IMG/VR virus record: IMGVR_UViG_3300032260_000011
Span: 1-34,917 of that record
Length of the DNA: 34,917 nt
Origin: a virus
Taxonomy: Duplodnaviria; Caudoviricetes
Direction: 5' to 3' (one strand)
Position numbers and translations under genes: made by a program
Notes under the pieces: generated by a model
Told to the model about the DNA's origin: nothing
The model's database searches: none
Seen by the model: only the letters and a program-made list of their open reading frames with translations
Part shown: positions 1-34,917 of the stretch, in pieces
How the letters are laid out: the number at the start of each line of letters is the position of its first letter
Position numbering within the stretch: position 1 is the stretch's first letter

Positions 1-2
1 TA

Positions 3-188
3 GAGGGCAACGGCACACGAGACGCTACAAACACTGGCGACCTGGATATTATAGGGCAAGCAAGATCAACAACAACGCCGGATATTGGTTGCTGGGAGTA
101 CCAGGCAGCAGTAGGCGTAACGCTAGATCAATGGGATAGAGGACAACCAATGCCGCATCGGGAAAAAATTGGAATAGCCAACTATTAA
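3..188 (+). CDS. 3' end of a gene truncated by the window edge; C-terminus has a D-x-x-G-x-x-R...PDIGCWEY motif typical of beta-helix/choice-of-anchor Q-like proteins
   Basis: Manual translation of frame 3: EGNGTRDATNTGDLDIIGQARSTTTPDIGCWEYQAAVGVTLDQWDRGQPMPHREKIGIANY*. Confidence 0.6.
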   Translation, partial: EGNGTRDATNTGDLDIIGQARSTTTPDIGCWEYQAAVGVTLDQWDRGQPMPHREKIGIANY

Positions 189-197
189 TAAAATAAC

Positions 198-422
198 ATG
201 ATTAATTTACAGAAATATAGTGGAATAAAGATAGCAGATTGTTTTAGCTCTGCATGTAACCTATTAGGTGGGCTAATTGTGACCTTATTGGCAGCATCTG
301 CGTGGATAACTCATATTATGATTTGCCTGGATGAGCAAAAATATGAGTTTTTATTTTTTGGAGCGATAGTGTTTCCAGTTGGCATCTTTCATGGTGCTGG
401 CGTTTGGGTTGGTATATGGTGA
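198..422 (+). CDS. small membrane protein
   Basis: 74 aa with two hydrophobic segments; in operon orientation. Confidence 0.6.
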   Translation: MINLQKYSGIKIADCFSSACNLLGGLIVTLLAASAWITHIMICLDEQKYEFLFFGAIVFPVGIFHGAGVWVGIW

Positions 423-468
423 TTATTCAAGATTTTTAATACACAGTATAATTAATGGGGATCGTAAG

Positions 469-534
469 ATGACCGCAGGAACAAGACCAACGAGAAGGCC
501 AAGAAAAAAGCCGAAAAAGAAGCCTCGAAAATGA
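469..534 (+). CDS. putative 21-aa highly basic peptide (MTAGTRPTRRPRKKPKKKPRK)
   Basis: GGGGA upstream of ATG at 469; its stop overlaps the ATG of the next gene (ATGA, 531-534). Confidence 0.4.
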   Translation: MTAGTRPTRRPRKKPKKKPRK

Positions 535-1007
535 CTGAGGCACAGATAGTTGTTTCAATAATGGCATTGTTATTTATTCTGATTGCATATGCCAGCAAAT
601 CAACAACTTATATTGCATTAGCATGTGTATACGCAATTAGTGCAGTGTCACACTGGGTATTTGAGCAAGTACCAACATGGTCTGTATGGTGGCCAGCCCT
701 ATATTCAACGCTCGATATTTATGCATTAATTACTATTGCAGCATGTGGTGATATGCGCAAAAAACTCAACATATGGCTATTATCTGCATTAATAACAATG
801 CATGGGTTGCTTGCATGGGATTTATTCCACGGTACGAATATGGTTTTTCTAGTCTATTATCAAGTAATAATGGCTATAATTGCAGGACAAATAATCGTGG
901 GGTTTTGGGATGCGATCGCCGAATATAGGAGAGTTAATCGCCCTGCTGATCACTATAATAAACATGGGCATCATGTTAAAAACCATCATCAGGGCGCTAC
1001 ATCATGA
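531..1007 (+). CDS. multi-pass membrane protein
   Basis: 158 aa with about 4-5 hydrophobic helices. Confidence 0.7.
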   Translation: MTEAQIVVSIMALLFILIAYASKSTTYIALACVYAISAVSHWVFEQVPTWSVWWPALYSTLDIYALITIAACGDMRKKLNIWLLSALITMHGLLAWDLFHGTNMVFLVYYQVIMAIIAGQIIVGFWDAIAEYRRVNRPADHYNKHGHHVKNHHQGATS

Positions 1008-1312
1008 GTGGAGACGCATTAGAAAACGCCGGAACGATAGCTAGTGGTGGTACGCTCATTGTAGGCTCATTGGCTTGGATAGAGGTTAATTCCACGGCTT
1101 TAAGCGTTATAATCATGGCGTTTACCGCATTAATGACAGCTATATTCTATATAGCATCTCTAAAATTAAAGCGGCAGGACATGAAGGAGCAAGCAAAGCG
1201 ACAAGTGATAGATGAATTTTATGAAAAAATCAGCAATGTAGAGGCAGACACTCATGAAAGGATAGCCGCAAAGCAAATGTTAAAAACCGTTATGAATCGC
1301 AGGGATATATGA
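1004..1312 (+). CDS. putative holin-like membrane protein
   Basis: Two N-terminal hydrophobic segments and a charged C-terminus; upstream of terminase; ATGA coupling to previous gene. Confidence 0.45.
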   Translation: MSGDALENAGTIASGGTLIVGSLAWIEVNSTALSVIIMAFTALMTAIFYIASLKLKRQDMKEQAKRQVIDEFYEKISNVEADTHERIAAKQMLKTVMNRRDI

Positions 1313-1512
1313 TTATGAATCAAGCAGGCAAAGGCGACGCACGCAGACCTCAATATGTATCAGATGATGAGATGACAGAAAGATGGAATCTTGCTTTTGG
1401 TGGTGTTGAGGAAAAACCAGACAAAGATGCCAGCACAACCAAGAAAGGCATAGAGGCAGGTAAGGCTTTGGAATTCACGCACAGTGAAAGTGCTGCTAAT
1501 TGTTCCACGTGA
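1309..1512 (+). CDS. hypothetical phage protein
   Basis: GKGDxxRP...ERWNLAFG motif seen in small phage proteins; ATGA overlap. Confidence 0.55.
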   Translation: MIMNQAGKGDARRPQYVSDDEMTERWNLAFGGVEEKPDKDASTTKKGIEAGKALEFTHSESAANCST

Positions 1513-1519
1513 AACGTAT

Positions 1520-1960
1520 ATGACTGAAAAGCAAGGAAAACAAAACGGAAGGCCTACAACATGGTCTGAAGAGCTTGAAGAGCAGGCCTGGGCTTATATT
1601 AATGGCGGTTGGGAAAAAGAAGAGCATGCGGTTCCAAGTGTGGTTGGATTGTGTAAAGTATTAAAGCGAGGAAAATCAACGCTTTACGATTGGGCAGAAG
1701 ATAAAGAGAAAGGGTTTTCGGATATATTAGCTGCAATTAAGGAAGAACAAGAGCTTGTAACGTTCAATAAATCATTGAAGAATGAATATAATGCAACTAT
1801 AGCAAAGCTTCTATTGGGCAAGCATGGATACCATGACAAACAAGACAACACCAATGCTGGACCAGATGGCGGCCCTATCCAAGTAATAGATGCAACTCAG
1901 CTATCCACAGAAGCATTAAAAGAGTTAGTACAGGCACGTGCAAAATCTAGCACTGACTAA
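1520..1960 (+). CDS. terS: terminase small subunit (DNA-packaging gp3-like); ORF track starts at 1484, ATG at 1520 more likely
   Basis: GRPT motif, PSVVGLC HTH with STLYDW, YNATIAKLLLGKHGY, C-terminal GPDGGPI; directly upstream of terL. Confidence 0.85.
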   Translation: MTEKQGKQNGRPTTWSEELEEQAWAYINGGWEKEEHAVPSVVGLCKVLKRGKSTLYDWAEDKEKGFSDILAAIKEEQELVTFNKSLKNEYNATIAKLLLGKHGYHDKQDNTNAGPDGGPIQVIDATQLSTEALKELVQARAKSSTD

Positions 1961-3359
1961 CCATGACTGGGTGGCAATAGATAGGGAGCTATCATCCAGA
2001 AGCCTCAGTGAGTTTGTACAAATGGCGTGGCATGTACTCGAGCCTAGTCAGCCATATGTCCACGGATGGCACATAGATGCATTAACAGAGCACCTTGAGG
2101 CCGTCACATCAGGTGATATCACAAGGCTCCTGATTAACATCCCGCCTGGTACAATGAAGAGCATGCTGGTTAGTGTGCTGTGGCCAGCCTGGGAGTGGGG
2201 GCCAAAGGATATGCCTTCGATGCGTTATGTTGGTGCGTCTCATGAGCAGAGCCTATCTATCAGAGATAATCTGAAGATGAGACGGCTAGTAGAATCAGAA
2301 TGGTATCAAGAGCGCTGGCCAACCCCATTAACAAGAGATCAAAACGCTAAAATAAAGTTTGAGAACCAGAAGACCGGATTCAGGCAAGCATGTGCAGTTC
2401 AGTCTATGACAGGCAATAGAGGGGATAGGGTGATCTGGGATGATCCTCATAGTGTAGAGGCTGCATTATCACCTGCTTATAGAGAAACGGCCTTACGTGT
2501 CTTTACCGAAACACTTCCAACCAGATTAAACAACCCTGATAAGTCAGCAATTATTATCGTTATGCAGCGGCTGCATGAAGAAGATGTGTCAGGGCATATT
2601 ATAGCCAATGACCTAGGTTATGAGCATTTAATGCTGCCTATGGAGTTTGAGCCAGAACGCAGATGTACGACTTCAATAGGGTTTATCGACCCACGAACAG
2701 AAGATGGAGAATTGCTTTTCCCTGGTAGATTCCCACGTGAGGTGGTCGAGAGGGACAAGAAGGTGATGGGTACAATGGCTACAGCGGGCCAATTCCAGCA
2801 ACGGCCAGCCCCACGGACAGGTGGTTTTTTCAAGTGGGAGGCATTAGAGGTTGTGAAAGCCTCACCAGTGATAAAGCATGCCATAAGATATTGGGATAAA
2901 GCAGGCACCAAAGATGCTGGGTGCTATACTGCTGGTGTTAAGATGGGAATTGGTGATGATGGACTTTGGTATGTCCTTGATTCTGTGCGCGGTCAGTGGG
3001 CTGCTGCTGAGAGAGAAAAGGTAATAAAGCAGACTGCTGAGACAGACGGAAGGAAAGTCAAAGTGTGGATTGAGCAGGAGCCTGGGAGTGGTGGGAAGGA
3101 ATCTGCAGAATCAACAATTAGAAATCTTGCTGGATTCACGTGTCGCGCTGAGAACCCAACAGGAGACAAAGCAGTACGTGCGGAGCCGTATTCTGTGCAA
3201 GTAGAGGCCGGAAATGTTAAAGTTCTATGTGGTGAGTGGAATGCAGAATTTATAGATGAGCACAAAAACTTCCCAAATGGCAAATATAAGGATCAGATTG
3301 ATGCATCATCTGGTGCGTTTAATCGTTTGGCAAGTAGAACGCGAATCAACATTGGATAA
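1938..3359 (+). CDS. terL: terminase large subunit
   Basis: LLINIPPGTMKS Walker A variant, VIWDDPH Walker B, VMQRLHEED, RYWDKAGT and DQIDA nuclease motifs. Confidence 0.95.
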   Translation: MQNLALTNHDWVAIDRELSSRSLSEFVQMAWHVLEPSQPYVHGWHIDALTEHLEAVTSGDITRLLINIPPGTMKSMLVSVLWPAWEWGPKDMPSMRYVGASHEQSLSIRDNLKMRRLVESEWYQERWPTPLTRDQNAKIKFENQKTGFRQACAVQSMTGNRGDRVIWDDPHSVEAALSPAYRETALRVFTETLPTRLNNPDKSAIIIVMQRLHEEDVSGHIIANDLGYEHLMLPMEFEPERRCTTSIGFIDPRTEDGELLFPGRFPREVVERDKKVMGTMATAGQFQQRPAPRTGGFFKWEALEVVKASPVIKHAIRYWDKAGTKDAGCYTAGVKMGIGDDGLWYVLDSVRGQWAAAEREKVIKQTAETDGRKVKVWIEQEPGSGGKESAESTIRNLAGFTCRAENPTGDKAVRAEPYSVQVEAGNVKVLCGEWNAEFIDEHKNFPNGKYKDQIDASSGAFNRLASRTRINIG

Positions 3360-3362
3360 TCA

Positions 3363-4676
3363 ATGAGTATATTTAAACCCTGGACATGGGGCAAAAAATC
3401 CCACGTTGAAACCAAAGCTTCAACTAAGGTTCTAGGACTGTCTGAAGAATTAGGCTCATTTCTCAAGTTTGGCACTACAGGAACTGCTGCGACTGCAACC
3501 AGCGCAATGGATTTATACAACAAGTCATCAGCTGTTAGCATACCGATTAACTACATTTCTGAGGCATTTTCCTCAATCAACCCAGTGCTAAAGGACGGAT
3601 CAGAAATAATATCTGATCATCCTGTTTTAGATCTTCTGCAGTCACCAAGCCCGTTTTATAGCCAGGATCTGTTCTTAGAAAACCTGGGCAAGAATTATCT
3701 AATAACCGGTGAGACAGAGCTTGTAGCTATTGGAAATATCAACCGGCCACCTATAGAGCTGCAGCCAATTAACCCAAAGAACGTAACTATTAATGAGGGT
3801 TCAGGTGGTCTTGCGCTGGCAATGATAGTCTCAGGCGAGACATTAGCCGGAGTTTATAACATCATAAGGAAAGGGCGAGGTGTTAGGTATGTCAGGGGTA
3901 ATCTAACAGAGATTAAACAGATACGTAATTATTCAACTAGGGATAATTCATTAATTCGCGGCCAGTCCCCATTGGTTTCAGCCTCAGCTGAGGCCAGGCA
4001 GCATATAGAGGGCAACAACCATAATGTCTCGCTGTTGATAAATGGCGGTAGAGTCTCATTAGTGTTCCATTTCGATGAAGATATGGGAATAGATGACTTT
4101 GATGCCACTAAAGCCAGGGTAATAGAGCAATATGGTGGAGCGCAGCAGGCTGGAAAGATCGGTGTAACATCAGGAGGCAAGCTAGACATCAAGGAATTAG
4201 GCATTAACAACAAAGATATGGATTTCTTCAACCTCCAGTCTATGGCCAAACAGACAGTAGCACTTCAGTATAAATTCCCTCTACCTCTAATAACGGTAGA
4301 AGCATCGACTTTAAGTAACTACAAAGAATCAAAGGCCGCATTATATGATGATGCTGTTCTGCCACTGGCTGATAGGATCTTTGGCGGCTTGTCTGACTTT
4401 CTACTGCCTAGATATGGGCTTGATCCTAGCAAGGTAAGAATCACCTACGACATGGATCAGATCACGGCGCTATCAAGCAGGCGCAATGAAGAGCTGAAGC
4501 TACGAAAAGAATTGAACCTTGAAACAACAAATGAGATGAGGACGCTAATAGGTCGCGAGGAAGTCGAAGGCGGTGATGCTATATTGGTGCCTGCTAATAT
4601 GGTGCCTATGGGAACAGATTTGTTTACAGACGACAATACGCCGGATAATGCTCTGGCCAGGGACACTGAAAAGTGA
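3363..4676 (+). CDS. portal protein (HK97 family)
   Basis: HPVLDLLQSPSP, GQSPL, KDMDF, TTNEMRTLIGREEVEGGD; follows terL. Confidence 0.92.
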   Translation: MSIFKPWTWGKKSHVETKASTKVLGLSEELGSFLKFGTTGTAATATSAMDLYNKSSAVSIPINYISEAFSSINPVLKDGSEIISDHPVLDLLQSPSPFYSQDLFLENLGKNYLITGETELVAIGNINRPPIELQPINPKNVTINEGSGGLALAMIVSGETLAGVYNIIRKGRGVRYVRGNLTEIKQIRNYSTRDNSLIRGQSPLVSASAEARQHIEGNNHNVSLLINGGRVSLVFHFDEDMGIDDFDATKARVIEQYGGAQQAGKIGVTSGGKLDIKELGINNKDMDFFNLQSMAKQTVALQYKFPLPLITVEASTLSNYKESKAALYDDAVLPLADRIFGGLSDFLLPRYGLDPSKVRITYDMDQITALSSRRNEELKLRKELNLETTNEMRTLIGREEVEGGDAILVPANMVPMGTDLFTDDNTPDNALARDTEK

Positions 4677-4900
4677 AAGTTTGGATTTGCGGGAAGCATA
4701 AGAGCTTAGGAAAAGACTCAAATGGCACAGAATATACGTCTTGGGAGTTCCAAGGTGTTTTCAGAACTAAAGATCTTGCCATTAATGCATGTAAAGATGA
4801 GAATTATTTCATCGGGCCAGCGGTGATGGATGAGCCGCTACCTGATGAGGAGCTTGATTGGCCTGGTGCTTATTATCCAAAAGAAAAGAGGGAAGAATAA
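4673..4900 (+). CDS. hypothetical protein
   Basis: 75 aa with WEFQGVF..K..AI motif; GTGA overlap with portal stop. Confidence 0.6.
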   Translation: MKVWICGKHKSLGKDSNGTEYTSWEFQGVFRTKDLAINACKDENYFIGPAVMDEPLPDEELDWPGAYYPKEKREE

Positions 4901-5773
4901 TTGTCAGCCAACGAAGCACGCAGAGACCTAAGCGAGAAAATCAGGCTAGAATTACAGCTAGCTAGTGAGATTCGCTCGATTCATCGTCAGATCGTGCGTC
5001 AGACAATTAAAGAATATAGTGCAACAGGCAGGCCATTTGATGCAAAAAACCTTTCTGATGAGCTTACAAGTACACTAAAAGACCACTATGACCATGTTGG
5101 CATGTCATTTGACAATCAAATAACTGACATATTACCAAGTGACATTGAGGCCACAGAGGAAGAAAGAGCGGCAATTACAGCTGCCCTGACTACATTCTTT
5201 GCCTTAAGAGCATTAGAGCAATCAGAGATCATTACAGCCACAAATCAGAAGGATATAGATGATTCTATTGATCAGTCCATAATGATGAGCCAAGAGGCAG
5301 AGGAGCCACAGACAAGGATAGATCTGGCATTTGTCGCTGGTGCTATACTTAGTCGAAAGCTTAATGGAAGAGTTTCAGGTATCGCGACTCTAGAAACTCA
5401 GTCTGTAGCAGAAGCCGCGAAAGCTACAGAGGCGCAGATACTTACGTTTCAGCCTCCTAGTGTTACAGGTGGAACGCCTAGAGAAGCTCCAGTAACAAAA
5501 GAATGGGTTACAGTGGGTGATGAGAGAGTAAGAACTGCGCATATCGGAGCAGATAGCCAAGTGCAAACACTTAATCAACCCTTTGTAGTGGGTGGTCAGT
5601 TGCTTAGATGGCCAGGAGATACAAGTTTAGGGGCTACGCCTGGTAATGTCATTAATTGTAGGTGTAGTTCAGTCGTAAACGCACAAAATGTGTTCGCTAT
5701 CCGCAGGCAAAGAGGTGAGTTGCCTATGATAGATCAAACGGCAAGTGAGCAGCTGCTTACAAGTCTTGGATAA
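4901..5773 (+). CDS. minor head/head morphogenesis protein (MuF/SPP1 gp7-like)
   Basis: KEWVTVGDERVRTAH...PF.VGG..LRWPGD...NVINCRC. Confidence 0.9.
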   Translation: MSANEARRDLSEKIRLELQLASEIRSIHRQIVRQTIKEYSATGRPFDAKNLSDELTSTLKDHYDHVGMSFDNQITDILPSDIEATEEERAAITAALTTFFALRALEQSEIITATNQKDIDDSIDQSIMMSQEAEEPQTRIDLAFVAGAILSRKLNGRVSGIATLETQSVAEAAKATEAQILTFQPPSVTGGTPREAPVTKEWVTVGDERVRTAHIGADSQVQTLNQPFVVGGQLLRWPGDTSLGATPGNVINCRCSSVVNAQNVFAIRRQRGELPMIDQTASEQLLTSLG

Positions 5774-5796
5774 ACTTAGTAAACGAGGTAATAAAG

Positions 5797-6246
5797 ATGG
5801 CACGTAGATATTCAATTGATGGGCAGGATACCAATACTGCTTCAACTTCAATCCTTGGCCTGACTAGTGCGGCTACTGTGCGCCCTATGATTTATGATCT
5901 GATTCTGGGGAGTGATGCAGCACCTGCAGACAATGCGGCTGAGTACGTTTTGCAGCGCTATACTGCTGCAGGTACTGCAACCGCAGTAACGCCACAAGCT
6001 CTTGATCCTGGTGATCCTTCTGCTTTGGCTTCTGCTGGTGAGGCTCATACCGTTGAACCCACCTATACCGCAAATGCAATTATGCTTCAGTTTGCTACCA
6101 ATCAGCGTGCAACTTTCCGTTGGGTAGCTGCTCCTGGTGGTGAGATAAAACTCCCAGCTACTGCTGCTAATGGTGTTGGAATAAAGGTTATTGGCATTGC
6201 TGGATCAGCTGTCAATACTAATGTCTGCATGCACTTTGAAGAGTAA
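5797..6246 (+). CDS. hypothetical, probably virion-associated protein
   Basis: GAGG RBS; Ala/Thr-rich beta-type composition; lies in head module. Confidence 0.7.
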   Translation: MARRYSIDGQDTNTASTSILGLTSAATVRPMIYDLILGSDAAPADNAAEYVLQRYTAAGTATAVTPQALDPGDPSALASAGEAHTVEPTYTANAIMLQFATNQRATFRWVAAPGGEIKLPATAANGVGIKVIGIAGSAVNTNVCMHFEE

Positions 6247-6491
6247 TGTTTCTTCCTGAGCGAAGCCCTAAAGGGGTTATCCTCCAGGATGGCAAAGAGA
6301 TTGCTGACACATTGCAATGTGTTCACTGCGGTGGGCATTTTGTGAGTGTGAAAGGCTCTGGTATGCGTAGGGGTTGGTGCAGACATTGCAATGGGATTAC
6401 TTGTGGATCTCAAGCTTGTGATGTATGTGTGCCTTTAGAGAAGCAGCTTGAGCAGATAGAGAAAATAGAGCGGGAGTTAATTAGGCTGTGA
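6246..6491 (+). CDS. Cys-rich putative zinc-binding protein
   Basis: CVHC, CRHC, C...CDVC motifs; C-terminal coiled coil. Confidence 0.65.
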   Translation: MFLPERSPKGVILQDGKEIADTLQCVHCGGHFVSVKGSGMRRGWCRHCNGITCGSQACDVCVPLEKQLEQIEKIERELIRL

Positions 6492-7234
6492 GATTATGGC
6501 AGTATCCTAGTTTAACTGAGCCTGTAAGTCAGGAAGGCGAAAACATCACTTTAGATAAGTGGTGGCAGGAAACTGCGCGCCCTGTTTTCGATAGAAGGCT
6601 GCCTACTGCGTTAATGTTCACTGCTGCTGTATTGGTGGAGTTAGTATCACCTCCAGCACTGGCAGATATTGGGTGGTTGCCACCAACAGAGCAGCCTGTA
6701 AGGATAGAAGCAAGACAAATTCCTACAGGCCTGTCTTTTGTTGACATTGTTTCTGAAGTTCTCCCAGAAATAGCATGGACTCAGCCAACTTCTCAGCCAA
6801 AGATAGATGTTAGTAGGGAGCAGTTTACTTACCCGAGTCTTTCGTTTGTTCAGGTTATTGCCCCACCGGTATCATTAGATCAGTGGGGGCAGCCAACCAA
6901 CCAGCCGAGGATAGATATAGAGCGTAGTCAGTACGCCTATCCTGGGTTATCGTTGGTCGAAATTGTTGTACCTCAGGTATTTGTAGAGCTTGATAAGTGG
7001 TATAGACCACTACAAGAGCCGTTCTTTATACCTGATAATACCCAGTATCTTAGCCCTGTTGCACCTTTTGCGCCTATTACTGAAGTAATACCCGTATCTT
7101 TGCCTGGTAAATTATGTGGCGATGTATCAATCGGGGTAAAATTAGGTGGTGATATCACAATGAGCGTGAAAATAGCTGGTGATGTGACCTTAAATCCCGC
7201 AATTGACGGGACAATTACCATAAGAAGCTGCTGA
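6488..7234 (+). CDS. Pro-rich internal-repeat protein
   Basis: About 5 repeats of the form (L/I)-x-x-W-x-x-P-x-x-Q/E-P (LDKWWQ, IGWLPPTEQP, IAWTQPTSQP, LDQWGQPTNQP, LDKWYRPLQEP). Confidence 0.7.
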   Translation: MRLWQYPSLTEPVSQEGENITLDKWWQETARPVFDRRLPTALMFTAAVLVELVSPPALADIGWLPPTEQPVRIEARQIPTGLSFVDIVSEVLPEIAWTQPTSQPKIDVSREQFTYPSLSFVQVIAPPVSLDQWGQPTNQPRIDIERSQYAYPGLSLVEIVVPQVFVELDKWYRPLQEPFFIPDNTQYLSPVAPFAPITEVIPVSLPGKLCGDVSIGVKLGGDITMSVKIAGDVTLNPAIDGTITIRSC

Positions 7235-7551
7235 TGGCGAGTCTACTTGTAAATAGTGATAACGTAATCCAATTAACTGAGTTGAAGAATCTTGTTGATG
7301 GCGCGTATTTAAACGGTGCTACCGTAACAGTGACTATCGTTGATTCTGATGGTGTTGACGTTACAGGCGAGACATGGCCGTTATCAATGCCATATGTGGC
7401 GAGTTCAGACGGTGTTTACAGGGCGAACCTTGCAGACACGATATCTTTTGTCGCCGAGTGTAAATACACCGCTACAGTAATTGCAGATGCAGGCGCAGAC
7501 GGTAAGCGAGAATGGGTTACAGATGTAATTGCTAGGGTCAGTGTTGGTTAA
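7234..7551 (+). CDS. hypothetical Ig-like/beta-sandwich protein
   Basis: ATVTVTIVD...DGVYRA...YTATV pattern; TGATG coupling. Confidence 0.65.
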   Translation: MASLLVNSDNVIQLTELKNLVDGAYLNGATVTVTIVDSDGVDVTGETWPLSMPYVASSDGVYRANLADTISFVAECKYTATVIADAGADGKREWVTDVIARVSVG

Positions 7552-7562
7552 CGGGGAATAAA

Positions 7563-8804
7563 ATGGCACATATTCACACATTACCAGACGGACAAAAAAC
7601 AGGCACAGAGATAATTGATCCTGATGACAATGAATTACACTGGCATTTAGTCAGCGAAGATAAAACATCATCCAGTCCATTTGGGTTGGAACATACGCAT
7701 ATATTAAATGGCGTGGAAACATCAGGTCCAATTCAAGAAAAGGCGCAAGACATGAGTATTGAAACTAAGCAGGCTGGCGGTAATATCCTAGAAGCTAAGC
7801 AGATCAGCAGGAACGGTGAGCCTGTAGGGATTCTTAAGGGCTACATAGCCACATGGGATCTAGACAGGGGGCTTGATAGATTTGTTCGCGGTGCATTTGC
7901 TGAATCACTGGAGCGCCACAGAAAAGATAATCGACCTATTAGGTTAAAAGACCATCATGGTCGTACTGTGGGCGGATTTCCCATTGAGACTGTTGTGGAA
8001 AATGATATCGGCTTACTTGGTATTGGGGAGGTAAATCTAGACGTTCAGCAGGGGCGTGAGCTTATGTCACTTGCAAAACAGGGGGTGCTTTCTGACTTCT
8101 CTGTAGGATTCACCTCAATTGAAGACTCCCTGGATAATGGAATCCGGGTTATTCATAAGGCTGAGATATGGGAGGGATCTATTGTCGATGAGCCGATGAA
8201 CCCGAGCGCAATTGTGACTGAAGTTAAAGCTGCCGTTCCGTTTCAAGATTTACCTTTGGCTTCCAAAGATCGAGCATGGACTGCAGACGCGGCAATTTCT
8301 AGGGTTCGCGAGTTCACAGATTCAACAGATGAGCCTGGTTCAAAGTATCGTCGTGCTTTTGTATGGTTCGATAGTGCTGATGCCAGTAATTTCGGAGCCT
8401 ACAAGTTACCTATTGCTGATGTAATCGACGGGAGACTGACGGCTGTGCCAAGGGGTGTATTTGCCGCTGCCGCTGCTGTACAAGGCGCTAGAGGCGGTGT
8501 AGATGTACCAGATGCAGACCGCGCTGGTGTGATACGGCACTTGGAGAGATATTATGCAAAGATGGGGCTAGATAGTCCGTTTGGCGATGAAAAACAATTC
8601 TTTGTTGCTGATGATGTTAAGGAATGGACAGAGCGAGATATAGAGAAATTCCTGAAAAAAACAGGATGCATGTCTAAATCAGCCGCCAAGCTTCTATCAG
8701 ATCGGCTCGAAGAGAAGGAAGAGCAAGAAGAGACACTAGAATTAGATGCAATGCGTGAGTTAGTTGCAGAAATGAAGGCTTTTAAGTCTGAGATGGCTAA
8801 TTAA
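7563..8804 (+). CDS. prohead maturation protease (HK97 family) with N-terminal HxH region and extra C-terminal domain
   Basis: KGYIATWDLDRGLD...GAF, LKDHH, FSVGF, IWEGSIVDEPMNP. Confidence 0.9.
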   Translation: MAHIHTLPDGQKTGTEIIDPDDNELHWHLVSEDKTSSSPFGLEHTHILNGVETSGPIQEKAQDMSIETKQAGGNILEAKQISRNGEPVGILKGYIATWDLDRGLDRFVRGAFAESLERHRKDNRPIRLKDHHGRTVGGFPIETVVENDIGLLGIGEVNLDVQQGRELMSLAKQGVLSDFSVGFTSIEDSLDNGIRVIHKAEIWEGSIVDEPMNPSAIVTEVKAAVPFQDLPLASKDRAWTADAAISRVREFTDSTDEPGSKYRRAFVWFDSADASNFGAYKLPIADVIDGRLTAVPRGVFAAAAAVQGARGGVDVPDADRAGVIRHLERYYAKMGLDSPFGDEKQFFVADDVKEWTERDIEKFLKKTGCMSKSAAKLLSDRLEEKEEQEETLELDAMRELVAEMKAFKSEMAN

Positions 8805-8809
8805 TGTTA

Positions 8810-8845
8810 AAGATTATGCAGGTCTTACGAGGCCTGCATAATCTT
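8810..8845. terminator. hairpin between convergent genes, probable bidirectional terminator
   Basis: AAGATTATGCAGGTCT-TACG-AGGCCTGCATAATCTT, 16-bp stem with one G-T pair. Confidence 0.75.
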
Positions 8846-8858
8846 ATGCCATAAGTAT

Positions 8859-9083
8859 TTATGGCAACGGCTTTTCAGCAGCGCCATTTTTACCTCCACC
8901 GCCGTCCCCACCACCGGGAAAGCACTGAATTACTGTTGACCCACTACCCGCACCTATTTTTGCGGAGGCAAAACCGGATGGAAAGCTCACTTTGCAGTCC
9001 GCATCTCCTTGGACAATCTCTTTTTTAGTTACAATCCAAGGTTTTTCTTTTGTAAAAAGGTACTTCAACACATATAAATTCAT
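8859..9083 (-). CDS. hypothetical protein
   Basis: AGGAG RBS upstream of ATG; ends at the hairpin. Confidence 0.5.
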   Translation of the reverse strand: MNLYVLKYLFTKEKPWIVTKKEIVQGDADCKVSFPSGFASAKIGAGSGSTVIQCFPGGGDGGGGKNGAAEKPLP

Positions 9084-9092
9084 ATTTATCTC

Positions 9093-9269
9093 CTATAGCT
9101 TCCTAAGCCGCTTCAACTGCTTATTATCAGGCTCTATCTCTACAGCAAGATCTAGCAGTTTTACACGAGTTTCTGGCATTACCGATACCCGAAAATCAAC
9201 AAATCCATCCTTGCTCCTATCCTTCCTGAGCCTGCGCATCGATTCTGCTTCTTTAGTTGGTTTTGTCAT
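9093..9269 (-). CDS. 58-aa basic protein, possible ribbon-helix-helix DNA-binding protein (not in ORF track)
   Basis: Manual translation MTKPTKEAESMRRLRKDRSKDGFVDFRVSVMPETRVKLLDLAVEIEPDNKQLKRLRKL*. Confidence 0.5.
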   Translation of the reverse strand: MTKPTKEAESMRRLRKDRSKDGFVDFRVSVMPETRVKLLDLAVEIEPDNKQLKRLRKL

Positions 9270-9272
9270 AAT

Positions 9273-9335
9273 TGCAGCCTATCATTCCACCCATTCGGAG
9301 TTATACAGCATAGTTATGTCTAGCCCCTGTTATAT
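9273..9335 (+). repeat. attI-like array head site, copy 1
   Basis: 50/60 ungapped identity to 29466-29525; ends in GTCTAGC-CCCT-GTTATAT with upstream direct GTTA cores. Confidence 0.65.
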
Positions 9336-9337
9336 GG

Positions 9338-9853
9338 CTAAGACACCTTTCTGTGGGCCTCAAGATGGCAAAACAGGTTTTCTATTTCTCTGTGCCATTC
9401 ATCTTTTATATTCATAGCTGGTTTTGTTTTTTCGTAAAATTCTCTTGGGTTGTCACCAAACTTATAGCTCATGGCAATCCAATCAATCACCATGTGGACG
9501 ATGTCATTATAAGTTCCCACCGTCTCATGGTGATGAGGGTTGCTTGCCTTATGGTTCTCCCATGCCTCATCGAATCCACTGTTTTTCTTGTCCTCTGGGG
9601 TTACTGGATAGAAGTTGTCCCTATACTGCACAAACTCATCTTTGCTTAGTTTTGAGAGATCATGCCTCTCAACCTCAGCTCTGATTGTGTGCCATGCGAA
9701 ATCATCGCCTACCCACCACTCTTTCCCATCACACGCTAGCGATAGCTCATCAAATGCTTTGGCTACGTTTTGAACATGCTCCTCTACATAGTCCAAGTAT
9801 TGCCGGGTTGCATCTATGTAATCCTGTACCTGCATTCTGTCTATAAAAGCCAT
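9338..9853 (-). CDS. cassette 1 ORF: HD-like metal-binding protein (DUF5662-like)
   Basis: EH...HDLSK...AWENHKASNPHHHE...MVIDW; GGAG RBS. Confidence 0.7.
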   Translation of the reverse strand: MAFIDRMQVQDYIDATRQYLDYVEEHVQNVAKAFDELSLACDGKEWWVGDDFAWHTIRAEVERHDLSKLSKDEFVQYRDNFYPVTPEDKKNSGFDEAWENHKASNPHHHETVGTYNDIVHMVIDWIAMSYKFGDNPREFYEKTKPAMNIKDEWHREIENLFCHLEAHRKVS

Positions 9854-9876
9854 AATCAAATTATCTCCATGTAGCC

Positions 9877-9963
9877 ATATAACAAAGCAAATCCACCGGA
9901 GTGCTTCGTCATTAGTTGTTTAAATTGGCACCGAGCGCACCCGGTGATTATGCAACGTTATGC
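9877..9963 (+). repeat. attC-like site 1
   Basis: R'' ATATAAC, L'' AATCCACC, L' GGTGATT, R' GTTATGC; imperfect palindrome with extra C in L''. Confidence 0.8.
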
Positions 9964-10167
9964 AGTAAACAATCCGGCATAGTTAGCCCAGAAATATATC
10001 TGGTATGCTAATGCCGGTGTGGAAATGTAGGTATTCGTGAATCCGTGATTCCATATGTGCAGTATCGGCACTGGGGTTTTCATCTCATTGCCAGCGCAAA
10101 TTGAGATAAACTTAAAAAAGAAGTGCAGCGAAATAGTTGCGCTCAAAACAAAAAGTAATGTTTGCAT
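9958..10167 (-). CDS. cassette 2 ORF: small membrane protein
   Basis: Two hydrophobic segments; ATG lies in R'' of attC2 and TAA in R' of attC1. Confidence 0.7.
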   Translation of the reverse strand: MQTLLFVLSATISLHFFFKFISICAGNEMKTPVPILHIWNHGFTNTYISTPALAYQIYFWANYAGLFTA

Positions 10168-10265
10168 AACAATTAGCTCCAGCGGACAGTCAAACGCCGT
10201 CCGGGTTTGTGGTTAATTTATGGCTCAGTGTTGGCGTTTGTCTGCCGCTGAGCATGGCGTTAGAT
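10164..10265 (+). repeat. attC-like site 2
   Basis: R'' GCATAAC, L'' GCTCCAGC then GGAC, inner stem CAAACGCC/GGCGTTTG, L' GCTGAGC, R' GTTAGAT. Confidence 0.88.
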
Positions 10266-10457
10266 TGCATCAAACTCTTCTTCTAGCTTTTGTAGTTCAG
10301 CAGCCAGCCATTCTCGCTTTTCACCCAAATGGCGCTTAAACATGTCATCCGGCACGTTCATCCAATTTCTTTCATCACGCAGCCCATCAAGCGTGCTTTT
10401 GTAATCATCCATTCTGCTCTTTAATAATTTTGCCTTTTTAAACAATTCATTTTTCAT
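10260..10457 (-). CDS. cassette 3 ORF: small coiled-coil protein
   Basis: GGAGG RBS; stop in R' of attC2. Confidence 0.75.
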   Translation of the reverse strand: MKNELFKKAKLLKSRMDDYKSTLDGLRDERNWMNVPDDMFKRHLGEKREWLAAELQKLEEEFDAI

Positions 10458-10480
10458 TTCGTGCCTCCGTTATGGGCGCA

Positions 10481-10570
10481 ATCTAACAACGGCAATCAAG
10501 CGGTGACGTGTTTGTCATCCGCACATTTAATCAAAATGTCTGCACACGCAGCTTATTGCCCACATTAGGT
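10481..10570 (+). repeat. attC-like site 3 (core mutated to ATTAGGT)
   Basis: R'' ATCTAAC, L'' AATCAAGC, L' GCTTATT, R' ATTAGGT. Confidence 0.78.
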
Positions 10571-10876
10571 GTAGTCCCGCATCATGCTCTCAGTAATGAA
10601 ATAGGCGTACTGCTGCGGCCTATTTTCGGCAACCCATTTCAAGAGTTGTTCCAAATCAACTTCTGTGCAGTTATATCCGGCTTCGTTTTTTGCATGTATT
10701 ACCTCTCTACCAAAACCTTCCCACTCTTCTTCTGGCTCGTGGTGGGCGTATTTTCCAGTAGTCTTTCTAATTGACACTTCCATTTCTTCTGCGTATTCGG
10801 TAACTCCACACATAACAATCGGCTCAACCTGACCCGCTGCTTCGGTAGTTGAGTTTTGTCTCTGTTCATCTTTCAT
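10565..10876 (-). CDS. cassette 4 ORF: hypothetical protein, probable start inside attC4 loop
   Basis: AGGGGA RBS before ATG at 10876 (ORF track extends to 10903); stop in R' of attC3. Confidence 0.65.
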   Translation of the reverse strand: MKDEQRQNSTTEAAGQVEPIVMCGVTEYAEEMEVSIRKTTGKYAHHEPEEEWEGFGREVIHAKNEAGYNCTEVDLEQLLKWVAENRPQQYAYFITESMMRDYT

Positions 10877-10930
10877 CTTGGGTGTCCCCTGTGTTCTATT
10901 CACGCGGGCAAGTTAGCCTAAGCGTTATAA
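10810..10930 (+). repeat. attC-like site 4
   Basis: R'' ACATAAC, L'' GCTCAACC then TGAC, stem CCGC/GCGG, L' AGTTAGC, R' GTTATAA. Confidence 0.8.
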
Positions 10931-10933
10931 TGC

Positions 10934-10961
10934 ACTATAACATATAACGCGTTAACATCAA
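10934..10961 (-). promoter_or_regulatory. putative sigma70 promoter reading leftward into array 1
   Basis: TTGATG-16 nt-TATAGT with extended -10 TG on the minus strand. Confidence 0.5.
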
Positions 10962-11002
10962 GTGGTTTACCTATCCCCAACAGTTTGAATATCCCTAATA
11001 TC

Positions 11003-11031
11003 TTGACATTCTTATCAAAGACGACCAAAAT
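11003..11031 (+). promoter_or_regulatory. possible promoter for capsid gene
   Basis: TTGACA-17 nt-CAAAAT (weak -10). Confidence 0.3.
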
Positions 11032-11135
11032 TACTATTGATACCGAATGCTGGCCGGTGAGATGCCGGAAAGCATAGGCTAGTGGGATGCTGGACATCGG
11101 AAACGTGAAAGTTAACCCGACAACAGGAGGACATT

Positions 11136-12317
11136 ATGTCCGATCCCACTATGGCCGATGTAATGAGCGGCGTAAAAGAACTCCGCGAAGAGTTTGAAAA
11201 GAAATCACCCGATTTCGAGAAAATCAACAAGATTGAAGCTGATCTTGAGAAGCATGAAGAGAAAAACCAGGAGCTACTTGCCGAAGTAAAGCAGAGCGAG
11301 AAGCGTGAGGAAGAGATGAAAGAGCGCATGGATGTGCTAGAAACTGAACTAGCCCGTTCAGGCGCTGGTGAAGGCAAGAATTACAAAGAGTCTGAAGAGT
11401 ACAAAGCTCTTGATCTATTTGTAAAGCAAGGCGCGTATGCCATTACCCAAGAACAGAAAGCAATTCTCCGTACTGATAGTGATGTACAGGGCGGTTTCTT
11501 GGTGCCTGTTGAGATGGATAACGCCATTACAAAGAAGATCACCGAGATTTCAAATATTCGGTCTATTGCTCGAGTTCGCACCATTGGTGCTAAATCCCTA
11601 GAAGTACCGGTACGCAACACTATTCCTGCTGCAACCTATGAAGGCGAAGCAGAAGAGGGTGGCGAAGATACCAGCACATACCAGAATGAAACCCTAACGG
11701 CTTTCCGCCAGACCGTCACCATTCCTATTACTCAGGATATGTTGATGGATGCGGCATTCAATATGGAATCCGAGATCATGGGCGATGGTGGTGAATCTTT
11801 TGCTCAGGGCGAAGGTGCTGCATTTGTCGTAGGCACTGGGTTTAAACAGCCTGAAGGCTTTACCGTTGATTCGCGCACTGTAGCAGCTGCACGCACATCT
11901 GCATCATCAGGCACCGTTGGGTTTGATGACATTATGAACCTGACTGGTGATCTGAAGACTGGTTACAATCCTGTTTACGTGTTCAATCGCACCACTCTAG
12001 CCTTTCTGCGCACCCTCAAGGGCGGTGATGGGCATCCGTTGTGGCAGCCAGGAATGAATGGCGTAGTGATGAACACCATCAACGGCTTCCCTTACCTAAT
12101 CGCCAATGATATGCCTGATATCGCAAGTACTACCATTCCGGTAGCATTTGGCGACTTCGCACGTGGTTACACCATTATTGACCGTACCGGAATGGCCGTG
12201 ATTCGTGATGAGGTAACTCAGAAGAAGAAGGCAATCGTAGAATTCACCTTGCAGCGTTGGAATACTGGTCAGGTTACTCTGCCAGAAGCCATCAAACTGC
12301 TAAAAGTTAAAGCTTAA
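11136..12317 (+). CDS. major capsid protein (HK97 fold, N-terminal coiled-coil delta domain)
   Basis: GGFLVP, LKGGDGHPLWQPG, VAFGDFARGYTIIDR, EAIKLLKV; AGGAGG RBS. Confidence 0.95.
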   Translation: MSDPTMADVMSGVKELREEFEKKSPDFEKINKIEADLEKHEEKNQELLAEVKQSEKREEEMKERMDVLETELARSGAGEGKNYKESEEYKALDLFVKQGAYAITQEQKAILRTDSDVQGGFLVPVEMDNAITKKITEISNIRSIARVRTIGAKSLEVPVRNTIPAATYEGEAEEGGEDTSTYQNETLTAFRQTVTIPITQDMLMDAAFNMESEIMGDGGESFAQGEGAAFVVGTGFKQPEGFTVDSRTVAAARTSASSGTVGFDDIMNLTGDLKTGYNPVYVFNRTTLAFLRTLKGGDGHPLWQPGMNGVVMNTINGFPYLIANDMPDIASTTIPVAFGDFARGYTIIDRTGMAVIRDEVTQKKKAIVEFTLQRWNTGQVTLPEAIKLLKVKA

Positions 12318-12327
12318 GGAGGCTGAC

Positions 12328-12738
12328 ATGGCTGAATTTGACCTACATTCAAATGTAAAGCAGGAAGTTGCCCTGGATGCCCAGGACATTACTACCGATA
12401 CCACTACTGTTGGTAATATCATTGATACTCGTGGTTTTGAGTCCCTTGAGTATTTTATCCAATCAGGAACTATCACTGATGGCGCTTATGCTCTGAAACT
12501 GGAGCAGGGAGATGACTCTGCATTGGCTGATGCCGCAGATGTTCCAACTGCTGAGGTCTTGGGTGTTCTAACGGGCTTTGTGGCTGCTGATGATGATGCC
12601 GCTAAGCGTGTTGGTTCGATTGGAAAGAAGCGCTACCAGCGTCTTTCCATCGTATCCACAAGCACCTCAACAGGTGGAACTAAGTTCTCATCTGTGGCGG
12701 TACTGGGTAATCCACAATCTGCTCCTACTGACGAGTGA
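12328..12738 (+). CDS. putative capsid decoration/cement protein
   Basis: Follows MCP with AAGGAGG RBS; IIDTRGFES...GKKRYQRL motif. Confidence 0.65.
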   Translation: MAEFDLHSNVKQEVALDAQDITTDTTTVGNIIDTRGFESLEYFIQSGTITDGAYALKLEQGDDSALADAADVPTAEVLGVLTGFVAADDDAAKRVGSIGKKRYQRLSIVSTSTSTGGTKFSSVAVLGNPQSAPTDE

Positions 12739-12743
12739 TAGCT

Positions 12744-12769
12744 AAGGGGAGGTCTTCGGGCCTCCCTTT
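12744..12769 (+). terminator. intrinsic terminator-like hairpin after capsid genes
   Basis: AAGGGGAGGTC-TTCG-GGCCTCCCTTT. Confidence 0.7.
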
Positions 12770-12784
12770 AATTGAGGGTAGCTA

Positions 12785-13042
12785 ATGACAACCAAGATTA
12801 AAATCAGATTTCTTGTGCCAGGAACATGGGGCGATGAGCCGCAGGACCCTATCTTTGACGTAGAGGCCGGTGAGGAGCGCGAAGTAACTCCACGCCTTGC
12901 TAAAGATGCAACTGATGCAGGTAAGGCTGAATACGTTAGAGAGAAGCAGAAGCCTGGGCCAAAGCCTAAAGCAGAAGAACGTAAAAAGCCTGGGCGTAAG
13001 CCTAAAGCTGGCCCTGTAGAAAAAGCTGAAGGTAATGGCTGA
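12785..13042 (+). CDS. hypothetical protein with Lys/Pro-rich tail
   Basis: Duplicated KPGxKPKA; GAGG RBS. Confidence 0.7.
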   Translation: MTTKIKIRFLVPGTWGDEPQDPIFDVEAGEEREVTPRLAKDATDAGKAEYVREKQKPGPKPKAEERKKPGRKPKAGPVEKAEGNG

Positions 13043-13592
13043 TTGTATTTACCGTTTCGTTTCAGAGAAAGCTTCGCCGGTTACATTGGCGGTAATGAAG
13101 TCATATCTGAAAGTTACCGCAACAGCTGATGATAAGCTGATTCAATCAATGATTGACGCGGCTACTAAATGGGGCGAGAAATACACAGGGCGAGACTTCA
13201 GAGCTATTACATGGGAGCTTTTGTTGGATGGGTTCACAGATCGTATTGAGTTAAGACGTGATCCTGTAGATTCGATCATAACTGTAAAGCATCTCGTTAG
13301 CGCTAGCCTTGTGACTGTAGATGCGCCTACTTATTACCTGAAAAAGCTTACTCAATCTTCTGAGGTGCTGTTAAACGAGGATCAAGAGTGGCCAACAGAT
13401 ACAGATGATCGAGAGCAGGCCATAGAGATACGGTTTGTAACAACTGGGTATCAATGTCAGGACTCAATCATTGAAGCAGTCGAGCGGCATGTGGCATGGT
13501 GGTATAGGAATAGGGGTGATTGCTGTAATGAATCAGCAAAGAACTCTGGCGTAACCATCATATATGATCAATTTAGAATATCGAGAGTTTAG
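13035..13592 (+). CDS. head-tail connector/adaptor (gp6-like)
   Basis: PVTLAVMKSYLKV...DDKLIQSMIDAA...EKYTGR...WWYRNRG. Confidence 0.85.
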   Translation: MADCIYRFVSEKASPVTLAVMKSYLKVTATADDKLIQSMIDAATKWGEKYTGRDFRAITWELLLDGFTDRIELRRDPVDSIITVKHLVSASLVTVDAPTYYLKKLTQSSEVLLNEDQEWPTDTDDREQAIEIRFVTTGYQCQDSIIEAVERHVAWWYRNRGDCCNESAKNSGVTIIYDQFRISRV

Positions 13593-13603
13593 GGGTAAAA
13601 ATT

Positions 13604-14047
13604 ATGAGCGGTGAAAGTGTACTTAACTATTTTGAGCAGCCTGGTAGTGATCTGGATAATAAGCTTGTTCTTGGCGGTTCTGTTGAGACTACCGGTGGAG
13701 CTGATTTAAAGACCAAGCTTGTTACTGTGGCAATTGGCGATATATCAGCGGCTGGGAGCGTTTGGGTTGTTCCTGGAGTTGCCGGAACTATCGTTAAAAT
13801 CAGCAATGTAATTGATGGTGCTATTACTGGTGCAGCCGCAGGACTAACATTCGAGATTGGCGGAACAGCCGTAACAGATGCTGCTATTTCTATCGTAGTT
13901 AGTGGGTCTGCTGCTGGTGTTGTTGATCAGTCGACACCTACTGCATTGAATGTAATCACCGCTGCTGAGGCTATTGAGATTGTAAAGGATGGCGCGAGTA
14001 CTGGCGTTTCTAACGGCGTTGTAACTTTCGAGATTCTGCCTAGCTGA
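13604..14047 (+). CDS. putative virion accessory protein
   Basis: Gly/Ala/Val-rich beta composition, within head-tail module. Confidence 0.65.
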   Translation: MSGESVLNYFEQPGSDLDNKLVLGGSVETTGGADLKTKLVTVAIGDISAAGSVWVVPGVAGTIVKISNVIDGAITGAAAGLTFEIGGTAVTDAAISIVVSGSAAGVVDQSTPTALNVITAAEAIEIVKDGASTGVSNGVVTFEILPS

Positions 14048-14048
14048 T

Positions 14049-14468
14049 ATGGTTGATACCGTACAAGTATTGCTTGTTGAGGATGAGTGGGCAGAAATAG
14101 CAAGAGGTGATTTTTCTGGCTATATCTCCAACAATACAGAGCACACTTTACGGTATCGATTAGGTGAGCAACAACCTGCTGATGATGACTGTTTTGGGCA
14201 TAGGCTGCACCCTCAAGACCGTGTTCCGTTTACCGTTGGAGATGGAACAAGCCTGTGGGCAAGAGGATTTAGCGCACAATCATCAATTGCATTAACAAGA
14301 GGAAAGTGTGGCGCTGAGCTGGTTGTTGCTGGCGAAACATTTCCGGTAAATCAGGATGGATTGGAGGATACTTTGAGGCGAATTGAAAAACAATTAAGGA
14401 TTGCCAATGTTCACCTGTCTTCAATGAGCGGTCAATGCGTTAGCAGCGAGGACGTGATTAATGGCTGA
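14049..14468 (+). CDS. hypothetical protein
   Basis: Tightly packed in operon. Confidence 0.65.
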   Translation: MVDTVQVLLVEDEWAEIARGDFSGYISNNTEHTLRYRLGEQQPADDDCFGHRLHPQDRVPFTVGDGTSLWARGFSAQSSIALTRGKCGAELVVAGETFPVNQDGLEDTLRRIEKQLRIANVHLSSMSGQCVSSEDVING

Positions 14469-15063
14469 GCAAATTAGAGACGGTGAAGGATCGGGGCGTT
14501 TAGCTGGGGTTGACAAGAATCATCGGCTAAAAACCAATGCTCAGTCAAATTTTGCTGAAGAGATCGCCGCTCAAAATGAGAGGGCATATATCCTTCATGG
14601 TGAGTGCCATCTTTCTGCGTCTGCAAATGGCGGGTTTCTTGCCGTCAGAAATGACAGTACTGATGTATTGCTCGCAATATCACGCATTTATATTGACCCA
14701 CATTTGCTTAGTGGTGACTTAATTATTTATCAAGTAAAAAACCCTACCATATCGAATGGAACGGACATCAGCGAGACTGGAATCGTCAATAAAAATTACA
14801 CTTCAAGGCGCAGAATGATTGGCACCTTATGGATTTCCGATGGTTCTTCAGACTTGACATATACAGATGGCAGTAACTATCACGCATTCTCGGCGCAGTC
14901 ATTAACATCAAAACAGCGTGACATGAAAGGTACAAACATCATTGGGCAGAATGATGTATTACTTTTTGGATGGAAAACAGCTGATGGTAGTAATGCAGTA
15001 GATGGGGAAATCGTATCTTTCAGTGTTAATTTGTATGAAGTCCCTGTTGAGGAGATTGGATAA
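14461..15063 (+). CDS. putative virion accessory protein, paralogue group
   Basis: N-terminal IRDGEGSGRLAGV motif shared with next gene. Confidence 0.7.
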   Translation: MAEQIRDGEGSGRLAGVDKNHRLKTNAQSNFAEEIAAQNERAYILHGECHLSASANGGFLAVRNDSTDVLLAISRIYIDPHLLSGDLIIYQVKNPTISNGTDISETGIVNKNYTSRRRMIGTLWISDGSSDLTYTDGSNYHAFSAQSLTSKQRDMKGTNIIGQNDVLLFGWKTADGSNAVDGEIVSFSVNLYEVPVEEIG

Positions 15064-15623
15064 TGGGCTGGCCTATTGAAGATGGAAGAGGAACTGGAAA
15101 CAGGGCAAGAGTTAATACAGAGGGGCAGCTCGAAGTTTTAGCAGTTTCTATCCCTGAAGATCGGCATATAAATTCAGAACACGAAGCAGTTTGGTCGTTA
15201 CCTTTTGAGGGAATTGATCCAGTTGCGGCTGATGATTATTTTTTCTATATACAAAATACAGGTTCCAAAAATCTAGGTCTTACTGATTTTCGTATATCTT
15301 CTACAGTGGCTGGCACAGTAGAGATACATTACGTGACAGGAGTTCCTATTTTCACTGCTGGCGTTGATGTTGAGCCTGTTAGTAGATTCTTAGGAAGCAA
15401 TAATGATCTTGGTGCCATAGTTAAAACTGACACTGACACTACAGGATTGGTCAATGAAGGGGTTCTTTTTTATATAGATATAGATGTTGCTGGAAAGCTT
15501 GAGCATCTTAAAACATCATCAAATATTATCATTCCACCAGGGCAAGGGATCGCCATGTTATGGGATCAGGCGACCGGCATATTGAAGGGCGTGGTTAGCG
15601 TAGTTGAGTTACAGGAACCATAA
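15063..15623 (+). CDS. putative virion accessory protein, paralogue group
   Basis: N-terminal IEDGRGTGNRARV...GQL motif; TAATG coupling. Confidence 0.7.
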   Translation: MGWPIEDGRGTGNRARVNTEGQLEVLAVSIPEDRHINSEHEAVWSLPFEGIDPVAADDYFFYIQNTGSKNLGLTDFRISSTVAGTVEIHYVTGVPIFTAGVDVEPVSRFLGSNNDLGAIVKTDTDTTGLVNEGVLFYIDIDVAGKLEHLKTSSNIIIPPGQGIAMLWDQATGILKGVVSVVELQEP

Positions 15624-16051
15624 TGCCTGTTCAAGCAGAAATTATTGATCCAGCAACTGGACAAAAAGCCAGTGTTACACCGAGAGGTCAGCTTATTGTT
15701 GGTAGTATATCTTTCTCGGAGTCATTTATTGCCAATGTGGATACTGCTAATACGGCATTTAATTTGGTGTTACCAAAAGGTAATAAAAAATTTATTATTA
15801 CTGGCATAATATTAGTTGGTGACAAGAGTATAAATACAAATATAGATGCAGTTGTTATTATATATGAGTCTTCAACACTAGCTGGTATTGTAGAAGATAA
15901 CGCATTGTTAGATGTAAACGTTTCAAGGAGCACATCATTGCCAGTAATAGGGCTTAATTTGATCACTGAAAACGCAGCTAAATTTATTAATGTCAAATCA
16001 TCAGATGTTAATATTAAAGTAACGCTACTGGGATTTTATATCACCGAGTAA
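15623..16051 (+). CDS. putative virion accessory protein, paralogue group
   Basis: N-terminal IIDPATGQKASV...GQL motif; TAATG coupling. Confidence 0.7.
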   Translation: MPVQAEIIDPATGQKASVTPRGQLIVGSISFSESFIANVDTANTAFNLVLPKGNKKFIITGIILVGDKSINTNIDAVVIIYESSTLAGIVEDNALLDVNVSRSTSLPVIGLNLITENAAKFINVKSSDVNIKVTLLGFYITE

Positions 16052-16069
16052 CCAATGTGGAGTTTATAA

Positions 16070-16330
16070 ATGGCTGATCCTTTTTCCGAACATGAGTCTG
16101 GCCTTAGTTCACCAGCTACAAATGCGTTTGCAATCACGCCGCATGATACTAATGACCTTGCAACAACGCCAAGATTTTTAAATATTACGGTTGCTGGAAA
16201 TATCAAAGTAGATACTGTAGGCGGTGATACAGCAGTAGTGTTGGCAGTTCCTGTTGGCCGGTTCGACCTTCGTGCTACAAGGGTATATGCAACTGATACA
16301 ACAGCAACAGGTATTGTAGGGCTTTACTGA
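16070..16330 (+). CDS. head spike base protein (RcGTA Rcc01079-like)
   Basis: MADPF...LSSPA..AFAITP.D..DL...RVYATDTTATGIVGL. Confidence 0.75.
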   Translation: MADPFSEHESGLSSPATNAFAITPHDTNDLATTPRFLNITVAGNIKVDTVGGDTAVVLAVPVGRFDLRATRVYATDTTATGIVGLY

Positions 16331-16716
16331 TGCCTGTATGCAGTCAAATCAATCGCAAGCGTAGAAAGGTCTGCATTGGAGACTTAGATAGCTTGATAAC
16401 TCTAGAGAATAGAAATATTCAAGCGCCTGAGTTTGACGAGATTGATTATGATGAGGTCTTTGTTCCTAGCGCTACAGTTTGGGCGCTCCTCGAAACGGTA
16501 AGAGGCAAGACATTCTTTGATGGGGCAAATACAGAAGTAGATGTTACCCACTGGGTATATATTAATTATGATTCAACGGTAACAGCTGAGACATGGATTA
16601 AGCTTGAAGATAGCAGGCGGCTAGATATTTTAAGAGTAGAAAATTTAGATGAAAGATCTGAGTTTATGCTTTTGCATTGTGTAGACCGTGGAGCTGTCGA
16701 GGCATCAAAATCATGA
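16330..16716 (+). CDS. head closure/head-tail adaptor (SPP1 gp16-like)
   Basis: IGDL...ITLE...TVWA...VTH...ENLDER..F..L.C. Confidence 0.8.
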   Translation: MPVCSQINRKRRKVCIGDLDSLITLENRNIQAPEFDEIDYDEVFVPSATVWALLETVRGKTFFDGANTEVDVTHWVYINYDSTVTAETWIKLEDSRRLDILRVENLDERSEFMLLHCVDRGAVEASKS

Positions 16717-17183
16717 CCGTCAAATTCACAGCAAGCCGCCAGAATGACAAGGTATTTGGGCGCATAGAGAACATCGGAAAACTGACTAAACGCGGCCTTC
16801 GTCAAGGAATGTTTAAAGCTGGCCATACGCTTATATCTTCTGCCAATGAGGAGATACTGAGGGGCGTGAAAAGCGGTAAAACATACATCCGCAAAGATAG
16901 GAGAGGCCGCTGGCGTAGGCATATTGCATCGGCACCAGGCGAGACGCATGCAAATATGTCAGGGATGCTTCGCAGATCGTTAAGTTTTCAGTTAAGAGGA
17001 TCAAGTGAAATTGAGTTTGGGTATGGAGTGAGCAGCGGTAAAACGGCTCCAGACTATGCTGAATTTGTAGAATTTGGAACCTCGAAGATGAAGGCCAGGC
17101 CAAGCCTTAAAAACGCCTTAGAGGCTGAGCAAGGAAATCTTACACAACATTTTGAAAACGGGATTGTGAAGGAATTTAAGTGA
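16713..17183 (+). CDS. neck/tail completion protein (HK97 gp10-like); start at 16713 preferred over 16677
   Basis: HIASAPGE...G.LRRS...YAEFVEFGTSKMKARP; ATGA coupling. Confidence 0.85.
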   Translation: MTVKFTASRQNDKVFGRIENIGKLTKRGLRQGMFKAGHTLISSANEEILRGVKSGKTYIRKDRRGRWRRHIASAPGETHANMSGMLRRSLSFQLRGSSEIEFGYGVSSGKTAPDYAEFVEFGTSKMKARPSLKNALEAEQGNLTQHFENGIVKEFK

Positions 17184-18268
17184 GAGCAAGTGACATCATA
17201 TTACAATTAGCAGCCAAGCTTCCGGCTTTGGTTGATGATTTCACTACGTCTTTTTCTGTCACCTCTTTGACTCGTAGCGGAACTACAGTAACTGCTACCA
17301 CGTCCGCCGCTCATGGCTTAGCCGTAGGGAATGCGGTTAATATTGTCGGATCACAAACCCCTATCACTATTACCAGTATTGACCGGGTTGGAGTCGTTGC
17401 AACGATGGTAACAGCTGCTGATCATGATATGACTGAGGGTGCTTTTACTGAGGTTGAGATTAGCGGTGCAACTGAGGCTGAATTTAACGGGACATTTACA
17501 CTGTTGCGAGTGTTAAACCGTAGAACAATCACTTTTCAGGTTGCAGACAGTGGCCCTACAAGCGCTACAGGGTCGCCTTTGTTGTTAAATGGATCTAGCC
17601 CACTCCAGAGCTATAACGGCCTTAAAGAAGTCACAACAGTCCCATCTACTACGACTTTTACCTATGAGATAACCGATACAACATTATTTTCCCCAGCATC
17701 CGGGACAATAACAGCCAAGACTTTACCGAGGATATCCGGGGCGGCTACTGATGAGCGCGCTTTAGCAAGCTATTCAAAGCAAGCGGGTGATGATGCGTGG
17801 TTGTATGTAGTGATGAATGATGTTGTAGCCAATAAAAGCAGAACTTTAGATATTGACGGAACAGACAACATTCAAAGAACCAATCATTTTAAACAGTTTG
17901 CAAGTCAGACGGTCAGTCTTTATGTGTTTATCCCGACATCTAGACAGATTTCAGGCAGATCAGCCAGGGATAGAGCAGAAGAGCTGTTAAAACCGATCTG
18001 TCAGAGCATTTTATTTGCCAAATTCGACAGTTTGTTGACGGCAGCCCAATACAACGCATTAATGTTTAATGAGGCTGGTTTTCATGGATACAACACAGCT
18101 TTCTATATTCACCGTTACACGTTTGAAATGACCTTATTATTCGGCATTGATGACACTATTGGCGCTGATGAAGATGTGGCTTTCCGTGATATTGATATGT
18201 CACAGTTGCATGATGTTGGTACAGGCGAGATAAATACACTTATTGACCTAGATGATGAGCCTCTTTAA
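17180..18268 (+). CDS. putative tail terminator with inserted beta-rich repeat domains
   Basis: Position between gp10-like gene and sheath; two copies of a SITR.G..AT.T...H.....V.I.G motif. Confidence 0.65.
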   Translation: MRASDIILQLAAKLPALVDDFTTSFSVTSLTRSGTTVTATTSAAHGLAVGNAVNIVGSQTPITITSIDRVGVVATMVTAADHDMTEGAFTEVEISGATEAEFNGTFTLLRVLNRRTITFQVADSGPTSATGSPLLLNGSSPLQSYNGLKEVTTVPSTTTFTYEITDTTLFSPASGTITAKTLPRISGAATDERALASYSKQAGDDAWLYVVMNDVVANKSRTLDIDGTDNIQRTNHFKQFASQTVSLYVFIPTSRQISGRSARDRAEELLKPICQSILFAKFDSLLTAAQYNALMFNEAGFHGYNTAFYIHRYTFEMTLLFGIDDTIGADEDVAFRDIDMSQLHDVGTGEINTLIDLDDEPL

Positions 18269-18270
18269 CT

Positions 18271-18459
18271 ATGAAAACAATTAAACTGAAATTAAACAAA
18301 CCAATGGCAGGCTATGAGGAAGGGCGCGAAGTAGCTATTGATGTTGATAGGAATAAAGTGCCTTTAAAGAGATTTTGGCGACGCCGCCTAAAAGATGCCA
18401 AAACCGATAATTGCGTGGAGATAGTTAAAGTCTCCAAACCAAAAACAGGAGACAAGTAA
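18271..18459 (+). CDS. small pre-sheath protein (Mu gp38/DUF2635-like)
   Basis: FWRRRLKD motif directly upstream of sheath. Confidence 0.65.
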   Translation: MKTIKLKLNKPMAGYEEGREVAIDVDRNKVPLKRFWRRRLKDAKTDNCVEIVKVSKPKTGDK

Positions 18460-20015
18460 TGCCTACTACTATTAGCCAGCCTAAGGTTACGGTTAACATC
18501 GTAAATGCGTCATCGACAGTAGAAAACACAGAGCAGCGTATTCTATTTGTTGGTCAAAAAACCGCAGCCGGATCGGCCACTGCTGGAGCGCTGGACGAAG
18601 CCATTGCAAACGGTGGCGCAGAAGATGCGCTTTATGGCCGTGACGGTATGTTGGCCACAATGATTCGAGCTTGCAAGGTTCGCAATCAACAAGTTCAGAT
18701 TGATGCCATATCACTGGATGATAATGGTTCAACTTTCGCAACAGGAACAATTACCGTTGTCGGCACGGCTTCTGAAGCTGGAACTCTGACAGTAATTATC
18801 GGATCAGAACGAAACCACAAGTTTAGCGTGGCGGTTGCGGATACCGATGATGAAACTGCCGTTGCTGCCGCTATCGTTGCTGCGGTTAATGCCGATCTTG
18901 ATGTTCCTGTAACCGCTGCCAACGTATTAGGGGTGGTGACATTTACCGCTATTAATACGGGAACCTATGGCAACAGCATTGCTATTGAAGTCAGGGGATC
19001 AGTAGCAGGCATTACTGGAACAGCAGTGGTTGGTATGGCTAGTGGTGCAACAGATCCGGTGCTGACGGGCGTATTCGATGTGATTGCTGATAGGCGCTAT
19101 CAAGCTATTGTTTGGCCATACCCTGAGGATACAGCTGAGCTCAGGACGCTTCTTGATGCTCGTTTTAATGCAGATGGTGCTGTTCTCGACGGAGTAGGAT
19201 TCACCGCACTGGCGGATACTGTTTCTAACCTAAAGGTATTGGGCGCTGCTCTAAATAGCGAAAGCCTCGTGATTATAGGTGATCAAAAGGAAACTGAAAC
19301 AAACTATGCTGGGCCGTCCATCGTGGAAATCCCAATGGTTACCGCATCTCAGTTTGCTGGATTTAGAGGGCTGAGGCTAGATACAGATGGCTTCAGCATT
19401 GCTGATCTGGTAATTACTGCCAATGGTCCACTTGATAGTTTTGGTGGTCCTGCATTGGCCTCAAAGCCTTACTTCAATACGCCATTTGGCGAGCTTGTCC
19501 CAATGCAGACAGGGCGAGGATTCGATGATTCTGAAATTGAGGACTTGAAGGATAACGGTATTACGGTAATCGGCAATAATAGAGCAAACAACACCGTCAT
19601 TTCAGGCGAGTTTGTGACTACATATAAAACCGATGTGGCGGCAAACCCTGATATCACATTCACATTCTTGAACTATGTCGATACTGCCAGCCAGGCCAGG
19701 GAATATTTCTTTAATAATCTTCGTGCTAGGTTCGCTCAGTCTCGATTGACCGAGGGCGATATCATTAAAGGCCGCGACATGGCCAATGAGCTTGTTGTTA
19801 GGTCATTCCTGAAGCGGCTCTATCAAGATTTAAGCGGGCCTGATTTTGTACTTTTGGAGTCTGGAGAAACTGCGCTTAACTTCTTCAATGACAATATGGT
19901 TATTACTCTAGATAAATCTCTTGGCAAAGTCACTATTCAAATGACTGTGCCAATCGTCACTCAGATCCGTGAGATTGCGGCAACCATGAAAATCGCCTTC
20001 TCAACAGCTGCTTAA
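18459..20015 (+). CDS. contractile tail sheath protein (Mu gpL-like)
   Basis: RILFVGQK, LYGRDGML, DLDVPVTA, GMASGATDP, VTTYKTD. Confidence 0.9.
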   Translation: MPTTISQPKVTVNIVNASSTVENTEQRILFVGQKTAAGSATAGALDEAIANGGAEDALYGRDGMLATMIRACKVRNQQVQIDAISLDDNGSTFATGTITVVGTASEAGTLTVIIGSERNHKFSVAVADTDDETAVAAAIVAAVNADLDVPVTAANVLGVVTFTAINTGTYGNSIAIEVRGSVAGITGTAVVGMASGATDPVLTGVFDVIADRRYQAIVWPYPEDTAELRTLLDARFNADGAVLDGVGFTALADTVSNLKVLGAALNSESLVIIGDQKETETNYAGPSIVEIPMVTASQFAGFRGLRLDTDGFSIADLVITANGPLDSFGGPALASKPYFNTPFGELVPMQTGRGFDDSEIEDLKDNGITVIGNNRANNTVISGEFVTTYKTDVAANPDITFTFLNYVDTASQAREYFFNNLRARFAQSRLTEGDIIKGRDMANELVVRSFLKRLYQDLSGPDFVLLESGETALNFFNDNMVITLDKSLGKVTIQMTVPIVTQIREIAATMKIAFSTAA

Positions 20016-20026
20016 GGAGCTATGTA

Positions 20027-20419
20027 ATGGCAAATCAATTAAACAATGTCGCCGTACTGGTGAACAATGACATTATTGCGTATGAAGCTAATTCATTATC
20101 TTATGATGATGGATTTGGTGAATACAATGTCAGAAATGCAGTAGTCGGCGGCGGACAGACTGAGCAGGTCTTTTCTGAGGATCTGGCCACTAAGTTCAGC
20201 ATGGTTAAGTTTTCAATGCCGTCAACTGAAGACGCAGCCGCGCTGATTCGAGAGTGGAAAAACAACATTAATAATAATGTTGTTGAGTTGCAGTCATCTA
20301 CAGGCGGTGCTCAGTTCACACGCATCTTCACCCAGGCGTCAATTCAAGGCAATCCTGAAGTGAACCTATCCACTGATGGCGTTGTAGAGGTTGAATTTAG
20401 AAGCAATCCTGCTCAGTAA
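20027..20419 (+). CDS. tail tube protein
   Basis: 130 aa directly after sheath; AAGGAG RBS; C-terminal DGVVEVEF. Confidence 0.8.
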   Translation: MANQLNNVAVLVNNDIIAYEANSLSYDDGFGEYNVRNAVVGGGQTEQVFSEDLATKFSMVKFSMPSTEDAAALIREWKNNINNNVVELQSSTGGAQFTRIFTQASIQGNPEVNLSTDGVVEVEFRSNPAQ

Positions 20420-20438
20420 TTAAATAAGTGAGGGCAAA

Positions 20439-20864
20439 ATGAGCGAACCAAAAGAGGTAACAGCTGAGCTAACTGACTCGTTTGAGTATGCGTATAAAGG
20501 AGATCAACGGGAGGCGCAATTCATCTCACTATTTGCGCCAACAATGCGCCAGCATTCACAAGCAGCAGCCCTAAAACAGTCAATCATGAAAATGATTGCT
20601 AAGGCAGTGAAGGACGTCGACGATGATTCTACTGATGTTAGTGATGAGTCAGAAGTTACTGCTGAAATGGTTATTACCACCATATATACCAGTGAATGCG
20701 TTGAGGCAAACGTTGTATGGGAGCAAGCAAAAGCCTTATTCAAGGAAGGCGCAGCCCTTATTGACGGCGAACAGAAGATGACAGCTCCTTTGATAGAAAA
20801 GATGTCTCCAGATGATTTTGAAAAAACGGTCGGTAAATATATAGCAAATTTTACCCTAGCCTGA
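20439..20864 (+). CDS. tail assembly chaperone (G-like)
   Basis: Between tube and tape measure; ends just after slippery A AAT TTT. Confidence 0.8.
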   Translation: MSEPKEVTAELTDSFEYAYKGDQREAQFISLFAPTMRQHSQAAALKQSIMKMIAKAVKDVDDDSTDVSDESEVTAEMVITTIYTSECVEANVVWEQAKALFKEGAALIDGEQKMTAPLIEKMSPDDFEKTVGKYIANFTLA

Positions 20865-21058
20865 GTCGAACGGCCATAAAGGATGGAGGTCATCTCAGGC
20901 CAGTAACAGATGCGGAGCTGGCCAAGAACTGTATCCAGCTTGGGCGGTTTTCAAATGGCGCATTGAATATCCAGTGGATGGAATCAATATCGCTATATAA
21001 ATTATATGGATATATTGATCAGATGTTGGAATTGATTACAGAGGAACAGAATGGCTAA
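20846..21058 (+). other. predicted -1 programmed ribosomal frameshift site and GT-like extension
   Basis: A-AAT-TTT at 20846-20852; the -1 frame is open from 20837 to TAA at 21056-21058, overlapping the tape measure start. Confidence 0.75.
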
Positions 21059-22547
21059 TAAAGTAGGCTATATTATTCAGCTCCAAGATCGGTTTTCAAG
21101 AGCTGCAAAAAAAATCAAATCCCAAATGAAGGGAGTTGATAGAAGTGCTGATAAAGCCGCAAAAACCATCAATAAAAATTTATCTGGTAGCTTTAAAAAC
21201 TTAAAAAACACGGCCAAGAATGCAATGGGTGCGGTTCTTGCTGCGCTCAGCGTGCGTAAACTTATCACTACTGGTGCAGAATTTCAGGATTCATTAGCTG
21301 ATCTTTCAGCCATTACAGGTGCCACAGGAAAGGATTTAGCCAATCTTCAAAAGACAATATTCAAGCTGGGCAAACAATCGGCAACCTCTTCGGCAGAAGT
21401 AGCAGAAGCATTTAAGCTGGTTGCATCTGCAAAGCCTGAATTGCTGGAAAACTTAGATGCTCTTACGGCAACCACCGAACAGGTACTATTGCTAAAGAAT
21501 GCTGCCGGAATTGAGCTAGCAAGTGCTGCAAATATTGCTGCTCAAGGATTAAATATCTTCGGGGCAGGGGCCGACCAGGCTGCACGTTTCGTGAATGTGT
21601 TGGCAGCTGGTGCAAAACTTGGGTCATCTGAAATAGCTGATACAGGAGCAGCGTTGCTGATTTCAGGTCCCGCTGCAAGAGCAGCAGGACTGAGTTTTGA
21701 GCAATTAAATGCAGCAATCCAGACCGTGGCGAAAGGCGGCATCAAAGCAGAGCGATCAGGTACAGCATTAAATGCGATCTTTGGTCGTCTACAGCGCCTT
21801 GGAATTGATTTCCAGAAGCTAGGGCTTCAAGGAGCTTTTGAGCTTGTAGCTAAAAAAATGAACTCGCTTACGTCTTCTACAGATAGAGCGAAACTAGCTT
21901 CTAAAATATTTGGTGAAGAGCACGTCAAGGTCGGCTTTGCATTGATGCAAAATGTACGATTCCTTGGGCAATATGAAAAATCTTTGGCTGGTACAAACAT
22001 TGCTCAAGAACAGGCTGATATACGGCTTAAGACATTCAATGCGAAGATGCGTAGGCTAGGCACTATTGTAGATAGTGTGATTATAAAAACATTTTTACGT
22101 CTTGAGCCAGTCATTACCAAACAAGCTGAAAGATTGTCTATATTTTTCGATACCATTAAAGCAGAAAACGTAGATGCCTTTGCGGATTCACTTAAGGCAT
22201 TGTTGGAAGTGGCTATTGTTATCGGGAATGCATTTAAGATAGTTGCATCAGTAATAAAAGGGGTAGGCACCGCAATAGGGGAGCTAGCTGCACAGATTAC
22301 AACTTTAAACTTTGGGGAAAAATTAGGAACCTCATTTAAAGATGCCTTTTCTATTGGAGGTAAATTTCTTGGTATATTTGGAGATGAGCCTACAGCTACC
22401 AATGTTGGTAAAACTACAGCAACATCACAGACTGACGTGAATGTTAATCTCCTGGCTCCTGAGAAGACCATTGATTCTGTGAAAACCAGAACATCTGGCA
22501 AAGCACCGGGCCTAAATGTTGGCGTTAATCTGGCAACGGCTCCCTAA
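21051..22547 (+). CDS. tape measure protein (TP901-like core)
   Basis: FQDSLADLSAITGATG, NVLAAGAKLGSSEI, GTAL..IF. Confidence 0.9.
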   Translation: MANKVGYIIQLQDRFSRAAKKIKSQMKGVDRSADKAAKTINKNLSGSFKNLKNTAKNAMGAVLAALSVRKLITTGAEFQDSLADLSAITGATGKDLANLQKTIFKLGKQSATSSAEVAEAFKLVASAKPELLENLDALTATTEQVLLLKNAAGIELASAANIAAQGLNIFGAGADQAARFVNVLAAGAKLGSSEIADTGAALLISGPAARAAGLSFEQLNAAIQTVAKGGIKAERSGTALNAIFGRLQRLGIDFQKLGLQGAFELVAKKMNSLTSSTDRAKLASKIFGEEHVKVGFALMQNVRFLGQYEKSLAGTNIAQEQADIRLKTFNAKMRRLGTIVDSVIIKTFLRLEPVITKQAERLSIFFDTIKAENVDAFADSLKALLEVAIVIGNAFKIVASVIKGVGTAIGELAAQITTLNFGEKLGTSFKDAFSIGGKFLGIFGDEPTATNVGKTTATSQTDVNVNLLAPEKTIDSVKTRTSGKAPGLNVGVNLATAP

Positions 22548-23773
22548 TGGCTGACTCAACAAAAATCATTGATGGGTTTTTCAAAAGCATCCCGATCAGG
22601 ATTGACTCTGGATCTGTTGCGGGTGGGCGTAAATTCTCAAAGAAGGAATTTCCAAATCGCGATACTCAAACCATTGAAGATTTAGGGCTTCGTCCGCGCA
22701 CATATAATCTCCAGATTATAATTGCACCAAGAACAACTGTCTCAGGCGGCGCTACAAGCGTCAATCAAGGTTATTTTGAGTATAGGGATGCTCTGATAGC
22801 CGCAATAGAGGACAAAGGCCCAGGCGAGCTTATACATCCTCTATATGGGCGCATTGAAAATGTAGTTGCTACGACATATAGCTTAAATGAGGATTTCACC
22901 AATTTTGGCAGGACTCGCTTATCAGTAACTTTTGAAGTCACTAGCGACACAGGCATACCTCGTAAAACAATAACAGCATTATCACAGCTAGCTAAGGCAA
23001 ATGATGATGTAATCGCAGCGGTATTTTCTGATATTTCTGAAAACTATGACGTTCTATCCAAGTTTAAAAATAATTTTGGAGATGCGGCAGATAAAATCAA
23101 TGAAATCATTGATGCGGCTACTGAGTCAACGTCATTTATAGGCGCTGCGGCTGATGAAATTAACGAGTTCAATAGTTTTATTGGCGAATTATCAGCAGAT
23201 GTAAATAGTTTAGTAACTGACCCGCTTTCATTGGCTGCAAGTATCAATAATCTTTTCTCGAATATCGATGGATTGTATGGGACTGTTGAAAATACAGCCA
23301 AAGCATTTAAAGGATTATTTGAGTTTGGTGATAACGATGAAGATGACGTACAACCTACAACGGCAGCGCGCATCCAAAGAAAGCAGAATAGAGCTGTTTT
23401 AAATGGCGCGGTTAATGCGCAAACCCTTAGCTATGCATATGTCAATGTTGCCCAAATACAATTTGAGAACGTGCAAGAAATAGAGGAAGCTGCTGACGAA
23501 TTAGAAGTTCAATATCAAGAGGTTATAAACTCAGGGTCATCTAATAATGTTATATCAGCAGTTACTGATATGCGTGTGATAGTACAGCAGTTCTTTGATG
23601 AACAAAAAACCACAGCAAAACAGATAATTACAGTAAATACCTATACCATTCCTAGTCGCGTATTAAGTTTTCAATATTATGGGGAATCCGAGAGTGCAGA
23701 CGACATCATAGGACTCAATAATATAAATGATGTGTCATTTGTTGATGGATCTGTGGAGATATTAACCTCATGA
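22547..23773 (+). CDS. Mu gpN-like DNA circularization/tail protein
   Basis: GGRK...KEFPNRD...EDLG...RDALIAA...GPGELIHPLYG. Confidence 0.88.
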   Translation: MADSTKIIDGFFKSIPIRIDSGSVAGGRKFSKKEFPNRDTQTIEDLGLRPRTYNLQIIIAPRTTVSGGATSVNQGYFEYRDALIAAIEDKGPGELIHPLYGRIENVVATTYSLNEDFTNFGRTRLSVTFEVTSDTGIPRKTITALSQLAKANDDVIAAVFSDISENYDVLSKFKNNFGDAADKINEIIDAATESTSFIGAAADEINEFNSFIGELSADVNSLVTDPLSLAASINNLFSNIDGLYGTVENTAKAFKGLFEFGDNDEDDVQPTTAARIQRKQNRAVLNGAVNAQTLSYAYVNVAQIQFENVQEIEEAADELEVQYQEVINSGSSNNVISAVTDMRVIVQQFFDEQKTTAKQIITVNTYTIPSRVLSFQYYGESESADDIIGLNNINDVSFVDGSVEILTS

Positions 23774-24873
23774 CCATAAAACTAGAAGTAGACGGCATTC
23801 AATACGAAAATTTCACGGCAGCCAGCTGTGAGATTCGCCTTGATGCGCTATCAAATACATTTAGTTTTGAAGCAGCCGCAGCAGACGGGGCGCTACTTCC
23901 ATTCAAGGGCGGTGAATCCTGTAGGGTCATTGTCAATGAAATCCCCGTTCTTACCGGTTCTATTGAAATAGTAGATGTTTCTTATGATGCTGCAGACCAC
24001 ATAATCACCATACAAGGGAGAGATAAAACGGGTGATTTGCTGGATAGCAATATCAATAAAATACCAGACCTCAGAGCGCCTATAACACTCAAGCAGATCA
24101 TTGAAAAAGTTATTTCTAATATAGGTGCTGATATTCAGGTGATTGAAGATGTTGAAACCGAGCCTTTTAGTGCTGCTCAAGATATTGCCGCCCCTGAGCC
24201 AGGAGATAACGCCTTTGAGTTCATTGAAAAATATAGCCGCAAACGCCAGGTTTTACTGACCTCGGATGGTGATGGAAACATAGTAATTACAGATGGATCA
24301 GGAGAAGAGGCAATAGGAAGCATACAGCATATCATTGGAGCAGAAGATAATAACGTCATAGCAAGCTCTTTCAGCTTTGACACAACTGGGAGGTACAATA
24401 TTTATAAGTTTGCCTCCCAACTAAACCCTGTCGCTCTGAATCTTGCCGGGGATACCGCCCTCACATCCGTGGCAAATCAGGGTGGTGGGGCCTCTGATCC
24501 AGATATAAGGATAGGGCGGCAGCTCGTCCTGGTATCAGAGGCTCCGAATTCAGATGACCAAAATGAGAAAAGAGCAAAATGGGAAGCTAATATAAGAAAA
24601 GCTCGTGGTTTGGTGTATTCTGCCACAGTCCCAGGATATCAAGTAGACAACATTGATCCTGATTCGGAGCTCTGGCAGATCAATAAGCTATATCAGATCG
24701 TGGACGATTATCTCGGCAAATCTGAGCCTATGTTATGTAATACGGTTACTTTCACGCTAGATACAGAAGGTGGTGAGCAAACCTCACTATCGTTTGTAGA
24801 TGAGAAGGCATATAGCCTAGATCTTGAAAAGCCACAGACGAGCAAAACGGCTACAACGGTGTTGTCGTTATGA
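23770..24873 (+). CDS. baseplate hub protein (Mu gpP-like)
   Basis: GRDKTGDLLDS, EPGDNAFEFI, LLTSDGDGN, RAKWEANIR, LWQIN. Confidence 0.88.
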   Translation: MTIKLEVDGIQYENFTAASCEIRLDALSNTFSFEAAAADGALLPFKGGESCRVIVNEIPVLTGSIEIVDVSYDAADHIITIQGRDKTGDLLDSNINKIPDLRAPITLKQIIEKVISNIGADIQVIEDVETEPFSAAQDIAAPEPGDNAFEFIEKYSRKRQVLLTSDGDGNIVITDGSGEEAIGSIQHIIGAEDNNVIASSFSFDTTGRYNIYKFASQLNPVALNLAGDTALTSVANQGGGASDPDIRIGRQLVLVSEAPNSDDQNEKRAKWEANIRKARGLVYSATVPGYQVDNIDPDSELWQINKLYQIVDDYLGKSEPMLCNTVTFTLDTEGGEQTSLSFVDEKAYSLDLEKPQTSKTATTVLSL

Positions 24874-25376
24874 GTACGTGGAGAAATTTACTCAGATGGG
24901 GGCGGATTACTCAGCCAGGCTCTGATGATAAGCAATTTGCTACGCAGCAAATGGAATACCTTGGTAAAGTGGCAGATGGGTTTATCATTTTTCCTTATGG
25001 AATGCATGGAAATGTTCCGGCTGATGCCTTAGCTTTGATGTTTGCAGTTCAAGGGAACCCTGATAACCGAGCGGCCATAGCCTGGACACCAAAGGATCGA
25101 CCTACTTTAGCTGACGGAGAGGTCGCTTTTTATCACCCACCTACAGATGCTTTTATAATCTGGAGAGCAAGTGGTGAGTTGGATATTGAAACAGGAAACG
25201 GAGGAACAAAAGATATCAATATTCTCGCTACTAAAGTCAAAATAACTGGCGATTTAGAAGTGACAGGGGTAACCACATTGGGTGCTACCGTAACCAGTAA
25301 TGGAAAAGATATCAGCGATACTCACACGCATGGCGGAGTCCAAACAGGTGGTAGCAGTACAGGAGTGCCTGATTAA
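24870..25376 (+). CDS. baseplate spike/assembly protein (Mu gp45-like)
   Basis: PYG...RPTLADGEVAFY; C-terminal HTHGGV metal-binding tip. Confidence 0.88.
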   Translation: MSTWRNLLRWGRITQPGSDDKQFATQQMEYLGKVADGFIIFPYGMHGNVPADALALMFAVQGNPDNRAAIAWTPKDRPTLADGEVAFYHPPTDAFIIWRASGELDIETGNGGTKDINILATKVKITGDLEVTGVTTLGATVTSNGKDISDTHTHGGVQTGGSSTGVPD

Positions 25377-25831
25377 TGGCCGGTGACACAGATGCAGTAT
25401 TAACAATAGATCCAGTTAGTCTATTGTATGACATAACATTTGATACGGATGGCGACATCCTGACAGATGATTTTTTTGATACCAGCCTGCTTTATAGTTT
25501 ATTAGGTGAGAGGCGCGCTGATTCTTCAGAGGTGGTAGAGCCACAACTACGCAGGGGGTGGATAGGCAATGAAGGAAAAGACTTTGAAAACGGCTCTAAA
25601 CTTTGGCTATTTTACCAAGCTAGGGTAACTAGAACCAATCTAAACAGAATAGAGGATGAGGCCAGAAAATCACTGAAATGGCTTGTGGATGATGGATATG
25701 CTGTGTCAATTGATGAAATCACGGCGACTGTAAATAATGGATCAGTTGGGCTTGAGGTTATTATTCGGCGCAGTAGGTCAAAAGTAGAACGACGTTTCTT
25801 TGAGTTATGGCAAAACACAGGAATTAGATAA
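25376..25831 (+). CDS. baseplate protein (Mu gp46-like)
   Basis: SLLGERRA, RRGWIG, GSKLWL, LKWLVDDG. Confidence 0.88.
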   Translation: MAGDTDAVLTIDPVSLLYDITFDTDGDILTDDFFDTSLLYSLLGERRADSSEVVEPQLRRGWIGNEGKDFENGSKLWLFYQARVTRTNLNRIEDEARKSLKWLVDDGYAVSIDEITATVNNGSVGLEVIIRRSRSKVERRFFELWQNTGIR

Positions 25832-27381
25832 TGCCTTTAGAGATACCAGGCAGCGCAGCAGAAGTTGAGAATCGGGCCAAGACGGATGTTCAGCGTGAGC
25901 TTCCTGAAGCAAATCCGTTCTTAAAAAACTCATGGCTTGGAGCGCTAGTTACTTCATTTGCTAATCGCATATTTGATTTCTATCTTCAGTTATTAGCAGC
26001 AATAAGAGAGAATTTTCCTGATACTGCTACTTTGGATTATTTAGAAAGATATGCAGCTATCTGGGGAAAACAGCGTCTTGCCGCAACACAGGCTACTGGC
26101 AATGCTGTTGCAACAGGTACGGCAGCAGCCGTTATCCCAAGTGGAACGGCCTTTGCTTCATCAAATGGCAATTATGCATCAACAAGTAGTGCTACCATTT
26201 CGGCGCAGTCAATAAGTATATCGAGCATTACTCGATCTGGCCAAACCGCAATTGCAACAAGCGCAAGCGATCATGGTTTAGCAAACAATGTTCCAGTCAC
26301 AATCTCAGGAGCAAACGAGGCAGAATACAACGTATCTAGCGCAGACATTACAGTCACTGGGCTGAATACATTTGAGTATCAGGTGACTGGCTCACCATCT
26401 ACTCCGGCGACTGGAACTATTCTTGCTGCGTTTACATCTGCTAGCGTACCAGTTCAATCTGATGACTTTGGGGTCGTCGCCAATCTTGACTCCGGTGAGC
26501 AGATCACGCTGCAAAGTCCAATCGTTAATGTTGACGATGTGCTTGCCATTGATTTTGGAGCTGTTGGCGGCGGCACAGACCAAGAAGCTGATGATTCTTT
26601 AAGAGAAAGAATGCTTAACCGGATTCAAAACCCGGTTGCGCATTTTAATGAATCAGACATAGAGGATAAGATTAAAGAGATAGCTGGCGTTACTCGGACA
26701 TTTATTCAAAAAGCTGGCACTGTTATCGGGGTTGAATCTGTAACATCAATCACAAGAACCGGGAATATTGCGATTGTCACATTATCATCATCCTTAGACA
26801 TTTCTAGCGGGCAAGCTGTAACGATTACAGGCGCTGCTCAATCAGATTACAATGTAACAGATGCTATTATCTTAGTAGAGAGTACAACTGTATTTTATTA
26901 TATAGTTGCAAACACTCCTGTTACTCCAGCTACCGGCTCGATTACTTCGAGCATTTCAATAGCAATAGGAACGGTAACTATTTATTTTATGCGTGATGAT
27001 GATGTTAACCCAATACCTACCGCATCAGAAGTTACTACGGTTAAAAATAAAGTACTAGAGATTACTCCTGCAAACACATCAGATATGGATGTTGTAGTGG
27101 CAGCGCCTACCGCTGTGCCTGTTGACTTCACCTTTACTGATATTACGCCTAATACAGCTACGATGAAATCAGCAATTGAAGCCAATCTAGAATCATTCTT
27201 TGCAGAAGACACTGAAGTTGGTGTGGATGTTGATGAAGATGCTTATAGGTCAGCTGTCTTCAATACTATTGATACGGAAACAGGAGCAGAAGTGTCAACA
27301 TTCACTTTGAGCACACCATCAGGCGATATATCGATTGCAATCGGAGAGATTGCCACGTTAGGAAATGTGGTATTTAGCTAA
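25831..27381 (+). CDS. baseplate J-like protein (Mu gp47-like) with two inserted repeat domains
   Basis: FPDTA..DYLER, GGTDQEADDSLRER, GVTR, GTVTIYF, GEIATLG. Confidence 0.88.
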   Translation: MPLEIPGSAAEVENRAKTDVQRELPEANPFLKNSWLGALVTSFANRIFDFYLQLLAAIRENFPDTATLDYLERYAAIWGKQRLAATQATGNAVATGTAAAVIPSGTAFASSNGNYASTSSATISAQSISISSITRSGQTAIATSASDHGLANNVPVTISGANEAEYNVSSADITVTGLNTFEYQVTGSPSTPATGTILAAFTSASVPVQSDDFGVVANLDSGEQITLQSPIVNVDDVLAIDFGAVGGGTDQEADDSLRERMLNRIQNPVAHFNESDIEDKIKEIAGVTRTFIQKAGTVIGVESVTSITRTGNIAIVTLSSSLDISSGQAVTITGAAQSDYNVTDAIILVESTTVFYYIVANTPVTPATGSITSSISIAIGTVTIYFMRDDDVNPIPTASEVTTVKNKVLEITPANTSDMDVVVAAPTAVPVDFTFTDITPNTATMKSAIEANLESFFAEDTEVGVDVDEDAYRSAVFNTIDTETGAEVSTFTLSTPSGDISIAIGEIATLGNVVFS

Positions 27382-27980
27382 TGCTTTTTGAACGCAGAAA
27401 TATAGAGCAATACACCAATAGTCTGGCAGATTATCTGCCTGGTGGGTGCTTGTTTGCGTCCAAGTCTATTCAGGATTCTAATTTCCGTAAACTGCTTACA
27501 GGTATGTCTGGTGAATTATTTAGAGCTAATGGGCTACTCAAGGAATATAGTGAGCAGATATTGCCAGATCAGACAGTTAAGTTTATTGAGGAATGGGAGT
27601 CAGCTCTTGGTATTCCTGATGCCTGTTTCAATGGAACCGGAACTCTGGATGAGAGGCGCAGGGATATTTTAGTGAAACTTGCTGCGCTTGGAGTACAGAC
27701 AGCTCAGGATTTTGAAGATCTTGGTGATACTTTCGGTATTTCTGTGACGGTTGCTTCAGGAAGAGATGGGATAACCTTTCCTCTGGTTTTTCCTGTTTTA
27801 ATGTTTACAACAGTAACTGAGGCAAGGTTCACAATCGTTATCAAATTTACGGTTCAGGAGGCTAATAGATTTACGTTAACCTTTCCGTTTACTTTCGGTG
27901 ATGGAAATATAGCAATTCTCGAATGTTTGTTTCGAAAGTTGAAACCAGCAAACTGCAATCTGATTTTTCAACAGGTGTGA
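27381..27980 (+). CDS. baseplate wedge protein (Mu gp48/DUF2313-like)
   Basis: LPGG, EWESALGIPDAC, LECLFRKLKPA. Confidence 0.85.
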   Translation: MLFERRNIEQYTNSLADYLPGGCLFASKSIQDSNFRKLLTGMSGELFRANGLLKEYSEQILPDQTVKFIEEWESALGIPDACFNGTGTLDERRRDILVKLAALGVQTAQDFEDLGDTFGISVTVASGRDGITFPLVFPVLMFTTVTEARFTIVIKFTVQEANRFTLTFPFTFGDGNIAILECLFRKLKPANCNLIFQQV

Positions 27981-27983
27981 TAT

Positions 27984-29093
27984 ATGCAGGATTTAAACGA
28001 CAAAATAACAGGTAACACTTTAACGGCGGCAGAGTGGAACGAGCCACCATCAGAGATCCAAAATGTAATTGAAAATACAGGGCAAACGCTTTCAAGTGGG
28101 GATTTAAACCAGCTTGGAAAAGGGATAGCCATGTATGCCAGCAATGGTGATGCTTACACAGATACAGGTATAGCAGATGCTTATGTGTTGAGTGTAATCG
28201 GTAGTAAACAAGCGCCGCCAGATCTAGTTAATTTAATGAAATTCAGGTTCACGCCTGGAAATGATTGCACAGGTGCATGTACTGCTAATCCTGCTGGACT
28301 TGGTGTAACTAATATTAAATTGGCTGGCGGTACAGTTAACCCAGTGGCGGGTGACATATCAACCTCGGCAGATTGCGAATTGGTATATAAAACATCCCCA
28401 TCAACTCATTTAGAGTTAACAAACCCACAGGTTTCAGGCGGTCCACCCACTGTTCAAATATTTACATCAAATGGAACTTACAATAAGCCAGCCGGATTGA
28501 AAAAGGCTATTGTTGAAGTTATCGGTGCAGGTGGTGCAGGTGGCGGCGCATCAACCACAGGGGTAGGTGAAGCCTCGTCTGGTAGTGGTGGTGGTGGCGG
28601 CGGGTATTCTAGAGAGATGCTTTCAGCTTCTGCTATAGGGTCCAGTGAATCGGTTACCATTGGGGCCGGTGGCACCGGCGTGGTTGGTGGCAATGGTAAT
28701 GATGGAGCATCAAGTTCTTTTGGTTCATTGCTTTCTGCAACAGGCGGGACAGGTGGGCTAAGAGAGCTGGCATCAGCCGTTTTATCTGGTACAGAGGGAA
28801 GTATTGGCGGAAATGGTGTTGGTGGAGATGTAAATGTTCGAGGTAGTGGTGGTACGTTTAGCTTTCAGCAGGGTACAACTGACGTAACAAATCCAGTAGG
28901 TTATAGTGGCGCTGGAGGTAACTCAGTTCTTGGCGGCGGGGCCCCTTCTGAAAAAGCCACTACCACAAAAACTGGTGTGGATGGTGGTGATTACGGAGGC
29001 GGCGGAAGTGGTGGCGCAAACGCGGAGAGCCAAACCCAGGTAGCGGGTGGTGATGGTGCAGACGGTCTTATTATCGTAACGGAGTTCTATTGA
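27984..29093 (+). CDS. tail fibre protein with glycine-rich C-terminal domain
   Basis: N-terminal EIQNVIE...LNQL, IFTSNGTY, GGGGGG runs, GADGLIIVTEF. Confidence 0.8.
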   Translation: MQDLNDKITGNTLTAAEWNEPPSEIQNVIENTGQTLSSGDLNQLGKGIAMYASNGDAYTDTGIADAYVLSVIGSKQAPPDLVNLMKFRFTPGNDCTGACTANPAGLGVTNIKLAGGTVNPVAGDISTSADCELVYKTSPSTHLELTNPQVSGGPPTVQIFTSNGTYNKPAGLKKAIVEVIGAGGAGGGASTTGVGEASSGSGGGGGGYSREMLSASAIGSSESVTIGAGGTGVVGGNGNDGASSSFGSLLSATGGTGGLRELASAVLSGTEGSIGGNGVGGDVNVRGSGGTFSFQQGTTDVTNPVGYSGAGGNSVLGGGAPSEKATTTKTGVDGGDYGGGGSGGANAESQTQVAGGDGADGLIIVTEFY

Positions 29094-29094
29094 T

Positions 29095-29415
29095 ATGAAA
29101 GCTTTAATACATGCTGGCATGGTTAGGCAAATTGTTGAGGATGGCGAAGAGTTTCCAGTGCATCCAAAGTTAACTTGGGTTGATTGTGGTGCAGAAGTTA
29201 AAACAGGGTATAGCTATGATGGTGATCAATTTACAGCGCCAACTGTTGAGCCTGAACCTGAACAGCCAACCACTGATGAGCTGTATGACAGAGGAATGCG
29301 GAATAATAAGATTATTAAAGCACTTGTATTATGCATTAATGATGGATCTATTGTCCCAGGAGCTAATGCGACACCTGCGCAGCTGAAAGCAGCAATTAAG
29401 GGGAAAATGGAATAG
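29095..29415 (+). CDS. putative tail fibre assembly/accessory protein
   Basis: WVDC...V..GYSYDG..F..P motif after fibre gene. Confidence 0.65.
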   Translation: MKALIHAGMVRQIVEDGEEFPVHPKLTWVDCGAEVKTGYSYDGDQFTAPTVEPEPEQPTTDELYDRGMRNNKIIKALVLCINDGSIVPGANATPAQLKAAIKGKME

Positions 29416-29465
29416 GGAAAGGTCATTGTGAGGACCAGAAAAAGCAACTAATCCTCTAAAGCTGG

Positions 29466-29528
29466 TGCAGCCTATCATCCAACCCGTTAGGATTTAGGCT
29501 GCATAGTTATGCCTAGCCCTTGTTAGGT
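29466..29528 (+). repeat. attI-like array head site, copy 2 (includes TGCAGCCTA/TAGGCTGCA hairpin)
   Basis: 50/60 identity to 9273-9332; ends in GCCTAGC-CCTT-GTTAGGT. Confidence 0.65.
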
Positions 29529-29684
29529 GTCTAGTGCTGCCTTGCACCCAAGCAGCACTATTCGAAACAGGAGCGGCTTGTGCTTTGCCCAATTACCGAG
29601 GGTTTGCAAGCTCTGCCCCGTCATCTCTGAAACCTGGGAGAGGCTTTTAAGCCCATCCGCTTTGGCTTGTTCCGCTGCTGTCAT
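29523..29684 (-). CDS. cassette 5 ORF b: small HTH-like DNA-binding protein
   Basis: GLKSLSQVSEMTGQSLQTLGNW helix-turn-helix pattern; ATGA coupling to upstream ORF; stop in GTTA core. Confidence 0.7.
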   Translation of the reverse strand: MTAAEQAKADGLKSLSQVSEMTGQSLQTLGNWAKHKPLLFRIVLLGCKAALDT

Positions 29685-29848
29685 GTAACGTCCCTCATGT
29701 CCCAAACGGTTTCCTTCATATTTGTAACCCAGCAGGCAACAACATCAGTCCATTGCATTTTATTTTCTGCGAATTCAACAGCGGCTGCTTGACTCGGGAA
29801 AAATTTGGTTTCTTCGGTGTTCTCGGTAATCGTGGTTACATTAAACAT
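29681..29848 (-). CDS. cassette 5 ORF a: 55-aa hypothetical protein (not in ORF track)
   Basis: GGAG RBS; MFNVTTITENTEETKFFPSQAAAVEFAENKMQWTDVVACWVTNMKETVWDMRDVT*. Confidence 0.65.
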   Translation of the reverse strand: MFNVTTITENTEETKFFPSQAAAVEFAENKMQWTDVVACWVTNMKETVWDMRDVT

Positions 29849-29886
29849 TGACTTGCTCCGTTGGTGTTTGTCTTAACTTGTAAACA

Positions 29887-29933
29887 ATTATAGCAAACTA
29901 TTTGAAGGATGCAAGTATTATTTCAAACTATTT
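29887..29933 (-). promoter_or_regulatory. cassette-internal sigma70 promoter with repeated operator-like sites
   Basis: TTGCAT-16 nt-TATAAT with extended -10 TG; CAAACTATTT at 29894-29903 and 29924-29933. Confidence 0.65.
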
Positions 29934-29943
29934 TCAAAAAGAC

Positions 29944-30030
29944 ACCTAACAAAACAAATCAAGCAGACGGGTTAAAGCGCGGCGCTTTTAATAGGCATGG
30001 GTGCGCCGCAGCTTATTTGTAATGTTAGGC
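29944..30030 (+). repeat. attC-like site 5
   Basis: R'' ACCTAAC, L'' AATCAAGC then AGAC, L' GCTTATT, R' GTTAGGC. Confidence 0.85.
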
Positions 30031-30297
30031 TGCACGCCCATCGCGTATCTTTTCAGCATCTTCCTGGCTAAGTCCGTAGCCTATACACTCCATTGGATCA
30101 CGCTCCCGAACTGTAAGATATTCTGGAAGCTCATCAGGGAGGTTTTCACAATTCCAGAACCACCAGCAGTCTCCCATGCTTTGAGGCGTAGCATGCTGGT
30201 AGGTTATTCCTAGGTGCTTCATTACCTCTTGCGGGTGCTTACATCCGGTGTCATTAGATGTAGCTGAGGCAAATAAACAGTACGTTAAGTCTTTCAT
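30025..30297 (-). CDS. cassette 6 ORF: hypothetical protein (start 30297 preferred over 30333)
   Basis: AGGA RBS before ATG AAA GAC; HPQ..MKHLGITYQHATPQSMGDCWWFWNC; stop in R' of attC5. Confidence 0.7.
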   Translation of the reverse strand: MKDLTYCLFASATSNDTGCKHPQEVMKHLGITYQHATPQSMGDCWWFWNCENLPDELPEYLTVRERDPMECIGYGLSQEDAEKIRDGRAA

Positions 30298-30324
30298 ATC
30301 AAATCCTATGGTAAATTTTGTGAA

Positions 30325-30395
30325 GCCTAACAACGCGCTTCAACTCTGACACAAGCTTCGTTCCTCGCTTGTGCAGGTTAAGCGCCACGTTAGGC
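30325..30395 (+). repeat. attC-like site 6
   Basis: R'' GCCTAAC, L'' CTTCAACT then CTGAC, stem ACAAGC/GCTTGT, L' GGTTAAG, R' GTTAGGC; 71 bp. Confidence 0.9.
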
Positions 30396-31025
30396 GCTTA
30401 CCTGATCGCCGATTTCGCAGCAAAGCACCCTATCAATCCTGTTCCAATACGGTGGCCTCAATCGTACTTGTCTGTATCCGCTATCATCTGGTAAGTAGCG
30501 CATAGCCAAGCCATCTTTTACCAATGAGCAATCATTATCAGTCTCGGGATATTCAATGCTGATTATTTTCCCATAGCCGTAAGCTCTTTTTTTGCCAAGA
30601 TGCGTAAGCTCACGCAGTAATCTTTTACACTCCTTGCGGTTGCCGCTTGCGTAAGCAACAAGCCGTTGAGTCAATAGCAGAGGCATTGGTGTATTCCAGT
30701 CTCGATATTGGCCGTTTTTGAGATTAGGCGCTCCGGTTGATATGTCTGCTTTTCCTTGCCTAAACCGCTTGCGCCAAAACTGCAAGTCCTCGCCTTGATG
30801 ATCATCTGGAAACAGCGCTGAAGCAGCCCATACCCACTTGTCACCGATGTTCTTGCGCAACAACGGTAAAGGTACGTGATCTGGCCTATCATCTCTACCA
30901 AGCCCTTTATTGGCTCCTACCCTTGGAGCTAATACCCAGCTTAATAATGCATCAAGATGTAGCGGCTCATTTGGATCAATGTAAACGCCTGAACCATCGA
31001 GATTAAAAATTACTTTAAAATGCAC
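30390..31025 (-). CDS. csf3: type IV CRISPR-associated Csf3 (Cas5 family)
   Basis: LHLDALL, PLPL, WAASAL, LTHLGKKRAYGYG glycine loop, RPPYW. Confidence 0.85.
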   Translation of the reverse strand: MHFKVIFNLDGSGVYIDPNEPLHLDALLSWVLAPRVGANKGLGRDDRPDHVPLPLLRKNIGDKWVWAASALFPDDHQGEDLQFWRKRFRQGKADISTGAPNLKNGQYRDWNTPMPLLLTQRLVAYASGNRKECKRLLRELTHLGKKRAYGYGKIISIEYPETDNDCSLVKDGLAMRYLPDDSGYRQVRLRPPYWNRIDRVLCCEIGDQVSA

Positions 31026-31774
31026 TAGACCACCTCCTTATCTCTAAGCCTCGAATATTGCCTTGGATAATACATTTTCATGTGCTCCATATCGCCATGA
31101 GTCATCCCGCCCAACGTAGGTAATGCCCACGACAATCGTATATCTTCTGGTTGGAAAAACCTGTTTTTGAAATAGCACGGATTGATCTCAATATCATTGA
31201 GAACCATGTAGGCAAACACATCATCAGCATTCCAAATGCTTAATGGATTACACCTCATTACTCCGCTTTTCAATTTATATGTATGGCCACGCTTACATAG
31301 GTTTAATTTTCTAGCCCTACTTTCAGCCATCCGTAACCCAAGCATTACACCATTACAGCCAAGCTCAAGCCTGGCATCATCAAGCACAGATATAAAGCCA
31401 TCTTTAGTGAGTGAGTGAGATTGAGCACATAGATTGTCATGCCCAATATTGCACTTACAAGCCGCCTCCCAAATTGAAAAATCAGGCTCTACAAGAATAT
31501 AATCAAACCCATTGTTTTGTTTTATTCGCTCAGCGTATTCTCTTTTTTCCGGCCAATCGCAATCATCAAACTGTATTAGTATTGGTAGGCTATCATCTAT
31601 TGATCTAGCAAGATGAGTCATTGCCGTTGAATCTTTGCCTGTTGACCACGACAAGCAGTAATCATTGTCTTCAATCGCGGATGTTATTATCTGCTTTGCT
31701 TTACTTAGCTTTGCTTTAAAAGAGTAGCTTTTGGCGTGGAGTTTCCACTCCATTATTTTCATCTCTTTTTTCAT
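31025..31774 (-). CDS. cysH: CysH/PAPS-reductase-like (PP-loop) protein of type IV-B locus
   Basis: SWSTGKDS PP-loop, GLRMAES..R, CNPLSIWNADDVFAY. Confidence 0.85.
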   Translation of the reverse strand: MKKEMKIMEWKLHAKSYSFKAKLSKAKQIITSAIEDNDYCLSWSTGKDSTAMTHLARSIDDSLPILIQFDDCDWPEKREYAERIKQNNGFDYILVEPDFSIWEAACKCNIGHDNLCAQSHSLTKDGFISVLDDARLELGCNGVMLGLRMAESRARKLNLCKRGHTYKLKSGVMRCNPLSIWNADDVFAYMVLNDIEINPCYFKNRFFQPEDIRLSWALPTLGGMTHGDMEHMKMYYPRQYSRLRDKEVV

Positions 31775-32435
31775 TTTTCAATTCCTCTTGGCTAGGCAGC
31801 AGATAGCATAAAAACGCATACAATGAGCTATTAACTTTAGGCTTTGCCCATGCTTCAAACTCCATCCATTTTGACATCCCAACTTTACGCATTACAAAAG
31901 ATGGGCAATCTAGTGATTCCATTACTAATCTCCCAATGCCTAGCCTTAGTGCAGCATTTAAAACGCCCCACCAGTCAAGCACAAGATGTTCATCTGAGCA
32001 GTCCACTACTCTAGATTCAAATAGCCATTTATTTTGTCCTGGTGAATAGTTGATAGGCGCTCTCAATGCGCCATGTTTTTTATAGCTGGTGGTTGCATAG
32101 CCACACCATGGAGGCTTGTTTCCACCAGATAAAACAGACTCTCTCACCTGCACTCTGCTTAGTTTTTTAAACTCAGACTGAATGCATATCCAAGATGACA
32201 TCCTTTCCCATTTGTATTTGAGTGCAATGTAAGCATCTATGCTCACCATATTGCTGCTTGGTGCATTTAGCGTTTCGCCATCACAAAATGATTTACCAAA
32301 TAGCTTTTTTCTTGGCAAGCATTGCCCGTGTAATCCAGTAATTGCGCACACGCCATCAACCAGATCACCATCATAAGCGGGACGATCAAGGTCATCTCTT
32401 GACAGCCCTGAAGCAATCAAATTAACCGGGTGCAT
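31716..32435 (-). CDS. csf1: type IV Csf1 (Cas8-like large subunit)
   Basis: N-terminal GVCAITG...SFCD..S..V, PPW....TTSYKKH; lies between csf2 and cysH. Confidence 0.65.
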   Translation of the reverse strand: MHPVNLIASGLSRDDLDRPAYDGDLVDGVCAITGLHGQCLPRKKLFGKSFCDGETLNAPSSNMVSIDAYIALKYKWERMSSWICIQSEFKKLSRVQVRESVLSGGNKPPWCGYATTSYKKHGALRAPINYSPGQNKWLFESRVVDCSDEHLVLDWWGVLNAALRLGIGRLVMESLDCPSFVMRKVGMSKWMEFEAWAKPKVNSSLYAFLCYLLPSQEELKNEKRDENNGVETPRQKLLF

Positions 32436-33729
32436 TGATAGCACCTATCTCAATTAAGTAATCAATGATTGCCTGCTTATTATCGCCAAGATAATCAATA
32501 TAGGGCTTAGGGTCTGGCGCATCTTTAATGTCAATCGCCACTTTGCCAAGCCCACGTCTGTTTTCAGCCCCGAGCATACCGCGCTGTTGAAGCAATGCTA
32601 ATCCGCATCCAAGAGCAGATAACTCCAACTCTGAAGCGTGATTGTCGTAGTCAATACCCCCTGTCAGTCTCGCCCCAGACTTGATGCACTCAGTATTGGC
32701 AATCATGCCAGCATGAGCATCATCATCGCCTTTGCCCTCATAATCATCGCGGCGCGTGAGAAATTCCCACTCCATAAGTTGAGCGGCTGGCACTTGACCG
32801 CTACCCCACTCATGGCAGCACGGCCTTAAATCACCAGCTTGCATGCGTCCTGGCAATATCCTATTGCCCATTGCTGCACCCAATAACGACAACGCTGGCA
32901 ACATATCTCTCAACCGGCGTAGGCCATCTGTACGTAAAGCTCCATGCTTGCCTAGCTCCTTGTTAAGTCCATCCATTACCTTGCTTTGCTCCTCAAGCAC
33001 TCCGCCAGCGTAGAGCGCGTGAAAGAACCAGATATTTACTGGTGGGTTATCCTTGCGCGGAACTAGGCCGATTGATCTAAGCAGATGATCTGCCAGCAGA
33101 TCGCGCAGTTGACCGCGAACAGCATTACCGGCATAAAAAGGCAGGCTTAATATACGGCCTGTTTCGGTTATCGCTTGTCGTCTCCTGAACAGCGTGGCGT
33201 TGCCTGCTTTGGAGTCTGACCCATGCGCCAACGGTGATAGTAATTCAGCATTGATGCTGATCTTGTAAGTAGGTTGAGCCGTAATTGTGCTGTCATCAAC
33301 GCCATCAGCATCAATAGTTATCGATTCTACGGCCTCAATATAATCATCATCTTTTCTGAGGCCAGCTATCATCGCCACAATTCGTGGGTGATCTCTTATC
33401 CAGTTTAATACTGCGCCTGCATCATCTGCATTAACTGCGGCCATAAATGCCGCAGTCCGCTTGCCACCAACATACTCAATAGAGGCATCAACCGCCTTGC
33501 ATAAATGCTCTATCGCATCTATTAAAGTTGGTTGTGCAAAGCTTTGTACAATGCGATCAGCAAAAAACCCTTCAAAATGGCGGTTTACCTTCATGCTGGT
33601 GGCTGATTTTATGCTTCGCACCATGTCCAATACGCCCTGCAATGTACTGACATCGCGCCTAACAATAGGGTCAACCAGACCGCCTACAGCGGCGCGGGTT
33701 TCATTTTTTTTGGCTTCGTTCGTCATCAT
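32422..33729 (-). CDS. csf2: type IV Csf2 (Cas7) with N-terminal helical, probably Cas11-like, domain
   Basis: LSPLAHG, GNATLFRR, LPFYAGNAVRGQLRD, LYAGG, LSLLG...ILPGR, FLTRRDD, LGAENRRGLG; about 150 extra N-terminal residues. Confidence 0.88.
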   Translation of the reverse strand: MMTNEAKKNETRAAVGGLVDPIVRRDVSTLQGVLDMVRSIKSATSMKVNRHFEGFFADRIVQSFAQPTLIDAIEHLCKAVDASIEYVGGKRTAAFMAAVNADDAGAVLNWIRDHPRIVAMIAGLRKDDDYIEAVESITIDADGVDDSTITAQPTYKISINAELLSPLAHGSDSKAGNATLFRRRQAITETGRILSLPFYAGNAVRGQLRDLLADHLLRSIGLVPRKDNPPVNIWFFHALYAGGVLEEQSKVMDGLNKELGKHGALRTDGLRRLRDMLPALSLLGAAMGNRILPGRMQAGDLRPCCHEWGSGQVPAAQLMEWEFLTRRDDYEGKGDDDAHAGMIANTECIKSGARLTGGIDYDNHASELELSALGCGLALLQQRGMLGAENRRGLGKVAIDIKDAPDPKPYIDYLGDNKQAIIDYLIEIGAINAPG

Positions 33730-33784
33730 CTTTTCTCCAAGTTCATCTGTGTTTTACGGCGGCGGGTTACCCTTATCGTTACAC
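33657..33784 (+). repeat. attC-like site 7 (closes the type IV-B cassette; overlaps csf2 start)
   Basis: R'' GCCTAAC, spacer AATAG, L'' GGTCAACC then AGAC, stem CCGCC/GGCGG, L' GGTTACC, R' GTTACAC; GCGCCTAAC is the exact reverse complement of cassette start GTTAGGCGC (30389-30397). Confidence 0.82.
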
Positions 33785-34402
33785 ATACGGCCTAACGCCA
33801 TGCTCTCTTAAAATGGCTCTGTATCGTTTGATCTCTGACTCTATATCATGCCATGTGGGGAACCGCTCCTTAAGGTCTGGATGCTTTCCGTGAAGCCACT
33901 CAAGATGCTTTTCCCCATACTTCCTAGCAATATATTCAGCATGTTCTTTTGGTTTGCCAGAGTCATACAGATTGCACTTGACACACTGTTTGCTGATGTT
34001 GGTAAGCTCAAATCTAACATCTGGTCTTGCCCCTCTTGTTAGATAATGGCCAGCATCAAACGCGCCATCAATGTCGTATTTTCCGCACGTACAGCACCCT
34101 TTGTCTTTATCTCTAACGTGCAATACATACTGGTTGACTAGAGTCTGTAGTCTTTTGTACCACTCGTTTCTTGTCATAACCTCTTTCTTTCTGAGTCTTG
34201 TTTCTGCTTTCTTGGCCTTTATTTTCTTCTCACGCTTGATATCAGCTTTTCGAATTGCTCTTTCTTTTGTTTTTGCTGCTAATTCTTTTCCATGCTGCAC
34301 TCCGTGATCCCAGTCACAATACCAAGCAAGATTGATTTGCACCATAGTATCTATGGCCTTCTTCACTTTGCAGTACTTGCAGGTTTTCTCCTTAGCTGGC
34401 AT
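33779..34402 (-). CDS. ninG: NinG/Rap-like recombination endonuclease (start 34402 preferred over 34450)
   Basis: CKYCK, RDKDKGCCTCG, DAGHYLTRGARP..RF...NI.KQC..CN. Confidence 0.88.
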   Translation of the reverse strand: MPAKEKTCKYCKVKKAIDTMVQINLAWYCDWDHGVQHGKELAAKTKERAIRKADIKREKKIKAKKAETRLRKKEVMTRNEWYKRLQTLVNQYVLHVRDKDKGCCTCGKYDIDGAFDAGHYLTRGARPDVRFELTNISKQCVKCNLYDSGKPKEHAEYIARKYGEKHLEWLHGKHPDLKERFPTWHDIESEIKRYRAILREHGVRPYV

Positions 34403-34811
34403 TTTGTGTCTCTTTACACGGCCACGGTACATATATGCCATGTTCAGCAAGCTTTACATTTAAAGCGTCATAAATATCAGCGTACTCGTGTGTTTCTGGT
34501 TTTGTAGTTGAGTCCTTACCGGTAATGGCTTTTTGTATTGGCCTCCAGATGTGATCCTTTACAAGTTTTTCGTTAAATGGGACAGGATGGCCTTCTTTTA
34601 TGAATACCCTAAAATCAAAACCAGCATCATTGAGAGCCGCTGCTAGCATACTGCAAAACAAGTGCAGCGAGGAATTTTGTGTTAGTGTGCGCTGCTTTCC
34701 TGTTTTTGATGTTACACGCAAATATTTATGCTTATCAAACTGAGTATCTAAGTAAGCCTTGTAAGCATCCAAGCTCTGGCGGCTATTAATAATCTGCTCA
34801 CCTTTGCTCAT
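34392..34811 (-). CDS. NinB-like protein (start 34811 preferred over 34862)
   Basis: KQRTLTQN..LH motif, STTK; adjacent to ninG. Confidence 0.6.
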   Translation of the reverse strand: MSKGEQIINSRQSLDAYKAYLDTQFDKHKYLRVTSKTGKQRTLTQNSSLHLFCSMLAAALNDAGFDFRVFIKEGHPVPFNEKLVKDHIWRPIQKAITGKDSTTKPETHEYADIYDALNVKLAEHGIYVPWPCKETQNAS

Positions 34812-34897
34812 CAGAACCCTCCAGCAGAACCAGAATACAAAACCAACAAGAAATATACACACCCAGCCTGTAGTGCCTTAGCTAAACAATGGGTCAT
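34811..34897 (-). CDS. possible 28-aa peptide
   Basis: AAGGAGG RBS before ATG at 34897; TGATG coupling to next gene. Confidence 0.3.
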   Translation of the reverse strand: MTHCLAKALQAGCVYFLLVLYSGSAGGF

Positions 34898-34917
34898 TGA
34901 TAATTCCTCCTTAATAC

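Follow-up and report, generated by a model that had tools for sequence, protein, structure and literature searches.

Can the attC-like sites that lie between the prohead protease gene and the major capsid gene of a tailed phage serve to exchange genes, and which enzyme would move them? The window analysed here is the whole of IMGVR_UViG_3300032260_000011, a linear virus record of 34,917 nucleotides (34.9 kb) that is 67% complete. Its plus strand carries a head and contractile-tail operon (terminase, portal, protease, capsid, sheath and baseplate), ninG and ninB lie at the minus-strand end of the record, and the GC skew changes sign at 9000–11000, where genes run on the minus strand. The nearest cultured terminase is only 50% identical to that of the record, and an Rfam search gave no hits. 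From the MuF-like gene to the protease gene (5797–7551) four ORFs without a family are located, a single one of which was matched, in one of 16 related loci. Both ends of the record (1–120 and 34809–34917) have matches in G001, a phage whose structural genes are different and in which the right-hand end match continues into an array of at least six attC sites.

Protease and capsid genes are normally adjacent, as the original prediction had assumed. The gap between them is 6–170 bp in 15 of the 16 related viral loci, a set that includes near-duplicates. L009 is the closest relative, its capsid being 83% identical; there the protease stop codon runs straight into the sequence found from about 11041 onward in the record. 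The full insert spans about 8805–11040, which is wider than 9273–10930, and consists of a hairpin, two small ORFs, a leader, four cassettes and divergent candidate promoters (Table 1). The hairpin had been thought to insulate the array; the inverted repeat is indeed present, but the terminator scan does not call it, and the insulating role was not borne out. Matches to the promoter consensus occur at chance level (6 in the region versus 5.0 in shuffles). In the right flank, at 10924–10960, nested inverted GTTATA/TATAAC boxes overlap the candidate leftward promoter. The exception among the 16 loci is L011, with a gap of 2867 bp caused by an unrelated 2.9-kb insert (5133–8000) at the same junction. 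This insert, in which no full-length attC hit was obtained, suggests that the protease-capsid junction is an insertion hotspot. One palindrome lacking the extra base is found in L011 near 7135–7250.

Table 1. Positions of the features of both arrays and of their flanks.
Feature	Position	Strand	Remarks
Prohead protease gene	7563–8804	+	PF04586, phrog_80; left flank
Inverted repeat	8810–8845		16-nt arms, 94%; putative terminator or operator
74-aa ORF	8859–9083	−	No family; GGAGA upstream; in the insert, outside the cassettes
58-aa ORF	9093–9269	−	No convincing family; ATG at the place expected for the R'' box if a decayed attC is assumed (read from the sequence)
Shared leader, upstream part	9273–9312	+	Five of the six arrays have it, L079 being the exception; a hairpin in the 29468 copy, decayed in this one
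Core entry site, GTTATGYCTARCCCYTG/TTA	9313–9332 (20 bp)	+	Crossover (slash) after G9329
Cassette 1	9330–9957	gene −	Gene 9338–9853; DUF5662, PF18907, E 7.5e-17; ends complementary over 12 nt
attC1	9877–9963 (87 bp)	top strand +	21.1 bits, E 0.012; fold z −2.1
Cassette 2	9958–10259	gene −	69-aa gene 9958–10167; ATG inside R'' box, stop in R' box
attC2	10164–10265 (102 bp)	top strand +	45.1 bits, E 3.9e-8; fold z −3.6
Cassette 3	10260–10564	gene −	65-aa gene 10260–10457; one homologue, 89%; no family
attC3	10481–10570 (90 bp)	top strand +	11.7 bits, not significant; fold z −3.2
Cassette 4	10565–10924	gene −	103-aa gene 10565–10876; start codon and first ~22 codons inside attC4
attC4	10810–10930 (121 bp)	top strand +	23.0 bits, E 0.004; fold z −1.2
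Candidate sigma-70 promoter, toward cargo genes	10934–10961	−	TTGATG-16-TATAGT; consensus match only
Candidate promoter, toward capsid gene	11003–11031	+	TTGACA-17-CAAAAT; consensus match only
Major capsid gene	11136–12317	+	PF05065, phrog_10; right flank
Second leader and entry site copy	29468–29525	+	Crossover after G29522
Second array, three attC-bounded units	29523–33784	top strand +, all genes −	One contig, even depth
Second-array attC sites	29944–30030, 30325–30395, 33657–33784	+	32.5, 17.2 and 25.1 bits
Type IV Cas operon as one cassette	30389–33663 (3.3 kb)	−	csf2, csf1, cysH-like, csf3; ends complementary over 9 nt

The four attC sites that part four single-gene units in the protease-capsid interval are confirmed. 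All of them were recovered by the scanner with the lengths first read from the sequence, the R''-L''-L'-R' boxes, the 5–6-nt spacers and the extra C in L''. The scanner found these four sites in 8801–11135, and 300 dinucleotide shuffles yielded none in 289 cases and one in 11, never more. A covariance model was home-made from attC of named bacterial-type integrons (7 of 21 reference sites for the first model, 15 bacterial integron attC sites hit for the second); it is not the one of IntegronFinder, and its E-values are rough. Two MAFFT attC alignments were discarded for misaligned right arms. This bacterial-only model ranks the scanner's sites first, with identical boundaries, and gives more than 20 bits to three of the four within 1.1 kb; attC3 falls below significance. 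Nine of the 16 related head loci (89.8 kb) were searched with it without any hit, and neither L009 nor L011 gave a full-length one. When applied to published phage clusters of attC sites without intI (CALINs), it found 3 sites in TJE1 and 4 in MW202573, equal to the counts of Qi et al. (PMC9892861), and weak hits only in P12002L.

In bottom-strand folding each site forms one stem that pairs R''/R' and L''/L', although the 121-bp attC4 is not significant on folding energy alone. With 37 phage sites aligned to the model, 94% of cells are paired and 115 two-sided changes are counted against 35 in shuffles, in an alignment that is fitted to the structure. The characteristic anatomy of attC (imperfect palindrome, extrahelical base, unpaired spacer, folding bottom strand) is present, with an exception at GTT in attC3. 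This site reads ATTAGGT, i.e. ATT instead of GTT, and has lost the crossover G; it is predicted to be weak or dead. An attC pattern gave 3 hits in the genome collection, none at an integron-like array, and 7 loci in viral sequences, among them L061, L063 and L067 without arrays. BLAST returned short matches only, both for the array against cultured phages (2% of the query covered) and for one attC against plasmids (31% of the query covered).

As claimed, complementarity at the unit ends extends over 12, 8 and 10 nt; the ends of cassette 4 agree at just 5 of 7 positions. Over the adjacent pairs of sites, the boxes at the two ends of a cassette match at 7 of 7 positions in 23 of 31 cases, compared with 4 of 44 within a site, which is expected of units inserted from circles. 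The product of cassette 1 belongs to a viral family with an HD-like fold (DUF5662; atlas clusters 89–100% viral) and is presumably a metal-dependent phosphohydrolase. The cassette 2 protein has three homologues (58–61% identity over 93–97%) and no family. For the cassette 4 protein there are 16 homologues, again without a family; they share a core that begins with Val-Met, and their N-terminal tails are variable or absent. In cassette 4 this Val-Met start of the core is encoded by the reversed R'' box. An atlas search with cassette 4 gave no usable hit. The cargo consists of ordinary phage accessory genes. Homologues of cassettes 4 and 1 that lie on other viral contigs are flanked by attC in 0 of 17 and 0 of 3 loci, respectively.

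The cargo genes are inverted relative to those of bacterial integrons, which the original prediction did not mention, any more than the entry site or the second array. All four genes of the head array run against the attC top strand. Three of them have their stop codon in the reversed R' box, and those of cassettes 2 and 4 start inside their own attC. Among 44 sites in five phage records, 42 have an adjacent ORF and 37 of these 42 ORFs are antisense by a longest-ORF rule; 15 ORFs start within the attC site, and four of the five exceptions contain an antisense ORF within the cassette. In the complete phage G006 the sites switch strand with two divergent operons (16 and 6 sites). Replication strand as the cause of this polarity is disfavoured, since polarity in G006 follows transcription, as it also does at two sites that lie between the predicted initiator gene and the divergence point. 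The integron rule is turned round by this layout: with the genes directed toward the entry site, a newly inserted cassette would lie at a distance from the promoter.

Upstream of cassette 1 lies a leader of 60 nt, of which further copies occur at 29468 in the record and in L019, L021 and L022; in L079 its 20-nt core only is found. Identity between the copies stops at G/TTA (the slash marks the crossover). The six copies of the entry site lead to six different first cassettes, joined exactly at G/TT, in arrays whose records all fall under two shared name prefixes and are probably not independent samples. In each of the six arrays the first box matches the far end of its own cassette, over 12, 11, 8, 8, 10 and 13 nt. 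In the assembly graph of run X1 the leader is a hub of depth 91 versus 23, with a seventh continuation. From these junctions we infer an attI-like role for the core entry site. All six copies have 4 bp between the L-like and R boxes, compared with 5 in attI1 and in Shewanella attI; to judge by the junctions, this non-canonical site still behaves like an entry point. The upstream part of the leader may descend from an attC that has decayed, and the core may be a scar left by a deletion and since turned hotspot. The entry site had no hits in the genome collection. In viral sequences, the first leader pattern gave none, the second 2 (one of them real) and the third 12, of which 11 are without the remaining leader.

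L019 and L022 have the same tail gene, leader and right flank and differ in all cassettes between, the second array of our record being a third filling. Cassette content had been expected to vary among relatives. It does so behind the shared entry site and in the second array, whereas no relative with an array at the head-operon locus was found. Variation at the head-operon locus itself is thus seen only indirectly, from cassette 3, of which a 96%-identical copy occurs behind a different attC end in run X2 from a second study (one 244-nt contig, depth 2.6). The bacterial attC model and the exact crossover points at which content varies support the proposed gene-shuffling platform, with cassettes apparently exchanged at G/TT. 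Contigs with an empty site or with excision of a single cassette were absent among those listed. A joint of 9332 to 10830 was considered as an excision product and rejected, because one side is 22 nt long and L022-type attC matches there.

The second array brings the attC sites found by the model in the record to seven. Its last unit contains a whole Cas operon that starts inside its attC. The Cas genes are below the NCBIfam cut-offs and give strong PADLOC hits; csf2 has an N-terminal extension of about 150 aa. By gene set, the operon seems to be IV-B-like. The first cassette of this array (29523–29940) contains a pair of small ORFs, of which one is weakly HTH-like; an AT-rich stretch in the cassette is possibly its own promoter. 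The right flank at 33778–33841 is common to three phages (the record, L019 and L022), has a depth of 98 in X1 and opens with an R'-like box, 5 bp and an R''-like box.

The locus is an array of attC-bounded single-gene cassettes with inverted genes, inserted between protease and capsid gene of this tailed phage, and on balance we find it probable that it is loaded and rearranged by an IntI-type integrase of the host in trans. The integrase would bind the folded bottom strand of the attC of a circular cassette and insert the cassette at the double-stranded entry site, at G9329/TT; cassettes would leave by attC x attC excision. Transcription would run leftward from the candidate promoter at 10961–10934, just past the last attC, so that each attC would head its gene and sometimes supply the ribosome-binding site, the start codon and the first codons. 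A separate promoter would drive the capsid gene. The second array would work likewise and would have taken up the type IV Cas operon as a whole.

PF00589 has no matches in the record or in the nine records G000–G008, of which only G006 is complete, and PF00239 has none in the five records tested, G006 included. The 38.7-kb G006 carries 22 attC model hits in both early operons, 17 of them at E < 0.05. Since no recombinase was found in our 67%-complete record or in complete G006 with its 22 sites, a host IntI-type enzyme acting in trans is likely and is the simplest reading. Of six phage attC sites tested, IntI1 recombines five (PMC9892861); it also accepts diverse attC sites (PMC8618304) and inserts at double-stranded sites other than attI (10.1101/2022.09.11.507474). 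The host-IntI reading is weakened by the said co-evolution of attI sites and integrases, with poor cross-recombination (PMC8946536), by the fact that neither a host nor a host integrase was found and by the absence of the entry site from the genome collection. In Virus Rctr41k (L074 4680–5678) an IntI-like gene with 40% identity to a Vibrio IntIA stands among small genes of the same orientation, and the scanner detected no attC in 11.6 kb of that locus. Among the cassette cargo of G006 (L068, L069) are a C5 DNA methylase and an AAA protein.

The same cassette mechanics could be served by a short Xer-type tyrosine recombinase, encoded in the missing third of the phage genome or by a co-infecting phage. 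The 4-bp L-R spacing of the entry site would fit such an enzyme, as it implies a 6-bp overlap, which is of the Xer/dif type. We consider this unlikely in view of the PF00589 searches in G000–G008 (only G006 being complete) and of the scores that the sites reach under a model made from IntI substrates. Even less likely in our opinion is a relic that was built once by an integrase, is now frozen and moves by RecT/Red-type homologous recombination at the leader, the flanks or similar attC arms. G006 does encode RecT and a YqaJ exonuclease, leader and right flank are shared homology blocks of 60–65 nt, attC3 is mutated and the upstream part of the leader can be read as a decayed attC. Homologous exchange, however, could not create six junctions at one G/TT that each match their own distal box, the attC sequences are too divergent for homology although their pairing is conserved, and most cassette ends (23 of 31) still match fully.

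Finally, the sites might be chance attC-like intergenic hairpins or translation-control elements, or the array might have been misassembled at this position. The overlap of sites with gene starts and the branching of the assembly graph at the leader would agree with this. We regard it as highly improbable, because shuffles never gave more than one site and the model support comes with a clean negative control. Moreover, all four cassettes and the capsid gene lie on a single 20-kb contig of depth 23.5, compared with 22.4 on the protease side, which is joined via the repeated leader, and the gene order of the record agrees with that of the 16 relatives.

How does the preferred reading, cassettes moved by a host integrase, relate to known systems? 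With class 1 and sedentary chromosomal integrons the locus shares the attC anatomy, the G/TT crossover, single-gene units with complementary ends and one entry point. In contrast to them it has no intI, a 4-bp-spaced entry site, genes that point toward the entry site and viral cargo families. With at least two attC within a few kb, the array is a CALIN; it lacks three features of an integron (intI, a canonical attI and the gene polarity) while working like one. CALINs had been described to us as known from chromosomes and plasmids and as rare in phages, which understates prior work: Qi et al. (2023) list 17 CALINs in 10,705 genomes and report phage attC active with IntI1 (PMC9892861). Those phage CALINs are likewise attC clusters without intI in tailed phages. 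In MW202573 (L081 2069–3738) the four model sites are antisense to the annotated genes as here, a point on which the text of that paper does not remark. The same text, figures aside, describes no inverted genes, no starts inside attC, no reused phage entry site and no Cas cargo, unlike our record. TJE1, in contrast, has canonical polarity at 3 of 3 sites, and the CALIN of M16-3 is led by attI and carries the attI of its own host (PMC9892861).

At attG sites and in SALINs, IntI inserts cassettes at double-stranded non-attI sites, a proposed origin of small CALINs and of attI (10.1101/2022.09.11.507474). In our arrays the GWT core is present and the CRGM motif (+6 to +9), read by eye, is matched at 2 of 4 and 3 of 4 positions in the two right flanks; unlike attG, a single site is kept here in different phages and at different loci, and is reused. 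The insert also resembles phage morons, non-essential inserted genes (PMC13492144), in that it brings additional genes into a morphogenesis operon; its candidate promoters match at chance level and its hairpin is not called as a terminator. As in that class, it lies between genes that adjoin in relatives; unlike morons, it is a multi-cassette array for site-specific recombination. The comparison draws on the moron layout of the HK97 head operon. A literature search that covered few subscription papers found no description of the inverted layout, of cassette genesis from phage genes, of links between morons and attC or of type IV cassettes. What the locus appears to add are an entry site filled in six ways, a locus filled in three, and cargo in the form of a Cas operon.

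A wider proposal, which we put forward tentatively and hold to be possible, is that these phages operate their own integrons, without an integrase. Ordinary genes of the phage, and even an entire type IV Cas operon, would stand behind attC sites that supply their starts, a portable entry site would suit any operon, and the IntI of the host would be exploited. Cassettes are regarded as bacterial and rare in phages; here seven sites occur in one record and 22 in a complete 38.7-kb phage, with the genes reversed. To our knowledge, how genes become integron cassettes is an open question. The cargo relatives without flanking attC (0 of 20 loci) provide before-and-after pairs for a gene becoming a cassette, and the 20-bp entry site is a small and directly testable substrate. 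Through such a site, phage mosaicism could arise in a site-specific way and type IV Cas operons that lack an array could spread. If the proposal is true, the early regions of phages would make new integron cassettes and form a gene pool that trades with bacterial integrons.

Follow-up and report, generated by a model that had tools for sequence, protein, structure and literature searches.

The window analysed here, a stretch of 34,917 nucleotides from a tailed-phage contig that is 67% complete, contains seven attC sites organized in two arrays of four and three. Each site shows two inverted pairs of boxes, R''/R' and L''/L', which would fold the single strand into a hairpin, and the sites span 71-128 nt. 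Array 1 holds attC1 (9877-9963), attC2 (10164-10265), attC3 (10481-10570) and attC4 (10810-10930), and array 2 holds attC5 (29944-30030), attC6 (30325-30395) and attC7 (33657-33784), all with their top strand on the plus strand. In attC3 the R' box reads ATTAGGT, with a G to A change that gives an A|TT in place of the G|TT core, and this site is likely to be impaired. As no intI gene lies beside either array, neither is a complete integron; with at least two adjacent attC sites and no integrase nearby, both correspond to CALINs. Our scanner recovered six of the seven sites on the plus strand (scores 10.7-13.7) and none on the minus strand, and ten Markov shuffles of the window gave two matches in all (8.6 and 9.8). 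An initial scanner with a fixed 6-nt spacer, which returned 8 matches against 5-10 in shuffles and was thus no better than chance, had been replaced. The variable loops of the sites are not alignable with MAFFT, the site calls have no covariance model behind them, and an Rfam scan of the window returned a single match that we judged to be chance. The arms of attC4 and attC7 are identical to bacterial sites at 39-40 of 47 positions, and those of attC5 are almost identical to the arms of sites in three other loci (L003, L007 and L015).

All four cassettes of array 1 carry their genes on the minus strand. Cassette 1 (628 bp, 9330..9957) encodes a DUF5662 protein (9338-9859; Pfam PF18907, E 7.5e-17). 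Cassette 2 (302 bp, 9958..10259) has a gene for a 69-residue protein (9958-10167), the ATG of which lies within R'' and which has 3 homologues at 57-61% identity. Cassette 3 (305 bp, 10260..10564) encodes a helical protein of 65 residues (10260-10457), for which every match in the ESM Atlas scored below 0.9 and serves as a lead only. In cassette 4 (360 bp, 10565..10924) the likely start and N-terminus of the gene (10565-10876) fall inside attC4, and five homologues apart from the protein itself were found. To the left of the array, between its entry site and the prohead protease gene, lie two small minus-strand ORFs (9093-9269 and 8859-9083; together 8859..9269) for which family searches gave no match over the cut-off. 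Defence models likewise had no matches to the DUF5662 protein or to seven small ORFs in or beside the arrays. A weak candidate promoter (Sigma70-like, 9/12 with TG; 10934..10961, minus strand) lies at the far end of array 1 and is directed into it; Sigma70-like matches in this region, 6 against 5.0 in shuffles, do not go beyond chance, and neither the promoter nor the terminator scan exceeded shuffles.

The genes of array 2 are also on the minus strand. Cassette 5 (502 bp, 29523..30024) contains two small genes (29523-29684/29705 and 29681-29848), and cassette 6 (365 bp, 30025..30389) a single gene (30025-30333) with 486 relatives at E<=0.001. Cassette 7, the largest (3389 bp, 30390..33778), is a type IV-B-like Cas operon that comprises a cas11-csf2 fusion (32422-33729; PADLOC Cas7, 3e-42), csf1 (31716-32444; PADLOC Cas8, 1.5e-10), a cysH-like gene (31025-31774; PAPS_reduct PF01507, E 1e-14) and csf3 (30390-31025; PADLOC Cas5, 4e-39), with NCBIfam matches that are all under the curated cut-offs. 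The best Foldseek matches of the Csf2 protein are type IV Csf2 structures (E 2e-9 to 1e-8; PDB 7jhy), and its N-terminal helical domain matches Cas11c at E 0.007, a separate cas11 gene being absent. The operon thus resembles subtype IV-B of Mycobacterium sp. JS623 (csf1, cas11, csf2, csf3 and a cysH-like gene; PDB 7jhy; Taylor 2021, PMC8175902) in uniting csf1-, csf2-, csf3- and cysH-like genes with no CRISPR array found nearby; it differs in the fusion of the Cas11-like domain to Csf2, in the order csf2-csf1-cysH-csf3 and in forming an attC cassette, which is inverted here and canonical in two other loci with this Cas module (L114/L116). No closely spaced direct repeats were found in 29400-34917, the window gave no match to Rfam CRISPR repeats, and dinG and cas10 are absent among the scanned ORFs of this incomplete contig. 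The attC7 sequence encodes the start and the first ~25 codons of csf2, a leader that occurs in 1 of 62 homologues.

The polarity of these cassettes depends on which strand of each attC is the top strand, and the first-pass annotation had assigned the plus strand to this role on the basis of an extra C in L'' followed by GAC or GAG. We recovered both features in 7/7 sites: a single unpaired C lies on the plus strand 9-10 nt past the AAC of R'', GAC/GAG follows it, and the partner arm before the R' core measures 8-10 nt in each attC. On the top strand the extra base and the AAC occupy one arm (Nivina 2016, PMC5027507), and the geometry of the seven sites is that of the top strand of the aadA7 control (Qi 2023, Table S3, PMC9892861). 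The array ends point the same way, with a site devoid of an attC body at the left and a full body at the right. One could still suppose that the minus strand is truly the top strand and that the cassettes are canonical, with their stops simply in R'': on that strand an RYYYAAC-like box closes each gene, just as in canonical cassettes, the folding energies of the two strands are close (the bottom strand is lower in 5/7, with differences of -1.6 to +1.4 kcal/mol), and some attC sites have weak strand selectivity (Nivina 2016, PMC5027507). This supposition, which we regard as very improbable, would place the extra base on the wrong arm in all seven sites and the body-less end of each array at the wrong side; it also conflicts with genes 4 and 7 beginning inside the body to their right, and with the sequence that sister contigs have in common before the left core and beyond the last R' core. 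Taken together, the extra-base geometry and the breakpoints of the sister contigs tell us from the sequence that the minus strand is not the top strand, and the proposal of a mirrored architecture stands.

With the plus strand as top, all 11 cassette ORFs lie on the attC bottom strand, as had been claimed, and the usual layout, in which the gene is on the top strand and ends at R'', is encountered in neither array. The stops at 9958, 10260, 10565, 29523, 30025, 30390 and 33779 coincide exactly with the TTA that follows the first base of a core, the stop of cassette 1 lies 8 nt inside the cassette (9338), and no gene ends at the core at 10924. Overall, 7 of 9 cores terminate a minus-strand frame of at least 55 codons, as against 5.9% of the 389 [GA]TTA occurrences in the window (binomial p 8e-8). 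The core TTA ends the last gene in 6/7 cassettes. The more sweeping statement that every cassette ORF stops at the crossover TTA holds for 6 of the 11, because cassettes 5 and 7 contain two and four genes, of which only the last ends at the core, and because of the displaced stop of cassette 1. Moreover, the first-pass annotation had counted ninG (33779..34450, minus strand; PF05766, E 1e-37) among the cassette genes, and this does not hold: its stop codon forms the right half of the array 2 insertion point, the 65-nt flank is shared with another contig (L002), and ninG is a gene of the phage backbone that constitutes the fixed right flank of the array.

To the left, each array begins at an attI-like entry site on the plus strand that has no attC body: that of array 1 (9273..9332) has its core G|TTA at 9329 and GTTA boxes at 9300 and 9313, and that of array 2 (29466..29525) its core at 29522 and boxes at 29486 and 29506. 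The first shares a 68-nt repeat with 29466-29533 and is identical at 44/54 positions to the second copy and at 53/54 to a copy in L034; the second is identical at 53/54 to that of L002. The fold of the first is unstable (z +1.5), and the second contains a 9-bp hairpin at 29466-29504 (z -3.8). Four copies of this left site in three contigs are alike up to the G|TTA and then lead into four different first cassettes, and on the other side a 65-nt right flank is identical from the core onward in L002, where it stands behind another attC body. In a sequencing run that is possibly the source of the window and thus no independent sample (X1), some contigs show no difference across array 1 (9328-11500) and array 2 (29489-33806), and others diverge at 9332/9333, 29526 and 33777. 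In at least three of its contigs and in L002, this left site and this right flank enclose different cargo. Across contigs, the left site with its core and repeated GTTA boxes behaves like a fixed attI toward which the cassette genes point. It matched no sequence beside bacterial intI genes (including L028 and L031), its L-like box is 1 nt nearer the core than that of the Shewanella attI cited in Qi 2023 (PMC9892861), and a search of five further genomes or records yielded two weak matches, one of which falls within an ordinary gene.

This natural variation between contigs is best accounted for by a crossover at the G|TT of R'. Consistent with this, the R'' side of each cassette matches its own 5' end at 6-9 of 9 positions (9/9 in cassette 1), compared with a mean of 3.9 for the 42 other pairings; such complementarity is symmetric, and by itself says nothing on the strand. 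It does bear on whether the segments move as units. The arrays could be immobile relics, in which empty attC hairpins had been dropped at secondary GTTA sites, namely the TAA stops of resident phage genes. The stop of ninG at a core would fit this, as would the attC-coded leaders on proteins whose relatives begin ~25 residues later and the lack of an attC match at 45 of the 51 viral loci that encode the Cas module, at a threshold that also missed 2/7 sites of the window. Nevertheless, both ends of each segment are complementary well past the core and the cargo enclosed by left site and right flank varies among contigs, so that we consider such relics improbable, though a hairpin-dropping route may have been the first origin of the cassettes.

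The strand tabulation that had been suggested as a check was carried out on 63 viral and 21 bacterial sites with one pattern and one classifier. Of the viral sites 43 are inverted, 12 canonical, 3 mixed and 5 uncalled, whereas none of the bacterial sites, a small sample from two taxa, is inverted, 19 being canonical and 2 mixed; both mixed cases are canonical on inspection. The difference is significant (Fisher p 7e-10), with the qualification that the viral sites are not independent and that the pattern was built from this attC family. Outside the window, gene strands rest on a caller of our own making, which overlooked 2 genes of the window and miscalled 2 bacterial sites; calls were made by a composition score, those based on the longest ORF having been dropped as too noisy. 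A first version of the pattern had drawn in 22 bacterial loci, with a convincing site in 4. Neither purine skew nor counts of a Shine-Dalgarno (SD) sequence plus a start separate inverted from canonical sites. An SD on the bottom strand occurs in 6/43 inverted viral, 2/12 canonical viral and 2/19 canonical bacterial sites, and a start inside the attC in 4/35, which makes the latter a minority feature.

These counts bear on the suggestion that the cassettes are a phage-specific class rather than captured bacterial ones. As regards layout, the rejection of capture is supported, given that bacteria have these attC families in canonical form. The exclusivity to phages needs to be relaxed: inversion prevails in the viral set, yet 12 viral sites, phage TJE1 and the Cas module of L114/L116 are canonical, and the attC sequences themselves belong to bacterial families. 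The inverted layout is hence phage-enriched and not phage-defining. We also regard it as very improbable that the phage took up ordinary cassettes from bacteria which top-strand recombination then flipped. Such recombination exists at low frequency (Nivina 2016, PMC5027507) and the attC families are common to phages and bacteria, but a flip would turn gene and attC jointly and leave their relative polarity canonical, while here each gene is inverted against its own attC; further, the cargo of the sister arrays includes phage families, and the small genes and DUF5662 drew no defence-model match.

The enzyme that moves these cassettes would probably be supplied by the host. No match to tyrosine recombinases (PF00589) was found on the contig, nor was one found on G001-G003, and only one of 40 records with inverted arrays has an integrase over the cut-off, the 39 without including 10 at >=90% completeness. 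This scarcity, along with the dissimilarity of the left site to sequence beside the two bacterial intI genes checked, could be taken to indicate an enzyme other than IntI, such as a Xer-type phage recombinase encoded off the contig, or recombination proteins of the phage that work on pairs of similar hairpins. We hold this to be unlikely, as the breakpoints fall at the IntI core despite differing bodies, and the arms match attC sites of bacteria that possess IntI (over the cut-off in two genomes bearing this attC family). Phage attC sites are also recombined by IntI1 with a preference for the bottom strand (Qi 2023, PMC9892861), and one phage (G833) combines its own IntI with two inverted sites, which run in opposite directions in its two divergent early arms; its intI and the neighbouring cassette gene share one direction.

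The evidence as a whole makes it fairly probable that the arrays are of the integron type, with genes on the attC bottom strand and cassettes mobilized at G|TT by an integrase that is likely borrowed from the host, excising and inserting them at this point. A cassette would begin with the TTA that follows one core, continue through one or more genes read leftward and close with its own attC body. Its first three bases would thereby supply the TAA stop, and we propose that the last gene consequently has a proper end at any site of insertion. The hairpins of cassettes 4 and 7 would in addition bear a short leader along with a start codon and a likely ribosome-binding site. Newly acquired cassettes would be added at the invariant left site, the last part to be reached by leftward transcription (in array 2, from ninB-ninG), and entry at this promoter-distal end would reverse the Pc logic of bacterial integrons. 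As the reason for the favoured polarity we prefer that the coding strand of genes co-directional with the fork would be the lagging-strand template, on which bottom-strand folding and excision peak (Loot 2017). GC skew tracks the coding strand and is uninformative on fork direction.

Comparable arrays are known from both phages and bacteria. The sole match in GenBank phages (H6/1, 51 nt, intergenic) has no attC in 12 kb. The phage CALINs of TJE1, PH101 and P12002L (Qi 2023, PMC9892861) are likewise attC arrays with no adjacent intI; the present contig differs from them in its two arrays, common entry site and stops at the core. Among them TJE1 is canonical, and in PH101 two sites are better recombined by IntI1 as bottom strands and have their annotated neighbours on that strand, with unannotated plus-strand ORFs also near the sites; this arrangement passes without comment there, and gene inversion against attC goes unmentioned in the accessible text of that study. 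Bacterial arrays (Nivina 2016, PMC5027507; Larouche and Roy 2011, PMC3053210) have the same R''/L''/L'/R' hairpins, in which the L'' arm carries an extra base, the same G|TT core and complementary cassette ends. Unlike them, the phage arrays have the gene on the bottom strand, its stop in the 5' core of the cassette rather than in R'' and its start in or near its own attC, lack intI, and would place new cassettes promoter-distally. The integrons with inverted integrases of Spirochaetota and others (Ghaly 2021, PMC8352920; Ghaly 2022, PMC9668308) are a known orientation variant in which the direction of intI relative to the array, not of genes relative to attC, is at issue. The accessible text of the literature on 'reverse integrons' (PMC8352920, PMC8618304, PMC8876359, PMC9668308) holds no precedent for the latter, and our literature search, which located the published phage attC clusters (Qi 2023, PMC9892861), found no paper on the inversion.

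In integron research, cassettes have been held to be expressible by virtue of the rule that the gene lies on the top strand (Nivina 2016, PMC5027507). A large viral pool that breaks this rule with attC sites of bacterial type suggests that phages likely use host integrases for accessory genes, and implies that expression follows another logic and that useful exchange with the arrays of the host is limited. Tools that pair a gene with the same-strand attC behind it would mis-pair inverted cassettes, and the cultured phage PH101, whose sites have been assayed, seems to have this layout, at least partly. A broader reading, which as a whole we put forward as possible rather than probable, is that phages own a cassette pool of polarity opposite to that of the host, operating on host integrases and attC families. 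If true, the inversion would make the strand that recombines the lagging-strand template in fork-co-directional genes and would serve as a firewall, with cassettes from the host, including defence genes, inserted antisense into the phage operon and those of the phage being silent behind the host Pc; cassettes would be made anew by the addition of attC to existing phage operons. The type IV-B Cas operon, which is found bare of attC, in a canonical cassette and in an inverted one that bears a grafted attC-coded leader, would then form a natural series bearing on the open question of the origin of integron cassettes. Cassette genesis is now testable on these bare, canonical and inverted forms of one operon. 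Among the sequences compared here, the inverted layout is common in viral contigs and absent from the bacterial sites, and it probably enables phages to reshuffle genes of their own by means of a borrowed integrase.

The window (G000) is the entire viral record of 34,917 bases, 67% complete, in which the terminase, portal, protease, capsid and contractile-tail genes lie on the + strand, and ninG and ninB on the - strand at the right end. Array 1 (attC1-4, 9877-10930) is flanked by the protease and capsid genes and array 2 (attC5-7, 29944-33784) by the tail-fibre region and ninG. All seven hairpins present the R'', L'', L' and R' boxes. With a scanner that requires the 5' arm to carry an extra C, six of these seven sites were detected on the + strand and none on the - strand, the seventh being recovered once its spacing was relaxed; ten shuffles yielded two matches, weaker than the real sites. 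Contigs of the run X1, possibly the source of the window itself, are identical to it over 9328-11500 and 29489-33806. We also noted that the head operon is interrupted between its protease and capsid genes by 2.3 kb of minus-strand sequence (8804-11136), and that a sigma70-like match lies on the + strand at 11003-11031, ahead of the capsid gene.

Extra-base geometry and natural variation both identify + as the attC top strand. The top strand is recognized by the extra base and AAC on one arm (Nivina 2016, PMC5027507), and in the aadA7 control the C sits 9 nt past AAC (Table S3 of Qi 2023, PMC9892861); an aadA7-like geometry is seen on + in all seven window sites. The argument from natural variation is independent of any convention. 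The left end of both arrays is a core-bearing site lacking an attC body (cores at 9329 and 29522), and its four copies, two in the window and one each in the viral contigs L002 and L034, match one another up to G|TTA and then lead into four different first cassettes. At the right flank, the 65 nt from the core onward recur in L002 behind a different attC body. Other X1 contigs diverge at 9332/9333, 29526 and 33777, and two alternative paths in this run join the same left site to the same right flank. From these branch points it follows that the attC body moves with the segment to its left, as predicted if + is the top strand. The opposite assignment, which the first-pass annotation recognized would make the orientation canonical, is contradicted by the branch points and by the extra C on + in 7/7 sites. 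Complementarity of cassette ends (6-9 of 9 positions versus a mean of 3.9) shows that the segments are units and does not distinguish the strands; folding energies are near equal between strands, the bottom being lower in 5/7.

Several features were observed around the entry sites. In three of the four copies (window 9329-9340 and 29522-29533, L002 5022-5033; the exception being L034) the first cassette starts with GTTANNTGNCTA, possibly a target preference. A 9-bp hairpin between convergent genes at 29466-29504 in the second copy, decayed in the first, is a possible two-way terminator lacking a U-run. The fourth cassette of L034 (2570-2600) has kept its matching ends, its attC body apparently being deleted.

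The cassette genes on the - strand are real genes. That of cassette 1 encodes a DUF5662 protein, homologues were found for cassettes 2 (n=3), 4 (n=5) and 6 (n=486), and cassette 7 carries a Cas operon. The genes of cassettes 3 and 5 are called from open frames and a composition score only. A long minus frame is ended by seven of the nine cores, against 5.9% of 389 background motifs. One of these seven frames is ninG, a backbone gene. The proposed inversion relative to attC, with genes on - and stops at the core TTA, is confirmed with three corrections: the TTA serves as stop in 6/11 cassette ORFs and not in the remainder, ninG does not belong to a cassette, and the core of site 3 is A|TT. In cassettes 4 and 7 the attC loop holds a likely start. 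Among 62 aligned Csf2 homologues (of 443 matches), 59 have at most 10 residues ahead of position 29, and P0002 is the only one that also has the attC-coded leader.

To compare phage and bacterial sites, one search pattern derived from the window attC family was used, giving 66 viral loci and 21 loci among 802 bacterial genomes (class of G004, phylum of G007), and a single classifier sorted both. The 63 distinct viral sites comprised 43 inverted, 12 canonical, 3 mixed and 5 uncalled, whereas the 21 bacterial sites comprised no inverted, 19 canonical, 2 mixed and no uncalled (Fisher p 7e-10 on clear calls only), in a tally that uses a home-made gene caller and two bacterial taxa and counts related viral records separately unless the site is identical. 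Both mixed bacterial calls proved canonical when read. Another search pattern retrieved 22 bacterial loci, of which only 4 had a convincing site, in each case canonical. The suggestion of a distinct, possibly phage-specific class is partly supported: inversion predominates among the viral sites and is enriched in phages, and 12 viral sites are canonical. The stop falls exactly at TTA in 20/37 inverted right-hand genes, and further inverted arrays occur in the sister contigs L002, L003 and L034. A Desulfobacteraceae genome (L014, 1108-2820) has an ORF with motifs of a group II intron-type reverse transcriptase/HNH directly ahead of an attC.

Seventeen phage CALINs have been reported, together with recombination of phage attC sites by IntI1 with bottom-strand preference (Qi 2023, PMC9892861); no mention of inversion was found in the text of that paper, and its figures and Dryad annotation file may show it. 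Our literature search, with most subscription papers outside its coverage, found no description of genes inverted relative to attC as a class. Phage TJE1, which carries one of these CALINs, is canonical. In PH101 (KR534323; L183 30500-33000), + is the top strand in both experimentally assayed sites and three annotated neighbours lie on -, the bottom strand; unannotated + ORFs also occur near these sites. Two segments of PH101 are duplicated (after 30970 and 32366; 31480-31585 and 32880-32985).

The four products of cassette 7 are Csf2, which has a helical domain at its N-terminus, Csf1, a CysH-like protein and Csf3, a content that matches the description of subtype IV-B and fits that assignment (Taylor 2021, PMC8175902). 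The predicted Csf2 model (pLDDT 85.7) has type IV Csf2 as its best structural match, and profile matches include Cas7c, Csf2 of 7jhy and, weakly at the N-terminus, Cas11c. Of 51 viral loci that carry this module, 45 had no attC match, the threshold used being one at which 2/7 window sites are missed as well. In L114 and L116 two attC hairpins (L114 5870-5972 and 9262-9376; also about 5508-5625) enclose the module; on the coding strand the extra base falls in the 5' arm, and the ends are complementary at 10/10 positions, so that this cassette is canonical. On its bottom strand the extra base is C, a base accepted by integrases (Larouche and Roy 2011, PMC3053210). The other four loci (L124, L129, L131, L136) have a single attC match apiece. 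The L114/L116 cassette, which is the same Cas11-Csf2 type IV-B module (51% identity), lies directly behind a terminase gene, and its csf3 frame passes through R'' to stop in the loop. By eye, and unscored by the scanner, attC-like hairpins at 5207-5315 and 9655-9780 flank a type IV-B-like module in L001, where a B12 radical-SAM gene replaces cysH.

The window arrays behave like an integron cassette array and constitute a CALIN rather than a complete integron, and they depart from the usual layout with genes on the top strand. No recombinase was found on the window contig (67% complete) or in records G001-G003. In a survey that took in 50 of 60 wanted records, IntI scored above the cut-off in 1/40 inverted-array records and in 0/10 of those at least 90% complete. 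The sole positive is the temperate phage G833 (L193), where intI adjoins an inverted site and the phage's own integrase; a second inverted site, in the opposite direction, lies in the other early arm (early-arm features at 3160-4554 and 12333-12582). Given the rarity of IntI in inverted-array records and its presence in G004 and G005, two bacterial genomes with attC sites of the attC5 family, we infer that a host enzyme is the likeliest source.

The window (34780-34917 and 33777-33841) has identical stretches in common with L002 (6810-6920 and 5589-5650), a phage with an unrelated structural module; it retains only the end of ninG, and its second inverted array lies just past the stretch at which the window ends. 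Within cassette 5, a sigma70-like motif on - at 29886-29914 was spotted by eye and is absent from the list of the promoter scan; a similar motif precedes a related attC in L003, and the sole GenBank phage match, H6/1, is to this stretch.

In the mechanism we propose, the integrase would fold the - strand and cut at R', and the excised circle, carrying a gene that ends on the core, would then insert at the left site. In array 2, an empty site would leave the stop codon of ninG opposite the tail-fibre region, and each new cassette would therefore join the leftward early operon and lengthen it at its tail. Lambda has its replication origin upstream of its nin genes; with an origin so placed, - would be the lagging-strand template. 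The window sequence gives no sign of fork direction. Bottom strands on the lagging-strand template fold and excise more (Loot 2017). Genes co-directional with the fork would have their coding strand as this template, which would favour the observed polarity, and the two opposite inverted sites of G833 fit this reason. A candidate second reason is that the polarity may act as a firewall against host cassettes.

Follow-up and report, generated by a model that had tools for sequence, protein, structure and literature searches.

How does a type IV-B CRISPR-Cas operon come to lie between two integron attC sites on a phage, and does it still move as a cassette? The window analyzed here is the whole stretch of 34,917 nucleotides of a Caudoviricetes virus (IMG/VR record IMGVR_UViG_3300032260_000011), a contig that is 67% complete. 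The explanation that we consider likely overall is that of an excisable type IV-B cassette in an attI-like dock of the phage, with a function in nucleic-acid modification, the separate parts of this reading being of unequal strength. The coordinates of the features are collected in Table 1.

Table 1. Arrays, recombination sites and genes of the window discussed in the text.
Feature	Position	Strand	Basis or remark
attI-like head of array 1	9273..9336	+	crossover after G9329
Array 1, four cassettes, inverted ORFs	9330..10930	+	attC scan
Array 1 attC sites	9877-9963, 10164-10265, 10481-10570 (attC3), 10810-10930	+	attC scan
attI-like head of array 2	29466..29529	+	crossover after G29522
Cassette A	29523..30024	+	two small inverted ORFs; attC5 29944-30030; 11-bp complementary ends
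Cassette B	30025..30389	+	inverted 102-aa ORF without family match; 8-bp complementary ends
attC6 of neighbouring cassette B, 71 bp	30325..30395	+	R' core overlaps csf3 stop
Type IV-B cassette	30390..33778	+	operon genes on opposite strand
csf3 (Cas5-like)	30390..31025	-	PADLOC; stop codon is the first three cassette bases
cysH-like PP-loop protein	31025..31774	-	PF01507; motif SWSTGKDS, no conserved cysteine
csf1	31716..32444	-	PADLOC; likely start ATG 32435
cas11-csf2 fusion, 435 aa	32422..33729	-	profile and structure matches
attC7 of the type IV-B cassette itself, 128 bp	33657..33784	+	structural attC scan, fold
ninG	33779..34450	-	full-length C-terminus; its TAA forms attC7 R' core

Regarding the operon itself, the gene identities proposed in the initial annotation were borne out by profile searches. 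Csf1 (E 1.5e-10), Csf2 (E 3e-42, residues 154-425) and Csf3 (E 4e-39) were all matched in PADLOC and the cysH-like protein matched PAPS_reduct (E 1e-14), with all operon proteins falling under the NCBIfam equivalog cut-offs. Csf2 also gave a profile match to the Csf2 of PDB 7JHY (E 6.5e-12), and its best Foldseek matches were type IV Csf complexes. The csf2 product proved to be a fusion composed of an attC-encoded leader (residues ~1-24), a Cas11-like helical domain (~26-140) and the Csf2/Cas7 part (~151-428). The typeIV_Cas11 profile matches 30 of 40 homologous N-terminal domains, though not the window's own. This domain gave a profile match to Cas11c (E 1.9e-4), and in structural comparison a 143-aa chain of 7JHY came out first (Z 7.3, a middling value for a helical domain; rmsd 3.4; 101 aligned residues), the only one with Z of at least 5 among 48,161 chains; Foldseek on the N-terminal Cas11-like domain returned nothing significant. 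We conclude that the operon does have a cas11 small subunit, joined to the N-terminus of Csf2. Among 27 CysH-like rows, the PP-loop S-x-G-K-D-S is invariant and Cys occurs in at most 10 rows at any column. Csf1 ends in QKLLF, which we take to resemble a sliding-clamp motif, and such a clamp-like tail is found in only 8 of 71 Csf1 tails. No CRISPR array, array-like repeat or mini-array was detected in the window, and no cas6, dinG, cas1/2 or helicase among the ORFs scanned on this 67%-complete contig. A search for Csf2 in 50,697 GenBank phage records returned a single, weak match.

Type IV-B of Mycobacterium sp. JS623 (PDB 7JHY; PMC7937560, PMC8175902) has Csf1, Csf2, Csf3 and Cas11 in common with the window, as well as a Cys-less PP-loop CysH-like protein and a location on a mobile element, and it is likewise devoid of array, Cas6, Cas1/2 and nuclease. 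By contrast, the window has Cas11 fused to Csf2, the gene order cas11-csf2, csf1, cysH, csf3, and an operon that lies between attC sites, its first gene beginning within one of them. The best sequence-profile matches of both fusion domains lie in the type IV-C effector (PDB 11fs; Cas7c, Cas11c), whereas the window has cysH and, in place of a Cas10-like HD protein, Csf1 as large subunit.

The borders of the operon had been described in the initial annotation as exact, with csf2-csf1-cysH-csf3 enclosed by attC6 and attC7, the csf3 TAA read as the TTA of the GTT core at 30389, and 9-bp perfectly complementary ends; all of these coordinates hold. The unit spans 3389 bp from G|TT 30389 to G|TT 33778, its own attC7 included, and its core and inverse core ends pair perfectly over 9 bp, those of neighbouring cassettes doing so over 8, 8, 11 and 12 bp (two cassettes and attC3, whose core is changed from G to A, left out). 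Both attC6 and attC7 pass a structural attC scan based on the R''/L''/L'/R' boxes and the extra base in L''. This self-written scanner, tuned with these sites in view (a stricter first version missed attC6), reported six sites across the window, every one of them on the + strand, whereas dinucleotide shuffles (n=1000) yielded 0.079 on average and 2 at most; an Rfam scan of the window gave no match to attC or to any other relevant family. The boxes of attC7 read GCCTAAC (R''), GGTCAACC (L''), GGTTACC (L') and GTTACAC (R'), its L boxes pair at 7/7 positions, and its length falls inside the published range of 57-141 bp. With at least two same-strand attC sites less than 4 kb apart and no nearby intI, the locus corresponds to a CALIN as defined by Cury et al. 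(PMC4889954).

Folding of attC7, which the initial reading presupposed, gave a divided answer: its energy is no better than that of its own shuffles (dG -11.5, z -0.3), but in the best fold the R boxes and the L boxes are nevertheless paired, with an approximate pfold of 0.66. In this fold G16 is unpaired, at the position given for the extrahelical G by Nivina et al. (PMC5027507), while for T23 to be extrahelical a different register, with one mismatch, is needed. The corresponding values for attC6 are z -5.8 and an approximate pfold of 0.80. All operon ORFs run opposite to the attC top strand (+), whereas those of typical cassettes run, though not obligatorily, in the same direction. The csf2 ribosome-binding site and start codon lie in the attC7 loop, the first ~24 codons are all within the site, and the csf3 stop codon is made of the first three cassette bases; the operon is therefore translatable wherever it is inserted. 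The inverted gene orientation, the Cas11 fusion, the csf2 start in attC7 and the attI-like site were absent from the initial annotation.

Could two separately inserted attC sites simply flank a resident operon by chance? Cassettes can indeed enter non-att genome sites (10.1101/2022.09.11.507474), and several of the phages compared here have scattered attC sites. Such an origin is nonetheless very improbable, given the 9-bp complementary ends, the start and stop codons that are part of the sites, the existence of a phage (L141) without the operon and with unchanged flanks, and the same pattern in four other lineages. That positions 30390-33778 form a genuine integron cassette is a conclusion we hold with high confidence.

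The cassette would be the distal one of array 2, whose attI-like head has tail genes upstream of it. Over 68 nt this head shares 81% identity with that of array 1, and over 63 nt it shares 95% with a site in L141. The head is conserved in three arrays without a conserved hairpin, which fits a double-stranded attI. Searches with this site came back empty for plasmids and phages and, among viral contigs, picked up L141 alone; in 401 genomes with 2 mismatches there were 3 matches, a number below the reversed control, none of them near intI. No integrase gene (intI) was found on the 67%-complete contig; a true IntI is encoded on a separate contig of the genome that carries the locus L064, and L026 has an IntI-like gene with no attC found nearby. 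In the mechanism that we propose, a host integron integrase would insert cassettes at, and excise them from, the attI-like dock on the phage, and the distal position of the type IV-B cassette would make it the first inserted of array 2. The operon would have no promoter of its own (the promoter scan showed no excess, with 7 against 10 expected) and would be transcribed by read-through from the nin operon, which runs leftward, ninG being the likely source of this transcription.

Evidence for alternative alleles at the same crossover comes from other phages. In L141, whose virion genes differ from those of the window, two other small cassettes stand between the common head and the common flank, which resumes at 33777. 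Contigs of run X1, which may be the window's own source sample, jump from 29526/29534 to 33777, and further contigs of runs X1 and X2, with attC-like right arms, come in at 33772-33777; the X1 joints are short-sided, and such joints often stem from other organisms. With 630 bp between its flanks, L141 probably corresponds to the 629-bp X1 contig, so the two count as one observation. In P0002 (83% identical), the attC-arm peptide GGLVDPIVRRD is kept and the leader differs. An empty site in the exact form initially envisaged, in which the G of attC6 would run straight into the ninG end, did not turn up, and neither did a joint of the predicted 3389-bp circle among the contigs of X1. Viral contigs searched for ninG gave no match, and the 10 baseplate relatives compared out of 19 (L122-L140) have no DNA in common with the array region and so provide no isogenic empty site.

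The swaps could alternatively have occurred by homologous recombination in the common 60-bp and 65-bp flanks, and the cassette would then be the fossil of a single past IntI entry, now fixed, in an array exchanged as a block. The weak fold of attC7 agrees with such a history, as do the length of 3.4 kb (for cassettes of at least 1.5 kb, excision drops when one site folds poorly; PMC5371416), the restriction of common DNA to short flanks in phages with differing virion genes, the changed core of attC3 and the lack of a circle joint in X1. Fixation is harder to align with R and L boxes and an extra base that stay intact in attC7 although they also code for protein, with the entry of alternative alleles at the GTT core and with the attC arm retained in P0002, and we judge it fairly unlikely. 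An excisable and swappable unit, as the initial annotation had it, is supported by the attC anatomy, the complementary ends, the alternative cassettes and the four other bordered lineages, while excision itself was not observed; the cassette is probably still excisable.

To what extent this arrangement is general was assessed by end complementarity of at least 7 bp from the GTTR core, which was found in 8 of 65 two-ended type IV-B loci (0.48 expected). After removal of duplicates and of one match without attC (L011, whose 7-bp match is ascribed to chance), cassette-type borders remain in 5 of 51 non-redundant clusters, the window's included, in both orientations: L007, flanked by attC on either side, has the standard orientation, and L064 and L065 are inverted. 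The other 46 clusters have no such borders, and most type IV-B operons are not cassettes. The five bordered lineages, all minimal four-gene forms (and too few to test a size limit), are not one clade, with 4 changes on 78 rows and a single clade rejected by an AU test (p 3e-34) run under a simpler model on 28 rows hand-chosen out of the 78. Bordered and unbordered lineages stand side by side, L064 beside L008 and L007 beside L038 and L107; the operon would have been packaged as a cassette several times, independently. Two candidate events were discarded: L002 does not correspond exactly to L003 after excision, and the 4.1-kb difference between L007 and L009 is not located at attC. The attC that L002 and L003 have of their own is only degenerate.

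Phage CALINs and integrons (Qi et al. 2023, PMC9892861) are likewise attC arrays without neighbouring integrase, and their cassettes, with methyltransferases among them, have been proposed to aid counter-defence; one supplement of that study makes no mention of CRISPR, Csf, Cas7 or PAPS. Compared with these, the window has a 3.4-kb four-gene cassette, every ORF inverted, and two arrays with a common attI-like head and alternative alleles at one crossover. Sedentary chromosomal integrons also carry conflict-system genes as cassettes (Darracq et al., 10.1101/2024.07.02.601686). That survey reports no system with more than two components and a complete lack of CRISPR-Cas in integrons, and Cury et al. 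put the largest known cassettes at about 2 kb (PMC4889954). We found no paper on a type IV-B integron cassette; supplements of the cited preprints might list larger or CRISPR-related cassettes.

What would a phage gain from this cargo? Judging from gene content, a Cas11-Csf2 filament capped by Csf1 and Csf3 may bind RNA and recruit the CysH-like PP-loop enzyme for the adenylation, or some other modification, of nucleic acid, which would protect the phage from host defence or competing elements. We advance this counter-defence function tentatively, at somewhat less than an even chance. Among the options considered, the comparative evidence leans toward modification: the PP-loop of the CysH-like rows is invariant while no Cys is conserved, and the 49 ORFs of the 18 loci with extra genes include PAPS_reduct+DUF3440 (11), ParB_N (10), radical SAM (5), GNAT (3) and methylase (1), with no helicase and no effector nuclease family among them. 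The filament might instead act as an anti-CRISPR by sequestering small guide RNA such as host crRNA, a role with which the assembly of the Mycobacterium complex on heterogeneous RNA (PMC7937560), the anti-correlation of type IV-B with other CRISPR types (10.1101/780106) and the lack of an array in the window are consistent. It leaves unexplained the PP-loop gene, found in 57 of 70 type IV-B loci, and the added modifying enzymes, has been called unlikely by the authors of 10.1101/780106, and appears unlikely to us too. Less likely again is that borrowed crRNA guides the complex in a contest with other phages or plasmids: all Cascade-like subunits are present, type IV-A acts in inter-plasmid conflict and one archaeal virus type IV-B has a mini-array, but neither the cassette nor the 67%-complete contig holds an array, mini-array, Cas6 or helicase.

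Two open questions meet at this locus, namely the origin of new integron cassettes (PMC4889954) and the function of type IV-B systems. As the operon exists with and without borders in sister lineages, the states before and after cassette formation can be compared. New cassettes have been modelled as arising by the copying of a single mRNA, with which an inverted multi-gene capture is hard to reconcile. The repeated packaging of one minimal unit, and its presence in some co-occurring phages and absence from others, define what functions together and point to a benefit for the phage. The reported limits of cassette cargo are also extended (PMC4889954; 10.1101/2024.07.02.601686). Finally, we give about an even chance to the broader proposal that phages run a cassette economy of their own, with attI-like docks, a borrowed host integrase and repeated mobilization, in either orientation, of the complete four-gene type IV-B operon, whose start and stop codons are built into the recombination sites. 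If true, it would make the repeated formation of new cassettes traceable at the DNA level and would provide natural plus/minus alleles to address the function of type IV-B.

The csf operon of the window belongs to type IV-B, has Cas11 fused to Csf2 and is very probably carried as an inverted integron cassette of unusual size. The initial annotation had placed it exactly between attC6 and attC7 with 9-bp complementary ends, and our attC scan and end comparison bear this out: the cassette is 3389 bp long, its ends are complementary over 9 bp (8, 8, 11 and 12 bp in the four other correctly measured cassettes) and the operon both starts and stops inside its borders. Six attC sites were detected in the window, every top strand on +, against 0.079 expected per dinucleotide shuffle (1000 shuffles; the scanner is our own and tuned on these same sites), and a seventh was recognised by eye (Table). 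Because the attC top strand is +, all cassette ORFs are inverted; of the seven cassettes, six have a last ORF that stops on the core TTA, and the RBS and start codon of csf2 lie inside the attC7 loop. A related Csf2 protein (P0002, 83% identical) retains the attC-arm peptide GGLVDPIVRRD, preceded by a different leader, and more distant relatives begin near residue 28-30. Regarding the folding of attC7, its L boxes pair 7/7, G16 is extrahelical as for the base position given in PMC5027507, and the best fold is recombinogenic (approximate pfold 0.66), although its energy is no better than that of shuffled sequences (z -0.3).

Positions and properties of features in the window and in related loci
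Record	Position	Feature	Remarks
Window	9273	68-nt repeat	head of array 1
Window	9273-10930	second array, between prohead protease and capsid genes	same attI-like head; 4 inverted cassettes, the first DUF5662 with 12-bp complementary ends
Window	10481-10570	seventh attC	altered core
Window	29466	68-nt repeat	head of array 2
Window	30325-30395	attC6	
Window	30390-33729	four operon ORFs	- strand; Csf3, PAPS-reductase-family, Csf1, 435-aa Csf2-containing protein
Window	30390-33778	csf cassette	
Window	33657-33784	attC7	own attC of the csf cassette
L141	7483-7593	small ORF beginning within loop of its own attC	same design as csf2
L141	9209-11373	four further same-strand attC sites	early region
L154	~2530-2560	10-mer common to the window's attI-like sites	just upstream of Rubrivivax intI start; may be chance
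L007		cassette, 3403 bp, standard orientation	attC both sides; 10-bp ends
L007	11519-15618	4.1-kb block (restriction-modification-like gene, Panacea antitoxin)	missing from L009; not at attC
L064		inverted cassette, Rubrivivax MAG	9-bp ends; four attC downstream; excisionase-like gene nearby
L064	780-1140	IS110-family transposase fragment	cuts the locus's own attC
L065		inverted cassette	7-bp ends; weaker sites
L002/L003		cassettes of Mu-like phages	ends complementary over 9 and 6 bp; degenerate own attC
L086	845-1448	attC elsewhere in IV-B phage	operon without cassette borders
L015	8731-9521	attC elsewhere in IV-B phage	operon without cassette borders
L004	1778-1842	attC elsewhere in IV-B phage	operon without cassette borders
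L026	753-1667	gene for an IntI-like protein (36% identity across 324 aa)	viral IV-B contig; no attC found in locus

The assignment of the proteins as Csf homologues also stands, with matches to Csf3 (PADLOC, E 4e-39), the PAPS-reductase family (Pfam, E 1e-14), Csf1 (PADLOC, E 1.5e-10) and Csf2 (E 3e-42, residues 154-425), the fold of the 435-aa protein resembling type IV Csf backbones including 7JHY. Its additional N-terminal domain is Cas11-like: the domain profile retrieves Cas11c (E 1.9e-4), a 143-aa chain of 7JHY ranks first among 48,161 structural comparisons (Z 7.3, rmsd 3.4, 101 aligned), and 30 of 40 homologous domains, the window's own not among them, match typeIV_Cas11 (PADLOC); Foldseek gave no significant match for this domain. 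Fusion of such a domain to the N-terminus of Csf2 is widespread (443 relatives among 7,996 scored candidates). In the CysH-like protein, the S-x-G-K-D-S loop is invariant and no cysteine is conserved (27 rows), which agrees with IV-B CysH as described in PMC8175902. No CRISPR array was found in the window, and the operon displays every testable IV-B feature.

The contig (34.9 kb, estimated completeness 67%) carries head and Mu-like tail genes on the + strand and a ninB/ninG region on the - strand, NinG having a normal C-terminus that falls on the R' core of attC7. Among GenBank phages, the closest terminase is that of Aeromonas phage 56 (50% identical). No intI was found on this 67% complete contig, and a search of three virus records, including one with an estimated complete genome, revealed no tyrosine integrase. 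Both arrays are headed by the 68-nt repeat (copies 81% identical, each ending G/TT), which, being without a conserved hairpin, we read as attI-like. As no such site was found beside intI in the plasmids, phages and bacterial genomes searched, this identity is putative.

The same dock carries other alleles. The phage contig L141 shares with the window the dock at the array head (95% over 63 nt), the flank from 33777 (97% over 73 nt) and 65 bp left over from the ninG end; between head and flank it holds two different small cassettes, and its virion genes also differ. Sequencing run X1, possibly the one from which the window derives, has contigs in which 29526 or 29534 is joined directly to 33777, with depths, not to be equated with copy number, of 22.6 (csf allele), 40.1 (629-bp allele) and 98.1 (shared flank). 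L141, which spans 630 bp at the dock, is probably this 629-bp allele and is hence not independent of it. In X1, and in X2 from another study, further contigs carry attC-like right arms at the point where they join the window sequence (33772-33777). The alleles belong to different phages, so they might have been exchanged by homologous recombination through the short flanks. Of the excisable phage accessory module initially proposed, the cassette itself is supported by anatomy, borders, alternative alleles and recurrence, but no circle joint was seen in X1 contigs, nor was an exact empty site (attC6 G joined to the ninG end) found among the contigs and relatives compared. On the integron reading, a host IntI would insert cassettes at the attI-like site of the phage, the csf cassette, distal in the array, would have been inserted first, and inverted cassettes would be retained because the leftward nin transcript reads them; a promoter scan revealed no excess of motifs.

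Cassette-type borders recur in other lineages. Among 121 fetched loci with Csf2 relatives, 65 contain both operon ends plus flanks, and 8 of these show end complementarity of at least 7 bp from a GTTR core, versus 0.48 expected; these 8 include the window's own record, three loci of a single phage and L011, rejected as a cassette for want of attC. Such borders were found in 5 of 51 clusters (90% identity), window included, and are absent from 46. In the Rubrivivax locus L064, a true IntI lies on another contig of the same MAG, and the left arm of the interrupted attC presumably resembles the aadA7 site. L003 has one extra attC-bounded cassette at the csf3 border relative to L002, which sequence comparison rejected as its exact excision product. 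Two truncated loci (L102, L084) have attC immediately upstream of csf2. On a quick tree of 78 rows, the five cassette lineages call for a minimum of 4 changes, and on a 28-row subset they are rejected as one clade. A tree cannot separate gain from loss of borders; since attC sequences and end 9-mers differ and orientations are opposite, separate gains are favoured. The distant attC sites of L086, L015 and L004 are possible precursor states.

Regarding function, a PP-loop gene is present in 57/70 loci, and the 18 loci with extra genes add radical SAM, DUF3440-type PAPS-reductase with ParB_N, GNAT and methylase families. In L001, L014, L025, L029 and L040, a radical SAM gene lies between csf1 and csf3, at the cysH position of other loci; L015, L016, L017, L020, L038, L107 and further loci carry PAPS_reduct+DUF3440 and ParB_N within the operon, some of them GNAT as well, either instead of cysH or next to it. 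The Csf1 tail QKLLF resembles a clamp-binding motif; such tails are enriched in Csf1 (8/71, versus 2/189 for the remaining three genes; p 6e-4) without being general. With PP-loop genes frequent and the added genes of modifying families, the operon might tentatively be viewed as an RNA-bound scaffold delivering a modifying enzyme, a reading that we place ahead of crRNA sponging, which appears unlikely, and of guided competition, unlikelier still.

Phage CALINs, attC arrays without a nearby integrase, have been published, with 5/6 tested phage attC sites recombining with IntI1 (PMC9892861), as have viral IV-B systems, whose function is open (10.1101/780106, PMC11656645, PMC12669027, PMC10848311, PMC7937560). 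According to a survey covering 85,204 cassettes, integrons lack CRISPR-Cas altogether and their defence systems have at most two components (10.1101/2024.07.02.601686); Cury et al. give ~2 kb for the largest known cassettes and regard cassette creation as unknown (PMC4889954). In agreement with the initial annotation, no publication on a type IV operon as integron cassette was found by full-text searches of a literature collection that takes in few subscription journals. The csf cassette sits in an integrase-less phage array and, while IV-B operons and integron cassettes are each already known, their combination seems new.
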